The position numbers and the translations under genes were made by a program. Positions 1 through 64,000 of a stretch of DNA of 64,000 bases are shown here, piece after piece. Within the stretch, counting starts at the first letter, position 1, and every line of letters begins with the position of its first letter. The notes below the pieces were generated by a model, which ran no database searches, was not told the DNA's origin, and saw only the letters and a program-made list of their open reading frames with translations. Location of the stretch: positions 1 to 64,000 of IMG/VR virus record IMGVR_UViG_3300037418_003161; one strand, 5' to 3'. This DNA comes from a virus. Its lineage: Duplodnaviria > Heunggongvirae > Uroviricota > Caudoviricetes.

Positions 1-1
1 A

Positions 2-247
2 ATCATTTGAAATGGCTTCCACCAGTTCTTTATTAAGCTTTTCCTCAGCTTCCAGATATAAATATCCTCCATATATTACCCTGTCCCGGATATGCTTCTT
101 TCCTTGTACAGCATAATATTCTTTTTCCACAGGACATAAGAAACGAACTAGTTGTGGGAATTTTCCTTCTGTTATCTTTTGATTCAGGCGTTGTTCCAGT
201 TTGCGTTCTTTTCCTAACACAACACGCATTACATACCAGTAACTCAT
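2..247 (-). CDS. nusG: NusG/UpxY-family transcription antitermination factor, N-terminal (NGN) part; runs off the window edge
   Basis: Not in ORF track; manual translation from ATG at 247: MSYWYVMRVVLGKERKLEQRLNQ...FLCPVEKEYYAVQGKKHIRDRVIYGGYIYLEA, matching the NGN pattern WYV...GxE..P..GY. Confidence 0.8.
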   Translation of the reverse strand, partial: MSYWYVMRVVLGKERKLEQRLNQKITEGKFPQLVRFLCPVEKEYYAVQGKKHIRDRVIYGGYLYLEAEEKLNKELVEAISND

Positions 248-248
248 T

Positions 249-1463
249 TTAATTGATTAAAAATATTTTGTTTGCTTCATCAAGCAATTTTATTTCATTG
301 GGTATTTGCAAATCACACCCTTTGAAGTTTATAGTCATTAGCCGTTTTAAATTTGCCAACGACTTTGGTATCTCCCTAAGAGATTTATTATCGGGAAAGC
401 TGATGTTTTCCAAAGCTTCCAGTTGTCCCAATTCTTCAGGCAGTTCAACCACACACGCCCGGAGATAAAGTGTCTGAAGATTTTTAAACCGGGCAATCGA
501 CCTAGGAAGCCTGAGTTTAACTGCGGGAGCGGCATTTTTGCAATCAATACTCAAATCCGTAATGTCCGTTGGCAAACTTTCCAAGAAGTCCTCAAATCCG
601 TAGATGGTGATAAACTTAGAAACATTGTCCTTGGGGTAGGTAATGTCCACCATCTTTGAAGTGAGGTAGTACTTCATCATAATTGGTTTAAAGAACCGCT
701 TTAACTCCTCTTGGGTTTGAAGGATGTTGGTAAGGTCAACTTGGCTATCGTGTATATCCATAAAGGAATTGGTCTCAAAATGAAACTGATAGATGGGCCG
801 GGGTTGACCTTCTGCTCTCCCACTTTCCAAAATATCAGTTTTGTCCCGGAGAATGTAAAGTTTTCCCCGGTTGTTGTAAGTATCAAAATAATTTCGTCCT
901 TCGGTTGCGGTACACCACCGGGTCAGGGGTGGGCCGGACATGGCAATTGCGGCATCCGAGGTGAGCGGGGAAATGATGTCCCATTTCACCCCATCGTAAA
1001 GAACATCCACATCCTCCCGGATAATCTTTTGTTTTAATTCCGTTTTGTTCATGGTATTGATGGAATAATAGGGGTTGACAAGCCCATACAACTCCATAGC
1101 CGTTTTAAGCTGATTGATGTCCTTTTTTTCCTTTGGAATCAAATCCTTCTTGGTTTTGATAACATCGTAAACCACAAGGTCATCATGAATTTTATAGAGG
1201 TCTTCAAAGAAACGGGCCTTTTCTTCCTCAAACACAACCATCGACCCATCGTCGTCTATCATGTACGTATTGGAGGTATCGTACATTTTAAGAATCCATT
1301 GGGTGTACTTTCCCACCTTTTCCAGCCGTCCTTCGTTTCCATCCTCACTTACCATAAAAATTGTGGTAGGGTCAGCCTCAATAATTTCCATCAATTCTTC
1401 GTCTGAAAGAATATTGGTGCGAACATATTTTTCTTTTAAGAATTCATACCGGGATTGACTCAT
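249..1463 (-). CDS. Phage 'WCT' (possibly PcfJ-like) domain protein with C-terminal leucine-rich repeats, paralogue 1
   Basis: Motifs DPT, KVGKYTQW, EDLYK, LTRWCT, LYILRDK, PRPIYQFHF..FMD shared with the next two ORFs; C-terminal LPxxIxxLxxLxxL repeats. Confidence 0.75.
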   Translation of the reverse strand: MSQSRYEFLKEKYVRTNILSDEELMEIIEADPTTIFMVSEDGNEGRLEKVGKYTQWILKMYDTSNTYMIDDDGSMVVFEEEKARFFEDLYKIHDDLVVYDVIKTKKDLIPKEKKDINQLKTAMELYGLVNPYYSINTMNKTELKQKIIREDVDVLYDGVKWDIISPLTSDAAIAMSGPPLTRWCTATEGRNYFDTYNNRGKLYILRDKTDILESGRAEGQPRPIYQFHFETNSFMDIHDSQVDLTNILQTQEELKRFFKPIMMKYYLTSKMVDITYPKDNVSKFITIYGFEDFLESLPTDITDLSIDCKNAAPAVKLRLPRSIARFKNLQTLYLRACVVELPEELGQLEALENISFPDNKSLREIPKSLANLKRLMTINFKGCDLQIPNEIKLLDEANKIFLIN

Positions 1464-1468
1464 GTAAA

Positions 1469-1497
1469 AACATAAGAAAAAAAATGCGTGAAGTCAA
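1469..1497 (-). promoter_or_regulatory. sigma70-like promoter TTGACT-N17-TATGTT, 5 nt before the ATG
   Basis: Read directly; the same pattern and spacing recur upstream of several other genes. Confidence 0.7.
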
Positions 1498-1508
1498 CCC
1501 CCGAAAAT

Positions 1509-1537
1509 AAAAAAGCACGTCCCAAAAGAGACGTGCT
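1509..1537 (-). terminator. Intrinsic terminator
   Basis: Stem AGCACGTC/GACGTGCT followed by a T-run on the minus strand, downstream of 1560..3095. Confidence 0.75.
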
Positions 1538-1559
1538 GTCATTTTATGAAAAAGAAATC

Positions 1560-3095
1560 TTAGTTTCCAAAAACTACCAATACCTTGCCATCTTCTTCAG
1601 CCTTCCGCAACTTGTCGGGTAAGTTAGCACTTGACAGGTTGCACTTAATCACGTTGACCACCTGTAGGGATGGAATGTCCCCAAACGGCTCTGGAATTCC
1701 CTTCATATGTGGATTTTCCGTAAAGGCCACCAGTTCCAGCTTCTTAAGGTTGCCGATATTTTTAGGCAGTGTCTTCACAAAACCGGAAAGCACCATGTTG
1801 TTGATGTTGGTCAGTGTTCCCAATTTTTCAGGCACATCAATTCCCTCACCCTGATACTTTTTGAAGGTGATTTCAAAAACCTTTGTGGTGGGTCGTGCAT
1901 AATGCAACACATGGTTCAGGAATGCCTCATAACCCAACATATCAATATAGCCGGAATAATCCTTGTTTTCATCCATTACCACCACATCGTCACTGCTTTG
2001 CACCTTCTTTTCCAAGAATTGAAGGATGATTTTGGTTTGTTCTTCGTCTGCACCAAACAGGGTGACGTAGTTTTTAAAGGTTTGGTCGTTGGGGTCAAAC
2101 TCCCGGTTGTTAAAAGCATTAAGGAAGTTGGGTTTAAAGAACATCTTCATTTGTTCATTACCCTTTTGGGCCAAATACTTCACCACATCAATTCGTCTGT
2201 CATCCACATCCATGTATTGGGAAGACTCAAAGTGGAACTGGTAAATGGGGCGAGGGTCTCCTGCGCCTTTACCGGACTTCACAATGTTGTTCTTATCCCG
2301 GATGATATATAATGGGCCACTCTTGGAGTAGTGGTTATGGTAGTTGTGGTGTTGGGAAGAAGCGGTACACCAACGGGTAAGGGGTGGCCCGGCTAATTCA
2401 AAGGATGCCTCAGAAGTTTGGGGAATGATGATTTCAAAGTTCTCATCTTCAAAAACCAACTTGGCATTCTCCCTTAAAATCCGCATTTTTACTTCTGCTT
2501 TGGTAGCCACGACTTCTTCCAAAGAGAAATCCTTGGTCAGTTGTCCCAATTCTTCGGTAGAATGCACCTGACCGATATCGTGTTTTTCTTTGGGAAGACG
2601 CTTTTTGAAGCGGTTAAACTTCATAAGGTCTTCTTTAACCCGATAAAGGTCTTCAAAGAACACCCGCACAGATTCCTTAACCTGAAGCCACCGTGTATCT
2701 TCATAACCAATGAAATCTTCGGGGAATAGTTTGAAATAAAGGTTTACCATCCATTGGGTATATCCACCCACCTTGGTTATGTCCCGAAGGTCTTTGGGGT
2801 TTTCATTCATAACCGAAGTAGGGTCGTGCTTGATAATTTCAAACAAAGCATGTTCACTCATCCGCTTATCAACAACCTTGGTGATTTTCTCACCCCCTTC
2901 ACCTTGAACATCTTCGAATTTAAAGATGGGGAAATAACGCATATTTTCTGAGGCTTCCCGGTCACGGAAGTTCCAACGAGCTTTCATTTGCTGCCGAGTT
3001 GCCTTGTCTTCCTTGGGAAGAAGGTACGTTTCAACAAAATAATCAAGTTTGGTCTTTTGTTTTACGGACTCGTTTGTTTCAGTTGTTTTAGCCAT
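1560..3095 (-). CDS. Phage 'WCT' domain + LRR protein, paralogue 2
   Basis: HDPT, KVGGYTQW, FFEDLYRV, GPPLTRWCT, GPLYIIRDK, PRPIYQFHFE..YMD; C-terminal LRRs (LPKNIGNLKKLELV). Confidence 0.75.
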   Translation of the reverse strand: MAKTTETNESVKQKTKLDYFVETYLLPKEDKATRQQMKARWNFRDREASENMRYFPIFKFEDVQGEGGEKITKVVDKRMSEHALFEIIKHDPTSVMNENPKDLRDITKVGGYTQWMVNLYFKLFPEDFIGYEDTRWLQVKESVRVFFEDLYRVKEDLMKFNRFKKRLPKEKHDIGQVHSTEELGQLTKDFSLEEVVATKAEVKMRILRENAKLVFEDENFEIIIPQTSEASFELAGPPLTRWCTASSQHHNYHNHYSKSGPLYIIRDKNNIVKSGKGAGDPRPIYQFHFESSQYMDVDDRRIDVVKYLAQKGNEQMKMFFKPNFLNAFNNREFDPNDQTFKNYVTLFGADEEQTKIILQFLEKKVQSSDDVVVMDENKDYSGYIDMLGYEAFLNHVLHYARPTTKVFEITFKKYQGEGIDVPEKLGTLTNINNMVLSGFVKTLPKNIGNLKKLELVAFTENPHMKGIPEPFGDIPSLQVVNVIKCNLSSANLPDKLRKAEEDGKVLVVFGN

Positions 3096-4314
3096 TTACG
3101 TAAATGTTTTTAGGGATTTGTAATTCATCTCGTTCTATCTTGGTATATCTTATGTCGAGTATTTCCAAGGATTTGAGATTGTTAACTTCTTTAGGAATTG
3201 TTTTAACTTTGTTTCTGTACAACGAAAATAGAGAAAGTTTTTCTAATTCTCCAATACTTTCTGGAATTTTTTTTACAAAACCTTCCAAAACCAAATGTTT
3301 TAAGTTTTTTAAACGACCTAATGTGTGGGGAACATCATAACCTACACTCTCTTCCGCACCACACAATTTGATGTGTAGCTTAATGATTTTCGGATTGAGG
3401 TGTTTAAAAATATAATTGAGGGTGTACTGATACCCAAATATTTTAAAAACCAATCCGTAGGTTCCTATATCGGTAATAGTCACGTCCAGTTTATTTCGAA
3501 AGGTATTTTTAAATGCCTTAAGCAGTCGCTTTTTCAACCACTCCGTTTCTCCATATAATTCAAAAGCCGCCTTGAAAATTGACCGCATCTGGAAGCTGTA
3601 TTTATAAAGACTATTAAAAACGTAGGGTTTGAAAAACTCTTTTAATCCTTCGCTCAGCCCCAAAATGAGCGGCAGATACACTTCGTTGTCTTCCACATCA
3701 CAAAAGATGAGGGTGGGGAAGTGCAACTGGTAAATTGGTCTTGGTTCCCCTACTGCCTTACCCGATGCAATGATTTGTCGTTTGTCCCGGATGATGAACA
3801 GTGGGCCAGCAGCCGCATATCTTGAAAAATGCGAATTGAGCTTCACCGATGTACACCACCGGGTCAGGGGTGTCCCGGCTAGGGCATACGACACATCTTC
3901 ATGTAAGGGAACTACCACATCAAAACACTCATCTTCATAGACATACTTAACATATTTTTTCTTGAGCGTTTTTTTCCATTCAGACTTGGAATAAAGATAT
4001 TTTTCATTCCAATGTTCTTCCACAAGCCGCTTAAAGAGGTGGATATTTTTATAGTGATTTATATCCCTTTGTTCCGGCTTCAGCAGTTTTTTGATTTTAT
4101 CAAACTTGAAGAGGTCTTCTTCCAGTTCTGCGACATCTGTGGAAATGTTCTGATAGGATAACTTCAATAACCACTGAGCATACTTCCCCACCTTTTTAAT
4201 TTCTCCGTTTTGAACAACTGTTGTAGGGTCATACGAAACTACAAATTTAAAATCTTGCAGTGTCATTTTTCCTTGCCGTACATATTGTTGGTAGAGAAAT
4301 TGATACCTATCCAT
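3088..4314 (-). CDS. Phage 'WCT' domain + LRR protein, paralogue 3
   Basis: YDPT, KVGKYAQW, PLTRWCT, GPLFIIRDK, PRPIYQLHF; LRRs (IPESIGELEKLSLFSLYRNKVKTIPKEVNNLKSLEILDI). Confidence 0.75.
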   Translation of the reverse strand: MDRYQFLYQQYVRQGKMTLQDFKFVVSYDPTTVVQNGEIKKVGKYAQWLLKLSYQNISTDVAELEEDLFKFDKIKKLLKPEQRDINHYKNIHLFKRLVEEHWNEKYLYSKSEWKKTLKKKYVKYVYEDECFDVVVPLHEDVSYALAGTPLTRWCTSVKLNSHFSRYAAAGPLFIIRDKRQIIASGKAVGEPRPIYQLHFPTLIFCDVEDNEVYLPLILGLSEGLKEFFKPYVFNSLYKYSFQMRSIFKAAFELYGETEWLKKRLLKAFKNTFRNKLDVTITDIGTYGLVFKIFGYQYTLNYIFKHLNPKIIKLHIKLCGAEESVGYDVPHTLGRLKNLKHLVLEGFVKKIPESIGELEKLSLFSLYRNKVKTIPKEVNNLKSLEILDIRYTKIERDELQIPKNIYVNG

Positions 4315-4338
4315 TTACTTTTCATAGGGATTTAATAA

Positions 4339-4367
4339 AATATAGAATAAAAAATTCAATAAGTCAA
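4339..4367 (-). promoter_or_regulatory. sigma70-like promoter TTGACT-N17-TATATT
   Basis: Read directly upstream of the LRR gene cluster. Confidence 0.65.
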
Positions 4368-4508
4368 ATGGGTTGTTCAACTTGTAAGGAAAAATTCAAA
4401 ATAAAAAACCAACTTAAGAAAGCCGACAAGCTTTCCTTATTGCTCCTGCTACTTTGCTTAGCAATGGTTGGCCTTAGTTTCTTTGAACTGTTTAAGCTGC
4501 TGTTTTAA
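4368..4508 (+). CDS. Small membrane protein (MGCSTCK..., 46 aa)
   Basis: ATG at 4368, N-terminal CxxC, C-terminal hydrophobic helix; overlaps the dnaJ 3' end convergently. Confidence 0.5.
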
Positions 4509-5321
4509 CGCTTCTGAAACCTCGATGTCGTTTTTTATGGAAAGCCGAATCATCAAATCTCCTTCCTGATGACCGTGTTTGAACCCCTTTCCCTGTACCC
4601 GCAAAAAATAATTGGGGTTGACCTTGGGTGGGATTGTCACTTTCAAATCACCATCGTAATGATGGACAACTTCCTCCTTTCCAATCAACAGGTCAATGGG
4701 GTCAATCTCCATGTCGTAGATAAGGTTCAATTCATCTTTAATGAAGGTGTCCTTCTCCACATGGATGTGGATTAACAAGTCTCCATAATTTTCCGGGATG
4801 TCATCACCGCTTGCGGGGCCGTTGCCGCCAGTTCTAAGCCGCAACACCGCCCCGTTGTCACACCCATAAGGAATGGTAATGGTTTTGGTTTCGTGGTACA
4901 CCTTTCCTTTGATTGTCCGGGCGTATTTGATGGTATGGGTTGTACCCAAATATACATCTTTGGTCTTAACCATTAAATTAATGCGAATGTCTGCTCCCCG
5001 AACAAAGAACTGCCGTCTGCCTGTGCTGAACCCGGCACTAAAACTCCCATCAAAAAAACTGCTAATAATGTCGTCCATGTTGGAGAAGGGATTGCCGTGG
5101 GAGAACCTCTGTCCAAAGGGGTTGGGGTTGTCGTAAGCCTTTCGCTTTTCTTCATTGCCAAGGGTTTCATAGGCTTCATTGATTAATTTGAACTTGTCTT
5201 CCCCATCAGGATTTCTATCCGGGTGGTATTCCATGCTCAACTTTCGGTAGGCTTTTTTTATTTCATCTTGCGAAGCATCTTTACTTACTTGCAAAATTTC
5301 ATAATAATTATTAGTATGCAT
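4458..5321 (-). CDS. dnaJ: DnaJ-family co-chaperone (J domain + C-terminal domain, no Zn finger; CbpA-like)
   Basis: [23 protein letters not shown]...HPD motif, G/F-rich linker, DnaJ C-terminal motifs (LRVQGKG, GDL); start chosen at MHTNNYY. Confidence 0.92.
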
Positions 5322-5942
5322 AGGTATCAGATTGTAGTGTTTTGCAACAAAACTCAATATAAGGTTGTGGGTAAGTCCAAAACGTTGAGTGGTGCTAGGG
5401 AGAAATATAACAAATTAATCCAAGAAGTCAAGCCACCTTTCCATGCGGAAGTAAAAAATAAAAAAAGAGTGGAGTTTCACATTGGCATTATCTCCAATCA
5501 GGAGAAACAACAAAGTAAGGTACATTCGAGGGATTACATGGGCCGCAACATTACCATGAACATCAAGCCCCATCAGTCTTTATTGTCGCTGCACCCCTAT
5601 CATGTAGAGGAAAAAATTTACGACAATCAAAAGAAAAAACACATCTATTTTAACGACCTGATGAGACAACTCGATGACCTGATGGGGATTAAAATGATTT
5701 ATAAAATCAACTCCCATCTCTTTGTGGAAACCGATGCAACCATCCAGTTTTATTCATTAAAAAATATACACGACTGTATGCGCCTCATTGATGCTTTGAT
5801 TGAACAGCGGCTCAGGGCAGGAAAAGGAGATTGTATATATTCAAGAGACGTAGACCGGGTGCATCGCAAATTTATATACCAACACCTTCGGGATAATGGT
5901 TACAACATTGAAAGCAAAATTTACCGTCACTATTCACGGTAA
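5316..5942 (+). CDS. Hypothetical phage protein, divergent from dnaJ
   Basis: Long plus-strand ORF; start at ATG 5316 avoids deep overlap with dnaJ. Confidence 0.7.
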
Positions 5943-6044
5943 TCACCAAATAACTCCATTTCTAAAAAGTTCGATGATTAAATAAAGTATCATAACAACA
6001 ACAAAAGTCCACACCGGGTGGTACTGCCGCTCCTGTTTTTTCAT
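5943..6044 (-). CDS. Small membrane protein (33 aa, MKKQERQYHPVWTFVVVMILYLIIELFRNGVIW)
   Basis: Manual translation; fills an intergenic gap directly after a TAnnTTTG promoter. Confidence 0.55.
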   Translation of the reverse strand: MKKQERQYHPVWTFVVVMILYLIIELFRNGVIW

Positions 6045-6053
6045 ATGCAGAAA

Positions 6054-6061
6054 CAAAGTTA
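6054..6061 (-). promoter_or_regulatory. Bacteroidota-type -7 promoter element TAACTTTG
   Basis: Matches TAnnTTTG, 9 nt before the ATG at 6044. Confidence 0.55.
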
Positions 6062-6084
6062 AATGAAAAAAGGAACACAACGAC

Positions 6085-6342
6085 TCATTCCTTTATAATT
6101 TTTACTTCCACCCCGGAAAAATTGATTTTAAAATCCTTCTTCGGTCTTCCACTATTGGTGGGGACTTTCAGAGAAAAGTGGTTGAACGCCCGTTCAAATT
6201 CAAGCGGGTGTAACGTAATGTCGATTTTTGCCCCACTAATCACAAGGCCACTTGTCATAATGAGTTCAATGGCCTTTGCGATTTCCACCAAAAAGTCCTT
6301 GGTGACAACAGGTTTGGGGTCTTCAATGTGTTGGTAGTTCAT
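6085..6342 (-). CDS. Hypothetical protein
   Basis: ORF in tightly coupled minus-strand run (ATGA overlap). Confidence 0.65.
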   Translation of the reverse strand: MNYQHIEDPKPVVTKDFLVEIAKAIELIMTSGLVISGAKIDITLHPLEFERAFNHFSLKVPTNSGRPKKDFKINFSGVEVKIIKE

Positions 6343-6533
6343 TTGCCTAAAATTCTTTTTAGTTTGTCTAAGAAGCCAATCTTCTTTTCCTCAACTTGCG
6401 GAAACATGGTTTGTTTATCCCAATTTTTAATTTCGTGGATAAATTTTTCCTTTTCGGCTTTGATGGCCGCAACGTCTTTGCGTTTTTCTTTTTCCAACCA
6501 TTCAAGAGCCTGTAAGTGCTTGCTCTGCTTCAT
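6339..6533 (-). CDS. Hypothetical protein
   Basis: Start at MKQSKHL; basic helical protein in the gene run. Confidence 0.6.
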   Translation of the reverse strand: MKQSKHLQALEWLEKEKRKDVAAIKAEKEKFIHEIKNWDKQTMFPQVEEKKIGFLDKLKRILGK

Positions 6534-6912
6534 CGGTTTTGGTTTTAAATACCAGTTGTTGGAGGTCGTCCAATGAAAGTTCATTGAACTTGTCTTTTAA
6601 CTCCTGAATTTTTTTATTAAGCAACTCCTGTTTCTTTTCTTCTTCAATGGACTTGTCGATGACGTATATGATTCGGTCAAATGCGTCATTGACGTTTTGT
6701 TCATTATAAAGACAAAAAAAGGTAATGTATCTCACCTGTTCTGTTAGCTTTTGTTCTTTAATGTTGATGAGTTCCTGCGGGGTTAGCTGTTTGGCGATGT
6801 CCCACCTAACCGGGAATTTCATGTCAAAAGCCAAAATTTGTTTGGTTTCTTCCGTTACCACCCGGATGCTGTGAAGGTATTTTTGAATCGGCTGAAAATA
6901 GGTATATATCAT
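6502..6912 (-). CDS. Hypothetical protein with C-terminal coiled coil
   Basis: Start at MIYTYF overlapping the upstream stop. Confidence 0.7.
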   Translation of the reverse strand: MIYTYFQPIQKYLHSIRVVTEETKQILAFDMKFPVRWDIAKQLTPQELINIKEQKLTEQVRYITFFCLYNEQNVNDAFDRIIYVIDKSIEEEKKQELLNKKIQELKDKFNELSLDDLQQLVFKTKTDEAEQALTGS

Positions 6913-7091
6913 TTTACAAAATAAGTTATCAAATAGGCTACTGACACGGCAAGTACCAATTGTTCTATCCATGTCAATTTTATGGGTTTGGGTTCTGTTA
7001 CCATAAATAGTTCGTAGAGGAACGACAGGACGTATTTACTCACAATAAATAGGGTTGTACAAAACAACCAAATAAAGTACCACTCTTTCAT
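6909..7091 (-). CDS. Small two-helix membrane protein
   Basis: Two hydrophobic segments; coupled start/stop overlaps. Confidence 0.65.
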   Translation of the reverse strand: MKEWYFIWLFCTTLFIVSKYVLSFLYELFMVTEPKPIKLTWIEQLVLAVSVAYLITYFVK

Positions 7092-7306
7092 TTTTTTCTT
7101 GGTTTTACAGGTAATTCTTTCATGCGTTTGAGGATTTCATCCCGCAAAGGTTGGTATCGGTCTCTCATTTCAAGTAAAGCGGCTCTGGCACGTTTCCCGG
7201 CACTGCGATTTCCTTTTTGTTCCAATTTGCGCACTTCGTCTACCATGGTCTCAGCCAGTTCATAAAACTCCACTGCTTCGAAAAATAAGTTGTAATAATT
7301 TTCCAT
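7088..7306 (-). CDS. Histone H1-like Hc1-family small DNA-binding protein
   Basis: KGNRSAGKRARAALLEM..LRDEI motif typical of Hc1; start at 7306 fits the promoter spacing. Confidence 0.7.
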   Translation of the reverse strand: MENYYNLFFEAVEFYELAETMVDEVRKLEQKGNRSAGKRARAALLEMRDRYQPLRDEILKRMKELPVKPRKK

Positions 7307-7312
7307 GTACCA

Positions 7313-7341
7313 ACTATACATATTCTTTGGTGGTTAGTAAA
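7313..7341 (-). promoter_or_regulatory. sigma70-like promoter TTTACT-N17-TATAGT, 6 nt before ATG 7306
   Basis: Read directly. Confidence 0.55.
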
Positions 7342-7804
7342 GTTTCTTGATGGATTTTTCTAAAATCTTGTACAAGTCACCAAGCATGTCAAGTTCGGAC
7401 TTTGTTTTTTTGGAAGTAAGGTTGAAGATGTTGGAAAAAAAGGATTCAATTTTGGAGGTATCGTCCTTGTCGTCTTCAAAATAAAAGGAATCGTGGAAGA
7501 ATGACCAAAAATAGTCATAGTGATGACCCTCCCGCTCAAAGATTATTTTCTCCTTTTCAAATTCATCGATGGTTTTGTTCCAACACCAGTTGAAGTGGTT
7601 GTGTTTATCCTCGTAGGTAATGGTCACATCATCCCCCATGTAGGTTGTTTGAATCAAATTGAATAGGGAGAAGACAAAATCATGAAACAGTTGCGCCTTT
7701 TCATGAATGATATTGTTCGCCTTGAACCATATATCTATTTGGGTACTGGTGATATTGCGGGACATCATATTAGTTATAACATCTGACTGTTTATTCTTCT
7801 TCAT
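7334..7804 (-). CDS. Hypothetical phage protein
   Basis: 156-aa ORF, aromatic-rich (HFNWCWNKTI..F). Confidence 0.75.
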   Translation of the reverse strand: MKKNKQSDVITNMMSRNITSTQIDIWFKANNIIHEKAQLFHDFVFSLFNLIQTTYMGDDVTITYEDKHNHFNWCWNKTIDEFEKEKIIFEREGHHYDYFWSFFHDSFYFEDDKDDTSKIESFFSNIFNLTSKKTKSELDMLGDLYKILEKSIKKLY

Positions 7805-7810
7805 GTGAAG

Positions 7811-7839
7811 AAAATAAACGATTAGTTGAAGCTAGTAAA
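7811..7839 (-). promoter_or_regulatory. sigma70-like promoter TTTACT-N17-TATTTT, 6 nt before the ATG
   Basis: Read directly. Confidence 0.45.
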
Positions 7840-7843
7840 GCAT

Positions 7844-9211
7844 TTACTGAGTTCTGTCAGAATATGTGTATAACTTTTTGATTTTCGCCATTTCGTTTTC
7901 TAACACAATATCGGACTCGTTGAGTGCGTTACCCTTCAAATCTGCCTCTCCATCATCGTCTTGCTTGCCTGTAGGTTGGACATCCTTTTTGTACATTGGT
8001 GCAGCATCTTCCTTCTTCTTCTTTCTATTGGCTTTTTTAATCAAATCATCACCTGTTTTGGTGTCGATAGTATTGGCAGTATCTTTACCCTTGGCATTCC
8101 CCATCTTAGAATCACCCGTAAGAGCCTTTTTAGACCTGTCTTTGAAGTCTTTGCCGGGTTCTTGGTCGTAGGTTAAATCTTCCATGGAACTGCCCTTAAA
8201 GTCCTCAATGAACTCATCTTGTTTTTCAGTGTTCTTACGTGCTTTTTTCTCTCCACTACCAATGGCGAAAGGGAATTCAGGGTTATCGTTTCCTTTTGCT
8301 TTGTTAAAAGCTTTAATATTTTTATCGGTATCAGAATTACTCTTTTTGTTAATTGTACCTGATTCCTTGTGCGCCTTGTTGTAAGCAGCAAGACCGGGAT
8401 GTTTTTTATCCTCGGTAATCATTGAGTCAATCATTTTTAGGAAGGTATCTTCCTTAACGAGATAAGCTTTCTTGGGTTTATCATTAAGTACGTTCACCAC
8501 TTCTTGTTTTATGGTGTTTTCTACCAACCGTTCTATTTGTGCTTTACTGAATTTCATTTTACTGCTTTCATTATAAATATCTGACGATTCACTTAATGTA
8601 TTAACCGAACCCTTAACGGATACATATTTTGCTTTCGGGCCTCCATAAAGGTTTTTCTTGAATTGTTTGCTTTTGGCGGCACGACTATTCTTGATGCTGT
8701 TCTTTCCTTTACCTGTCGCCCACGCCCCGGTGGTTTCATAAGAGCCAGAGGAGGCTGAGGTGGTTTGTTCTTCCATTTCCTGTTCCACTTCATTCATTTG
8801 TGGATTGGGGGAAAGCGTCCAATCCGGCCCGACCACCATGCCGGATTCATCCACCAACCCCACAATATCTTCCATCAAATTCGGCCAATCGTTTATTTCT
8901 CCGTGGGCGGTATATTGGAGTACCAAAAAATCAATGGTGGAAGCAAGGTCGGGGCGGTAATGTTTAATATCCTTAATTAGTTTTTTAAATTTTTGATAAT
9001 TGAGAGGAAGCTGAAAGTCGTGTGTTTTAAAATCATAGCTACCAACGGAATCTCCATCGTTGGGAGCAATTTCCTCTTCATTATATTCCCTGCGAACTAT
9101 AGGATATTCATCCACTGCGGTTTCATATGCGCCGGAGGCTCCACCACTGGCAGTTTGTTCATCACATTCGTAGGGGACGAGACCACCCAATTTTAATTTT
9201 TTCTTTTCCAT
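7844..9211 (-). CDS. Probable head-associated/internal virion protein
   Basis: Charged low-complexity protein; repeated EQTxSxxSGxYET motif and many [LIV]xE sites resembling prohead-protease sites. Confidence 0.55.
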   Translation of the reverse strand: MEKKKLKLGGLVPYECDEQTASGGASGAYETAVDEYPIVRREYNEEEIAPNDGDSVGSYDFKTHDFQLPLNYQKFKKLIKDIKHYRPDLASTIDFLVLQYTAHGEINDWPNLMEDIVGLVDESGMVVGPDWTLSPNPQMNEVEQEMEEQTTSASSGSYETTGAWATGKGKNSIKNSRAAKSKQFKKNLYGGPKAKYVSVKGSVNTLSESSDIYNESSKMKFSKAQIERLVENTIKQEVVNVLNDKPKKAYLVKEDTFLKMIDSMITEDKKHPGLAAYNKAHKESGTINKKSNSDTDKNIKAFNKAKGNDNPEFPFAIGSGEKKARKNTEKQDEFIEDFKGSSMEDLTYDQEPGKDFKDRSKKALTGDSKMGNAKGKDTANTIDTKTGDDLIKKANRKKKKEDAAPMYKKDVQPTGKQDDDGEADLKGNALNESDIVLENEMAKIKKLYTYSDRTQ

Positions 9212-9453
9212 TACGGTTTAACTGATTTTAATGCGCCTTCCCAAAAATTCTTTCTTGTCCAAAGCGTTTTGAAAAGTTCGGATATAACTTTTGTGGCCAC
9301 TTCAACCATTTTACCGTCCATATCCTTTCCCTTCAATTCTTTTTTGATGATAGCAATCACTTTTTTATGTGCATCGGTAGTGGTAAGAAAATCTTTGACT
9401 TCCTTTTGTACGATACGCTCAATTTCTTTTTTATCTGCATTTGATAACGCCAT
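9211..9453 (-). CDS. Hypothetical late protein
   Basis: Start MALSN preceded by TATTTAT (9458-9464). Confidence 0.7.
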   Translation of the reverse strand: MALSNADKKEIERIVQKEVKDFLTTTDAHKKVIAIIKKELKGKDMDGKMVEVATKVISELFKTLWTRKNFWEGALKSVKP

Positions 9454-9479
9454 ACAGATAAATATCAATGATGAATAAT

Positions 9480-9504
9480 AAAAAACCCCGGATTTTCCGG
9501 GGTT
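9480..9504 (-). terminator. Intrinsic terminator
   Basis: Stem AACCCCGG/CCGGGGTT with a T-run on the minus strand. Confidence 0.75.
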
Positions 9505-9508
9505 GCTT

Positions 9509-9781
9509 TTAACTTTCTTTACTAAATTGTTGTTCTCTTAGTTTTTGGGTTTCATCTGACCACTTATCATACAACTCCCTTTTTCTTTTCATTATTCTAG
9601 CTTCTTTTTGGAGCGCATCCAATGAGGTAGCCAACAAAATTTTATCCAAAGGGAAACCACCATAAGAACTATCGTCCAAATAACGACCCAAAAAATAACC
9701 ACCTGTATCGGCCAGTTTGTGCATTTCAGGAGAATTGGGATACAATTCTTTTACTTCATTAATGAATTCTTGTGAGTACAT
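9509..9781 (-). CDS. Hypothetical early protein
   Basis: Stand-alone ORF between a TATCTTTG promoter and a terminator. Confidence 0.75.
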   Translation of the reverse strand: MYSQEFINEVKELYPNSPEMHKLADTGGYFLGRYLDDSSYGGFPLDKILLATSLDALQKEARIMKRKRELYDKWSDETQKLREQQFSKES

Positions 9782-9796
9782 AAAAAAAATTTAAAA

Positions 9797-9804
9797 CAAA
9801 GATA
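9797..9804 (-). promoter_or_regulatory. Bacteroidota-type -7 element TATCTTTG
   Basis: Matches TAnnTTTG upstream of 9509..9781. Confidence 0.6.
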
Positions 9805-9807
9805 AAT

Positions 9808-9831
9808 AAAAACCCCACAATCTTGTGGGGT
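9808..9831 (-). terminator. Intrinsic terminator
   Basis: Stem ACCCCACAA/TTGTGGGGT followed by TTTT on the minus strand. Confidence 0.75.
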
Positions 9832-9905
9832 CGATAGAAACTAAACATCAACATTCGAGAGAAACGATTACTTTTTCATAAAAACGAATTTTAGATTAGA
9901 AATTT
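9808..9905 (-). ncRNA. Candidate ~100-nt small RNA / minigene transcript (ATG AAA AAG TAA at 9879-9868)
   Basis: Bounded by a full TTTG-N20-TATCTTTG promoter and a terminator; contains only a 3-codon ORF. Confidence 0.4.
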
Positions 9906-9911
9906 GAATAA

Positions 9912-9943
9912 CAAAGATAAAACAATTATTTTAAACCTACAAA
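9912..9943 (-). promoter_or_regulatory. Bacteroidota-type promoter TTTG-N20-TATCTTTG
   Basis: Both -33 and -7 elements at canonical spacing. Confidence 0.7.
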
Positions 9944-10831
9944 TTATTTTAAAAGATTTAATCCAATGGTTAGACCAACACCCACGTAGGGGCGCAATTT
10001 CCCATCCATATAGGTCATCCCTGCTTGTGGGCCGAGACCCATGACAATCCGTGGTTTTTGTTTTGTTGGAGTTATCGGTGGCGTAGAGGGAACATCAATA
10101 AAATCTACCCCCTTGACATTGGTAATCCCCAAAAGAGCAGGGTCAATGGCGTTTCCCTGTAGGTCAACGGGATTGATATAAATTCGTTTGCTACCATCAG
10201 GAAGTTCGGTTTGCACAATTTGTAATTTAAAATTCAGATTATAATCCAAATGGGACGGTTTGTTCACCCCGTATTTGTCCAACAATTGAATTGTCAAGCG
10301 TTTTTTGACAGTATCAGGCAGAACACTAAACCATGTTTGTGTCCGTAGAGTAAAGAGGGGGGTTTGTGTACCAATCCCGATGGAAATGCTATCCCCTTGT
10401 TTGTCCACTTTGGTTTCCACATCCGATGTGGAAATGTTGGAACTAATAGTGGTGATGTATACCAGTTTGGGAACTTCTTTTGTTACCGTAATGGTTTTAA
10501 CACGTTGGGCCGCATCAGCCAGTTCTTTATCCAAATCAGCAATTTCAGATTGCTTTGCGGCCAGTATGCGCTTGGTATATATACTATCCTCCCGTAAGTA
10601 TTTAACAGTATCCGTAAGGGCTTTAAGATTATTGGAAGTTCGCTCCTGCTCTCGTTTAAGAACATCTGCTGCGGTAGTCAAATCCTTTTTGAGTTGGATA
10701 TTGTTTTTACAACTATTGATATAGAGCATCAAAAAAATAGCTGCCAGAACAAGAAGGGAGGCTGTTGGATTTTTTTTAAAAACGGAAAAAATCCAAGAAA
10801 AAAAGTTACCGATTGCGGAAAGTATTGCCAT
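9944..10831 (-). CDS. Membrane/lipoprotein with coiled coil and C-terminal beta segment; spanin-like candidate
   Basis: Hydrophobic N-terminus ending YINSC, coiled coil, C-terminal GLGPQAG...PYVGVGLTIGL; next to an amidase-like gene. Confidence 0.5.
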   Translation of the reverse strand: MAILSAIGNFFSWIFSVFKKNPTASLLVLAAIFLMLYINSCKNNIQLKKDLTTAADVLKREQERTSNNLKALTDTVKYLREDSIYTKRILAAKQSEIADLDKELADAAQRVKTITVTKEVPKLVYITTISSNISTSDVETKVDKQGDSISIGIGTQTPLFTLRTQTWFSVLPDTVKKRLTIQLLDKYGVNKPSHLDYNLNFKLQIVQTELPDGSKRIYINPVDLQGNAIDPALLGITNVKGVDFIDVPSTPPITPTKQKPRIVMGLGPQAGMTYMDGKLRPYVGVGLTIGLNLLK

Positions 10832-10832
10832 A

Positions 10833-11366
10833 TTAAATCTCCTTTTCGTTCCCCTGCGCCTGTTGGCGTGAGGAAAGAATGGGAGACCATTTTTGGGCAA
10901 ATGAACCGTAGTATTGAGTCAGTTGGTTTAACATGGTGGTAAACTCCTCATCAACCTTAATCTTTTCGCCTTTGATGTACACGCCGTTCTTGTCACCAAT
11001 CAGGTAGAAGAACTCTAAATCAAACTTTGAAAGTTTGCCTGACCATTGTAAGCTATTATCATGAAGTTGTAAAGAGTTGAATTCAACCAAGTCTGAAATC
11101 TGTTGTTTGAATTCATCCATGGAAGCTGTAAAACTATTGCGGATGTCATCCGACAGGTCGAGGGATGCGCCGTTTTGAGAATAGATGGTAATTTTTCCAC
11201 CGTCAATGTTATAATCTTCAGACTGTTCGTTTTCCTTGGTTTGGGAAAAGTTGGAGTTCAGTGCGTTTTGATATTGTGGGTCGGTTTGTTCCTTGATAAG
11301 ATGAATTTTCTTTAACATCTTTTTCATGTGGTCAAACTCATTTACATTGCTCTTGTTTTTCATCAT
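10833..11366 (-). CDS. Hypothetical phage protein
   Basis: 177-aa ORF in an overlapping gene run. Confidence 0.75.
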   Translation of the reverse strand: MMKNKSNVNEFDHMKKMLKKIHLIKEQTDPQYQNALNSNFSQTKENEQSEDYNIDGGKITIYSQNGASLDLSDDIRNSFTASMDEFKQQISDLVEFNSLQLHDNSLQWSGKLSKFDLEFFYLIGDKNGVYIKGEKIKVDEEFTTMLNQLTQYYGSFAQKWSPILSSRQQAQGNEKEI

Positions 11367-11937
11367 TTAATAGTTTTTCAAACAGCTTCGTATTGAAAGC
11401 CGGGCTTATATCAGTAAATATGTTGGAATAGTTGCAACGTGCCAGAATCCCCTTAAACTTTGTTGGCTGCGGAATGGAAGCGGTATGATTTATTACCACT
11501 TTGGGAATGTCGTGTTTGAGGTGCAAAATTTCCACTAATTGGGACAACGCAATGATTTGGTCAGCCGTATAGGTGTCCCAAAAGAAACGGTCTTTCCATC
11601 TGGCACAGAAAGGTTCACCCCGGTACACATCCCCAATCCAATTGGTGTACATAGGGGCGAGGCTGGATTTTTGCAACCACCCCAAATTCTCCAAACATAC
11701 AACAATAGAATTTTTATTGTGAGTGAATTCTGAATAGTAGTCGGAGGAGAACAAATTATAAATTTCTCCTTTTTTGGTCACAACATAATGGGGAACTTTT
11801 GGATATTCCCCATTGTAGCGGTAACGAATTGAATTGATAAAGTGGTTGTACGGACGAAGTGTATCACAAAGAAGTATTTGTGTTTTCTTTGTTTTTCGCT
11901 TATGGATATTAAATTTTTCGTCTAGCTGAATTATCAT
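11338..11937 (-). CDS. N-acetylmuramoyl-L-alanine amidase (Amidase_2)-like protein, Zn ligands apparently degenerate
   Basis: PHYVVTKKGEIY, SIVVCLEN.G, YTADQI.AL..L, DISPAF motifs; expected His ligands not seen. Confidence 0.7.
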   Translation of the reverse strand: MIIQLDEKFNIHKRKTKKTQILLCDTLRPYNHFINSIRYRYNGEYPKVPHYVVTKKGEIYNLFSSDYYSEFTHNKNSIVVCLENLGWLQKSSLAPMYTNWIGDVYRGEPFCARWKDRFFWDTYTADQIIALSQLVEILHLKHDIPKVVINHTASIPQPTKFKGILARCNYSNIFTDISPAFNTKLFEKLLNDEKQEQCK

Positions 11938-12751
11938 ATTGGACTTTCTTGAGCAATCCCCCCACTTTGGTAAAGGGTGAATTGGTGTCGGTTATCACCT
12001 CCACAATTGGTGTGGGGGTGGGTTCAGGAGTCAACGAGACCGAGGGCGTAGGGGTCGGTTGGGGTGTTTCACTCACACTTGGGGTAGGTGTAGGAACTGG
12101 ACTTTCACTCACCGAAGGGGTGGGCTGTACCGCCTGTGGGGGTTCCACCACTTCTTCTTTGGTCTGCCACTTATCCATTAAGTTTTGGAGTTTATCCAAT
12201 TGCTCAGTGGTAATCTTTGCGGGTTGCGCCGGGGGTTCAGGTTCTTGGGTGGTCAATGCTGTCAAATCTTCCCGGATGTCGTTGGCTAACGGTTTGTTAT
12301 CGGTGGATTTAACCAACATATGCAAGAAGGTAAGGGATATCATTGGTAGTAAACCCCCCGACAAAAAGGCCAGTATTCTTCTATGTCCATTGGCATCGTC
12401 AATCCCCATCATTGAAAACAAGGGAGAGGTCAAATCCACCCACGATTTAAACAGGTCGGAATTCACATCAATATAATGAAAGGAATAAAAGATATTACCC
12501 ACCAATTGGATGAGGGTAACAAGCCCAAATGGAAGATATATGAACTTCCGCATCCCCACCGTCATTCCGGCCAAGGCAGACAGAGCGGCAATTTCTATGG
12601 CTAAGGATAGATAGGTCGCCCACGACAGGGGATTACTCAGACCATACCATGTCGTTACATGGGAAATGGACACAAAGGCCACTAATAAAATGGGAATTAA
12701 AAAGGTGGTCGCAATAAGCGTTTGTTTATTGCGTTCGAACCATGGTTTCAT
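11909..12751 (-). CDS. Multi-pass membrane protein with a Pro/Thr-rich C-terminal tail (holin-like candidate)
   Basis: Four hydrophobic helices then PTPSVS repeats; adjacent to the amidase-like gene. Confidence 0.6.
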   Translation of the reverse strand: MKPWFERNKQTLIATTFLIPILLVAFVSISHVTTWYGLSNPLSWATYLSLAIEIAALSALAGMTVGMRKFIYLPFGLVTLIQLVGNIFYSFHYIDVNSDLFKSWVDLTSPLFSMMGIDDANGHRRILAFLSGGLLPMISLTFLHMLVKSTDNKPLANDIREDLTALTTQEPEPPAQPAKITTEQLDKLQNLMDKWQTKEEVVEPPQAVQPTPSVSESPVPTPTPSVSETPQPTPTPSVSLTPEPTPTPIVEVITDTNSPFTKVGGLLKKVQYDNSARRKI

Positions 12752-13008
12752 TATTTCTTTTGCATCAATTTAATTTCGTTTATGGTCATTTTTTTACTGT
12801 CTGCTGCCTCTTCAGCACGAAGTGTTTCCCACGCTGTTGTATTTTCAATCAGATTGACCATTTCCTGATTTGAAATCGTTTTGGTGTTGAGGGAGTCTAC
12901 CTGTTTTTGCAGCTTGGCGATTTTTACATTTGCACCGCAGCCATTGGCCAACGAAAAAAGGGTCATAACCAACAGAATTGCAATGCCATACTTTTCTAAA
13001 ATTTTCAT
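12751..13008 (-). CDS. Small putative lipoprotein
   Basis: Signal-like N-terminus ending LANGC, then coiled coil. Confidence 0.55.
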   Translation of the reverse strand: MKILEKYGIAILLVMTLFSLANGCGANVKIAKLQKQVDSLNTKTISNQEMVNLIENTTAWETLRAEEAADSKKMTINEIKLMQKK

Positions 13009-13087
13009 AGGGTTGTATTTAAAAAAATGGTTACACCAAAGGGTGTAACCAATAATAACGGAATTTAAGTTAATAATAAATAGTTCG

Positions 13088-13927
13088 TTACCTATATTGG
13101 AAAAGAGTCTCCGACTCATTTCGCAATTTCTTTAATGCCTTATCACGAATCTGTCGTACTCTCTCCTTGGTTAATTCCGGGCTAAGTTCCTTACCGATAT
13201 CTTCAAGTGTGGTTGGCGAACCAGTTAATCCGAAGTAGCTCTCAATAATGAACAGTTCTCGTTGGTCTAAAATCTTTAACATTTTTTGCAACTCACCTTT
13301 CAAATCGTCCTTTTCCTCTAAGCCGTCATCCGGCAGTTCGGCATTGGGATTGGCAAGGATATCCAACAGGGTATTACCGTCTTCAAAAATGGCCCTATCG
13401 TCAATGCTTTCGTCCAGAGAGACGCAGGAAGCGTAAGCCGTTTCCAAGTCTTCAGCGTAAATTTCTTGCAGTTCACGCTTGTCTTTATCGGTTACGTTTT
13501 TGGACTTGTTAATGTCCGTTACAATGTTAACCGGGATGCGAATGGTACGTGACTTTTCATTCAGGCTTTGTTTAATGGCTTGGCGCACCCAATGTACGGC
13601 GTAAGAAATGAATTTCACTTCCACAGTTGGGTCGTAACGTTCACACGCTTTAATCAAACCGATGTTGCCTTCCTGAATAATGTCGGGTAAATCAAGCCCA
13701 TTCCCCTGATATTCTTTAGCGATTGTTAGAACAAACCGCAAATTGCTCTCAACCAATTTGGTCGCTATTTTAGCCCTAGCAGTCGGGTCATCGCTTTTTT
13801 TCAATTGCGACAACGCATCTTTTAATGCACGTTCTTCTTCAATTGAGATTAGAGGATACTTTCGGAGGTCTTTCAAATAGAACGCAATCTCCTCCTGATT
13901 GAAAGAGGTTTGATTTACTTTTTTCAT
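13088..13927 (-). CDS. RNA polymerase sigma factor, RpoD/SigA family (Bacteroidota-like, no region 1.1)
   Basis: YLKDLRKYPL, LVESNLRFVLTIAKEY, DIIQEGNIGLIKA.ERYD, FISYAVHWVRQAI, TIRIP, TLEDIG..LTKERVRQI. Confidence 0.93.
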   Translation of the reverse strand: MKKVNQTSFNQEEIAFYLKDLRKYPLISIEEERALKDALSQLKKSDDPTARAKIATKLVESNLRFVLTIAKEYQGNGLDLPDIIQEGNIGLIKACERYDPTVEVKFISYAVHWVRQAIKQSLNEKSRTIRIPVNIVTDINKSKNVTDKDKRELQEIYAEDLETAYASCVSLDESIDDRAIFEDGNTLLDILANPNAELPDDGLEEKDDLKGELQKMLKILDQRELFIIESYFGLTGSPTTLEDIGKELSPELTKERVRQIRDKALKKLRNESETLFQYR

Positions 13928-14140
13928 AAAATGTTTGGTGAGTCGGAGGTTTTAATTTTTATGAGGTTCGGCTTGGAAAAGGATACTTGTTACGTAATCA
14001 TAAGCTAAGGTTTTTTAAAGGTGAAAAAATAGTGGTTGCTCAATAGTTCGGATTACTCGTTCATAGTGTAAAGGTTCGATTGGTTTTTCAATAATATCTT
14101 CCGTTAGGTACAGTTGAATCTGTAAACTAAGTTGCGAATT

Positions 14141-14716
14141 TTAATCTGACAAATTTTTCAGATACTTTTTTTCCTCACTCGTCAATGATTCAATACCGCT
14201 ACGTGCAATCTTATCTAAAATCATATCCATCCTTAAAGGTTCTTTATAATTTTGTTTAATATTTCTTACATCGTTGATACTTTCCTCTTCTTCGTTGAAA
14301 CCACCTTTTTCGTCTTTCACTCCCAAATCATCAATTTGTTTGCGATTCCATTTGATAAATTCCTCGTCAATGTTCTTATTGATGCCGAAGATGTCTGAAG
14401 GGTTGTTGTACCCGGTGGAAATCTTCAAATCAAACAAATGGTCAGCTAACCGACTTTCCAAACGTACACCCACCTTATTTGGCCGTTCCATTAGAAAAAA
14501 CGCCACTATGCGTTCATCAAAAATATAATTGAAGAACTCACTCATGGAATCTATGGTTTCTAAGGAAGAAAAATGACAAATAGCCGAATAGGTGTCTTGC
14601 ACATATTTTACATTTTCATCGGTAACGGACTGAAAAACCGAATTTATAAACTCTATAAATTCTTCGGTACTGCCTAGCTCTCCATACAAGAACAATAAGT
14701 AATGCTTTAATTTCAA
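14141..14716 (-). CDS. Hypothetical protein with C-terminal DUF6576-like motif
   Basis: C-terminus MDMILDKIARSGIESLTSEEKKYL; start uncertain (TTG). Confidence 0.65.
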   Translation of the reverse strand: MKLKHYLLFLYGELGSTEEFIEFINSVFQSVTDENVKYVQDTYSAICHFSSLETIDSMSEFFNYIFDERIVAFFLMERPNKVGVRLESRLADHLFDLKISTGYNNPSDIFGINKNIDEEFIKWNRKQIDDLGVKDEKGGFNEEEESINDVRNIKQNYKEPLRMDMILDKIARSGIESLTSEEKKYLKNLSD

Positions 14717-14822
14717 GCTTCCATCAAATTTAATGTGCGTTATGGGTACAAACCAAATAAAATATAAGAAAAAGTATAAATACTATTTTTGACCGTATTT
14801 TTACTATCAATGGTAACAAGTA

Positions 14823-15500
14823 TTATCTCTTGATGATTTCATCAATAATCCCGTATTCTAAGGCTTCTTGGGATGTCAACCACAAATCCCTTGTAGCATC
14901 CGCAGCCACTTGTTCCCCGGATTTTCCACAGTACCTACCCAACAGGTCAAACAGGGTAGTATTGAGGCGTTTCCACTCTTCCATCATGATTACGGCATCC
15001 TGAATGTTACCACCCGCACCCCCGGAAGATTGGTGTAGCATGGTACGTGAAAACCGGGTTGCTGAACGCTTTCCCTTTGCTCCTGCACCCAAGAGGACAC
15101 TTCCCATAGAAGCCGCCATGCCTACATTAATGGTTGCCACATCTGCTTTGATGTAATCCATTGTGTCCACAACGGACAGCCCCGCATATACCCCACCACC
15201 GGGCGAATTGATGTACATGGTTACATCCCGGTCATCCATGGAATCCAAAAACATCAACTGTGCCTGAGTGATGGTGGCTGACGATTCAGTAACAGGCCCC
15301 GCAAACCAAATAATCCTGTCCATCATCAAACGGTCAAAGACTGAAATGATTGTTCCCTGTACCGGACGGTCTTCAACCACCATGGGCGTAACGCTCATTT
15401 TGGGATAAAACTCCTCCATCATCTTGTCGTGGTAGTGTAATTGCATTCCTGTTATCCCTTCGCTTTTTGCAAAGGATTTGAACTCGCTGCTAAAATTCAT
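14823..15500 (-). CDS. clpP: ATP-dependent Clp protease proteolytic subunit
   Basis: VFDRLMMDRII, YINSPGG, GMAASMGS (catalytic Ser), MLHQ (His), RDLWL..EALEYGIID. Confidence 0.95.
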   Translation of the reverse strand: MNFSSEFKSFAKSEGITGMQLHYHDKMMEEFYPKMSVTPMVVEDRPVQGTIISVFDRLMMDRIIWFAGPVTESSATITQAQLMFLDSMDDRDVTMYINSPGGGVYAGLSVVDTMDYIKADVATINVGMAASMGSVLLGAGAKGKRSATRFSRTMLHQSSGGAGGNIQDAVIMMEEWKRLNTTLFDLLGRYCGKSGEQVAADATRDLWLTSQEALEYGIIDEIIKR

Positions 15501-15531
15501 AATTAGTATTTAAATTTTAAGACGTTATTAG

Positions 15532-15560
15532 AATATAGAAAAAAGATTTTACGAAGTCAA
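15532..15560 (-). promoter_or_regulatory. sigma70-like promoter TTGACT-N17-TATATT upstream of clpP
   Basis: Read directly. Confidence 0.65.
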
Positions 15561-17908
15561 GCCCCCACACTTTCAATGACTGATATATTATTTTCTTTTC
15601 GAATAGTCACCACGTTATCCGACCAGTTTTTAATGAGCGGGTTGTGGGTAATGAGAAAAATGTGTTCAAAATAATTTTTAATTTTATTGAAAAATTCTCC
15701 CACCATATCAAGGTTTTCATCCGCAATCTTTCCAAAGATTTCATCCATCACAATGATGTTGGGTTTGGGCAGGGCCGATATTTTGGACAACACGGCACGA
15801 AGAGCGAGGGAAGCCACCGTTTTTTCATAACCCGACCCGGTAATCATCGATTTTTCCACCCTTGATTCGTTATCCACCATGGTAAACTCCACCTCATTTT
15901 TTTCGTTGATGTTAATGACAAGGGAGAAATAACAGGTATCGGACAAGATGCGAACCAATTCCTGATTGATAAGCGGTATCATGTTTTTCATAATGGATTT
16001 GGAGATACCATTCTTTCCATATACAGTCAAATATTGCTGGAAAATCTTTTGAATCTTCTCCTCCTGTTTGATTTTACCAATCCACATTTTCTTATCCTCA
16101 ATGAGTGTCACGGCATCCTTTATCTTCCGTTCGGCATTGCGCAGGGCATCCTTTTTTAGTTCAATCTGTGCGATTTTGGCATCAATGGAAGTGCGTATCG
16201 CAGCCAGTTGGCGTTCCAAGTCCAAATTCTCTTCCAGTTTGGATTTGTTCTTTTCCCATTCTTGGAATTTTTTGTTTTTTTCCTCTAATTCCATTTGCCG
16301 TTGTTGGAGTTCCAAATGGGCTTTTTCTTTGCGCAGCTTATTGCGGTCATAGTTGTCAAACTCCTGTTTGAGTTGTATCCATTTCCCCAACTCAACTTCC
16401 TTTTCAGTAATTTGTTGCTGCAAGTGTTTTACCTCCCTGCGCTTGGCTTCCAAGGTTTGTTTGAGTTGTTTAATTTCTTCCGAATGGTCATGGGTGTCCA
16501 AGCTTGTACCACAGGTAGGACAGGTCTTTCCTTCCTCCATTTCCTTAATCTGTTTGACCAGTTTTGTTCCTTCGGTGCTTAAGACCTGAAAGTTAACCTT
16601 CAGGTTGTTGAGTTGCTGCTGAACAGCCACATGCTCTTTTTCCTGATAATACGTGGATGGCTCTTTAACTTCAATGGATTCAAAGGCTTGTTGGGCCTGA
16701 TGAATTTTGGTTTCTGCCACTTGGATTTCACTTTGGAACAATGTCGGGTTGAGCTTGACCAATTCCCGGTCTATGTCCTGATGTTTTTTCATCAACAGGG
16801 TGTCCCGTTGGGTGTTGAGCAGTTCCAGTTCTTTTTCATCAATCTGCCTTTCGGTGGCGTTAATTGTAATGTTTGACTTCGATGTTTCCACCTCATTTTC
16901 CAAGTACACAATCTCGGATTCCAATTGGGTTGAATTGTGGGTATTGGAGACCATCTTCTTTGCCCATTCCGTATACATAACCTTACAGGTTTCTTCTTTT
17001 TTGCGCAGATTTTCAAGCCCCAAAAACCGGGTAAGCAATTGTCCTCTGGCCGTGGCCTTGGCTTCCAATAAGTCCTCAAGATTGCTTCCGGTGGTTAGGA
17101 TGGTTGTCAGGAAATCTTCCTTGCTCCCAATGGCATTGATGATGTGTTTTTCAGTAATGGGCCGACTTTCTTCAGACTCGTTTTCATACGCCCCGGTTGC
17201 CACGTTCCACCGCTGATAAATGAGTTCAGCCTTCACGTCCCAATCCCCGTTGCGCTTGCGCTTGCGAACCAATTTGCGCTCAATGGTATAATCCACCCCA
17301 TCGATTTCCAAATACCCCTTTACATTCAGGTCGGTAGCATCTGAAAACGTATTAAACACCTCTTCCTGTGTTTTGGAACGGGTGGTGGTGTTGAATAGCA
17401 AAAACAAAATAAGGTCGATACACAGGGCAGTTTTGCCGCCAAAATTGGGGGGGTTGGATTCAATAACCGTAATACCTCCCAACCTTTGGTAATCAAGTTC
17501 GTTGTTTGGCCCATAGGAAAGGAAGTTGGAGAATTCAATTTTTTTGAGCGTCCACTTATTGTAGCGGATGTGGGGAACGCCGTCATCCTTTTTCATCTCC
17601 GCATTTACCTTATCGTCCAAGCGGCTGAAGGCTTCCCAATCCACATGGATGTCCATTTCATCAATGTATTCTTTGACGATGGATTTTTGGTAGTCGGGGT
17701 CAAGGATGGAATCACTAACCTCCAAGGTTTTTAATTTGGTATTGGTAGTGTCGTTTACCAAGTGAACTGGTTTGACGACAACGTTTTTGGTTTTGTATTT
17801 GTCTTGGAAGTACTGTTTGACTCGTTTGATTTTTTCGGGGGTGAAGTTCTCGGATGTGTCGTGCCAATCTACCCGGATAACCGGGTTATTCAATTTTGCA
17901 AAATCCAT
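15557..17908 (-). CDS. SbcC/Rad50/T4 gp46-like recombination ATPase with an extra N-terminal domain
   Basis: FSNFLSYG, Walker A NFGGKT, coiled coil with CPTCG zinc hook, signature SGYEK, Walker B IVMDEIFG, H-loop ITHN. Confidence 0.92.
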   Translation of the reverse strand: MDFAKLNNPVIRVDWHDTSENFTPEKIKRVKQYFQDKYKTKNVVVKPVHLVNDTTNTKLKTLEVSDSILDPDYQKSIVKEYIDEMDIHVDWEAFSRLDDKVNAEMKKDDGVPHIRYNKWTLKKIEFSNFLSYGPNNELDYQRLGGITVIESNPPNFGGKTALCIDLILFLLFNTTTRSKTQEEVFNTFSDATDLNVKGYLEIDGVDYTIERKLVRKRKRNGDWDVKAELIYQRWNVATGAYENESEESRPITEKHIINAIGSKEDFLTTILTTGSNLEDLLEAKATARGQLLTRFLGLENLRKKEETCKVMYTEWAKKMVSNTHNSTQLESEIVYLENEVETSKSNITINATERQIDEKELELLNTQRDTLLMKKHQDIDRELVKLNPTLFQSEIQVAETKIHQAQQAFESIEVKEPSTYYQEKEHVAVQQQLNNLKVNFQVLSTEGTKLVKQIKEMEEGKTCPTCGTSLDTHDHSEEIKQLKQTLEAKRREVKHLQQQITEKEVELGKWIQLKQEFDNYDRNKLRKEKAHLELQQRQMELEEKNKKFQEWEKNKSKLEENLDLERQLAAIRTSIDAKIAQIELKKDALRNAERKIKDAVTLIEDKKMWIGKIKQEEKIQKIFQQYLTVYGKNGISKSIMKNMIPLINQELVRILSDTCYFSLVININEKNEVEFTMVDNESRVEKSMITGSGYEKTVASLALRAVLSKISALPKPNIIVMDEIFGKIADENLDMVGEFFNKIKNYFEHIFLITHNPLIKNWSDNVVTIRKENNISVIESVGA

Positions 17909-17930
17909 GGGTACGTAAATGATTTTGCAA

Positions 17931-17959
17931 AACATACACAAAATGTTTTACAAAGTCAA
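17931..17959 (-). promoter_or_regulatory. sigma70-like promoter TTGACT-N17-TATGTT
   Basis: Read directly; supports the start at 17908. Confidence 0.65.
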
Positions 17960-18334
17960 CCGCACAAGCTGTATGTCGGGTATTTCATTTTCGTTTGTAA
18001 CGTGTACCACAATTTTAGGTTGCCCTAAATACTTGAAGAGTGTGAGATATTTTTTGGCAAGCACTTCATGTATATCCCATAAAAAGCGACCGCTTCTGTC
18101 ACCATAGTCCCTTTTGTTAAGGTATATATCCCGAAGTTGAATTTTAAATGCAATGGTGTTTCTTCTGGCATTTATGATAACGTCTTCAATGGTGATATAA
18201 TCTTCTGTGTGAACCGATAGAAGTTTACCTTTTTCGTTGGGTAATGTTTTAGTCCGGTACGTAATCGTGTATTCAATTTTGTCCAACAATTTATAGCGTT
18301 GTTTAAATAAATCGAGGATGGATTGTTGTGTCAT
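17948..18334 (-). CDS. Hypothetical protein
   Basis: 128-aa ORF in the gene run. Confidence 0.6.
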   Translation of the reverse strand: MTQQSILDLFKQRYKLLDKIEYTITYRTKTLPNEKGKLLSVHTEDYITIEDVIINARRNTIAFKIQLRDIYLNKRDYGDRSGRFLWDIHEVLAKKYLTLFKYLGQPKIVVHVTNENEIPDIQLVRLTL

Positions 18335-18782
18335 AGGTTAAAATATAATCACTGCAAACCCCCTTATGTAGAGTTGCCGCCCACTTTTCCACAGCTTTTA
18401 CTTCCGGCATCACGCAAATGGAATTGGGGGTGAGAGGACTGCCGGGATAGGCCCATATATACCCTTTGGACGTGATGGTATATTGGTCTTCTTCATGCCA
18501 GAAACAATGAATGTTCCGGTATTGGAGCAAGGCTTCCAACGCTTCTGTGTTTTTGGCGTGACACCACAACCGTTCATCCCGCAAAAAGTCTAGTGTGATG
18601 GGGTATTGAGCCGTGTCGTGCCCCAAATAAAACGTATCCCCCACTTTCCATACATCAACCTCACATTCAAAGCCCCGGTTAATGGTATCCATTACATACC
18701 TTGGGCTGTTTTCATGTTCAGGATTCGGGCCTTCCAGATTCCCCCGGTGACTGATTAATTTATAATTACAGGTTGAAGCCAT
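18303..18782 (-). CDS. GDPD/PLC-like phosphodiesterase-fold protein
   Basis: ISHRGN...EN...GFECEVDVW...LGHD...WCHAKN...GVCSD. Confidence 0.8.
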   Translation of the reverse strand: MASTCNYKLISHRGNLEGPNPEHENSPRYVMDTINRGFECEVDVWKVGDTFYLGHDTAQYPITLDFLRDERLWCHAKNTEALEALLQYRNIHCFWHEEDQYTITSKGYIWAYPGSPLTPNSICVMPEVKAVEKWAATLHKGVCSDYILTYDTTIHPRFI

Positions 18783-19578
18783 CGTTGCTGTTTAACCACA
18801 TGTATAACGATTCATTATTAACATCGCCGGGAACACCGTCATACAAGACCCGCTTCCACTTGTCCCCGTACTTGGCAACCATTCCTGCCTCCATGTTGGT
18901 TCGGGCTGTGGGGATGAATTCTCCTTGTGACATGGTTTCTTGGGTGATGTGCTTGTCCCGGTAGGAGGTGAAAGGTTGGTGAAAGATACCCACACTATCG
19001 CTCACGTAGGTTCTGTACCCATTTTGATGTAACTGGTGGGGGATGTCATAATCCAGCCCCCAACCATAGTAAAAACGGTTATCCAACAGGTCGGGAAGCC
19101 TGTTCCACGCTTCAGCCCTCAACATCGGACAAATAATTTCTACAAACGATTCCTTTCTTGCACCCCCGGAATTTTGATTGCATTGCCGTTGATGCACATG
19201 GGACATGTTTTGGATGTAGGGATGAATCTGTCCGATTTCCTCATTTGCCATCATCTGCTCATATAAAATGGACACCATATCCTGATTGTCAATAAATTTG
19301 GCATCATTGACAAACAACTGGTAGGCATCATACTGGTAGCCTTTCATGGCTGCGGTAAAATCGGCATATTGCTTAAGCAGATTAAACCCCCTTGTCATGC
19401 GGCAACCATCGTGTACCCACAGGGTCATGTACATGGAGACATTATCCAGTTTTGAACCTGTTTCAATAACATGGAGGTCGTAATCCACCTTGCTTGTCCG
19501 TTCAACAATTCCATGACACAAACTATCGGTGAGGTCTTTGTTGTTGTGACTAACGACCAGTATACAAACTTTACCCAT
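18766..19578 (-). CDS. Glycosyltransferase, GT-A/GT2-like
   Basis: CILVVSHN, VIETGS, NDA, GWGLDYD, VGIFH. Confidence 0.75.
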   Translation of the reverse strand: MGKVCILVVSHNNKDLTDSLCHGIVERTSKVDYDLHVIETGSKLDNVSMYMTLWVHDGCRMTRGFNLLKQYADFTAAMKGYQYDAYQLFVNDAKFIDNQDMVSILYEQMMANEEIGQIHPYIQNMSHVHQRQCNQNSGGARKESFVEIICPMLRAEAWNRLPDLLDNRFYYGWGLDYDIPHQLHQNGYRTYVSDSVGIFHQPFTSYRDKHITQETMSQGEFIPTARTNMEAGMVAKYGDKWKRVLYDGVPGDVNNESLYMWLNSNDGFNL

Positions 19579-19579
19579 A

Positions 19580-20389
19580 TTAATATTTTGCGGCGATTTC
19601 ATGCATTTCATTTCTGATTTGCTGCATCACAAACTGCTCATCCGAAATGACGTTATCGTTTAGATACCCTGTGGCACTCATTTGGCTTTCTACGGCTTCC
19701 TTCCAAATGGAATTGGGTTGTGTCCACAAACACAGGGTGCTTGACATACTCATGCCGTGACTGCGCCAGTACAGCTTTGCGCCGTACACCTTATGCATTT
19801 TGCCAATCTTATGAAGATAAATGGCAAAAATATCTTCAAAGATGGGCGACCACATGGTTTCAAACTGAAGGATGCCACTGTTTAAGAATTCCTCCCGGTT
19901 GACTATGACCGAGTGGGCAAAGGCCATGGTTTTGCTGCCGAGTGTGCCCCTTGTAAATTCTCCCCATGAAGCACAATCCCCGGAAATGAGGTTGTCGTTA
20001 TCATCCACCACATGCACCTCTGACCACGAACCATTCAGTCCTTCCGCTTCCATGGCTTCTACCTGAAGCTTTAGTTTATCTACATCCCAAAAATCATCGT
20101 AGTGCAGAAAGGCTACGTATTTGCTGTCCACTTCTTTCCAGCAATCGCTTATTTTTTTCCAAATGCCACCGGGCGCAAAAAAGGAATGGGGGTCGTGCCA
20201 CTTGACCCTTACACCCCGGCTCTCCAAGATGGCCTTGGCCTCCTCAGAGATGTTGGTGTCGGCAGCAACCGTTAGGATAAAATCCTGAGACGATTGGTTC
20301 AGGATGCTATCGATGGATTTTTCCAAGAGGCGGGGAACAGGTGTACCTTCAACAGAGACACCAATAGGTATTACAATGTGAGTTGTCAT
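19580..20389 (-). CDS. Glycosyltransferase family 2
   Basis: IVIP, SIDSILNQ, YVAFLHYDDFW..DKLKLQV, ED motif. Confidence 0.82.
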   Translation of the reverse strand: MTTHIVIPIGVSVEGTPVPRLLEKSIDSILNQSSQDFILTVAADTNISEEAKAILESRGVRVKWHDPHSFFAPGGIWKKISDCWKEVDSKYVAFLHYDDFWDVDKLKLQVEAMEAEGLNGSWSEVHVVDDNDNLISGDCASWGEFTRGTLGSKTMAFAHSVIVNREEFLNSGILQFETMWSPIFEDIFAIYLHKIGKMHKVYGAKLYWRSHGMSMSSTLCLWTQPNSIWKEAVESQMSATGYLNDNVISDEQFVMQQIRNEMHEIAAKY

Positions 20390-21147
20390 TAACTTAAAAT
20401 TTGTCTCCAATTAGGGCCGTATTTTTCGGCCATGATGATTTCCATTTCCCGCTTGGCTTCTTCATCCAAGGTGCGATAGGATTCATCTCCTACTTGTTTG
20501 ATGTAGGTATATTGTCCATGATGGTCGATAACCACCCCATCGTACATCCAGATTTCCTTTCCGGCCCGGTGCAGGGCAGTATAGAAATCCTTACCGGAAA
20601 AATAACACCTTGATAAACGGGGGTCTTGTCCTCCCACCAAATTCCAATCGGACTTGCGTACCAAAATGGGGGAAGTATCATCCATAGGGATTGCATCAAA
20701 GGCATTGGGCATCACTCTGCGGTAGCCCCCGTTATTGTTGGGGTCAAAAACGGTGAACCTATCCCCAATATAAACCGGAGTGGCATCTTGATTCAAGGCC
20801 GGGTGGATGACTGCAATTTGGGGATTGGCTTCCATGTGCATCACCATGTCATAAATGATATCCGGGGATTCTCTAAATGCCATGTCGTTGTGAAAATACA
20901 TGACGTACTTCACATCCGGCTTTCGGTTAAAATAATGGGCTGCTAGAAGTATTGCTCCCATGGTTCTTCCATTCACCAAAGCCCGGATGGTGGTGTATTT
21001 GGAGGGGTGGGCTTTATCGGAAGCGTTGTCCACCACACAGATTTCATAATCGGTTTTATCCAAATTGCGAACCAAGGCGTCATACACCTTGTCCGTTTCA
21101 TCGGGCAGATTGTAATTTAAAAGTGCAATTCCAACTTTGGGGGTCAT
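20389..21147 (-). CDS. Glycosyltransferase, GT2-like
   Basis: IALLNYN, ICVVDNASD, HND, VGGQD, VIDH. Confidence 0.8.
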   Translation of the reverse strand: MTPKVGIALLNYNLPDETDKVYDALVRNLDKTDYEICVVDNASDKAHPSKYTTIRALVNGRTMGAILLAAHYFNRKPDVKYVMYFHNDMAFRESPDIIYDMVMHMEANPQIAVIHPALNQDATPVYIGDRFTVFDPNNNGGYRRVMPNAFDAIPMDDTSPILVRKSDWNLVGGQDPRLSRCYFSGKDFYTALHRAGKEIWMYDGVVIDHHGQYTYIKQVGDESYRTLDEEAKREMEIIMAEKYGPNWRQILS

Positions 21148-21149
21148 GG

Positions 21150-23081
21150 TTAAATGATTGTAAAGGTGGGGATGGGTATGATGTATTTCCCCTTATAAAT
21201 TTTATTGATTTTTTCAATGATTTCGTTTTTGAAGTTCCACGACAGGATGATTAAATAATCGGGTGGGTTAACTTCAATTTCATGTTTGTTAACTATGGGA
21301 ATTCCCGTACCGGGCGAAAACTTTCCAATCTTTTCCGGGGTTTCATCGGCAATGTAGTTAATGATATCGCTGTTCAACCCGGCAGAATTTAAAAGTGTGT
21401 TTCCCTTAGCTGAAGCAGCAAAGGCCGCAATTTTATACCCCTGTTTTTTCAGTTCAAACACGCTACTTGCAAATGTTTTAATGGATTGTTCCACCGCACT
21501 TGCCCAACTGGAATATTTTTTCAAATCCTGAAACCCTTCTTCTTTTTCATAATTCAGGTAGTACCGTACCGCATCGTTGGGTCTTGCCTGAAGGTTTTGG
21601 GAGATGGTCACACGCACTGTTCCTCCGTGAATGCTGTGTTTTTCAACGTCCACAATCTGAAGACCGATTTGTTCACACAAATGATTAAGTGAGGAAATAC
21701 CAAAATACGACAGGTGTTCAAAATAAATGGTATCGTATTCGTAATTTTCAATGAAGTTGACCAAATAAGGAAACTCAATAACGATTTTACCATTTTCTGC
21801 AATAGCGTATTTACACGCCAGTAAAAAATTACACACGTTGTCCACATGAGCAAATACGTTGGTTGCGGTTATTACATCTGCTTTTCCATGTTTGCTCACA
21901 ATATCAACCGCCACATCATTGTTCCAAAAGTCGTTGATGGTTTCAACTCCATTGGCCTCCGCTATTGAAGCAAGGTTGCTGGCCGGGTCAACCCCAAGAA
22001 CTTTAAGCCCAATTTCCTCTTTGAATTCTTTAAGTAAGGTTCCATCGTTGGAAGCAATATCAACAATAAACGAAGCAGAAGTGAGTCCATATTTGGCTTG
22101 AAGATTTTTTGCCATCTTGCGGCAGTGCTTCACATAGCCGCCATTGATGGACGACCGATAGGTGTAATAAGAAAACATCTTTTGTGGGTTGACTACCACG
22201 CTAAGTTGGGAATGAAAACAGTTTTCACAGAAATTCACCTGTAGGGGGAAGCGGTTAATTTCCTTGGCCCGTTTGGAGGTAAACTCTAAATTGTTTGCAA
22301 GCGGCATTAAGCCAAGGTCGAGGTATTTTTCCAACGTTTTGCTGCCGCATACCCGGCACTCCTGTTTGGTCACAGCAATTGGGTTCTCCACGTTATAGTT
22401 CATCCACTTCTGAAGATTAAGAGAGGTGTCGTAGGGGGTGGCAAAAGAAGTACTTTCCAAAGAAGCTGGCTGCACACCGGGGTTTGACGTTTGGGCAAAC
22501 ACATACAGGCTCTTTCGTTCCGTTCCCACATTCAATACACCAGTGAGGGGACTTTCAGCCGCTTTCAATATCATTGGCGCAATTTCACTTACATAATCCT
22601 TTGATGTCCATTTGTCCACAAAGGCTTGTGTATATTTAAATTCCTTGTCAAAGGAGGTGCGAATAATTAAATGGTTGGCAACACAGACGGTAGAAGCCTC
22701 ACCACCCAACTTTGTCCAACTGTATAAATTAAAGGGAAGGATTTCGTCTGTCTCCTTGTAATTTCCCCGGTCTCCTTTGTAGATATAATCGGTGGAAATA
22801 TAAACCAACCGGACTTTTTGTTCCCGACAACTCATGGCTACATTTGCTGCGCCAATGATGTTGGTTTGAATAGCTGAAGTGGGGTCTTTTTCAATTTCCC
22901 GGTTGTTGATTTCAGCCGCCCCGTTGATGACAACATCAGGCTTGACCCGACGAATGTATTCAGCAACCACAGGTTGGTCGTTAATGTTCACTTCTGTTTT
23001 GGTGGGAGCAATGATATTGGGGTTGAGTCTTCTGAGTTCAGCACCTAGTGTACCATATCCTCCAAATAATAAAATTCGCAT
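21150..23081 (-). CDS. Fusion: RmlD-like NAD(P)-dependent sugar reductase + NDP-sugar C-methyltransferase
   Basis: GGYGTLG, YISTDY, YSWTK; then CRVCGS..DLGLMPLAN..CENC, DIASNDG, NVFAHV, YFEHLSYF, HGG, ASAKGNTLLN, LSWNF. Confidence 0.9.
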   Translation of the reverse strand: MRILLFGGYGTLGAELRRLNPNIIAPTKTEVNINDQPVVAEYIRRVKPDVVINGAAEINNREIEKDPTSAIQTNIIGAANVAMSCREQKVRLVYISTDYIYKGDRGNYKETDEILPFNLYSWTKLGGEASTVCVANHLIIRTSFDKEFKYTQAFVDKWTSKDYVSEIAPMILKAAESPLTGVLNVGTERKSLYVFAQTSNPGVQPASLESTSFATPYDTSLNLQKWMNYNVENPIAVTKQECRVCGSKTLEKYLDLGLMPLANNLEFTSKRAKEINRFPLQVNFCENCFHSQLSVVVNPQKMFSYYTYRSSINGGYVKHCRKMAKNLQAKYGLTSASFIVDIASNDGTLLKEFKEEIGLKVLGVDPASNLASIAEANGVETINDFWNNDVAVDIVSKHGKADVITATNVFAHVDNVCNFLLACKYAIAENGKIVIEFPYLVNFIENYEYDTIYFEHLSYFGISSLNHLCEQIGLQIVDVEKHSIHGGTVRVTISQNLQARPNDAVRYYLNYEKEEGFQDLKKYSSWASAVEQSIKTFASSVFELKKQGYKIAAFAASAKGNTLLNSAGLNSDIINYIADETPEKIGKFSPGTGIPIVNKHEIEVNPPDYLIILSWNFKNEIIEKINKIYKGKYIIPIPTFTII

Positions 23082-23086
23082 GGGGA

Positions 23087-23115
23087 ATTATAAAAAAAGG
23101 CAGTGGGAATGTCAA
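23087..23115 (-). promoter_or_regulatory. Perfect sigma70 consensus TTGACA-N17-TATAAT, 5 nt before the ATG
   Basis: Read directly. Confidence 0.8.
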
Positions 23116-23135
23116 CATATTTATAAAGAAACTTT

Positions 23136-23957
23136 GTGAAAAGCTGCACCATTATTCCCACCCACCAACGACATTTCCACTATGCATATGAGGCATTGCG
23201 TACCCACAATCTGTACGTAGCCTCCGAGTTATATTTTGTGTTTTCTTCTGAGGAGGAAGCAGCATTGTTCCAACGTTCCGTCCCCGCAGAGTTACAACAC
23301 CCCCGGTGGCAATCCATTGTGGTTGCACCCAACAATGAGGAGGGAATCATCACCAAAAAGAAATTGGGGGCATTGGGCATTCTCTCACAACACTACACCT
23401 ATTTAGCCGTATTTGACTGTGAGGTTCTCTTTGTCAAACCCATGGACACGGACACCATCTATAAAGAAATTGTAGACTCCAAACTCTTTAAATCCAATAG
23501 GCGACACAACTCAACCCATCTGCGGGAGGTGGCAAAACGAATGGGGTATGAAAACAATGAAGTGCTTGTGGCACAAACCGAAGGGTTTACCCAATACTGG
23601 TGGTTCAATGAAATTTGCGTGTATGAACAAACTTTGTTTCAGGAGTTTTATGCTTGGTTGATTGCACATCCCAACTCCCACGAAATTTTAAACGATTTTG
23701 CCTGTTTTGATTATCTGCTTTACAGTATGTGGTTGATTTGTAACAAGGGGTATAGGGTTAAGAAGCACCTTTCCCATATCAGCTTTGCGGGAGCAGCCAT
23801 TGAAACCAATTACAACTCCAACGATATTTCCCACACCTTTCAGTCCTACCAAGACCGAAACATCAACCATCAGGAAATTGACCACATTAAGGTGCAAATC
23901 ATGGTTGACCGGGATTGGGAGCATTGTCAAAAAGAAGGACAACGCTTATACCTTTAG
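23136..23957 (+). CDS. Putative GT-A-fold glycosyltransferase-like protein
   Basis: IIP N-terminus, KK..AL..L..Y.YLAVFDCE (DxD-like); GTG start 11 nt after TATTTAT. Confidence 0.5.
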   Translation: MKSCTIIPTHQRHFHYAYEALRTHNLYVASELYFVFSSEEEAALFQRSVPAELQHPRWQSIVVAPNNEEGIITKKKLGALGILSQHYTYLAVFDCEVLFVKPMDTDTIYKEIVDSKLFKSNRRHNSTHLREVAKRMGYENNEVLVAQTEGFTQYWWFNEICVYEQTLFQEFYAWLIAHPNSHEILNDFACFDYLLYSMWLICNKGYRVKKHLSHISFAGAAIETNYNSNDISHTFQSYQDRNINHQEIDHIKVQIMVDRDWEHCQKEGQRLYL

Positions 23958-24629
23958 GGCATACTTTTCCATAACGTATTTCACTTCGCTGGCCTTGAGT
24001 TGTTCATTAATAGCTCTTTGGCTTTGCCCTTCCCACATTCTGGACACCGTGGTAATGGCATCCGTGGTTTTGGGTAGTCCGTACTTGTCGTACATCGTCC
24101 GGTAAAAATCACAATCCACCAATAGAGTTAAATTCCCATCGAAGTACTGGCAAGCTTCCCGCTTACACAGTAGAAGAGAGGGAGAGCCAATGGTATTTGC
24201 CCCTAAATAAATATTGGGAGTGTATTCAGGAATTAAGTGCCAGCTAAACGAATCCCCATAGCGGTGAATGGTAGCGCACAACCCCCAATCGGCAGCACCA
24301 AGGTTGTCTACTTCAATCTGCAAACTATTTGCGTCATAAAAATAATCATCCTGCAATAAAAACTTGATGTGTGTTCCGGTAGCCTTATCAATTAAGTTGT
24401 TGAAGTTGGCCGCAATACTACCCCGGCCATTTGCGTTTCGATAATAGTGGACGTTTTCCTTCGCCCAAGACGTGGAAAGATAATTTTCAATATCGTCGTT
24501 TTGGGAATGGTCGGAAATGAGTACTTCAAACTCCGTATAGGTTTGTAGAAAAACGGAATCTAGCAGTTCGGTTAAAAACTCCACACCCCGGCCTTTCATT
24601 TCGTAGGTTGGTACACAAATGGATATCAT
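23946..24629 (-). CDS. Glycosyltransferase family 2
   Basis: ISICVPTYE, EVLISDHS, IKFLLQDD, IGSPS, LVDCDFY. Confidence 0.88.
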   Translation of the reverse strand: MISICVPTYEMKGRGVEFLTELLDSVFLQTYTEFEVLISDHSQNDDIENYLSTSWAKENVHYYRNANGRGSIAANFNNLIDKATGTHIKFLLQDDYFYDANSLQIEVDNLGAADWGLCATIHRYGDSFSWHLIPEYTPNIYLGANTIGSPSLLLCKREACQYFDGNLTLLVDCDFYRTMYDKYGLPKTTDAITTVSRMWEGQSQRAINEQLKASEVKYVMEKYALKV

Positions 24630-24943
24630 ACATAAATTTTATCAGAAGGAATTGAGGGGAATTTTACCACTACGGTTGTAGAATCGCTCAGGGATTCAAA
24701 CATGGCTGCTTCTCCGGGTTCAATGCGAACAATTTCATCCTTTTTATAAATTTCACCATTCACCCTTACCGAGCCTTCCACAATGATTGTAAATTCTGTA
24801 ACGGCAACATGGTAGTGGGGAAGAGCGGTTTCCCCGGCTTTATAGCGTTTGATGCCCACTTCAAAATCTTTGGTGCGGTGCAAGGTTGGCTCAAAGTCGC
24901 CTACAAACCAATCCCTGTATTCACTTAAATGGTGTCGTGTCAT
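24626..24943 (-). CDS. Cupin-domain protein
   Basis: WFVGDFEP, HYH...E..IVEG, VVVKFPS. Confidence 0.8.
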   Translation of the reverse strand: MTRHHLSEYRDWFVGDFEPTLHRTKDFEVGIKRYKAGETALPHYHVAVTEFTIIVEGSVRVNGEIYKKDEIVRIEPGEAAMFESLSDSTTVVVKFPSIPSDKIYV

Positions 24944-26316
24944 ATTGTTCCTTTATAGTTTTGTAAAAAAAAGCTGAGGTCTTCGTGTGTCCCAATTCCC
25001 CACATTTTGTCAATCATATAGGGTTTAATCCGCAACTGCTCTTCAATGGCTTCGTTATAGACAGGAGCAACATAGAATTCGTTTTTATAGCGAATGCCTT
25101 TTTCAATCATTTGTTCGGCGTATTGTACATAATCCGACCCTTTATTCCACCAGTAGATGCCAACGGTAGCAAGGTCGCTGATAACTTCCTTTTCGGCCAC
25201 ATGGGTTATCAATCCATCTTCGTTGGTTTTCACATAGCTCCACTTGGGGTGGGTAGCCCTGAAACAAAGAATGCCACCATCCACCTTTTCCTCTTCCACG
25301 GAATAATAAAAGCGTTGACTGTCCCACTCCAAAAACTGGTCGGAATTGGCAATGAGGAGGTGTTTGTCGTTGTTGATGTATTCTTTTGCCAGAAGCGTAG
25401 AGCAAGCCGCCCCTTCGGTTACACCATTTACGGTTACAATTTTACATCCGGGGGTTATCAGGTTCAACAGAAATTTTAAATTATATTCAATATAATGTTT
25501 TTCCTGAACCACATAAATAAATTGGGCATCAATGGCAAGATTATCCACCACCACTTGCACCATGGGCTTTTGCCGCACTTCAATTAGGGGTTTGGGAAAT
25601 GTATATCCGGCTTGTGCGAATCTGCTGCCGAGACCACTCATGGGAATAAGAACGTTGTAATTTTTACCATCCCACTTGTTTTTACTTTGTTTTTGATTTA
25701 CATCCATGATTTTGTTGTAAATAAAATTATACGCAATGTCAGTTGGGTCGTTTACCTTTAATATGTGTCCACCACTGGCATTCGCCGCCTCCAATCCATA
25801 GGGGGAATCCTCCAAAATAAGACACTCCTTGGGACTTAAGCCTAACTTGGCAAAGGTTGTTAAGAACATTTCAGGGTTGGGTTTGGGGTATTTAACATCC
25901 TGATTGGACACCACCAAGTCTACATAGTTTACTACCTCCTGTTTTACCAACACACTATAGATAGTATGGGCTACAGAGTTGGAAGCCACGACAATTTTTA
26001 ACCCCTGTTCTTTTAATTTTTTAAACACCTCAATAAGATTCTCATCCCGCTTTACATAGTCAATAATGTATTCGATGGTAAATCTTTGCTTGAGGTTGTT
26101 TATGTCTTTATGTAGGTCAACTGGCAACCCCTTCTCGGTTGTAAGTATATTCAACTTGTTCTTGGTGGGAAGGCCGTCAAACTTGGAGTAATGGTCTTCC
26201 AATGATATCACATAGTTTTCATCCACTGAGGCAAGAGCCTGATTGAGTGCTTCATAATGACAGCTTTTCAGGGCTATCAGCGTACCGTCAAGGTCGAAGA
26301 TTACGGCTTTAATCAT
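24940..26316 (-). CDS. Fusion: HAD phosphatase + NTP-transferase (nucleotidyltransferase) domain
   Basis: FDLDGTL, KPNP, LEDS; then IPMSGLGSRF...KPLIEV, TEGAAC, ANSDQ, NEFYVAPVYN, GIGTHEDL. Confidence 0.88.
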   Translation of the reverse strand: MIKAVIFDLDGTLIALKSCHYEALNQALASVDENYVISLEDHYSKFDGLPTKNKLNILTTEKGLPVDLHKDINNLKQRFTIEYIIDYVKRDENLIEVFKKLKEQGLKIVVASNSVAHTIYSVLVKQEVVNYVDLVVSNQDVKYPKPNPEMFLTTFAKLGLSPKECLILEDSPYGLEAANASGGHILKVNDPTDIAYNFIYNKIMDVNQKQSKNKWDGKNYNVLIPMSGLGSRFAQAGYTFPKPLIEVRQKPMVQVVVDNLAIDAQFIYVVQEKHYIEYNLKFLLNLITPGCKIVTVNGVTEGAACSTLLAKEYINNDKHLLIANSDQFLEWDSQRFYYSVEEEKVDGGILCFRATHPKWSYVKTNEDGLITHVAEKEVISDLATVGIYWWNKGSDYVQYAEQMIEKGIRYKNEFYVAPVYNEAIEEQLRIKPYMIDKMWGIGTHEDLSFFLQNYKGTI

Positions 26317-26963
26317 TAAATTTCAACTATTACATGCCGGATTTGCGCTTCATTGGTATCTTCTTTAACGGTATACTCAAGATTGGATAATCCGAATTGT
26401 TTATAATCCACTTCTCCCATTCTCATTTGGTTGGAGAGCGTTTCATTGTTTTTATGATTGGGATGGGCTGACCCTGTATGGGTGTGTGGAAGGGAAATGT
26501 ATCTACCGTTTCTGCGTGAGATGGGAACATTTTCACGCTCACAGCGGTAGAAAAGGTCATCGTCTTCACCACCCCACCCCCAATATTCATTGTGGAAGCC
26601 ATTGATTTTTTCAAAAGAGGCTTTATCAAAAAGGGTAACACCCCCGAAGTAGTTGGCATAAGGCAGATGCCATCCAAACTGTTGCACCTCCACTGCCATG
26701 TGTGTTGGGGTCTCCACGTAGCTATAATCGGCTACCACTGGTAACATATCAACATCGTGCAGGGCCACATAATCACAACCTTCCTTAAAGGCAAGCACAC
26801 TGCCGACATTTAAAAGTTTACCCCGGTTGAAGGGTTTTTCTTGTGTTTGTTCCACCACATATATTTTAAAATCCACATCTTTAATATAGTGCTGCATGTG
26901 TTCAATAAACAAGGGTAGATGGTCTTCCCGGTTGCGGTAGGGTACGACAATTCCTAGTTTCAT
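26316..26963 (-). CDS. GT7-family (beta-1,4-galactosyltransferase-like) glycosyltransferase
   Basis: IVVPYRNREDHL, FNRGKLLNVG, HDVDMLP, YFGGV, INGFHNEYWGWGGEDDDL. Confidence 0.9.
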   Translation of the reverse strand: MKLGIVVPYRNREDHLPLFIEHMQHYIKDVDFKIYVVEQTQEKPFNRGKLLNVGSVLAFKEGCDYVALHDVDMLPVVADYSYVETPTHMAVEVQQFGWHLPYANYFGGVTLFDKASFEKINGFHNEYWGWGGEDDDLFYRCERENVPISRRNGRYISLPHTHTGSAHPNHKNNETLSNQMRMGEVDYKQFGLSNLEYTVKEDTNEAQIRHVIVEI

Positions 26964-27289
26964 AGTACGTTGGGTTTATTGGGACGATTCTCCTCGAACC
27001 ATTCAATTATGGCATTTAAGGCCCACACGCCCCCTGCGGTGATGCAGCCATCCACAACTAAATTAAGGGGTTCGAATTCAAAGTAATGTCGGGAAATCGA
27101 ACCCATGATGAGGCTTAGAAATACTCCAACCCACATTGAGGTACAAAGAATGCATTGAATGAGTTCGCCAAAAAATTTACTGTTACTAATAATCCATGTT
27201 CTCGGCTTGCGGAATATGCTACCGTATACAAGAATGGTGGACATGCCATAAGCGGCCAGTATCCAAATGATTAAATCAACTATCGCCAT
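26960..27289 (-). CDS. Small membrane protein (DUF1360-like)
   Basis: Hydrophobic helices with IF..PR and GELIQCILCTSMWVG. Confidence 0.7.
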   Translation of the reverse strand: MAIVDLIIWILAAYGMSTILVYGSIFRKPRTWIISNSKFFGELIQCILCTSMWVGVFLSLIMGSISRHYFEFEPLNLVVDGCITAGGVWALNAIIEWFEENRPNKPNVL

Positions 27290-27563
27290 ATATGTCTGAA
27301 TTTTCAGAGGGTTTAGATTCTTTGGGTGCTTCGGTTTTTTTTCGTTCTATAACTCGCTTTACGGTTTTAAGCACTTGTTCATCAGCTTGTTTCACAAGTT
27401 CCTCATAACTCATACCAGTTAATTGTTTCTTTTCGGGATTCGTCCCATATTTTTCTTCCATGAATGCTTTTTCAATCAACTTTGTTCCGTGAGCTACGGG
27501 GTCAAGCTGATTCAAATTACAATACGCCACAAAATCATCACTCAAGGTTACAGAGTACTTCAT
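27276..27563 (-). CDS. Hypothetical protein
   Basis: ORF in the gene run (YC.LN...KYG). Confidence 0.7.
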   Translation of the reverse strand: MKYSVTLSDDFVAYCNLNQLDPVAHGTKLIEKAFMEEKYGTNPEKKQLTGMSYEELVKQADEQVLKTVKRVIERKKTEAPKESKPSENSDIYGDS

Positions 27564-28347
27564 TCCCATTTTCAATATCGGCTATATCGGTTATTTTGAA
27601 CTTTAAATAAGGTGAATCATTTATCAGGTCTTCAAAAACATACGTACCTTTTTCAACATTGTACACACAAAACCCATGATATTTTATTGTTTCACCAAAA
27701 TTTTGTTGAATGACACTCCCCGGTTGGATTATGGGTGTTTTCTTACCGTTGCTTTCCAAAAACAACACTTGCCGTGAATGTATATCTCCGCACAGTACGA
27801 CATCACACCCTTCAAAAATTTCCACCTGATAGCCGTGTTCGATGACATGTGCCGTATTGGTTTTACAACCGTTGATTGCACCATGAAAAACACCAACATG
27901 TAGTCTGCCATCATTAGTAAAATCTGGCCGTTTGTTATTGTTATAAAGAGAATAAATCACCCAATTAATGTTTTCGTCTTCAAACACTCCGCTTTCCCGG
28001 TAATACGTCACATTTGGATTTTCAATCAGGTTCACCACCGGGGTAATGCTATCCAGCCGACCATGATTGTTTTCCAAAAAGTCATGGTTGCCGGGAATGA
28101 TAATGACCCTCCCAATTTTGCTTAATTTGTTTAACAACCATGCGGCAAACATGGTTTGCTCGTTGGAGATGCTTATTTTTTGATGAAAGAAGTCTCCGGC
28201 AATTACAATACGAATTTCTTCAGGGGTATACCCTTGTGACTGCTCCTTGAAACGCTCTATCATTTGGTTTAATACCTTGCGGTATTGGTCGTGAAAATGA
28301 TAATTGCGGATATGTAAATCGGCAATGTGGTAAATTAATTTTATCAT
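27538..28347 (-). CDS. SbcD/Mre11/T4 gp47-like metallophosphoesterase nuclease subunit
   Basis: HIADLH, IAGD, PGNHD, FHG, CGDIH, PGS..QQNFGE. Confidence 0.92.
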   Translation of the reverse strand: MIKLIYHIADLHIRNYHFHDQYRKVLNQMIERFKEQSQGYTPEEIRIVIAGDFFHQKISISNEQTMFAAWLLNKLSKIGRVIIIPGNHDFLENNHGRLDSITPVVNLIENPNVTYYRESGVFEDENINWVIYSLYNNNKRPDFTNDGRLHVGVFHGAINGCKTNTAHVIEHGYQVEIFEGCDVVLCGDIHSRQVLFLESNGKKTPIIQPGSVIQQNFGETIKYHGFCVYNVEKGTYVFEDLINDSPYLKFKITDIADIENGNEVLCNLE

Positions 28348-28619
28348 ATTTGTTGTAAATCATTTATAAATTTCATCCATCTATTTAACCGCCTTCTTTG
28401 GGCTTTCGTTATCTCATTGTAATATTTGTATCCTTCGTAGCGGTCACACTGTTCAATATCAATATTTAATTTTCGTATAATAGGCATAACATCATAGACT
28501 TCCTCTACTTGAAAATCAATACCAAAATAGATAGCAAGAACATGGTAGATGAACTTGGCCGTCAGGGTTTTTTCCCTGAAGTGTTCAAAATACTTTTCAA
28601 TGAATTCTTCACCCATCAT
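28344..28619 (-). CDS. Hypothetical protein, paralogue of 28609..28962
   Basis: EKY..T.KFIY.VL..YFGI..VYDV..I..KLNI shared; start uncertain. Confidence 0.65.
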   Translation of the reverse strand: MMGEEFIEKYFEHFREKTLTAKFIYHVLAIYFGIDFQVEEVYDVMPIIRKLNIDIEQCDRYEGYKYYNEITKAQRRRLNRWMKFINDLQQI

Positions 28620-28962
28620 TTCTGTAGTGTTTAAGAAAATCATCGAAGGTGCGGTTCTCACTGTCCACCATTAATTTATTCCACCCCTGTTTAACACCTT
28701 CCTCTTTTAAAATCTTTCTTCTTCTTACTCTACCAATAATTTCTCGATATACAAGCTCATGGTCGTGCATGAATTCGTCTACTGCATCAACAGTAATGTT
28801 TAATTTGTCCATGATATCAAAGACATCATACACATTGTAATCATAATTTTTAATTCCAAAATAATCCCTCAGTACTGCATATATAAATTTGGAGGTGACA
28901 TTGGTATTTTGGTATTGATGCATGTATTTTTCAAAAAACTCAAATCTTTTATCGATACTCAT
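28609..28962 (-). CDS. Hypothetical protein, paralogue of 28344..28619
   Basis: Shared motif as above. Confidence 0.65.
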   Translation of the reverse strand: MSIDKRFEFFEKYMHQYQNTNVTSKFIYAVLRDYFGIKNYDYNVYDVFDIMDKLNITVDAVDEFMHDHELVYREIIGRVRRRKILKEEGVKQGWNKLMVDSENRTFDDFLKHYRNDG

Positions 28963-28992
28963 TTTTTTTAAGGTGTTTAATAAATGCTCAAG

Positions 28993-29298
28993 CTATTCTT
29001 CTTCACTGTAAGGAAGGGTTGATAGGGTCTTTTTATTTTGCTCCATTGCATTTCTTTGTAATATCAATCCGTTTATTGTTCTGTATTCAGCCCTGTGTGG
29101 GTGTTGCATACTCAAATAGGTTTTTTCGCTTATCGCAAGTGTAAAACCATATTCTACCAAAATTTTGAGTAGCTTCCACATCTCATCTAATTCTGTAATA
29201 TTGAAATAAAAAAACAATCTTTCCACTTCGTAAGAGGATACCAATTCAAAACCCTGTTGGTGTAAGTACCTTATTAAAAATTTGTACTTTCGTTTCAT
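28993..29298 (-). CDS. Hypothetical protein
   Basis: AT-rich ORF coupled to the upstream stop (ATGA). Confidence 0.6.
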   Translation of the reverse strand: MKRKYKFLIRYLHQQGFELVSSYEVERLFFYFNITELDEMWKLLKILVEYGFTLAISEKTYLSMQHPHRAEYRTINGLILQRNAMEQNKKTLSTLPYSEEE

Positions 29299-30080
29299 AT
29301 CCACTTATATTGTTTGGCGTATTTTATCATCGATTCAATTTCTTCCCGGTAATTGAAAGTTTTATAAATTTTATAGTTGTCATTGTCTTCAAAGAGCCAT
29401 ACCAAATAACAGTTACCAATCTTTAAATTGGTGTTGCGTTCAATGATATATTTGTAGAGGGATAACTGAAGACTATAGGAATTGATTTCACACTCATCCA
29501 AATGTTCAATGGGATGTTTGAAGCGGTTCTTATATGCGCTTTGGGTGGATATTTTTTTATTGCTCTTATAATCCCATATTTCCAACAGGCCGCTCTTCTT
29601 GTTGTAAAACAGTTGGTCAACACAACCGCTGATGCCAAGTTCTACATCTCCAATAATCCATTCTGATTTAATGGGGATGAGGTTTTCTTTGGAGTCGTTG
29701 TAAAACTTATGAAAAAGAGTTACGAGTTTATCAAATTTAGGTTTCATAATATCCACCCCAAACATCTTGATAAACGGCTCACTTCTGTATGGAAAAATTT
29801 TATTATTATAGTAGTCCTCAGCATACTTGTGAATGAGCGTTCCTTTCAAACAAGAGAAGTCTCGTTTAAAATCCCATTCATCCAGCACGTCTTCAGGATT
29901 AAGCCCCTTTCGTTCAGCAAATTCTTCAGCCTTGGTTTCCGAATCAAATTTCTTTTTGAATTTGGCAATGAAGGTTGTGGTGGATACCAGTTGTTTATCC
30001 CCCACGAAATAGGTATGGGGTTCATCGTAATAGGTAATGTTGTTGAACTTTGTCAGTTCTAAGAGTGCGGATATATCCAT
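29295..30080 (-). CDS. PD-(D/E)XK exonuclease
   Basis: HTY, STTT.I, GT.IH..AE, SE..I, GCVDQL, IWDYKSN, YSLQLSLY. Confidence 0.88.
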   Translation of the reverse strand: MDISALLELTKFNNITYYDEPHTYFVGDKQLVSTTTFIAKFKKKFDSETKAEEFAERKGLNPEDVLDEWDFKRDFSCLKGTLIHKYAEDYYNNKIFPYRSEPFIKMFGVDIMKPKFDKLVTLFHKFYNDSKENLIPIKSEWIIGDVELGISGCVDQLFYNKKSGLLEIWDYKSNKKISTQSAYKNRFKHPIEHLDECEINSYSLQLSLYKYIIERNTNLKIGNCYLVWLFEDNDNYKIYKTFNYREEIESMIKYAKQYKWI

Positions 30081-30084
30081 AGGT

Positions 30085-31011
30085 TTAGTATTCCAGTTCC
30101 AAGACCCAATCTTGGTTTATAATGCCTTTTAAATCAGCAATGTCCTTGTCTTCCGGCAACTTAATGGCTTTGATTCGTCTGTGCAGCCGTCCTCCATTGA
30201 GTTTAGCGTATAACAGTTCGGAATTGCGCCATGCGTCCCCATCTAATAATATGTAGATATCGGCCTGAGCCTCATTGTAGAGGCGTGACCACAAATAATC
30301 CGACATAAACTTTCCAAGCAGGGCAATGGAGTTAGGTACGAATATGGAGTCAAATGCACCTTCTACCAAATAAACATCCTGAGTCCAATCAATCAAACCC
30401 TCGTTGAAAATGATGGTTTCTTTTTCGGCTTCCGGGTTTTTGTACTTCTGTTTGTGTCCCACATAGCTCCGACCTACGAAATAATTCAGGGTTTTATCCC
30501 GGTCAAAAGACGGTATGATGATGCGGCCCCCGTATTCACCATCAGGACAAAAGCCAATGCTGTATTTGTTTAATTGTTCGTCCGTGATGGAACGGCTTTT
30601 GATGTAATTTTCGGCTTGTTTGTAATAGTGGGTCAGCTTGAGGCTTTCGGTGACATCTGCAAACCGGATGAATTCTTTGGGAAGACGAACCTTGTGGTAT
30701 TTCTTCTTCTCCGGCTGGATTTCTTCCGGCATTAGCAGTTCCAGTTGTTTATATTGTGCCTTTGTCCCCCACTTTTTAACAAGCATGTATAGGTTGCCAG
30801 ATGTGTTATGGGTTTCATAACAACTCCAACATTTATACACACCCTTCTCCAAGTTTACTTCGAAGTTTCCCTTCCCATCACCCTCGTCCAACCCCTTTAT
30901 TTCGTATGAACATACCGGGCAATCAAACGCCAACTGTCCCCGGTAGCTCTGTCGTTTGGAATTTCCAAGGATATCGGTAAGTATTTCAACGAGTAACGAA
31001 AAATCATCCAC
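30085..31011 (-). CDS. dnaG: DNA primase (Zn finger + TOPRIM)
   Basis: CPVC...CWSC, RIIIPS, YFVGR, KYKNP, LVEGAFD, LLDGDA, KDIAD. Confidence 0.9.
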   Translation of the reverse strand: MDDFSLLVEILTDILGNSKRQSYRGQLAFDCPVCSYEIKGLDEGDGKGNFEVNLEKGVYKCWSCYETHNTSGNLYMLVKKWGTKAQYKQLELLMPEEIQPEKKKYHKVRLPKEFIRFADVTESLKLTHYYKQAENYIKSRSITDEQLNKYSIGFCPDGEYGGRIIIPSFDRDKTLNYFVGRSYVGHKQKYKNPEAEKETIIFNEGLIDWTQDVYLVEGAFDSIFVPNSIALLGKFMSDYLWSRLYNEAQADIYILLDGDAWRNSELLYAKLNGGRLHRRIKAIKLPEDKDIADLKGIINQDWVLELEY

Positions 31012-31016
31012 AGGAA

Positions 31017-31045
31017 AACATAAGAAAATATTTCCACAAAATCAA
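31017..31045 (-). promoter_or_regulatory. sigma70-like promoter TTGATT-N17-TATGTT, 5 nt before the GTG of primase
   Basis: Same geometry as the 1469 and 23087 promoters. Confidence 0.65.
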
Positions 31046-31058
31046 TAGCTTTGGGTAT

Positions 31059-31361
31059 ATGGCGCAACCAACTGAATTTGGAAAACAATACACGCTCACA
31101 ACGGAGTTAACCAAAAAATTTATAAAAGCCTATTTTACTTGTCAAAAAGTTAAAGAAATAATGGGCGAAAATATAGTCCTACACGCCATGTTTTTCAACA
31201 CCCCGTTTTGGGATAGGGATGAAAAGATGTGTTACGTAAAATTTCTTTTAAGCTCCAATATAAAATTGTTGAGTTATGAAAAGCTGAAATCAGGATATCG
31301 CTTGCAACATATGGTTCAAACTTATTTTCCGTTATACTGTGAGGTTGAGTGGTGTGGTTAA
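31059..31361 (+). CDS. Hypothetical protein
   Basis: Divergent ORF ending at a hairpin. Confidence 0.6.
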   Translation: MAQPTEFGKQYTLTTELTKKFIKAYFTCQKVKEIMGENIVLHAMFFNTPFWDRDEKMCYVKFLLSSNIKLLSYEKLKSGYRLQHMVQTYFPLYCEVEWCG

Positions 31362-31387
31362 CAAAAATCCCCGGAAGTTCCGGGGAT
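31362..31387. terminator. Hairpin between convergent genes
   Basis: ATCCCCGGAA/TTCCGGGGAT inverted repeat with a T-run on the minus strand. Confidence 0.65.
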
Positions 31388-31390
31388 GTG

Positions 31391-31531
31391 CTATTTGTTC
31401 TTCAACTCCATTAAGAGGCTTACTATCAAACCTATGGAGACGGCGATTGCAAAGGCTAAAAAGGTGAAGCCCAAGGCAATCATCCAAATTATTGTAAATA
31501 CAATGGTAAACCAAGTCCAAGTCCAAATCAT
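31391..31531 (-). CDS. Small hydrophobic membrane protein (46 aa)
   Basis: MIWTWTWFTIVFTIIW...; fills the gap before the terminator. Confidence 0.5.
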   Translation of the reverse strand: MIWTWTWFTIVFTIIWMIALGFTFLAFAIAVSIGLIVSLLMELKNK

Positions 31532-31548
31532 AAAATATAGTTTTAAAA

Positions 31549-32133
31549 TTAAAGAATTACTAATATGGCCCAATTGAAGCCGTTATCGTGTGAGTATTCA
31601 AAATCTACTGATTCCAAATTCAGAAAGTCAATGTTGCGCCTTTTAAGGTTATCAATCACATAATTCGGGATTGGAGTACCCGGTTGGTTTGCGCCCTTAT
31701 CAATCACATATTGAAGGCTGAAATTGTCATAGTAGAGACGGTCGGCCTCGCTTGCTTCCCGGACTTTACCGGAATAAAGTACCCGGACAAGGGTTTTGGT
31801 ATATACCCGGCCATCATAAACCAAGTAGACCATAGTACGCAATTCTTTGAAGAATTTTTTTTGGACAAGTCGGGGAACACCGTAGGGTGTGGAAGTCAGG
31901 CCGTGACCTGAAATGGGAATGATTGGGGCTTCCGAAGCATCATAATACTTTCTTCCACCCTCTTCTCTGATTTTACAGTCCTTAAGGCGTACAATAACTA
32001 CATTGTGGGGCTTAATGCCTTTTATGTTGGTGGAATTCCGACTTTTCGGGACATATTGCTCACCGATTTTGGCGTATCTCCACCCAAGGTCTTTGTTCAG
32101 GCGGTAGCCATAAGTGGGGGATTTTCTTTTCAT
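31549..32133 (-). CDS. Hypothetical early protein
   Basis: 194-aa basic ORF downstream of a Bacteroidota-type promoter. Confidence 0.7.
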   Translation of the reverse strand: MKRKSPTYGYRLNKDLGWRYAKIGEQYVPKSRNSTNIKGIKPHNVVIVRLKDCKIREEGGRKYYDASEAPIIPISGHGLTSTPYGVPRLVQKKFFKELRTMVYLVYDGRVYTKTLVRVLYSGKVREASEADRLYYDNFSLQYVIDKGANQPGTPIPNYVIDNLKRRNIDFLNLESVDFEYSHDNGFNWAILVIL

Positions 32134-32154
32134 ATTGATGTTTGTTTCTTAAAA

Positions 32155-32187
32155 CAAAGATAAAACAACTTTTTTCAATCCTCCAAA
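32155..32187 (-). promoter_or_regulatory. Bacteroidota-type promoter TTTG-N21-TATCTTTG
   Basis: Both elements read directly. Confidence 0.65.
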
Positions 32188-32206
32188 ATATTTTTTTTCT
32201 TTGTTT

Positions 32207-32236
32207 TAAAAAAAGACCTCTGTAGAAACAGAGGTC
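32207..32236 (-). terminator. Intrinsic terminator
   Basis: GACCTCTG/CAGAGGTC stem followed by a T-run on the minus strand. Confidence 0.78.
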
Positions 32237-32279
32237 GTAAACCCAATAGGTCAAATGACCATAAAATCATTTAACAGAA

Positions 32280-32310
32280 CAAAGATAAAGTAAATTTCTT
32301 ATACCTCAAA
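32280..32310 (-). promoter_or_regulatory. Bacteroidota-type promoter TTTG-N19-TATCTTTG driving a short transcript
   Basis: Both elements read directly; terminator about 45 nt downstream. Confidence 0.65.
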
Positions 32311-32342
32311 ACCAAAATCAAACCATGTTTCCCTATAAATAT

Positions 32343-32377
32343 AAAAATCCCGGAAGCCGTCAGACTTTCCGGGATTT
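32343..32377 (-). terminator. Intrinsic terminator
   Basis: AAATCCCGGAA/TTCCGGGATTT stem with a T-run on the minus strand. Confidence 0.7.
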
Positions 32378-32397
32378 ACCAACCTAAACCAGTGTTT

Positions 32398-32526
32398 TTA
32401 AGGTGTGTCTAAAAGTTCTTCCAGTTTTAAAATAACCTTATCTCGTAAACTTGTATTTCCATTGGCCGAAGCCACTGTCAACAATTGAGTTAGGACTGTA
32501 ATGGTGTTTAATTGTTCTTGTGTCAT
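32398..32526 (-). CDS. Small protein (42 aa, MTQEQLNTITVLTQLLTVASANGNTSLRDKVILKLEELLDTP)
   Basis: Manual translation; preceded by AAAGGAGG and followed by a terminator. Confidence 0.55.
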   Translation of the reverse strand: MTQEQLNTITVLTQLLTVASANGNTSLRDKVILKLEELLDTP

Positions 32527-32541
32527 TTTTCCTCCTTTATT

Positions 32542-32859
32542 TTATTCATATAGCCGTAAACGCACGTTGCGGTTGGTTTTATCCAACCATTCTTGTTCTT
32601 TTTCAATCAGTAACTTCACCAACTCCGGTTTAGGTAGGGTATCATCAACTTCTTCTTTAACTTCGAATGAAAAGTTTTCAATACCATATTTTTTAATTGC
32701 GTTACGTAATAATAAACTCCCTTTACCGTATCTATGTTGATTCCATCTACGTTCAATATCAATTGATTGCCCAACATATCTTTTTCCATTAACATTGTTA
32801 GTGACAATGTAAATCCCACTTATCGGTGTTTTTCGCAATCGTCTTACAACTTTATCCAT
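32542..32859 (-). CDS. GIY-YIG endonuclease domain (short, no C-terminal DNA-binding domain)
   Basis: SGIYIVTN..NGKRYVGQS.DIERRW.QH...AIKKYG.ENF.FE...E. Confidence 0.85.
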   Translation of the reverse strand: MDKVVRRLRKTPISGIYIVTNNVNGKRYVGQSIDIERRWNQHRYGKGSLLLRNAIKKYGIENFSFEVKEEVDDTLPKPELVKLLIEKEQEWLDKTNRNVRLRLYE

Positions 32860-32907
32860 GCTTATAAATATACCATTTGTGAGAAAATACCATTACACTT
32901 GTGAACA

Positions 32908-33519
32908 TCATTTATCATCATGCAATTTATTATACCAACCTATTCCGGCAGCATACGCATCAGACATATCGAAATTTTCTTTTTTTAATGTTCCAGTTTT
33001 GGTGTAAAACCATTCCACTTGAGGTTCTTTGGCGGCTACCAGTTCCCACACAATTTGCTTCTTATCAACACCTTTTTCGTAAGCACCAAACAAAACCTTT
33101 GTCCCTTTGGGATTGGGTTGAACCAGTTCCGGGAATGCATATTTTCGGGAATTATAAGTGGAAATGAAATTGGGAACGATTCCAAAGACTTCCCACACTG
33201 CTTTCGTTATAAGAGTATTATAACGGAGAAGAGTTCCGACAGTATAAACGTTATTGGAATTTAAGAGGGGTTCTTCAATAATAACCTTAACAATACCGAA
33301 ATTTTGATAATCCAAGAGGGTTTTTTTAAAGGCTTCTGCCTTTTTAATCAGTTCTTCAATTTTATCTTCCGGTTGTGGCTTAATCTTGGGTGAGAAATGT
33401 TTGAGTTCTAACAACTTCATATCCTTCATTTCAAACAGGGCAAATCCAATGGTTTTTGTGGACACGTCCAAACCCAAAATTTTTGGTGAGTTTTTTAATT
33501 TAGCAATATTGTTATCCAT
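32908..33519 (-). CDS. RuvC-like Holliday junction resolvase
   Basis: ILGLDVSTKTIGFA, IIEEP, DKK, FDMSDAY. Confidence 0.8.
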   Translation of the reverse strand: MDNNIAKLKNSPKILGLDVSTKTIGFALFEMKDMKLLELKHFSPKIKPQPEDKIEELIKKAEAFKKTLLDYQNFGIVKVIIEEPLLNSNNVYTVGTLLRYNTLITKAVWEVFGIVPNFISTYNSRKYAFPELVQPNPKGTKVLFGAYEKGVDKKQIVWELVAAKEPQVEWFYTKTGTLKKENFDMSDAYAAGIGWYNKLHDDK

Positions 33520-33549
33520 TTGTTTTCATAGGATTTAAAATCCTTTCAA

Positions 33550-33578
33550 AACTTATTGGAAAACAACATATTTGTAAA
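33550..33578 (-). promoter_or_regulatory. sigma70-like promoter TTTACA-N17-TAAGTT
   Basis: Read directly upstream of the resolvase. Confidence 0.45.
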
Positions 33579-33585
33579 GACTATA

Positions 33586-34011
33586 TTATTTATTCTTATA
33601 AATTTTTATATTGATTTTGCTTTGGGGGTGTAGCCCCAACCCAAACTTTTCCATTTCATCCTCGAATATTTGTATGAGTTTTGTGGAGACCCACTTGAAC
33701 CATGCCTGTGATGGAGGTTTATTTCGAAACCTATCATCTAAACTAATGTTTTCATCAAACACTTTGTCGTATATTTCTGATGTGGGGAGAATATATGCGG
33801 TAGCTTGAACAATCACTAAATCCCAATTGGGATTATGTGCCCAATCTTGGGTAAGTTTGGGGTCAGTGAAAATTACATGTAATTCATAATCATAGCGACT
33901 TACATCCGTCATGCTTATCATATGAGGATGACCTATCAGAGTTGATTCACAATATTTCTTGAATTTGTTGAATTTAAGACCGCTAATTGATTCTTGGATT
34001 AACCTTCTCAT
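33586..34011 (-). CDS. Hypothetical protein (N-terminal MRRLIQES)
   Basis: One of three coupled AT-rich ORFs with a shared N-terminal MxxxIxE motif. Confidence 0.65.
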   Translation of the reverse strand: MRRLIQESISGLKFNKFKKYCESTLIGHPHMISMTDVSRYDYELHVIFTDPKLTQDWAHNPNWDLVIVQATAYILPTSEIYDKVFDENISLDDRFRNKPPSQAWFKWVSTKLIQIFEDEMEKFGLGLHPQSKINIKIYKNK

Positions 34012-34448
34012 AGTTTTATTCCTCCATAATCAATGTCGATACGAACGCCAAACATTTTTAGTCCATAATTATCACAATAGTCAGTAAGTTTAGAATTTAA
34101 ATCTTTTGTTATACCCTCCCTTACCCGGTTATTTTTTGTACCCCAAAGTAATTCAACATAGTAATCAATCGAAAACCAATCATATTCATCTGCTGCGTAT
34201 TCTTCACCATCTTCATTTTCTGCCCATACCTCCATAAATAATGAAGAGTCTTCACTTACACTAACCTCAATTGAGATATAAAGCAACCTATCGTTCACAT
34301 TAAACTCAAAGTCCGTAACACTATATAAAATTTCATAATCTTCCTCCTCAAACGCAGTTTGTTCCTGACCCACCAATTCTTTTCGAACCCTTTGCTCCCA
34401 ATGGTCAACCACTTTATCAAAAACAGCTTCTTTAATTATTTTCTTCAT
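34008..34448 (-). CDS. Acidic hypothetical protein (N-terminal MKKIIKEA)
   Basis: As above. Confidence 0.65.
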   Translation of the reverse strand: MKKIIKEAVFDKVVDHWEQRVRKELVGQEQTAFEEEDYEILYSVTDFEFNVNDRLLYISIEVSVSEDSSLFMEVWAENEDGEEYAADEYDWFSIDYYVELLWGTKNNRVREGITKDLNSKLTDYCDNYGLKMFGVRIDIDYGGIKL

Positions 34449-34845
34449 CTGTAAATTCGATTCTTATATCAATATATATTGCTATCACTTCTGCGATATC
34501 ATTAATGGTATCTTTACAATATCTTTTGATTTCCATTCCAAACCAAGTTTCACTTATTTTAGTTCTTTCAGAAAATATTTCAAAATAAGTTTTTAGATTA
34601 ACCACTTCAGAACCGTATTCATCAGAAAGCGAAATTGTGCTTTCAGGATTCACATCAACGTTTAGAATTATTATGAATAAATCTTTACCAAGTTTAGACC
34701 TTCGAAAATCAATACTTAAAATTTTGAACATGATATTATCATATTCGTCATGAATATGATGTTCCCCAACAAGTCTTCGTTGAAACAAGGCTTCAATTTT
34801 TTTGAACTTTATATCATCAATTGCTTCTTTAATTTGTTGTCTCAT
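34432..34845 (-). CDS. Hypothetical protein (N-terminal MRQQIKEA)
   Basis: As above. Confidence 0.65.
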   Translation of the reverse strand: MRQQIKEAIDDIKFKKIEALFQRRLVGEHHIHDEYDNIMFKILSIDFRRSKLGKDLFIIILNVDVNPESTISLSDEYGSEVVNLKTYFEIFSERTKISETWFGMEIKRYCKDTINDIAEVIAIYIDIRIEFTDEENN

Positions 34846-36377
34846 TAAAAGTCGATTTTAACCGCAAACTGTTGGAAGCCGATTCTTTCCACCGGGTGGG
34901 TGGCTTTGGCAATCACCAGTAATTCTTTGGCCTCATTATATAAACCCACATCGGTTATTCTTGCATTCACCCCCGGAATTTTGGTAGGGTTTTGTGAAGT
35001 TACGAATTGGGTTGCCGGAAGGTTTACAATGAAATTCATCTCATGAATGTTGGTGGCTCTTGTGGCTTTTACAGACCCCGGAAGGGTGGTTTCTCCACCA
35101 AACTGCTGCGTACCTGTCCATTCGTAAACCGTACCATTTTCATACATCGCCTTGGTCAGAATGATTTGATACCCGGTGATGTTGGACGGTGTTAAGTTGC
35201 CGGATACACCGGGCAGTTGGGAAGTCACATCCACTTCAATCCAGCCATCCGATACTGGCAAATCCCCATGGTCAACTACTTGCACCAATAGACTCAGGGC
35301 AGTGGCCGTGAAATCCAAGTTCAGAGATTGTAGTTCATTACCAAATTTTACCGACACATTGGTTTCTCCGGCAATACCCGGCAATTTACAATAGTAGTTG
35401 CAGGGCAGCGAACCATCATCAAATTTATAGGTTATCCATACATCCTTGGTTGTTCCAGAAAGCAAACAAGTACTACCCGAATCCGGGGAGCAGGGAAGGT
35501 CAGGGGGAACATAATTTAACCGGGGAGCAGGAAGTGTCCACGTCCTTGTTGTTCCGCTACTTAACGCCGCACCGATTTCTTGGTCGTCAATTGCAATAAC
35601 TCTTTTACCCACAAAAATCTTCCCCACCTTATGGCCTCCGGCATCAACAAGGTACATGAACTTTTCTCCAAGACTTGCTGACTCGTTGACGGCTGATTTA
35701 ACATATCCTCCTTTACTGGACATATAAAACTTAGCCCCAATGGTTGCTCCACTGCTTCTGTGGTAGGAAAGTGTGGCAAGGTTCAGTTCAAAATAACTTT
35801 GGGCTTCTGCATCATGGGCTAACCAATCTTCATAATCATCATAGTTTTCCCCCGAATAGTGGATGAGTGCCAATGTGTGTTGTTCGTTGGGGGGAACAAT
35901 GATTTCATCCCCCAACGAATTTACATATGAGGTTTGGGTGTTGTTTGTTTGACCACTTAGGGATGTATACCCAAAATATTCCTTGGCTGAAGCATAGGCA
36001 TTGGAGGGGTAGGAGGTCAACCCACTTGTTGAATCATCCAACCCTGCGGGTTTTTGCGTCCATACCACGTTTAGCTTCCAAGGTTTATCCGGGTCACACA
36101 CGAAATCTTCCGTAAGCGTGGTGGTGCTGTGGTCAGCCGTTAATGTACCGTAATCCAGTTTGGTAACGGTATCCAAAAGTAGAGGATATTTTAAATCCAA
36201 GTCCAGTTCAGCCGGATGCATTACGTACTCATCCAAGGTGGCAAAATTGTAATCATACTCCGAGTCTCCCACCTTGAAATAGAGTAGGGAAAAATTTCCC
36301 TCAGAGATTCTTTTTCTACCCAAGTCCGTAACCTTGGCAGATAAACATTCGATTATATTCTTATCTAAAAACGACAT
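34845..36377 (-). CDS. Tail/baseplate structural protein
   Basis: N-terminal AKVTDLGRKRI..G.F....F.VGDSEYDY and C-terminal SQNPT...RITDVGLYN..KELLVIAK..PV.R...VKIDF, typical of large-phage baseplate/tail-collar proteins. Confidence 0.7.
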   Translation of the reverse strand: MSFLDKNIIECLSAKVTDLGRKRISEGNFSLLYFKVGDSEYDYNFATLDEYVMHPAELDLDLKYPLLLDTVTKLDYGTLTADHSTTTLTEDFVCDPDKPWKLNVVWTQKPAGLDDSTSGLTSYPSNAYASAKEYFGYTSLSGQTNNTQTSYVNSLGDEIIVPPNEQHTLALIHYSGENYDDYEDWLAHDAEAQSYFELNLATLSYHRSSGATIGAKFYMSSKGGYVKSAVNESASLGEKFMYLVDAGGHKVGKIFVGKRVIAIDDQEIGAALSSGTTRTWTLPAPRLNYVPPDLPCSPDSGSTCLLSGTTKDVWITYKFDDGSLPCNYYCKLPGIAGETNVSVKFGNELQSLNLDFTATALSLLVQVVDHGDLPVSDGWIEVDVTSQLPGVSGNLTPSNITGYQIILTKAMYENGTVYEWTGTQQFGGETTLPGSVKATRATNIHEMNFIVNLPATQFVTSQNPTKIPGVNARITDVGLYNEAKELLVIAKATHPVERIGFQQFAVKIDF

Positions 36378-36389
36378 AACAATTTTTTA

Positions 36390-38492
36390 TTAAGCAGTAG
36401 GGAGGGCCTTGTTATGGGTGAGCAAGCCGTTGGCGTAGTATACATCCAAGTCTTCCACATCCAAAAGATAGGTGGTGAATAACCCATCTTCAATGGTAAT
36501 ATTGTTTACCAGTATAAAACCTCCTTGTTCATAAAGAAGGTAATCCCCGGTTTTTATGGCATCAGCCCTTTCAAAATAATACTGGTCGCCCCTGCGAATA
36601 AAGTGTCGGTGTTCTCCACTTGCAACCAATACACCGTTTATTTTATAAACCCTTCTGTTTAAAACTTCTTTAACTGACCGAACAGTGGTGGTGGAAGGAA
36701 CAGCAGAAAGTGTGGTAGACGACCAATCCACATATGCCACATCATCGTCATTTAAACCATTGATGTATAAGCTCATTAAAACATCTCCCACTACCACGTC
36801 TTCAATAAGTTTATACGAGCCGTCTGCAAGGGTGATGCGTGTGCCTTTGATTAAACAACCCCCGCTTGTACAACCTTTATCAACTGTTACACCCCCATCA
36901 TATAAAAATCCTGTGGGTAATGTACCACTCAACACAATTGTACCTGTTGAATTAAAGGTGATGCCAAGTGTAAATTGGGCAAGCGTTCCCCTTTGAATCA
37001 TGGTAATACTTGCCGTTCTTGTGGTACATGGCCTACACGTTGCTGAACCAATAGAAAAGGCCGGGGTAATGCCTCCTACACCGTAGGTTCCTCCGTTCAA
37101 GCCTACAACCTCAAGACTAATACTGTCCGTACCAGTTGAAACATATAGAGATTGAACCGTGGCTTCAATTGCATAAATAATACACCCGGAAGCAGCAGCA
37201 GCCGAAGCCGAAGGTGTTACCGAAGGAGTGGGAATGGGGGACTTGGTTGGAGTCACGGACGGAGATGGGGTAGGTGTAGGGTCAACCGAACCCACCGGAC
37301 ACAGTGTAGGGTTTAGGGTGTCGGGAAAATATGGCCCAAGACCACCAGTAGGTGTGTTTTCTTCCTGATAACCATCCGGTACACCGTTGGCCAATCTTCG
37401 TCTACCTACGCAATGTATATAACCTGTATTGACCTTGGTAGGGTCAATCTCGATTCTTCGCTTGCACACAGGAACATTTCCACTGGTGTCTAAACTATAG
37501 CCCACATTACAACTATAGCCGTAGGTGGCACTCACCGTAATGGGTTTACAAAAAAAGTTTTGGGTGGAAAATAGAATTTTTAAATCGCTTTCTTTGGTGG
37601 CTGCAATAAGTTCCGCTTCTGTATTGTCGTATATCTCACCACCGAATGATGCACCGAAGCCGTAGTTTCGTCCCGATACCTCAATGTAGTTATCCCCATC
37701 TTGTAGGATGACCGGGTAGATATGCCAGAACCTTGAGTTGGATTCATCAAAAATATTGGTTTGTTCCACCACCTTATAACCGTTGATAACCAACCGAACT
37801 GTATTGTCCCCGGCGATACCAATATAATAGATTTTGGATGTGGCTATGGTAATGGTAGCGGAAACCCCAATCCATTCGTTGATGGAGTTTTGAAATGTGT
37901 TGTTGGTACAATTGTCCACACCCCAAATCCCTACTTTATTTAATCTACCATCGGAGAGGTTTTCAAGGCCATTACCCCAAAGTGGTCGGGTAGCAACCGT
38001 AGTGGTTACATAGCCGGATTGAACTGCACCATCAGTGGTATACCCCCCCAATTTGTAAATCTTTGCACCGTAGCTTGAATAAATTTGATTTTTGGAGTTA
38101 TTGACCAATAGGGTTGTGCCGTGAGTGGGCGTTTGTTGGTCGTAGCCATAACAATAATATCCATCGCTGCTAAGCGTATAACCTTCAGGACACGCCAGCT
38201 TGGTTTCACAATTACATTCGGTAGCTTCCCATGTGATGACAATTGGTTTGGAGGGTGTAATAGAAGGGGTGGGAGTGGGGGTGGGAGTTATGGTAAATTG
38301 AAACGTTTTGGTTAAATCATCACATCCTACTTTTACAATTCGCACCGTATAATATACCACATCATCCGTGATGCCAGTGAGGGTGTAGGTTGTACCTGTC
38401 CAACCACTCACAATGAGGGTTGAACCTGTCATACCTGATGCGCCGTATATATCAACAGGGGGGTCAAGTTGGTTGATGATAATTGATTTCAT
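36390..38492 (-). CDS. Tail-fibre-like protein with TP linkers, a Cys-rich module and a C-terminal Hint domain
   Basis: TPTPS linkers; GG-CLIKGTRITLADG..IEDVVVGD...H..F...YYANGLLTHN; TATTTAT upstream. Confidence 0.8.
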   Translation of the reverse strand: MKSIIINQLDPPVDIYGASGMTGSTLIVSGWTGTTYTLTGITDDVVYYTVRIVKVGCDDLTKTFQFTITPTPTPTPSITPSKPIVITWEATECNCETKLACPEGYTLSSDGYYCYGYDQQTPTHGTTLLVNNSKNQIYSSYGAKIYKLGGYTTDGAVQSGYVTTTVATRPLWGNGLENLSDGRLNKVGIWGVDNCTNNTFQNSINEWIGVSATITIATSKIYYIGIAGDNTVRLVINGYKVVEQTNIFDESNSRFWHIYPVILQDGDNYIEVSGRNYGFGASFGGEIYDNTEAELIAATKESDLKILFSTQNFFCKPITVSATYGYSCNVGYSLDTSGNVPVCKRRIEIDPTKVNTGYIHCVGRRRLANGVPDGYQEENTPTGGLGPYFPDTLNPTLCPVGSVDPTPTPSPSVTPTKSPIPTPSVTPSASAAAASGCIIYAIEATVQSLYVSTGTDSISLEVVGLNGGTYGVGGITPAFSIGSATCRPCTTRTASITMIQRGTLAQFTLGITFNSTGTIVLSGTLPTGFLYDGGVTVDKGCTSGGCLIKGTRITLADGSYKLIEDVVVGDVLMSLYINGLNDDDVAYVDWSSTTLSAVPSTTTVRSVKEVLNRRVYKINGVLVASGEHRHFIRRGDQYYFERADAIKTGDYLLYEQGGFILVNNITIEDGLFTTYLLDVEDLDVYYANGLLTHNKALPTA

Positions 38493-38497
38493 TATAC

Positions 38498-38504
38498 ATA
38501 AATA
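38498..38504 (-). promoter_or_regulatory. Putative late-promoter motif TATTTAT (representative copy)
   Basis: Also at 9458, 32864, 40348, 41062, 42406, 51417, 52345, 63055 (minus) and 23118 (plus), 4-14 nt before starts. Confidence 0.7.
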
Positions 38505-38534
38505 CTAACCAAAATGATATTGTAAGTAAATGTA

Positions 38535-40340
38535 TTAAGTACCGCAATTCTGATAACTTACCAGTTGACAGTAGGGTGATTCATCACACATAACCAACGA
38601 CCATCCAGCGGGACACGTATACCCTACACCCAAATTTCCCAAGGTAACTGGCTGACCCACTTGACTTGCTGAGGTAAAGAACAGGTTTAAGGTGCTATAG
38701 CTTGTTGCCCCCGTTATTTCAGCCGCAGTATTGTTGTAAATTTCTACCCCTACGGCTGCGGCACTACTTTCATTGTGTCCTATCACTTCCAAAACGTGTT
38801 TTCCCGCTTGCATTGTTACAGGGTAAATAAACCAATATTTAAACGTTACTTGGGCATCCGTACCAAATTGTGTCATCAATGCATTCACATCTTGTGATAC
38901 CACTACCTGTCCGTCCAGTTTTACAATACAATAATTATCTGCCGCCATGCCGATATAAAAGGTTTGCTGTTGCGCCACATTAAAACAGCTTGAAAAACCA
39001 ATTTCCTGTGCATTGGCAGTTCTACTTCCCCACACCGCACAACGATTGAGCGGCCCATCAGTAGTCGTGGTATTGGGGTTTGACCAAAAACTGGTGGTTA
39101 AAAAAGTGGGTGTATCAATATATGTTCCGTTGGAGTTATATGTAGAAAACAAAACTGTACCGAAGTTTCCATAGGAAAGAAGACTTTTGGCTACCAAGGT
39201 ATCTCCTGTGGTGGGTGAGGTTGCCCCGGTAGTTGAATACTGTACGCAACGTGAACCATCAATGGTAGGGGTATACCCGGAAGGACAGTTACAGTTTACA
39301 CTAGCAGGAGTGGATGGAGAGGGTGTGGGTGTATGTGTGGGTGTAATGGACGGTGTTGTAGTAAGAGTTGGTGTGTTGCTCTGCGTAGGGGTTGGTGATT
39401 GAGTTGAATTTGGCGTAATGGTAGGTGTCACCGAAGCTGTAATACTTGGTGTAACACTTGGAGTTACAGAATTGGTGGGGGTGTGAGAAGCCGTTAAGCT
39501 CACCGAATTGGTGGGAGTAGGCGTTACGTTACCACTTTTGGAAATTGAAGGTGTGGGTGTGATGGAAGAAGTGGGAGTGGGTGTCACCGAGTGACATGTT
39601 CCCAATTTATCCACACTATAGTCTGAACCGACTCCTGTGATTGAACCCTCGGTCACACACTCAAGTTCAAGGGGTGTACCGTAGTGGACATCCACCGTTT
39701 GATAGGTTCTTGAATCACAATCAAAATATCTTATGGTGGTAACACCAAAGACTTCCAGTACGTTGATTTGAAACTTATAACACACTTCGCTCACAGATGG
39801 GGTCAAGGAGGTGGTCACAGAAACCGATGGAGTCACTGAAGGTGTGGGGGTTTCATAAGGCGTATTGGAAATGGTTGGAGTGGGGGTAGGTGTCGCTCCC
39901 GGTGTTTTGGAAGCTGTCACCGATGGCGTCATTGATTTGGTCACTGATACGGTTGGAGTGGTTGTGGGTGATTCACTTGGGGTAATAGAAGGGGTAGGTG
40001 TGGCCGTTGGCGACCCTGATGGTAACGGTGTTTTTGTGGGTGTTCGAGTCGGAGTAATACTTTTGGTTGGTGTTCGGGTGAGTGTTGGTGTTAATGAAAT
40101 TGACGGAGTTATAGTTGGTGTAGGTGTAGGAACATTATGACCATAAGAGAGCATTTGCACCTCACAGTCTTGGGTCTTAAAAAATACATATACTTGGGTT
40201 ACATCGAACTCTCCAAGGATAACCGGGTAGGTGGTTACGTTGGTAAGCACAAGAGTTGCATCCGCAAAGGTGGTGGTTGTACCCGTATAGATATCGTAGG
40301 GGGTAGATGCGCCTGAGTAAGTAACAATGAGATTATACAT
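38535..40340 (-). CDS. Thr/Pro-rich virion protein with a Cys-rich module paralogous to 36390..38492
   Basis: TP tracts; CxCPxGY..DG..C ... YIGxAxDN ... W.IYPV ... EIYxNT shared. Confidence 0.75.
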   Translation of the reverse strand: MYNLIVTYSGASTPYDIYTGTTTTFADATLVLTNVTTYPVILGEFDVTQVYVFFKTQDCEVQMLSYGHNVPTPTPTITPSISLTPTLTRTPTKSITPTRTPTKTPLPSGSPTATPTPSITPSESPTTTPTVSVTKSMTPSVTASKTPGATPTPTPTISNTPYETPTPSVTPSVSVTTSLTPSVSEVCYKFQINVLEVFGVTTIRYFDCDSRTYQTVDVHYGTPLELECVTEGSITGVGSDYSVDKLGTCHSVTPTPTSSITPTPSISKSGNVTPTPTNSVSLTASHTPTNSVTPSVTPSITASVTPTITPNSTQSPTPTQSNTPTLTTTPSITPTHTPTPSPSTPASVNCNCPSGYTPTIDGSRCVQYSTTGATSPTTGDTLVAKSLLSYGNFGTVLFSTYNSNGTYIDTPTFLTTSFWSNPNTTTTDGPLNRCAVWGSRTANAQEIGFSSCFNVAQQQTFYIGMAADNYCIVKLDGQVVVSQDVNALMTQFGTDAQVTFKYWFIYPVTMQAGKHVLEVIGHNESSAAAVGVEIYNNTAAEITGATSYSTLNLFFTSASQVGQPVTLGNLGVGYTCPAGWSLVMCDESPYCQLVSYQNCGT

Positions 40341-40354
40341 GTAGTTTATAAATA

Positions 40355-41056
40355 TTAAGAGCCACAGTAGGAAACACGGTTTATGGTAACGTACTGTGCG
40401 TACCCTTGTGGGATGGAATAGATGGGTATACCATTTTGTTCCACCATACATACATTGAGCGATGAACCATTGTCAATGAACAGGGTTTTGTATGCACCTG
40501 TATCGCAATCCAAGTAGGTAAATTCCAACAAATCTAACAAAGCCACATTAAAAGTAAAGTCGTAGGCAAACGAAACTTCATAATACCCACAATTAATTGT
40601 TACGCTTGGCGTGGGTGTTGGGGTTGGCGTTGCAGCCGGGGTCTTACTCAACGACACCGTAGGGGTTATGGTGGGTGTTGGTGACAAGGCCACTTTCATT
40701 GTAGGACTCGGTGTGAGCGAGACGCTGATGGAAGGGGTCAATGAGATGGTTGGTGTAACGGAGGGGGTAATGGAAGGTGTTGGGGTGATGGGATAGGTGA
40801 CATCCAGAAAGAACGTTCCATAACACGTATCACCACAATAAGCCGAAGCCGTTCGTACATATTTGGTGGTTCTGAAATTGGTAATAGTATCTTCCAACAC
40901 CACATACATCGTGTAGTTGTTGGGTAGATTATACAGTGTAATGTAGGAAGTGTTGGCAGGATAAGTATTGTAATACACCGTATTGAACGGCGTAGTGCCA
41001 GTGTATACCCTGAATATATTAACTTGCGTAATCCCTGTTACTACATAATCTGTCAT
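40355..41056 (-). CDS. Thr/Pro-rich virion protein
   Basis: Central TP tract, C-terminal C...Y.DC..C module; TATTTAT upstream. Confidence 0.7.
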
Positions 41057-41068
41057 TTCTTATAAATA

Positions 41069-42400
41069 TTAAATTCCTACTTCTATATAGATTCCACCTA
41101 TATTTGTATTGACTCCATCTGCGTTTAATGCTTGACAAGCAGCACAACTTTGTACAACATTACTATTACCATCGATTATTGAAATTGGCGCATCGCTTCT
41201 ATTCCATGGTGTTACTACAACTTCCACACTGTAAGCGGTGTTTTTCTGTAATACCCCATCAAAGGAACAACTGTCGTTACCACTTGGACAATGATATGCA
41301 ACCCCATTAATATATACCATCACATCGTCTCCACTGACATCTTTAGCAACACTAAGATTGGCAGTATTCGCATCTCCACAAATTCCCAAGAACGTAAACA
41401 CCAATCCACCTCCGCTATTACCTTCAAGATTCGATTCGTTTGAACAGAATTGCGCTGTTTGAAAACTATTGATGGAGGCTTCTTGGATTACACCACTACA
41501 ATCTGTATAAGAATAGGTTTGTGTAATGTTTAAATTGTTATATACTTCATAGCTAAAACAACCATTCCCTACAATTGGTGTAGGACTTTGCGTGGGTGTC
41601 ACCGTTGGGGTTGCAGTGGGAGTAAGGGTAGGTGTTGAGGAGACCCCGGCTGTTTTCGAAACAGAAACACTAATAGATGGTGTAGGCGTAAATGGTATAC
41701 TATTGCTAATGGTCGGAGTAAGTGTTGGAGTTGGGGTGGGTGTAGCGGTAGCTGCGGCTGTAAGCGATGGTGTTGGAGTGGGTGTGGGTGTGGGTGGAAC
41801 ATAGTGTTGGATGTAGTTGTCCACCGAGGCTACCACCAAATCACTTATCCCGTTGTACAACGCAATCCGCTTACTGGTTCTTTCCTTGACTTGGATGTTC
41901 CAGTACAACCTATCGGTACAAATATCAAACTGTGTTGTGGTTACGTTTACCGCACTTCCGTTAATATCCAACAGCTTGTCGTTAAGGGTAATTTCATACG
42001 CCTTTTTCCACTTGTATTCCGTAGTTGCATCCACAAATACATCCTGTGTGGGAATGAAGGTATATTCTCCGTTTACCACAATCGCCTTATTGGAGTACAG
42101 ACAACTAACTTCCTTTACCGTGAAGAACTTATAAACCCAATTGCTAGTGGTAACATCATCGTTACAGAAGTTGACAATCGTACTTCCATCACCCTCTGCC
42201 CCCAAAATCAAATCATCTTCAACCAAGGTGCTTGGGTGTACAAATACGTAGTCTACTCCTTCTGTAAAGGAGCTAAAGTTTCCGGCATGAAGCGTGTTTT
42301 CTAATGCAGGATTGAGAATCTTTGCCACATAGGAATTCGCTTCAAACCCCAAATCATAAACCGATAAAACTTCTTGGATTGGATAACAGTAGCTTGCCAT
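41069..42400 (-). CDS. Virion protein with a degenerate N-terminal Hint-like domain, TP linker and Cys-rich C-terminus
   Basis: Residues ~18-190 align by eye with the Hint domain of 36390..38492; TATTTAT upstream. Confidence 0.65.
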   Translation of the reverse strand: MASYCYPIQEVLSVYDLGFEANSYVAKILNPALENTLHAGNFSSFTEGVDYVFVHPSTLVEDDLILGAEGDGSTIVNFCNDDVTTSNWVYKFFTVKEVSCLYSNKAIVVNGEYTFIPTQDVFVDATTEYKWKKAYEITLNDKLLDINGSAVNVTTTQFDICTDRLYWNIQVKERTSKRIALYNGISDLVVASVDNYIQHYVPPTPTPTPTPSLTAAATATPTPTPTLTPTISNSIPFTPTPSISVSVSKTAGVSSTPTLTPTATPTVTPTQSPTPIVGNGCFSYEVYNNLNITQTYSYTDCSGVIQEASINSFQTAQFCSNESNLEGNSGGGLVFTFLGICGDANTANLSVAKDVSGDDVMVYINGVAYHCPSGNDSCSFDGVLQKNTAYSVEVVVTPWNRSDAPISIIDGNSNVVQSCAACQALNADGVNTNIGGIYIEVGI

Positions 42401-42412
42401 ATTCTATAAATA

Positions 42413-45400
42413 TTAACGCTTGTGAAGTAGCATCCATTCATAGATACTCAAGCCGACCTGATTATTTGCGTTGTTCTTCCACGATGGGTCATACGCCGTG
42501 TTCCAAACCAATGAGGAGTGACCCACATTTGGTATTCCGGTAAGAATAGCGGGTTCGGTTGGTGCGGGGAACGCATTGTTGATGGTGTTGACCAAGTATT
42601 GTGAATGCACATACCATCCATCCAGTGTTCCCTGAATGGCCCATGTGCCCACATGGTACGTGCCACCAATGAGGTAAACATTGTCTTTTTCTTGTTGTGT
42701 GTTGTACCCTGACAAGGACATTGGCACAATAGCTGCAATCTGCTCGGCAAAGCTTTCGGTGTTGGTCACAGAACTTACAGAGCCTTGTGCGCCCGAAGAC
42801 AGACCTGTTACATAAACTCTTGAAGCATCCACCCGGTATTTGGATTTGATATCGTTGAGGATGTATTCCAGTTCGGGATAGCCATACGAGAACCATGGGT
42901 GTTGCGGAGAACATACAATAAATTTAAAGGTTGTTCCGCTAACCGGGTGTGCGGCCTCCACATCAAAACCATTGGCAATCAACATGGGCAGACCTGTGTT
43001 GTTAAGAATTGACGCATCGCCATTTTCCTGTGATTCCTCCATACCATGCAAGAAGATGATGAGGGGATATGAGGAACTTGGCCCATCGGTATCATACGAA
43101 GTGGGCAACCATGTTAGGCCCGGTGCTGTTCCACCTACTCCATCCACCGCAAAGGTGTCAATTTTTTGTCTACCCGCAAATTGGGTAGCTCCCGCAGAAG
43201 GCGTCACACTTGGTGTAATAGAGATGGTTGGTGTATTGGTTGGGGTCGGTGTAGGGGTTGAACCCGTAAAGGTAGCTGTCGGAGTCGGCGTATTGGTCTT
43301 GGTAATTGATGGCGTTGGCGTTGGCGTTGGGGTAGTATTGCCGTAGGAAAGCACTTGGACAATGACAGGTTTGGCACTATAGGGGATGGACAAGTAACCG
43401 TTGGTCACACCAGTAAAGTCGGAACTCATAAAGCTGCTACCATCCACAAACTGCCGGATGCTCACCTGTGTCCCGTTGTTTAAATACAGGTTATATGTTC
43501 CAGTATTTTCGGTAAAGGTAGGACGTGCCCCGGCATTGGGGGTGATGGTTTCTACGGCCCAAATCGCATACATATCGTTCGTGCCATCCGAAAATTTCAA
43601 CACCCTTGGGTTTTCATTGTTGATGCGCTCCACAAACTTGTAGTCTCCAAATTCCCCACCAAGCTGTGCCCAATAATCACCCACAATTCGCCTTTGTATG
43701 TTGGTTGTAGTGACTTCTTTCAACAGGGACATAGACGCAAACTGTGTGGGGTCGTTGTCGCCATTGGCATCGGTAAACAGTCTGAACCACTGCGACCTGT
43801 CTAGGCCGTGGGCTGCAAATTCCAAAATGGTACGCATCGCCCAATTACCCCGGCATTGTTCTGCGCTGTAGGTGCTGTAGGCCGGAGCGTTCATTGGTGA
43901 ATCCGGGTTGATGTCGATGCCCCATTCTCCAACCCACACTTCTTTTCCGGCTGCATACTTGTTGGAATAGTGCAACATATCGGTAATGGCACTCATCATA
44001 TTGGAAGCTTCAGGTGGTAGACCCGCATTTGTTCCTCCTGCATATTGGTTGCTTCCACCCGTATAGGAATAGTTGTGGTATTGGATGATATCAAAGGGCA
44101 AATCCACTGTACCGTCCGGGTTAAGACCCCGGTTTCTTCTGGCCCATTCATAACAACCCCTTAACAGGTCGGTTTCTGTAGTAGCAAGACCTGAAATAGA
44201 CATTTTGAAATTCGGGTCAGCATTCTTTACACCACAGTTGGGGTATAATCCTTTGTGACCATCGTACATCATTGACCATGCGGCTGCTAAGTACTGGCCC
44301 TTTAAGAAATCATCTATTCCAGCCCAATAAGCATTGGGTTCGTTCATGCCTTCAAACAGGTCAGCCGTATTGGTGGCAATAAGTGGTTCGTTTCTTGGTA
44401 TCCACCATTGTCCATAATCGGCATGAGACCATGTAGCGTAGGATGGGGCGTTCGGGTTTGTACCCTTTCTGGAAGCAAAGACAAACGCCGCTTTACCCAA
44501 CTCTTGGTAGGTGGACACTTGGTCTCTTTGGTTGTTGTCGTCCCAATAGATGTTCAGTTGTGACGCTTGAGACTTGGAAACCTTGACGTGTTGACCTACG
44601 ATGTAAGGTAGGTTGCCAGCCACGGCAAAGCCCATGGAAGCCGGATGCGTTGTGGGAATGGTATTGTAAGAATCCGACCTTGTTGTATATTCACTCAGCG
44701 TGTGTCCACTTTGCGGAGCGTCCTCCAAGGTGATAATCCAGTGAGAATAGCTACCGCCCCCTACATTGGAGGTGGTGGTAATGTTCAATGCGCCCCAAGA
44801 ACCGTAGTTGGTGTAGTTTGTTACCGTACCATAAACCACATTTCCTTCATCGGCCACATCCCAAGAGGCTTTTACATGGTCAAACTGACCTTGCAGTACT
44901 GACCAGTAGATGATGCCGTGATTTTTAAAATAAGAGGCTGCATCTTCTTCATACCATCCTTGGCGAACCGGGTTGAAGGCCCATTGGTCAATCAAGGGTT
45001 GGTATTCGGCGGCGTTACCATAGTTTCTAATCGAGGTGATACCCAAGTCCAAAACAGCATCCAGCACCTCTTGGCGCAACCGTACATCCCCGGTGTTGTA
45101 AGAGAAGTTCCACCAGTGGGCGTTTACCCCCAAGAAGTTTTTAAGTGGTTTAAGTGGTCTTGAATAAGTGGGTTCGGTGTAGGGCAGATAGTCGGCAATA
45201 ATTTGTAGCTCCGTCCCGTAGCTTTGGTCAGATGGGCCACGTAAAATCAGCTTGTCGGCAATAAAGAAATCAGACGGTGTATATTCCACCCATGTTTCCC
45301 ACCCATTGCCAGTAAACGTTCCAATCTCAAGTTCTGCTCCACTATCTTTACGAACCAAAATAACTTTGGTGTCTTGGTTGTTTGGCCCTTGCCTGTCGTA

Positions 45401-48400
45401 AATTCTTACCTTTCGAACAATAGCGTTGTAGTCCTTCAAGTCCACCGACACCTCATGTGGTTCATAAATCAGCGTCCAAGCCGGAAGGAAGGGTTCGGTC
45501 AAGTCCCCATCGATAAGGGTAATGGGACTATTGGTTTCGCTGTTGTCCTGATAAAAGTTGTCCAACACCAACGGCACTTGGCTGTTGAAGGTTGGGGCAG
45601 TTGCTTCCGATGGGTCGGGAGCAAGGGTTTGTTTTTTAAACAGGTTGATTAACTTATTGGTTGTGCTGCTTGTGGCCGAATCGTGTCCTGAACCACTGAT
45701 AATGTAATTGTTAACGGTAACATCAGAAGTCACCTTTATGGTGATGTCCCGGAATCTGTTGTTCACCGGAACATTGGAATAATCAAGGTTGATAAACATT
45801 TGATTGCCTACCACATTGTAGGTCATCACCAAATGCTTTTTCATTTCAAAGTATTCCAACATCTCCTGAAGGGTCGTTACCCAAATTTTGTCGTTACCGA
45901 CTGTGCCAATATGGTCGATAAAGGATTTAAACGCACTCCAATCTGTGCTAACATCGTGTGTTCCTACCCTATAAAGTCTGTGACGAGTAGCATTGGAGGT
46001 GTTGGCAAGGGTGGTGATTTTACTTTTCAAATCATCCACCGTAGTTGTGTCATTCCACTGGTCGGTAAAGTCCCTTAAAAACACACTGTAGTCGGCTGTA
46101 ACCCCCGACAAATCTGCAATGTGGTCGGTAAACATGTTGGGAGGGAAGGAGGTATAGCCATCGGTCACACTTTGAGACGTAGAGGCCAAATACCCTAACT
46201 GCTCAACCAAGGGGTTGTAACCTGTGTCGTTGTTGGGGGTAATCCAAACCCTTGACAAAAACCCGGTCAAATCCCAAATGTATTTGGTGTTTTCGTTGAT
46301 GTTATCATATTGGGTAAATCCATTGGTTGTATAATACCCATCCATATTGTGGTAGTAGCCATGGTTTTCCAACATAAAATCAACGGAAAGAAGTGATTGT
46401 AAATTGGCGGTGGTCAAATGACTTGGGTCGTTTAATTCCCCATCGTTAAAATTACTGTGGGCATTCACGGCAACGGCGGCTCGGTATTTCACAGCGTTCC
46501 CTGCACCATCGGTAAAGGTCTTACCACCATAATTCTGTCCATCAATTGGTGCAACGCCTCCGTTTAAATAGGCTAAGATGTTTAAGAAATTGGCCTGACG
46601 GTCATCCATCTCCAAGTTAAATACACCGTCCTTGTCGTATTTCAAATCAGCAAAACTAGCTTCTGCGGAAGTTGGATTACCATCAAAAGTCACAATGATT
46701 TGTGAAGTTTGTCCCGCTTCGGGTGCAGCCGAAGGGGTAATAGATGGTGTCAGTGATTTAGTGGGTGTCACCGAGGGCGTGGGTGTAGCACTTGCTCCGG
46801 GTGAGGCTGAAATAGAAATGGACGGAGTGGGTGTGTTAGAACCAGTAACCGTTCTTGTAGGCGTAATACTTTTAGTGGGTGTAACGGAAGGAGTGGAACT
46901 CACCACTGGTGTCACCGAGGCCGTCATTGTATTGGTCGGGGTTACACTATTGGTAGGTGTATGAGAAGAAGTCACTGTTTGGGTCGGGGTATGGCTAGGG
47001 GTTTTCGTAGGCGTTAAGGTATTAGTTGGGGTTAGGCTTGCTGTTGGCGATGGTGTATTGGTGGGAGTAACCGTTGGCGAAACAGAGTTGGTTGGTGTAT
47101 TGGTCGGGGTCGCATTTGGTGTTCTTGTTTGTGTAACGCTTTTACTTGGCGTATTGGTAACGGTTGTAGTAGGCGTAAGTGTTGGTGTGGAAGAAGATGT
47201 AACTGCCGGAGTTGGGGAAGCGGTCTTGGTTGGGGTCAAAGTACGGGTTGGCGTAGGTGTGGGGTGTACCGTACAATCGGTTTCCATTCCCAAGAACCGC
47301 AATTTGGTTTGACAATTGGCCGCATCGCCAATGAGCATTTCCCACGACACGTTGGGGTCAACCTGATAGAGTACAAATTCATCACAATTCCCCGTTGTAC
47401 CATAGGTAAATCCACTGTAATTGGCAATATCATCACAGTTTACATACAATCGGTATGGGTCGCCAGTTTCAAATGGCGTACCATTATAAATTCTTAAAAG
47501 CAAGTCTTGTGGAACGGAACAGTCCGTCATGGGCGTTGCCCCGGAAAGAACCGCAAAAAGGTTGCAATCATGGCAAGCAGTATCCTTGTGGACAACAAAT
47601 CCCAAAGCCACATCGGAGGCCGAACAATCGGTATAACCATACTTGTATGTTTTAAAACGAATCTTGGTTACACCGCTTACAGAATAAATCTCGTAATCCA
47701 ACTTCTTTTTTTGTTGTACCGACCTTGGGTCAACGCACAAAGTAACCCCCGATAGGGTTGAACCCGTAGTCCCGAATTCAACGGTATTGAACAACAAGGT
47801 ATTTTCAATATAGGTTGTCCCTGTAAAGCCGCACCCCGGAACAGTTTCTTCGGTGTTGATTTTGTTAATCAACGCCTCAATTTCATTCAACCACCCGCTT
47901 TCAAACGTGCTGTCATCAAAAGACATGTAGGTGGTGTAATTACAATACAGGGGCAATCCAGAGCCATAGCTTGGTAAAAAACCACAGGCATCGGGCTTGG
48001 TATAGCCGGAAAACAAATTCAATGTTGCCCCGCTCCCCAAATATTCACTCGTTCCCAAATCCAATAAGGGCTGAACGGTCAGACCGGAAAGAATACACAA
48101 TCCCCTTGGGTGTTCTTTTATGGTAAGGGCCACCTCGTCTTCAACCACGCTTGCAAAGGTTTCGGGGAACAAGTTTTGTATAAATTCTTTCACCTTACAG
48201 GTATCCTTGTAGCGAAACTTGTTGCGATGGAAGATAGAGTTTTCGGTACGGTTGCCTCCTGACCACAAAGTGGTGGCCGGGATGAACTGCTCTACAAGCC
48301 GAATCCAAAACGGGGAAATGGATTTGATGTAGCCTTCCAGTTTTTGATAGGTATAGGCACTGGTCTCCCCCACATAGCTCACATATTGCTTGTAAATGTT

Positions 48401-50494
48401 GTACAAGTCCAAATACTTTTTTATGTATTTGATTTTGTTGATGTCCCGGATGCCTTCACTAATAACTTGGTTGGCAAATTCAGCAAAGGTAATTCCACTG
48501 GTGGTGGTTAAATTTCCAAAACCAACATTGTGAATGTTGGACTGCCGCCATACATCAAAGGCGATGGCTTTGGCTGACGACAGGTATAGGTCAATGTTTT
48601 TTACATTCAGCGTCAACTTGGCATCTTCCCAATCCTCAATGGTGGTGGATTTTTTATTGTCCACCTTCTTGTTCAAGTCAAAACCAAAGTTCAATAAAGG
48701 AAACCTTCTCAGTCTATCCAGATAGGGTTGACCGTAGGTGAATTCCTTGAGGCGTGTTTTAATTACTTTGGTTGAGCCTGTCAATACCGATTTGGTCAGG
48801 TCAAGCACTTCTTCGCCTTTGTGTTCGGTGGTGCGCTCAAACCAACCCGCTCCTTTTTGGAAATAATACTCCGAATTAAAGGTAGCCTTGGTGGGATAAC
48901 CTTGCTCGTCGATGGGAAAATCTTCTCGCTCGTAACTATGGGCCACTTGCTTTTGGGTCACGTTGTATAACCCGTTACTGAATGCTACGGTGGTTTGGGT
49001 GTAGGTGCTGTCTTTTAAGACTTCATCTAGGCGTTGGTTGACATATTCCATATTCAACGGGGCAGTCACCATATAAACGTGTTCGTTGAATTCATAAAGA
49101 CTTTCGGGTGCGCCAATGAACTTCATTAAAAATTCAATGGGTTTGCGTGTTCCCTTGGCTTTAAACAAATGAGCCACATTAACCAAGAGTCGGCGGTAGA
49201 GTTCCACATCGGCTTCGGCAATGGATTTCGCCTTGGCTTCCCCGGCTAGGGAGGAATCCTTGGTCTTATAAAGCAATTTATTAAGTTCTTCTTCGGTGTA
49301 GTGAGTGATGCTTTCCAATCCAAGGGTGTCACAAAGATTTTTGAGCAAAAGGTCGGGAACATTGTTGATTTTGTCATAGGTCACGTTCCGCATGTAGGCA
49401 ATGTTGTCAATAAAATTTTTGATATTGTCAAACTCATGCCCATAGACCTTTAAAATGCTGTCCACCTTGAACTCCGGGGTATCAAACTCCTGTAAGGAAG
49501 AGGTAATTAAAAACCGGGTAATTAAATTGGATTTGTATTCATCAATGGCCTCTGCAATTTCATTAATCTTGTTAATGTAGGTGGTATACTGGCTTGTCTT
49601 AATATCCAAGTTATACCCATCCACCACATTCCATGTGGCTGTTTCAATTTCAAAGAACGTCCCGGTTTCCATCTCCTTTGGTACTTTAAAGGAAGTTTGG
49701 TAAATGGGGTGTGCTTCCCGGTTCAAAAGAATGTTTTCCACCACATCAAGGTTGAAGAAATAATCCTCAATTAATTGGTATTGGGGTTTGATTAAAAAGT
49801 TTTGGCTTGAGCCGGAAATAAAGGGCCGTCCCTCTACGGTCAGGACGAGGGGTGCGGTAGCTGTAGTGGGGGGTGTATAATTTAAAATATTATAAGATAC
49901 GCCGGACACTTCCACAGCATAGCGAGAATAGGTTTTGGTGAAGTTGCGCAGTTCTGAAAACGCCTCATCGGTGGGTAGGATTGCACCCATGCTGCTGTAT
50001 TCAATATCAAAGTCATTTTTTAAGGCTGACTGTGGCACAGAAAACCGGGTGCGTTTCAGGGTGGCATCATACGTTACCCCGGAAGCGGTAATCCCACTCA
50101 AGTTGGAGGCAATGTCCTTGGATACCACCATTGCTGCCGGAAAGGTTTTGATAATATGTTCAATACCCACCCGCAAACGTTCCTTGAGTGAGCCAAACAG
50201 AGAAACATAGGAAGCATCGCTTTTATCCTTATTAAAGGTAACAAGTGACGCATTCCTTTTTTGTTGGACTTCCTGTACTTTGATAGGGTCAAGGTCGTCT
50301 AAGGAAATGGGTTTGGAGAAATCGGTGGTGATGAAATGTCTGTCGTCCTTTTCCGGGGTTACACTATTGAACAAGAAATTTTCTTGTGTCATTTGTGGAG
50401 ACCCGGTGGTTATCTGATTACCAACTAAATTGTCTGAGAACGTCCCTGTACCGCTACCCGGTGTAGGAGGACATTTTATCTTCTTTTTCGCCAT
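42413..50494 (-). CDS. Giant baseplate-like protein with appended polysaccharide deacetylase, discoidin-like, clan GH-A glycoside hydrolase and alpha/beta esterase domains
   Basis: N-terminal LFKAKGTRKPIEF...QFIPATTLW..G...ENSIFHRNKF; EMDD...NHGYYH (CE4-like); GMNEPN...VWVGEWG (GH-A); IFLHG...GLSSGA...GTLD...GH (esterase triad). Confidence 0.8.
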   Translation of the reverse strand: MAKKKIKCPPTPGSGTGTFSDNLVGNQITTGSPQMTQENFLFNSVTPEKDDRHFITTDFSKPISLDDLDPIKVQEVQQKRNASLVTFNKDKSDASYVSLFGSLKERLRVGIEHIIKTFPAAMVVSKDIASNLSGITASGVTYDATLKRTRFSVPQSALKNDFDIEYSSMGAILPTDEAFSELRNFTKTYSRYAVEVSGVSYNILNYTPPTTATAPLVLTVEGRPFISGSSQNFLIKPQYQLIEDYFFNLDVVENILLNREAHPIYQTSFKVPKEMETGTFFEIETATWNVVDGYNLDIKTSQYTTYINKINEIAEAIDEYKSNLITRFLITSSLQEFDTPEFKVDSILKVYGHEFDNIKNFIDNIAYMRNVTYDKINNVPDLLLKNLCDTLGLESITHYTEEELNKLLYKTKDSSLAGEAKAKSIAEADVELYRRLLVNVAHLFKAKGTRKPIEFLMKFIGAPESLYEFNEHVYMVTAPLNMEYVNQRLDEVLKDSTYTQTTVAFSNGLYNVTQKQVAHSYEREDFPIDEQGYPTKATFNSEYYFQKGAGWFERTTEHKGEEVLDLTKSVLTGSTKVIKTRLKEFTYGQPYLDRLRRFPLLNFGFDLNKKVDNKKSTTIEDWEDAKLTLNVKNIDLYLSSAKAIAFDVWRQSNIHNVGFGNLTTTSGITFAEFANQVISEGIRDINKIKYIKKYLDLYNIYKQYVSYVGETSAYTYQKLEGYIKSISPFWIRLVEQFIPATTLWSGGNRTENSIFHRNKFRYKDTCKVKEFIQNLFPETFASVVEDEVALTIKEHPRGLCILSGLTVQPLLDLGTSEYLGSGATLNLFSGYTKPDACGFLPSYGSGLPLYCNYTTYMSFDDSTFESGWLNEIEALINKINTEETVPGCGFTGTTYIENTLLFNTVEFGTTGSTLSGVTLCVDPRSVQQKKKLDYEIYSVSGVTKIRFKTYKYGYTDCSASDVALGFVVHKDTACHDCNLFAVLSGATPMTDCSVPQDLLLRIYNGTPFETGDPYRLYVNCDDIANYSGFTYGTTGNCDEFVLYQVDPNVSWEMLIGDAANCQTKLRFLGMETDCTVHPTPTPTRTLTPTKTASPTPAVTSSSTPTLTPTTTVTNTPSKSVTQTRTPNATPTNTPTNSVSPTVTPTNTPSPTASLTPTNTLTPTKTPSHTPTQTVTSSHTPTNSVTPTNTMTASVTPVVSSTPSVTPTKSITPTRTVTGSNTPTPSISISASPGASATPTPSVTPTKSLTPSITPSAAPEAGQTSQIIVTFDGNPTSAEASFADLKYDKDGVFNLEMDDRQANFLNILAYLNGGVAPIDGQNYGGKTFTDGAGNAVKYRAAVAVNAHSNFNDGELNDPSHLTTANLQSLLSVDFMLENHGYYHNMDGYYTTNGFTQYDNINENTKYIWDLTGFLSRVWITPNNDTGYNPLVEQLGYLASTSQSVTDGYTSFPPNMFTDHIADLSGVTADYSVFLRDFTDQWNDTTTVDDLKSKITTLANTSNATRHRLYRVGTHDVSTDWSAFKSFIDHIGTVGNDKIWVTTLQEMLEYFEMKKHLVMTYNVVGNQMFINLDYSNVPVNNRFRDITIKVTSDVTVNNYIISGSGHDSATSSTTNKLINLFKKQTLAPDPSEATAPTFNSQVPLVLDNFYQDNSETNSPITLIDGDLTEPFLPAWTLIYEPHEVSVDLKDYNAIVRKVRIYDRQGPNNQDTKVILVRKDSGAELEIGTFTGNGWETWVEYTPSDFFIADKLILRGPSDQSYGTELQIIADYLPYTEPTYSRPLKPLKNFLGVNAHWWNFSYNTGDVRLRQEVLDAVLDLGITSIRNYGNAAEYQPLIDQWAFNPVRQGWYEEDAASYFKNHGIIYWSVLQGQFDHVKASWDVADEGNVVYGTVTNYTNYGSWGALNITTTSNVGGGSYSHWIITLEDAPQSGHTLSEYTTRSDSYNTIPTTHPASMGFAVAGNLPYIVGQHVKVSKSQASQLNIYWDDNNQRDQVSTYQELGKAAFVFASRKGTNPNAPSYATWSHADYGQWWIPRNEPLIATNTADLFEGMNEPNAYWAGIDDFLKGQYLAAAWSMMYDGHKGLYPNCGVKNADPNFKMSISGLATTETDLLRGCYEWARRNRGLNPDGTVDLPFDIIQYHNYSYTGGSNQYAGGTNAGLPPEASNMMSAITDMLHYSNKYAAGKEVWVGEWGIDINPDSPMNAPAYSTYSAEQCRGNWAMRTILEFAAHGLDRSQWFRLFTDANGDNDPTQFASMSLLKEVTTTNIQRRIVGDYWAQLGGEFGDYKFVERINNENPRVLKFSDGTNDMYAIWAVETITPNAGARPTFTENTGTYNLYLNNGTQVSIRQFVDGSSFMSSDFTGVTNGYLSIPYSAKPVIVQVLSYGNTTPTPTPTPSITKTNTPTPTATFTGSTPTPTPTNTPTISITPSVTPSAGATQFAGRQKIDTFAVDGVGGTAPGLTWLPTSYDTDGPSSSYPLIIFLHGMEESQENGDASILNNTGLPMLIANGFDVEAAHPVSGTTFKFIVCSPQHPWFSYGYPELEYILNDIKSKYRVDASRVYVTGLSSGAQGSVSSVTNTESFAEQIAAIVPMSLSGYNTQQEKDNVYLIGGTYHVGTWAIQGTLDGWYVHSQYLVNTINNAFPAPTEPAILTGIPNVGHSSLVWNTAYDPSWKNNANNQVGLSIYEWMLLHKR

Positions 50495-51402
50495 TATGTA
50501 GAAATAATATCATCAAATCCTTTTGAAGTGTCAATGTTATCACCTCGGTCTTCCCGTACTTCAAAGAGTTTATTATTAATCTCGTCTTTAATTTCAAAGA
50601 GGTTGAACTGTTTATAAATATTTTTATCCTTGTCATAAATGGTGTAAATACCGTCTTCCATGGATTTTGTTTGGTTGCCGTACAAAGCGTAGGCAAGTGT
50701 TTGAAAGTCGTGTTCAACCATCTCTACTTCAATCACCACTGGATTGAAAAACGTATTGGATACAATGATGTTTTGATTGGGCTGTCCAATAAAGGGAATG
50801 GCGTTGGGTTTATTGGAGGGAGCAGAAGAGGGGGTCAGCGTACAAAACACCAAGTTGGATTGGGATTCCACATAGCGGTAACGAATGGCTTTTTGGTTCG
50901 TATTGGTCAAATTGGATACCACTGGTTCACAATAAAAGCAGGAGGTGATGATACGAAACAGGTTGGGTATTTTTGACCCATCGTTGTTTAAATACTCTAC
51001 CCGGTAGCCTACAAGTCCGTTATTGATAAAATTGTTGCGGTATTTGGAAGGTACGTTGGAAATGTCAATGACCACCCCCCGGATGGACGGTAGGGAGGCC
51101 AGTACACCACAATCCGCAATAGAAGTACGGATTTGGGTAGGACGTAGGTAAAGGGTGTATAAGCCCATGGCCGAAAACTCAGAGGAATCCAATTTTAAAT
51201 TGTATAGCCCTCCTAAAAGTTCCACGTTTTCATTTCCACCCGTTTGCGCATTGTGATACAGGGGTGTAATAATATCGGTGGAAACCAATTTTTTCATTGT
51301 CACTTGTTCATTAGCATCCCTCGATTTGACATAATGCATGATGATTTCCACGTCTTCAGGAGAAACATCCGCAGCCCTTTTTATTCCATACGACCCAATC
51401 AT
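50494..51402 (-). CDS. Conserved virion structural protein (baseplate region)
   Basis: Coupled to the giant baseplate gene; TATTTAT upstream; beta-rich. Confidence 0.7.
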   Translation of the reverse strand: MIGSYGIKRAADVSPEDVEIIMHYVKSRDANEQVTMKKLVSTDIITPLYHNAQTGGNENVELLGGLYNLKLDSSEFSAMGLYTLYLRPTQIRTSIADCGVLASLPSIRGVVIDISNVPSKYRNNFINNGLVGYRVEYLNNDGSKIPNLFRIITSCFYCEPVVSNLTNTNQKAIRYRYVESQSNLVFCTLTPSSAPSNKPNAIPFIGQPNQNIIVSNTFFNPVVIEVEMVEHDFQTLAYALYGNQTKSMEDGIYTIYDKDKNIYKQFNLFEIKDEINNKLFEVREDRGDNIDTSKGFDDIIST

Positions 51403-51425
51403 TTTCTAGTTTTTAAATAAATAGT

Positions 51426-52340
51426 TTATACTGTCCTTTTAACATTGAAATATTTGTTACCATATACTTCTATCTCACCTACTGAATCCACCTCGCAAAG
51501 TCGTAGGTTGTGTTCAAAGACCGAAATTGTTCCCCGCTCCACGTACACATCTGATTGAACGGTAATGTCTTCCACCACCCCCATGAGGCCATCGTCCTTG
51601 GTAATGAGTTGGAAAAGCAGTTGCAGGGGGTTGTCCCCCACGTTGTTGTGGAAATAGGTTAGTCCATCGGGAAAATCGGTATAAAAGATGTTATCAATAG
51701 TATATGCCGTATAACCATCTGTAATACCACCCACCAACACACCGTTACCGTTGGAATCCAGCCCTTCCACCACCTTTTTCTGACCATACTTGAGTAGTTC
51801 GGAAAGTCTAGTTTTGGTAAAGCCTGAGACGAATACATCATCCTGTTCCAGTTGTTCTTCTACGGCATCGTGGAGGGAAATAAAATCTTGTTCAAAGGTG
51901 GCGTCCGAATAGGGAACTTTTATACTAAGCGTTCCAAATGGATTGGTGATGGTAGCGTCACCACCAACTTCAATTGTTTTTTTGACACTATCCGTCCATG
52001 GGGTTTCCAGCTTCAGGGTAAGTTCATACTTCCCGGTGGTGGAATAAGTGTGGCTAATGCTCTGTTCAATGGCTACCAGTTCTGAGCTACCGTCTCCCCA
52101 ATAAATTTTATAGATTACGTCTTTTAGCTCCACGAAAGAGTTCTTGTCACTTGAATTAAAAAGGGTGACGACCTTCCCGGAAGCAGTATAGGTGAAATTA
52201 CATTTGTTCTTCTCTTGTAAGATATCACCGTCTGTTACGGTATAAAAACCGATATCATCAAAGTCCTTTTCCAAATACACCACGAAGTTGAGGGTGGTGG
52301 CTGAAGCCGGAGTGTTTTCAGGTGATATGATGTAATTCAT
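51426..52340 (-). CDS. Virion structural protein with a PKD-like domain
   Basis: IYWGDGS......SHTYSTTGKYELTL PKD motif; TATTTAT 4 nt upstream of ATG 52340. Confidence 0.72.
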   Translation of the reverse strand: MNYIISPENTPASATTLNFVVYLEKDFDDIGFYTVTDGDILQEKNKCNFTYTASGKVVTLFNSSDKNSFVELKDVIYKIYWGDGSSELVAIEQSISHTYSTTGKYELTLKLETPWTDSVKKTIEVGGDATITNPFGTLSIKVPYSDATFEQDFISLHDAVEEQLEQDDVFVSGFTKTRLSELLKYGQKKVVEGLDSNGNGVLVGGITDGYTAYTIDNIFYTDFPDGLTYFHNNVGDNPLQLLFQLITKDDGLMGVVEDITVQSDVYVERGTISVFEHNLRLCEVDSVGEIEVYGNKYFNVKRTV

Positions 52341-52386
52341 ATTCATAAATATGCACGTTACAATTCAATAAAGAAAGAGTTGGGAA

Positions 52387-55300
52387 TTATTGGTATGTGA
52401 CGGTAACTGTCACCCAATCGTATCTAAGGGTAACATTGGCTGATGAGCTATTTCCAGTTTTGGGGGCAGCATAAATTCTAAGCTGAATTGTTTGATTGCT
52501 GTTGTGAGTTACAGAAACAGCCGAACCATTCACGGTGGCCCATGAGGTGGTGGAACTAAAGGTTGCAGAGTTGCTAAACGTACCACTTAGACTTGTACCC
52601 GCACCTGTCCAAAGTTCAGCCTGTCCCCTAGTGGATGTGTTGTTACCAGTGTTGTAAGTGGAACACATCCAATCATAGTCAAGGTCAACCCGGATGATTT
52701 TTGAACCCGCAGTCAAACCAAGGTCTTCGTATGTTCCCTGCCATACCCAATAACCACCAGTGTTGGTGTTGTTTCTGCCCGACATAACCGATTGAAGCGT
52801 ACCGTCCCCGGAGTTGGTATCGTTGGTGGAGTCTGACCCGGAGGTAGTGTCCCTCGATGCAGTGATGGCGTTTGCACCTGTATTGGTAAATGTCCACGAC
52901 TCCGCACTGGTGTTGAAGGAGAAGTTTTTGGTAAATGTAAAGGTAGGCCCGGATTGGGTTGGTGTTACCGTATTGGTCGGCGTATTGGTTGGAGTTGCGG
53001 TAACGGTAGCACTTGCAGATAGTGTAGGGGTTGGGGTAGGAGACTGTGGAATCAAGGTAGGTGAATACGTTAATTTGTACCCTGCGCTTACTGCTCCTGC
53101 TGAATTCAACGCATACTGCATATAGTTATATAAACCATTTTGAATACCAATAGTAGCAGAAGAGCTATCAACATTTGGCCCATATATAAAATCAAATGTG
53201 CCGTCTTCGTGCAGTGCTACCTGAAAATTCATTATAGGTGTTTGTGAAGGAGAAGGCGAGGCCCTCCATTCAATTATAAATTGTCGATTGGGTGCAGTTC
53301 CGATAGTATCAACAGAAATCGTAGTACCCGTAAATTCTGTAGTTAACTCATCCCAAAGCGGATATAATAGTCTGTGGGTAAGATTTATAGGAAGGGCTGA
53401 ATTCGCACCATCAAGTTGTATTCTACTATCAAAATCTATCAGACCATTGGGTGAGACGTTAACTGACGTGTACGTACCTTCATAATACTTAAATGAAAAC
53501 GGTAGCGGAATACTTCTAACCACAATGTCATAGTGGTGTTCATAATCCACCGTAGCATTTGTATATGTAACTCCTGTGGTAACGGTTAGGCTATAACCGT
53601 TTATTTGGCTACCGATTGACCTTGAAATGGTTGGTGTGACCGTTGGTGTAGGAGTGTAGGTTGGGGTAGCGGTGGGTGCAATTGGGCCTACCACTTCCCA
53701 TGTGATGACTGAACCTGAAGAAACTGCATTAGGGGTGTTGTATGAAAATTGTATTGAATCAAAAATATATGCAGAAGAAAAATTACTGCTCTGATTAACA
53801 ACACCATTTTGTAAACCAATGGTTGCAGAGTCCGTATTCACATCCATGTATACATATTCAATTTTATTTGACCCTTCGTAAAGACGAACTTCAAAGTGGG
53901 CCGGGCTGTTATCTACAAACCGCCTTGCCCTACACTCGATATTGTATACTCGGTTGGGGGCTGTTCCTGTGGTACTATAATATATTCCACACGGTGTTCC
54001 CGCAACACCATAAATGGTGGTTGTCCCATCGGTTCGCAAATCATCCCACAAGGGGTAAAGTTGGTCTCCATAATTGTTTAGGGGAAGCGGTTCATTTCTA
54101 GCCCATGGGTCAAATCCTCTAAAATAAATTACACAGTTTGAATCCATCGAATAGGCACTATATTCTTTTCCGTAATAATAAAAATTAAACGGAAGGTCAA
54201 TATCCGAAAATAACGTTTCATTTCCTGTGATGAAAAGGTTTGTTATACCACTGGTGATTGTTCCACCTGTTGCTACACTATAACTATAGGTATACATTTT
54301 CATACCCGTATCCTCACCCACGCTTGGAGAAAGCGTTGGAGTGCGGGTTGGTGATGCCCCAATTGTATGTGAAGGGGTGGTGGAAGGAGTAACAGAAGGA
54401 GTTGGGGTGGGTGTTGCCGGATTTAAGACACTATAGCTAATTGTTGTTCCGGTTGTTACAGCGTTTGGAGTATTAAAACATACTTTGTCAAAATCTATAA
54501 CCCTATCCAGTTGGGCGTCATAATTTTGTATACCAATGGTGGCTGAAGATGTGTCGTTCAAAATAGTATTTGAATAAACAAATTCAAATTGATTAGATGT
54601 TTCATGTAAACGTACCTCAAAATGTATCTTATTTCCACTATTTAAAAAAGTTCCCCTGTATTCAATATATACAACTCGATTCGGAGCAGTTCCGGTTGTA
54701 CCAGTATAAATTCCACAAGATGTAAGTGTGCCGCCAAAAGAATCATTACCACTAGTTGTAATGTCGTCCCATAAGGGTATCATGGCTGTCTTTGCAAGAG
54801 TGCTTGGTAAGTCTGAGTTGTTGTATACGGTATCTCCTCCATCAAATGTAAGTAAACCATTACTATTTGCATTTAAACTATTAAATGGTTTTCCATAAAA
54901 ATTAAATGTAAATGGAAGGAATATTATGGTATCTACTTCATCGCCTTGCGTATTTGTAAAATCTTTACCCGACACATTAATTGTCCCCCCGGAAGTTATT
55001 GTCCTGCTGTAACTATAAAAATTTGATACAGGCGGTGTAGAACTTGGGGTCGGCGTATTAGTGGGTGTCACACTATTAGTAGGGGTAAGCGTACTGGTAG
55101 GTGTAGTAGTTGGTGTGTTGGTTGGCGTAACACTTGTAGTTGGTGTATTGGTAGGTGTAGTAGTTGGTGTATTTGTTGGAGTGATAGTAGCGGTTTTGGT
55201 GGTGGTAGGTGTGTTACTCCTTGTCGGTGTATTTGTAGCTGTTGGAGTAAGCGTTTGAGTTGGTGTAATATTTGGATTTGGAACAATATATTTGTTGTAT

Positions 55301-58300
55301 AAATAATTCTCAACATTTTGTCTTTCTGTAGTGGTAAGTTGTCTTGTATAAGCAAGAATTTCATACATTTCTCCTGACAAAAAATTGGCAGTACTTGTAG
55401 AAGTTCCATTATATCCAACAGTCATTTTTATTTGTGAGGCTCTTAAAATATTATATGTGGTTGTACCGCTTCCTGAAAATATTCCATTTTCATATCCTAT
55501 ACCAACTTTATTAGCTGAATTCCATGTAAACGAAAACACAGAAGGCAGTGAAGACATGGCCGCACCTGTATACATAGCATTCCCGGCTTCACTTTGCCCA
55601 AGCGCATTACCCGTAGTAGTTGCAATAGAAAATGTTTTACTTGTTGGGCTGTTTAAGGCTAAATTCCATCCATTTATTGGTGAACCCGGATTTGGAAGTG
55701 TGTTATAATCTTCCCCATAACCCATTACGGAAGTACCAACGTAAAATATGGTTAAACTTGCTCCTGTATAAGAAGGGAAAATGTCAGTTGTGGCCCTCAG
55801 ACCTTGTGTACTAGAACTAACAAATTTTATATATGGATATCCATTAGTACCACCCGACGATACGTAAGTAGGTTGTGCGGATGTACCAGTTAGTGGAATG
55901 GCATTAGCCGTTTGGTCAACCCATTGTGTCACATTACTACCCGAAGTTGTAACCCCGGCATCACTCTTATACCAAGAACCTAAATTGGCAATGGACGTTG
56001 GGTCAAATCCATTAGTGGGTGTTACAGTTGGTGTCACTGTAGTTGTAGGTGTATTAGTTGGGGTGATGGATGTCGTTGGAGTATTGGTAGGTGTACTGGT
56101 AGATGTAGCCGTCTTGGTTGGTGTGACACTACTGGTAGGTGTAGAGGTGCTTGTATTGGTTGGTGTATTCGTTGGAGTGACTGTAGAAGTTGATGTTTGC
56201 GTAGGTGTATTCGTTGGGGTCAATGTAGGTGTTGGTGTGGAAGTTGATGTTGCAGTCTTTGTTGGTGTTATACTACTTGTTGGGGTAGCAGTGGGTGTTT
56301 GCGTAGGCGAGTTCGATTGTTGAATGTCAGGGGCAGGAGTTTGAGAGGGTGTAACAGTTGGTGTAGCTGTTGCTGTAGGAGTTTGGGTTAATTGAATACA
56401 ATTTACTTTAACTGTAAAAGTAAAGCCGCTATTAAGAATAGAACTTGGTGTGACCGTCTGAGTAGGGGTACTTGTTGGTGTCGAAGTCAATGTGTTTGTA
56501 GGGGTATTGGTTGGAGTTTTGGTTGGCGTTGCTGTATTTGTTGAAGTACTGGTTGGCGTATTAGTGGCCGTGGATGATGGGGTAACTGTGCTTGTCGATG
56601 TTCGAGTAGGTGTATTGGTTGGTGTCACAGTATTAGTCGGTGTTACTGTAGATGTTAATGTCGATGTAGGTGTATTGGTTGGTGTAGTTGAGGGTGTTAA
56701 AGTTTGAGTGGGCGTACTTGTAGGTGTGTTCGTGGGGGTTACGGAAGCGGTAGGTGTATTGGTAGGCGTTACTGTATTTGTAGGAGTATTAGTTGATGTA
56801 GCAGTCCGTGTTGGGGTCAAACTTGCTGTTGGTGTATTAGTGGGGGTGGAGGTACTTGTGGATGTGACTGTATTAGATGGGGTAATGCTTGGTGTAACCG
56901 TACTTGTTGGGGTATTGGTTGCTGTGGTCGTTTTTGTTGGTGTATTAGTTGTGGTGGGAGTATTACTTGGTGTTACGGTATTGGTTGGTGTGAGCGTAGA
57001 GGTTGGTGTATTCGTTGGTGTAGATGTCCTAGTGGGTGTATTGGTTGAAGTAGGTGTATTGGTTGGTGTGAGCGTAGAGGTTGGTGTATTCGTTGGAGTG
57101 TTTGTTTGAGTTGGAGTGGCTGTAGCGGTAGATGTGGCCGTCTTGGTCGGTGTGTTGGAAGGTGTCAATGTAGGTGTGGCTGTAGCAGTGGCAGTAGGTG
57201 TAGGTGAAGGAGCGATTTTAGTTGTATTGGACTGCTGAATAATCATAGCATTGATAGCACCTTGTGAACCTGACGTAACATTACAATATACAAAGATGTC
57301 ACCGTTACCATTGGGTTGAATATCATTCACCCATCTTAGAGCAGCATCGTCATAGGCATTTCCTGTATTATCCCCATAGTTGTTGCCCGATGTAACGCTT
57401 GATGTTGTTGTACCGTTGACAGTAAACGTCATTACCGTACCGTAGAAGCTTTGGTTATTGGATAAAAATCCGATTTGGTAATATTTGGATGTATTAAGCC
57501 CGGTTATCTTAAATGAGGAAGGGGTAGTGGCATCTGTTACCCATTCCTGTTGAACAATGATATCGGGGAAAACGCTTGTTCCATTTCCGCTTGAGGGGGA
57601 TGAACCATCAGCACCATCAAATGGGTTAAGGGTCTTAAATCCAATAGAAGTTGATGCATCATTAATATCCCTCAAGAAATTTCTTGTGTATCCACTTGCA
57701 GTTGTAATATCTGTACCATTAGATGGTAATCCTTGCCATCCAGAAGTATTGCCAGAACTGATGAACTGGTTGGTAAACGCCAATTGCCAAGTTTCTTCTA
57801 CCACATAACTTCCCGAACTCGGTGTGAGAGTCGGTGTCTGAGTGGATGTTCCGGTGTTTGTAGGTGTAACACTACTTGTAGGTGTATTGGTTGGTGTATT
57901 TGTGGAAGTGCTTGTAGCTGTTTTGGTAGGTGTGAGGGTACTTGTTGGCGTATTTGTGGCCGTGGCAGTATTGGTAGGTGTCAGGGTTGGAGTAACAGTA
58001 TTTGTGGGTGTATTGGTAGCGGTTGGAGTTTTGGTGGGGGTAACAGAACTGGTAGGAGTACTGGTTGGGGTATTGGTAGCGGTTTGGGATATGGTGGGAG
58101 TAATCGTTGGTGTGGCAGTTGTAGTGGGTGTAGGTGTGGGGGTAACAGCCGGGGTGGTGTCTTTTTGAACATTGGCCAAAATCCTTGAAGCGTAGATGTT
58201 AACGTTGTTGGTGGTGGCCTTTACATCCAAATTTTGGGCTGTGGGCATGGTCATTCCACTTGATACCACAACACTGCTTGTCATTGACAATTGTGAACCT

Positions 58301-59736
58301 GAAATTTGCGTTCCGCTTGCGGTATCCAATTCCACCACTGATGTTCCAATCACACTACATTCCGCTTGGTGTAAATAGGTATTGGTTACACCGCTCCATT
58401 CAGTATCATCCCATTTGGTAAGGAAGTTTTGCAACCCTGTTCCGCTTGGTATAAGAGTATTGGCAACCAAATATTGTTCTTGCAGTTTGGTAATTTCGAC
58501 TGGATTAATCCAATACATTACATCATTTGTTGAATTGGCATTCCAACCAGTATTAAAATAAGATTCATTACCACTTGTTACATCAGAACCATTTCTATAA
58601 ACATTAATAAAATTACTAGAATTTCCAACCACACAATCTAAAGCAATACAATAGTTTGTACCGTTTGTAAGAGTTGTACTTCCTGAAAAATTAAATACAT
58701 AAACTTTTGGGGTGGTAGAAATTGTTGAAACATCTATGCTTGTGGAAGCAATTATTAACGGTGAACCCGGAACTGATGATGTACCAAATGTACCACTATG
58801 TGGATATAATTTTGCTGTGATATTTCCAGTTGGTGTACCATTTCTGGACAACATAAAAGCAGCAGATGTAAGGGTTGCACCATTACCTGTAAAACTTTGT
58901 GCTAATCCTGTTTTACCACCTATAAACAAAGATTGTACAGTATTATCAGTTACAGCATTGAAATTGTCACCACTTAAAGTTTGGTCTACAATAATATTGG
59001 CACAGTAAATATCGTAGGTAAACATGTTGTTACCTATTAATGCTGCAATACGATAGGTTCTTCCATTGGTTGGTGTAAATCCAACCTTTACCTTTGTAGT
59101 TGAAGTGGCCACTCCCCCGGCTACAATGGTTACTTTGTCAGTCCAACTACTCAAACTACCGTTATCTTCCTGTAACGTAATGGTTACAGAAGTCATGTTA
59201 CTGGAAATAACATAAGCAACGGCAGCATAAAAGGTTGAACTCCCATCCCAAACGGAACTATCATATTTCCAATATTTAGGGTTATTAAGCGGTGCAGATG
59301 TGGTATTGGTTTTTCCCGTTTCCCGGTTTCCAATTTCAATTTGAGTCTCCGAAGCTGTTAATATATCAGTTCCGGTGTCTTGAATTATAATAAGCCTTGC
59401 CGCCTTAATACTTAATTGACCGTTAGATGTGGTAGTATCCAACATAAGTCGGTCATACACCTCAACAGTACTAGTTGTTACGGATTGTCTGAATAAAGTA
59501 TAGGTAGAAGTTCCGGCACTAATGATAACAGAATTCGTGGAATTCCCTACACCATCAGCAATATATACCTTTTTATTGGTTGAGTCTGAGTTGGTAGCAA
59601 GTACTTCCAAATAAACACTTATTGACCCTGAATACTTGCTGCTACTAAAACTATACAACTCTGTTGTACGTACATTAGAAGCGGAAAGACTACTGGTAGT
59701 ACCATTCAATAAGTTTATTTCATGTCTAAGAACCAT
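52387..59736 (-). CDS. Giant modular adhesin-like virion protein (beta domains, long T/P/S tracts, LamG-like domain, 3 NIDO-like repeats)
   Basis: [16 protein letters not shown]...[21 protein letters not shown]; three PF.F.YYG...NG...PLWDD...GTAPNR...F.V.L.E repeats. Confidence 0.75.
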
Positions 59737-60146
59737 TATCCAATCCAGAGATTTTGATAGGCCGTCTTCACATTAGTTTTTTGTGTGGCCGTTAATGGTG
59801 TGGGATGCCATAGTTTAATTCTATTAACTATTCCAGAGCCAGTTGTTGCTTCCACGAAAAATATTCTTAAATCAGGTAATCCACATGCCGTTTTAAACCC
59901 TTCAAACTCTTCCCATAAATCACGTATTACTACTGTGACTCCCGAAGAGGGTGGGAATGTGGGATTGTCGGCCATAAGATTATCCAACTTTGTTTTTTCA
60001 GTAGTGGTTAATTCTCTATCAAACGTTAAACATGTTTGTTCTCCAATATCTCCGCTTCCTATGGGTTCAATCCCCACTTCCCATAAGCAGCGTTTGAGCA
60101 TATTCCAGCGATAACCCCCGGAAACTTTTGGATAATAATAGTCCAT
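59736..60146 (-). CDS. Hypothetical protein (possible fibre assembly chaperone)
   Basis: 136 aa with an internal duplication (LTxTxKTxLxxL twice); coupled to the giant gene. Confidence 0.6.
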   Translation of the reverse strand: MDYYYPKVSGGYRWNMLKRCLWEVGIEPIGSGDIGEQTCLTFDRELTTTEKTKLDNLMADNPTFPPSSGVTVVIRDLWEEFEGFKTACGLPDLRIFFVEATTGSGIVNRIKLWHPTPLTATQKTNVKTAYQNLWIG

Positions 60147-60216
60147 ATAATAAAATAGATTTTATGTCTAAATCATAAGAAAAAGACTGAGAATGTAAAC
60201 ATTCAACTATAAATAC

Positions 60217-63048
60217 TTAACATTGAGTTTGGGTTGCTTGAACCCGGATATATGAACCAACTGATGAATTGTATGTATAATCAATGGAAACTGGAATGAC
60301 ATCATTTACGTTGTAGTTTTTGATACAAACCGTTTGCAGTGTCGTGCCGCCATAGGAAAAAATCAACGTGGTTGAATAATTACCAAGTGCCTGAATGGTA
60401 ATATCCACACTGATTGTACCGCTACTTGTTCCAACGTTTACGTAATAATCTGTTGTATAGCCACCCTCAAATGCATTCATTGTTCTTGTTGTTCCACACT
60501 CATCATACACAATAGGTGTTGCCGTTGGAGTAAGAGTTGGAGTGGCTGTGGCAGTAATCGTGTTGGTTGGAGTTAAGGTTGGAGTACTTGTGACTGTAGA
60601 CGTTGATGTACGTGTAGGAGTATTAGTCGGCGTCAAAGTACTACTAGCAGTTACCGTACTGGTAGGTGTAACAGTAGATGTGGATGTGCATGTAGGAGTG
60701 TTTGTCGGAGTAGGAGTATTAGTCGGTGTCAAAGAACTGGTTGGTGTGTTCGTTGCAGTGGCCGTTCTTGTGGGTGTCACTGTCGTAGTGGGTGTATTAC
60801 TTGGGGTAACAGTATTTGTAGGTGTTACGGTGGATGTGGGTGTACCTGTACTGGTAGAAGTATTGGTTGGGGTATTTGATGCAGTAACCGTATTGGTTGG
60901 AGTCACGGTGCTTGTTGCTGTCCTTGTCGGAGTATTTGTTGCAGTGGGTGTATTTGATGCAGTAACCGTATTGGTTGGAGTCACTGTACTGGTAGGAGTC
61001 GTAGTGGGTGTACTGGTTTGAGTTGGGGTTACAGATGGTGTGGGTGTAAATGTTGGCGTGACGGTGGATGTGGGTGTATTAGTGGAAGTTGCGGTTCTCG
61101 TTGGAGACACACTCGATGTAGGTGTATTTGTAGGCGTTACGGTGTTGGTTGCCGTAACAGTACTAGTCGGTGTTACAGTTGTAGTAGATGATGGTGTAAC
61201 AGTGTTTGTTGGGGTCAGGGTATTTGTAGGGGTTACTGTACTTGTTGGTGTTACCGTAGCAGTGGGAGATACGGTCGGCGTATTGGTTGGTGTGTTCGTT
61301 GAGGTGGGTGTGTTGGATGCTGTGACCGTATTGGTTGGTGTTACTGTACTTGTTGGAGTTACCGTTGCTGTTGGGGTAACAGTTGGAGTATTTGATGCAG
61401 TTGGCGTATTAGTAGCCGTGGGTGTATTTGTCGATGTATTGCTTGGTGTTACGGTATTCGATGCTGTTACTGTGTTTGTTGGTGTTACCGTAGCTGTAAT
61501 AGATGCAGTAGGTGTATTTGTGGCAGTAGGTGTATTTGTAGGTGTGGTAGTGTTTGATGAAGTAACAGTATTGGTTGGCGTACTTGTTGATGTTGGAGTT
61601 TTTGTAGGTGTAACAGATGTAGTTGGTGTAGTAGTGGGTGTGGCCGTGTTCGTTGGAGTTACAGACGGTGTGGAACTAATAGAAGAGGTTGGAGTATTTG
61701 TTGGGGTTACTGTATTAGTCGGAGTAACAGTATTGCTTGGTGTTACGGTAAATGTAGGTGTGTTGGTAGGTGTGACCGTACTTGTCGGGGTAACAGAAGA
61801 TGTTGCAGTATTAGTTGGGGTAACAGTATTGGTAGGTGTGACCGTACTTGTCGGTGTTGCGGTAGATGTTGCAGTATTGGTAGGTGTAATGCTATTGGTG
61901 GGTGTATTAGTCGGTGTCAACGTGTTTGTCGGAGTAACGGTATTCGTTGGAGTTACAGACGGTGTGGATGTTACTGTTGATGTTGGGGTGGTAGTCGGGG
62001 TATTTGATGCAGTTGGGGTGTTAGACGCTGTTGTTGTGTTTGTGGGTGTTACTGTACTTGTTGGCGTATTTGTTGAAGTAGCGGTTTTTGTAGGTGTAAT
62101 AGATGCAGTCGGGGTAAAAGTCGGAGTAGCTGTATTAGTGGGTGTTACTGATGGTGTCGGCGTATTCGTTGAAGTTGGTGTATTGGTGGACGTAACGGTA
62201 CTTGTTGGGGTTACAGTAGAAGAAGAGGTAACTGTTGGCGTATTCGTTGAAGTTGGTGTGTTAGTAGGTGTTACGCTTGCTGTCGTCGTATTAGTAGGTG
62301 TAGCAGTACTTGTACTAGTTGGTGTATTAGTAGGCGTTACACTTGGTGTTACCGTATTGGTTGGAGTAGTAGTAGGTGTGGCACTCTGTGAAATAGAGGG
62401 TGTAACCGTTGCTGTAGGGGTAAAAGTCGGAGTAGCTGTATTGGTTGGGGTTACAGTATTGGTAGGGGTAACTGTGGCTGTTGGTGTGACCGTTGATGTT
62501 GCCGTGGTAGTCGGTGTATTCGTTGGTGTCACCGAATTGGTAGGTGTAACAGTTGGTGTGGGAGTATTACTTGCTGTGGCCGTATTTGACGGTGTAACCG
62601 TTGATGTTGGTGTTACTGTAGAAGTCGAAGTCCTTGTGGGAGTGTTGGTCGGTGTTACGGTGGATGTTGGCGTATTGGTAGCAGTAGGCGTATTACTTGC
62701 CGTTACACTCGCCGTGGGGGTGTTGGTAGGCGTAGCTGTACTTGTACTAGTTGGGGTACTTCCCGGTGTTCCTGTTGGTGTTGCGGTGTTGGATGCTGTA
62801 ACAGTATTACTTGGTGTTACTGTAGCTGTAGGGGTTAAGGTACTTGTAGCGGTGGCTGTAGGTGTTGGCGTTTGAGTGGCGCAAGGCGACACATCACTAA
62901 CAATACCATTTCCCCCGGTAACAGTGAAATAGTTTGTGCCGTTGGAATAATAGCCATCAGGCACAGGGGTTGATAAGGCATTGTCCGTAAACAACTGACA
63001 TCCTGTTGTTATTGTTTGACAAGTAGTGAAATAATAAGCATTCGCCAT
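60217..63048 (-). CDS. Mucin-like Thr/Pro/Ser-repeat virion protein
   Basis: About 790 of 943 residues form a (T/S)-X alternating tract between short Cys-containing end domains; TATTTAT 6 nt upstream. Confidence 0.8.
60515..62880 (-). repeat. Low-complexity coding repeat, T-x-T-P-(T/S)-(N/S) units
   Basis: Seen in translation; DNA codons vary between units. Confidence 0.9.
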
Positions 63049-63080
63049 TAATTAATAAATAAACATTTTTATAAAAATTG

Positions 63081-63998
63081 TCAAGGACAACTATTTATGT
63101 CTGTTATCACACCATTTGAGAATGTAATTACCTGTGGGTTTGAGCTTAAATTATAGATATAGTTTCCAGTAATTGTTGATTTTTGACAACCCGCAAATTC
63201 ATACGCTTGCTGACCAACTTCTACGCTTGCAATAAATTTTGTTACTCCGTGAAAACTATAGCCAGTTACCCCATAGTACTGTGTATAACTACACGCCTCT
63301 TGGACTGTAGTTTGTGTTAAATCTATCGTGCCTCCGCTATATGTCATATCATACCATAACACAACAGAATTGGTTGGTTTGGGACACGTTGATGTCGGAG
63401 TAGGGGTATTCGTAGCAGTGACAGTAGGTGTAATGGTTGACGTTATTGTGGCTGTCGGTGTTGATGTAGCGGTATTTGATGGTGTTACCGTATTGGTTGG
63501 AGTATTGGTCGGGGTCGCAGTTGGCGCAACACACTGTTCTTGAAATGTTATCGTAACTCCTGAAGCAACTAAACCGCCTGAATTATTAAAGTAATATTGA
63601 TTGATGTTTACGATACCATTTTGTAAACCAACTGTACCATCATTTACTGTAGCATTGCTGTTTACACCTTCTCCATAACAAAATTCAATTTTTCCGGTTT
63701 GTTCATATAAACGTGCTTCATAGTCAAAGTTTATCCCTGTTTTTGTTGATGTATAATCATTAATTCTCCACTCTACAACAAAAATACGATTCGGGGCTGA
63801 CCCATAAGTTGCTGTAAAGATACCTCTACCTGTGTGGTCACTACGTTGGTCATCCCACCAAGGAAATATGGTTTTACCAAACCCTGATGCGGGTAGTGCT
63901 GAATTATTAAATTGCGTATTGGAGCTATCGAATTGTAAGTTACCGTTGGTGCTAATTGTAACACCCGTAAAATTTGTACCATAAAAACTAAAACTAAA
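63081..63998 (-). CDS. 3' end of another NIDO-like/TP-tract virion protein (start beyond the window)
   Basis: Manual translation open from the edge: FSFSFYGTNFTGVTISTNGNLQF...IFPWWDD...GSAPNRIFVVEWR...EARLYE, then a TP tract, ending ...DINSCP. Confidence 0.8.
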   Translation of the reverse strand, partial: FSFSFYGTNFTGVTISTNGNLQFDSSNTQFNNSALPASGFGKTIFPWWDDQRSDHTGRGIFTATYGSAPNRIFVVEWRINDYTSTKTGINFDYEARLYEQTGKIEFCYGEGVNSNATVNDGTVGLQNGIVNINQYYFNNSGGLVASGVTITFQEQCVAPTATPTNTPTNTVTPSNTATSTPTATITSTITPTVTATNTPTPTSTCPKPTNSVVLWYDMTYSGGTIDLTQTTVQEACSYTQYYGVTGYSFHGVTKFIASVEVGQQAYEFAGCQKSTITGNYIYNLSSNPQVITFSNGVITDINSCP

Positions 63999-64000
63999 CG

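What the first reader, a model, noticed from the sequence alone, without database searches (positions are those of the whole stretch)
18303..63998. Candidate phage-encoded mucin-like virion glycocalyx: long Thr/Ser acceptor tracts plus a private glycosylation pathway
Seen: at least eight late/structural ORFs (36390-63998) carry Pro-interspersed T/S tracts, well over a thousand residues in total. The same window has a ~9 kb cluster with four GT2-like enzymes, a GT7, a fifth GT-like ORF, an RmlD/C-methyltransferase fusion, a HAD/nucleotidyltransferase fusion, a cupin and a GDPD-like protein. Known: P/T linkers of bacterial cellulases and animal mucins are O-glycosylated into stiff, protease-resistant stalks; virion glycosylation is described for some mycobacteriophages and giant viruses. 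Inferred: this phage makes activated branched sugars and decorates its fibres with a glycan brush that projects adhesin and enzyme domains through host capsule or shields the particle.
Basis: partly seen in the sequence, partly recalled or inferred. Interest (0 to 1): 0.85.

Follow-up and report, generated by a model that had tools for sequence, protein, structure and literature searches.

The report
Phage Thr-Pro stalks, mobile glycan cassette
A large uncultured phage has about 2,000 residues of threonine-proline tracts in likely tail-base proteins, which are probably sugar-coated, but the nearby ten-gene sugar cassette also occurs in unrelated phages without such tracts, so it would likely only finish the coat while another enzyme, predicted to lie off this contig, starts it.

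Summary
Eight ORFs carry 2,077 Thr/Ser-Pro tract residues in the window, with Thr/Ser at every second position. The sugar island is real. The phage is a 73%-complete T4-like bS21-type myovirus.

The "private pathway" link fails. The island is an insertion between Mre11 and Rad50. Up to 10 of its 10 genes recur in non-clade phages, and 0 of 20 such loci have tracts. Complete relatives with 1,307 and 1,457 tract residues lack it.

Tracts instead follow a GT60 mucin-type starter enzyme: 32 of 37 GT60 loci have them, against 3 of 41 HAD/nucleotidyltransferase loci and a 26% background. GT60 is in 3 of 3 complete relatives but not in the held part of this genome. In three relatives it lies 11-17 kb past the gene at which this contig ends.

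Most likely the tracts are O-glycosylated stalks, primed by GT60 and capped by the cassette. No sugar has been measured. This scan noted the GT60/tract pairing before on other genomes.

The parts
18303..18782 (-). Small phosphodiesterase-like ('GDPD-like') protein, last gene of the cassette
   Evidence: PHROG 34507 only; homologues beside HAD/nucleotidyltransferase in 68 of 83 viral loci; the name is a recalled resemblance
18766..19611 (-). GT2a, DUF707-like GT-A glycosyltransferase
   Evidence: PF05212 E 6e-9; 114 proteins hit, itself included; 20 viral loci
19580..20410 (-). GT2b glycosyltransferase
   Evidence: PF00535 E 2e-6
20389..21147 (-). GT2c glycosyltransferase, distant paralogue of GT2a
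   Evidence: PF00535 E 0.003, below cut-off; 27% identical to GT2a; 66-80% identical to genes of non-clade phages
21150..23081 (-). RmlD-like reductase fused to an NDP-hexose C-methyltransferase
   Evidence: PF04321, PF08421, PF13489, PF08484; the two halves are separate genes in other cassettes
23136..23957 (+). GTx: DUF6492-like GT-A-fold transferase on the opposite strand, with a late-type motif 18 nt upstream
   Evidence: Atlas features 0.97 to DUF6492; model pLDDT 94.9; best Z 13.3, rmsd 3.8, 214 aligned to GlcNAc-1-phosphotransferase, GT8/GT6 at 11.6-10.6; motif
23946..24629 (-). GT2d glycosyltransferase
   Evidence: PF00535 E 1e-11
24626..24943 (-). Short cupin
   Evidence: PF07883 E 7e-5, below cut-off; PHROG 24762
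24940..26316 (-). HAD phosphatase fused to a sugar nucleotidyltransferase
   Evidence: PF13419 + PF00483; 52% identical to cyanophage genes; also in Pelagibacter, SAR86 and other genomes
26316..26963 (-). GT7 glycosyltransferase, first gene of the cassette
   Evidence: PF13733 + PF02709
15557..17941 (-). Rad50/gp46-like ATPase, left flank of the insertion
   Evidence: Pfam; 0.8-2.7 kb from Mre11 in 7 of 7 relatives holding both, 9.6 kb here
27538..28347 (-). Mre11/gp47-like nuclease, right flank of the insertion
   Evidence: Metallophos; synteny
36390..38492 (-). 700-aa tract protein with a weak PA14-like region and a C-terminal Hint domain
   Evidence: 33 tract residues; PT-HINT E 1.5e-6, PA14 E 0.09
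38535..40451 (-). 638-aa tract protein
   Evidence: 203 tract residues
40355..41056 (-). 233-aa tract protein
   Evidence: 63 tract residues
41069..42400 (-). 443-aa tract protein
   Evidence: 76 tract residues
42413..50494 (-). 2,693-aa protein: clade-conserved N-terminal part, tract, deacetylase-like domain, unassigned domains, tract, PHB-depolymerase-type esterase
   Evidence: 226 tract residues; N-terminal part in 9 of 10 relatives; PF15421 E 2e-5; TIGR01840 E 1e-7; both below cut-off
50494..51402 (-). Clade-conserved 302-aa protein of the baseplate module (no tract), used as clade marker
   Evidence: 59 viral loci at 60-66% identity
52387..59736 (-). 2,449-aa modular protein with six tracts between globular domains
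   Evidence: 642 tract residues; no Pfam family at cut-off
60217..63048 (-). 943-aa protein that is 83% tract
   Evidence: 780 tract residues
63081..64000 (-). 3' part of a 543-aa tract protein with a weak NIDO-like domain (gene runs to 64712)
   Evidence: 188 tract residues, 54 in the window; PF06119 E 0.001

Best explanation
The window holds two separable things: alternating Thr/Ser-X tracts in proteins of the baseplate gene module, likely O-glycosylated stalks on the virion, and a ten-gene glycan cassette inserted between Mre11 and Rad50 that also occurs in unrelated phages and would likely extend and cap virion glycans rather than start them. Shown: the tracts, the insertion, the spread of the cassette, and the pairing of tracts with GT60 in relatives. 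Inferred mechanism: (1) a soluble GT60 polypeptide GlcNAc-transferase, predicted to lie in the missing 27% of this genome, primes Thr/Ser in the host cytoplasm; (2) the cassette makes unusual donors, a C-methyl-branched 6-deoxyhexose from a host 4-keto-6-deoxy NDP-sugar and a second activated sugar from the HAD/nucleotidyltransferase-cupin-GDPD module; (3) GT7, four GT2s and the late-expressed GTx add them, GTx possibly as a sugar phosphate; (4) the coated stalks resist proteases and hold binding and capsule-degrading domains away from the baseplate.
For: Tract design: Thr/Ser at 92-96% of odd offsets from Pro, all Thr and Pro codons used, only short degenerate DNA repeats. This points to selection on the protein. 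Tracts within 10 kb: 32 of 37 dereplicated GT60 loci against 3 of 41 HAD/nucleotidyltransferase loci, background 96 of 363 windows; 2 of those 3 also hold GT60. GT60 is in 7 of 15 records, 3 of 3 complete, and directly adjoins tract genes in G002 and G009. G005 lacks both GT60 and tracts at that site. This contig ends inside a GT2-like gene, and GT60 lies 11-17 kb past its orthologue in G001, G004 and G007; none of that site's flanking genes except IMPDH is held here. The genome lies between two GT60-bearing subclades in a 7-gene tree. Cassette enzymes have no membrane segment. A TATTTAT motif precedes sheath, tube, scaffold and neck orthologues (12/13, 12/12, 10/10, 12/13), four of the eight window tract genes directly plus the genes in front of two more, and GTx. 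In 10 of 20 non-clade cassette loci a TPR-GT2 with weak similarity to the SunS peptide glycosyltransferase is present, a candidate alternative starter.
Against: No sugar has been measured. No GT60 was found in the 236 kb held, so the starter is a prediction; IMPDH, a neighbour of that site in G003/G004, is held here without GT60. GT60, tracts and clade membership are confounded: among 13 long HAD/nucleotidyltransferase records the same three have all three, and the GT60 profile was seeded from this clade. G003 has GT60 with only 71 tract residues, none within 10 kb, and G018 has GT60 with no TPTxTPT pattern. Nine of the ten cassette genes sit in a replication operon without the late-type motif (0 of 5 HAD/nucleotidyltransferase orthologues). 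The motif is only weakly tied to GT60 (27 of 84) and tract genes (20 of 53), is absent before the capsid gene (0 of 11), and may partly reflect AT-rich leaders. Virion location of the tract proteins has no family-level support. The SunS hit is far below its cut-off (42.5 of 350 bits).
Confidence: 0.45

Rival explanations
1. The cassette remodels the host surface (LPS or capsule), for example to block superinfection. It has nothing to do with the virion; the tracts are a separate matter.
For: This is the reading of Chen et al. 2022 for sugar genes of bS21 phages (PMC9723584, section read). The HAD/nucleotidyltransferase gene occurs in 75 loci of prokaryote genomes, 36 with the GDPD-like gene. 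The operon lies among replication genes without the late-type motif.
Against: No membrane segment in any cassette enzyme, and no flippase, polymerase or lipid-carrier family among its ten genes. Near-identical cassettes occur in phages of unrelated groups. A GT2a scan of 185,579 prokaryote genomes returned 0 loci, though 2 of the 75 prokaryote loci hold GT2a/c homologues.
Confidence: 0.2
2. The tracts are bare, stiff Pro/Thr spacers. No phage enzyme glycosylates them, and the GT60 pairing reflects shared ancestry.
For: Clade and GT60 are confounded. One bacterial cellulase with Ser-Pro-Thr linkers was found not glycosylated while two partners were (PMC6794216, passages). No starter enzyme is held in this genome.
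Against: GT60 sits within 10 kb of tracts three times as often as background windows of tract-bearing genomes (32 of 37 against 26%). It occupies two different sites in the clade. G005, nested in the tree, lacks both.
Confidence: 0.15
3. The cassette hypermodifies phage DNA with sugars to resist host nucleases.
For: It lies inside a replication/recombination operon here, and directly after clamp, clamp-loader and RegA-like genes in other T4-like phages (those gene names are read from sequence, not tested). T4 alpha-glucosyltransferase lies beside gene 47 (recalled). GT-A enzymes do glycosylate phage DNA (bioRxiv 10.1101/2023.12.21.572611, passages).
Against: Those clusters come with a 5-methylpyrimidine dioxygenase or a thymidylate-synthase-like enzyme. 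Neither family was found among 202 proteins of this genome. The ThyA family was in 1 of 5 records, not this one nor cassette-bearing G042. The TET search was blank but its control did not ring, and 27% of the genome is missing.
Confidence: 0.1
4. One reading: the cluster is a private, self-sufficient pathway that both starts and builds the glycans on these tracts.
For: This genome has the most tract residues of 13 examined (2,860) and no GT60 in the held part. GTx carries the late-type motif. A lineage could have replaced its starter with a cassette enzyme or with the lone GT2-like gene at 138035.
Against: 0 of 20 cassette loci (13 clusters) have tracts within 10 kb, and 0 of 5 of their records (19-70% complete) hold the tract pattern. 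No GT2a-d or GTx homologue in 12 fetched relatives, ten of which have tracts. Three complete viral records and three cultured cyanophages have the HAD/nucleotidyltransferase gene and no tract pattern.
Confidence: 0.1

Closest known systems
bS21-encoding Bacteroidetes myoviruses (Chen et al. 2022, PMC9723584) and the similar 'moraphages' (Perez-Hernandez et al. 2025, PMC12619734)
   Same: T4-like sheath, gp25, portal, terminase and capsid genes; bS21 on the opposite strand among them; PhoH, Clp, many sugar genes; core glycosyltransferases.
   Different: The passages read do not mention tracts ('threonine' has 0 occurrences in PMC12619734). Chen reads the sugar genes as LPS remodelling; the moraphage paper lists DNA, serotype and virion as options. 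This phage's DNA was found in soil and rhizosphere runs, whereas those sets are mostly aquatic.
Mycobacteriophage virion glycosylation (Che8, Corndog, Myrna; Freeman et al. 2023, seen only as described in PMC12363180 and PMC12619734)
   Same: Phage-encoded glycosyltransferases acting on the phage's own particle proteins.
   Different: Those glycans are on capsid and tail tube subunits of small actinophages. Here the predicted acceptors are thousands of Thr/Ser in linker tracts of baseplate-module proteins, with phage-made donor sugars. Homology to Che8 gp110 was not tested.
O-glycosylated Ser/Pro/Thr linkers of bacterial cellulases and CipA (PMC6794216, passages)
   Same: Pro/Thr linkers between catalytic and binding modules; glycans are tied to proteolytic stability there.
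   Different: Those are secreted enzymes with galacto-oligosaccharides; these proteins are assembled in the cytoplasm. One linker-bearing cellulase in that paper was not glycosylated.
CAZy GT60 / Pfam PF11397 polypeptide GlcNAc-transferases of protists (activity recalled and taken from earlier scan notes)
   Same: Relatives carry a gene at E 1e-47 to 1e-63 to PF11397 beside tract proteins.
   Different: Not found in the held part of this genome; phage members are untested.
Phage DNA-glycosylating clusters (Pyle et al., bioRxiv 10.1101/2023.12.21.572611)
   Same: GT-A enzymes plus sugar-modifying genes in phage genomes.
   Different: No dioxygenase or thymidylate-synthase-like partner found here.

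Membership tests
bS21-encoding Bacteroidetes myoviruses (Chen 2022) | Encodes ribosomal protein bS21 | tested here: met
   TIGR00030 40.4 bits, cut-off 28.95, genome 181186-181371
bS21-encoding Bacteroidetes myoviruses (Chen 2022) | bS21 on the opposite strand among terminase, portal, prohead protease and capsid genes | tested here: met
   bS21 on +; TerL 186104, portal 182371, protease 178654 and capsid 173614 on -
bS21-encoding Bacteroidetes myoviruses (Chen 2022) | Falls in one of the five published clades, or among moraphages, in a marker tree | not tested
   The published genomes were not in my tree
bS21-encoding Bacteroidetes myoviruses (Chen 2022) | Bacteroidota host | not tested
   Assumed from the clade; no spacer or gene-taxonomy test
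Phage virion glycosylation systems | Phage-encoded glycosyltransferases | tested here: met
   Six in the cassette, plus four GT-like genes and one cut-off GT2-like gene elsewhere
Phage virion glycosylation systems | Acceptor proteins are part of the virion | tested here: inconclusive
   Position next to Baseplate_J and gp25 genes and an upstream motif support it; profile searches gave no significant structural family; weak Atlas lead 0.77 to baseplate wedge
Phage virion glycosylation systems | Glycans detected on virion proteins and lost in a transferase mutant | not testable with these tools
   Needs cultured phage and mass spectrometry
GT60-primed mucin-type O-glycosylation | A GT60 (PF11397) gene in the genome | tested here: inconclusive
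   None in the 236 kb held, but the record is 73% complete and one of two known sites lies past the contig end
GT60-primed mucin-type O-glycosylation | Long Thr/Ser-Pro acceptor tracts | tested here: met
   2,860 residues in 10 ORFs
Phage DNA-glycosylating clusters | Partner enzyme that makes a hydroxylated base (TET/JBP or thymidylate-synthase family) | tested here: inconclusive
   None in the held part; the TET control did not ring; genome incomplete
Serotype-converting (Gtr-type) phage loci | Membrane-bound flippase and transferase | tested here: not met
   Highest 19-residue hydropathy in any cassette protein is 1.45; no such Pfam family
Stealth sugar-phosphotransferases (for GTx) | Stealth fold and conserved-region sequence motifs | tested here: inconclusive
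   Best structural match Z 13.3 against 11.6 for GT8; no Stealth Pfam hit; Foldseek ranked GT6 first

The most novel reading that the evidence does not exclude
Large T4-like phages build a two-part virion glycocalyx: a lineage-specific starter (GT60 on Thr-Pro stalks in this clade, a SunS-like TPR-GT2 in others) plus a swappable ten-gene capping cassette that moves between unrelated phage lineages and adds a C-methyl-branched sugar and a phosphodiester-linked cap. That would be a phage counterpart of O-antigen serotype switching, on a brush of well over a thousand potential acceptor sites per set of tail proteins.
Probability: 0.3. Interest if true: 0.85.

Novelty: new variant of a known kind. 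Interest (0 to 1): 0.55.

Why it matters
Virion glycosylation has been shown for few phages. Mucin-like stalks made in a bacterial cytoplasm by phage enzymes would be a different architecture, and it would give a testable job to the sugar islands of a widespread group of large phages, now read as LPS remodelling or DNA protection. The cassette is a compact, soluble, well-conserved set of uncharacterised enzymes (C-methyltransferase/reductase, HAD/nucleotidyltransferase-cupin-GDPD module, a GT-A protein with a Stealth-like fold) that can be assayed without culturing the phage. The result also warns that a glycosyltransferase cluster near an acceptor-like protein need not be its pathway.

Tried and rejected
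Extending the contig to find GT60: an end-of-contig pattern found nothing in viral or metagenome contigs, nor did the last protein. No cultured close relative: the clade marker, GT2a and the 138035 gene had no match among 50,697 phage records; the best capsid matches were 37-42% identical.

Expression: no RNA holder listed.

Structural identity of the tract proteins: profiles of the conserved parts of 42413 and 34845 gave nothing significant in PDB or PHROGs. The fold job for the 42413 part was still unfinished, so no model or fold search exists. The wide VIA search for GTx was not run; only the second look at Foldseek's matches was.

Blank searches whose controls did not ring, so not counted as absence: GT60 in three cyanophages and G015, GT60 in 12 cassette records, TET.

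The whole record G042 was not read, so Ser/Thr tracts of other kinds and base-modifying genes in a cassette-bearing non-clade phage remain only partly checked.

The three core glycosyltransferases (152253, 156845, 157899) were considered as starters and set aside: they are present with or without tracts and the two GT-B genes lack the late-type motif (0/13, 0/12). The host Bacteroidetes D-S/T-x motif was set aside: 1 occurrence inside tracts, and that system is periplasmic (recalled). An assembly artefact was rejected: contigs in X1 span both island borders, and one in independent run X2 spans the left border with no differing letters. A slippage-generated DNA repeat was rejected.

Full report
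WHAT THE GENOME IS. The window is the first 64 kb of a 236,419-base virus record, 73% complete. It encodes a T4-like capsid, portal, terminase, sheath, tube, gp25 and baseplate J. It also encodes bS21 (TIGR00030 over its cut-off) on the strand opposite the head genes. That is the layout of the bS21 myoviruses of Bacteroidetes (PMC9723584; abstract passage, search passages and one section read). The similar moraphages have four core glycosyltransferase groups (PMC12619734; abstract, passages, section 12 and the first part of section 11 read). I did not place the genome among the published ones. Near-identical DNA lies in soil and rhizosphere runs. Contigs of X1 (possibly the source) span both island borders, and one of X2 spans the left border.

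THE OBSERVATION. Eight ORFs hold 2,077 tract residues inside the window; ten hold 2,860 in the genome. The tracts are (Thr/Ser-X)n: Thr or Ser fills 92-96% of the positions 1, 3 and 5 from each Pro, and 488 of 498 Pro spacings are even. All Thr and Pro codons are used and the DNA repeats are short and degenerate, so I infer selection on the protein. Shuffles give 644-845 residues. The ten island genes are as described, with the caveats that 'GDPD-like' has no library support and two hits are below cut-off. GTx, on the plus strand, is a GT-A fold (pLDDT 94.9). Foldseek ranks GT6 first; the second look ranks Stealth-type sugar-phosphotransferases first (Z 13.3, rmsd 3.8, 214 aligned) over GT8 and GT6 (11.6-10.6). 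The tract genes lie in the gene block that runs from gp25 and baseplate J (76944-79621) down to 34845, conserved in order in relatives. No family match proves they are virion proteins.

I read 12 related records (G001-G012; 3 complete, the rest 26-75%; G013 and G014 searched but not read). Tract residues: G001 1,307; G002 1,457; G003 71; G004 558; G005 0; G006 813; G007 77; G008 1,083; G009 1,699; G010 450; G011 0; G012 267. G007 lacks the baseplate block, and partial records give lower bounds. None has a homologue of the four GT2s or GTx. The HAD/nucleotidyltransferase module or part of it is in G005, G009, G011 and G012, and absent from the three complete ones. Most relatives have other sugar islands at other sites, so 'many sugar genes' and 'tracts' do share a clade; this cluster does not track the tracts. 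Mre11 and Rad50 are 0.8-2.7 kb apart in 7 of 7 relatives holding both and 9.6 kb apart here: the island is an insertion.

THE CASSETTE TRAVELS. A GT2a profile found 20 viral loci in 13 clusters. Fourteen hold 6 or more of the 10 genes, and L465 holds all 10, at up to 80% identity. Their flanks share no clade gene above 30% identity, and 0 of 20 have tracts. Five of their records (19-70% complete) have no tract pattern. GT2a returned 0 loci from prokaryote genomes, though 2 of 75 prokaryote HAD/nucleotidyltransferase loci hold GT2a/c homologues. The HAD/nucleotidyltransferase and GDPD-like pair is wider still: cultured cyanophages at 52%, Pelagibacter, SAR86 and others. Three cultured cyanophages and three complete viral records that have it show no tract pattern.

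WHAT TRACKS THE TRACTS. Earlier scan notes on other genomes pointed to GT60; I took that lead and tested it. PF11397 is in 7 of 15 records, 3 of 3 complete. After dereplication at 90% and keeping loci of 15 kb or more (37 of 84 GT60 loci, 41 of 83 HAD/nucleotidyltransferase loci), tracts of 50 or more residues lie within 10 kb of 32 of 37 and 3 of 41; undereplicated, 72 of 84 and 4 of 83; background 96 of 363 windows. GT60 occupies two sites: beside the polymerase (G002, G003, G009, G012), where it can adjoin tract genes, and 11-17 kb past a GT2-like gene (G001, G004, G007). This genome has no GT60 at the first site or anywhere in the held DNA, and its contig ends inside that GT2-like gene. 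In a 7-gene tree it lies between two GT60-bearing subclades; G005, nested among them under a midpoint root, lacks both GT60 and tracts in its 72%. Limits: GT60, tracts and clade coincide in 3 of 13 long records (15 given, 2 not held); the profile was seeded from the clade; kin are not independent; G003 and G018 have GT60 with few or no Thr-Pro tracts.

TIMING AND PLACE OF ACTION. No cassette enzyme has a membrane segment. A candidate late motif precedes structural genes, most tract genes here and GTx, but not the main cassette operon, which follows primase and Mre11. This fits donors made early and a cap added late. It also fits an early, non-virion job for nine of the ten genes. In other T4-like phages the cassette ends with a SunS-like TPR-GT2 (10 of 20 loci; weak hit) that this genome lacks, which suggests different starters for the same cassette. 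That step is inference.

MECHANISM AND RIVALS. Best supported (0.45): GT60-primed, cassette-capped O-glycan stalks. The donor chemistry follows from family knowledge (recalled): C3-methylation of an NDP-4-keto-6-deoxyhexose, then 4-reduction; the cassette has no dehydratase, so the host or a missing gene must supply the keto sugar.

WHAT IS KNOWN. Mycobacteriophage virion glycosylation is known to me only through PMC12363180 (passages) and PMC12619734; the primary paper was not held. Glycosylated cellulase linkers: PMC6794216 (passages). DNA glycans: bioRxiv 10.1101/2023.12.21.572611 (passages; its supplements were closed and may list related enzymes). Supplementary tables of PMC9723584 and PMC12619734 were not read and may annotate GT60 or the tract proteins. 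Searches for phage + proline-threonine + glycosylation + virion and for bacteriophage + tail fibre + mucin-like + glycosyltransferase returned 0 papers; one search returned 11, and none of their listings describes such tracts (I saw listings only for all but two). The library lacks most subscription journals. This scan has recorded the GT60/tract idea in at least nine other genomes and the nucleotidyltransferase-cupin-GDPD module in others; these are unchecked notes, not support. What this window adds is the separation of the cassette from the tracts and its spread as a ten-gene unit.

VERDICT. Observation confirmed; interpretation partly supported; new variant of a known kind; interest 0.55.

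Noticed in passing
Genome-wide; window 23118, and upstream of 36390, 40355, 41069, 50494, 59736, 60217: A TATTTAT motif precedes 54 of 244 ORFs on the coding strand (22 antisense). It is kept before sheath, tube, scaffold, neck and terminase orthologues but not primase, Mre11, Rad50, RecA or sigma: a candidate late promoter of the clade, the reverse complement of the T4 late box (recalled).
   Followed up: partly
G000 138035-138868 (L267:7036-7869): Lone GT2-like gene with the late-type motif, absent from the relatives examined; 304 proteins hit in the database, including one named from Puia sp.. A candidate alternative starter or extender.
   Followed up: partly
G009 1-13227, G001 226505-245424, G002 314955-317258, G012 1-1409: Relatives carry a second kind of tract, Gly-Ser-Ser-Gly-Thr-Ser repeats, up to about 1,900 residues in one ORF; G004 and G008 carry Ser-Leu-Ser-Ser tracts. 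This genome's held part has none.
   Followed up: no
window 36390-36860: C-terminal Hint domain on a tract protein; possibly self-cleaving.
   Followed up: no
window 42416-46717: Deacetylase-like and PHB-depolymerase-type esterase domains, and a 590-aa unassigned domain that looks like a glycoside hydrolase by eye, appended to a clade-conserved protein; candidate capsule-degrading modules.
   Followed up: partly
L453, L455, L461, L450, L464 (3' end of the cassette): A 400-aa TPR-GT2 weakly like SunS ends the cassette just before genes that look like virion-structure genes (the latter label is by eye).
   Followed up: partly
L304:12171-13439 (G018): GT60 two genes from a 422-aa protein that is 51% Ser/Thr, in a record with no TPTxTPT pattern.
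   Followed up: no
G012 90335-93030: GDPD-like, nucleotidyltransferase without HAD, cupin and a 409-aa gene that may be the RuBisCO-like protein of earlier scan notes; not tested.
   Followed up: no
window 11909-12751: Membrane protein with a 41-residue Pro/Thr/Ser/Glu tract, conserved in several relatives, beside an amidase gene.
   Followed up: no
window 249-5357; G000 116814, 213916-217629: Three leucine-rich-repeat genes and DnaJ; a phenylalanyl-tRNA-synthetase-like gene; an OmpA/ABC-transporter group.
   Followed up: no
Runs X2-X4: Near-identical DNA in soil and rhizosphere metagenomes of three studies besides the possible source, unusual for a mostly aquatic clade.
   Followed up: partly
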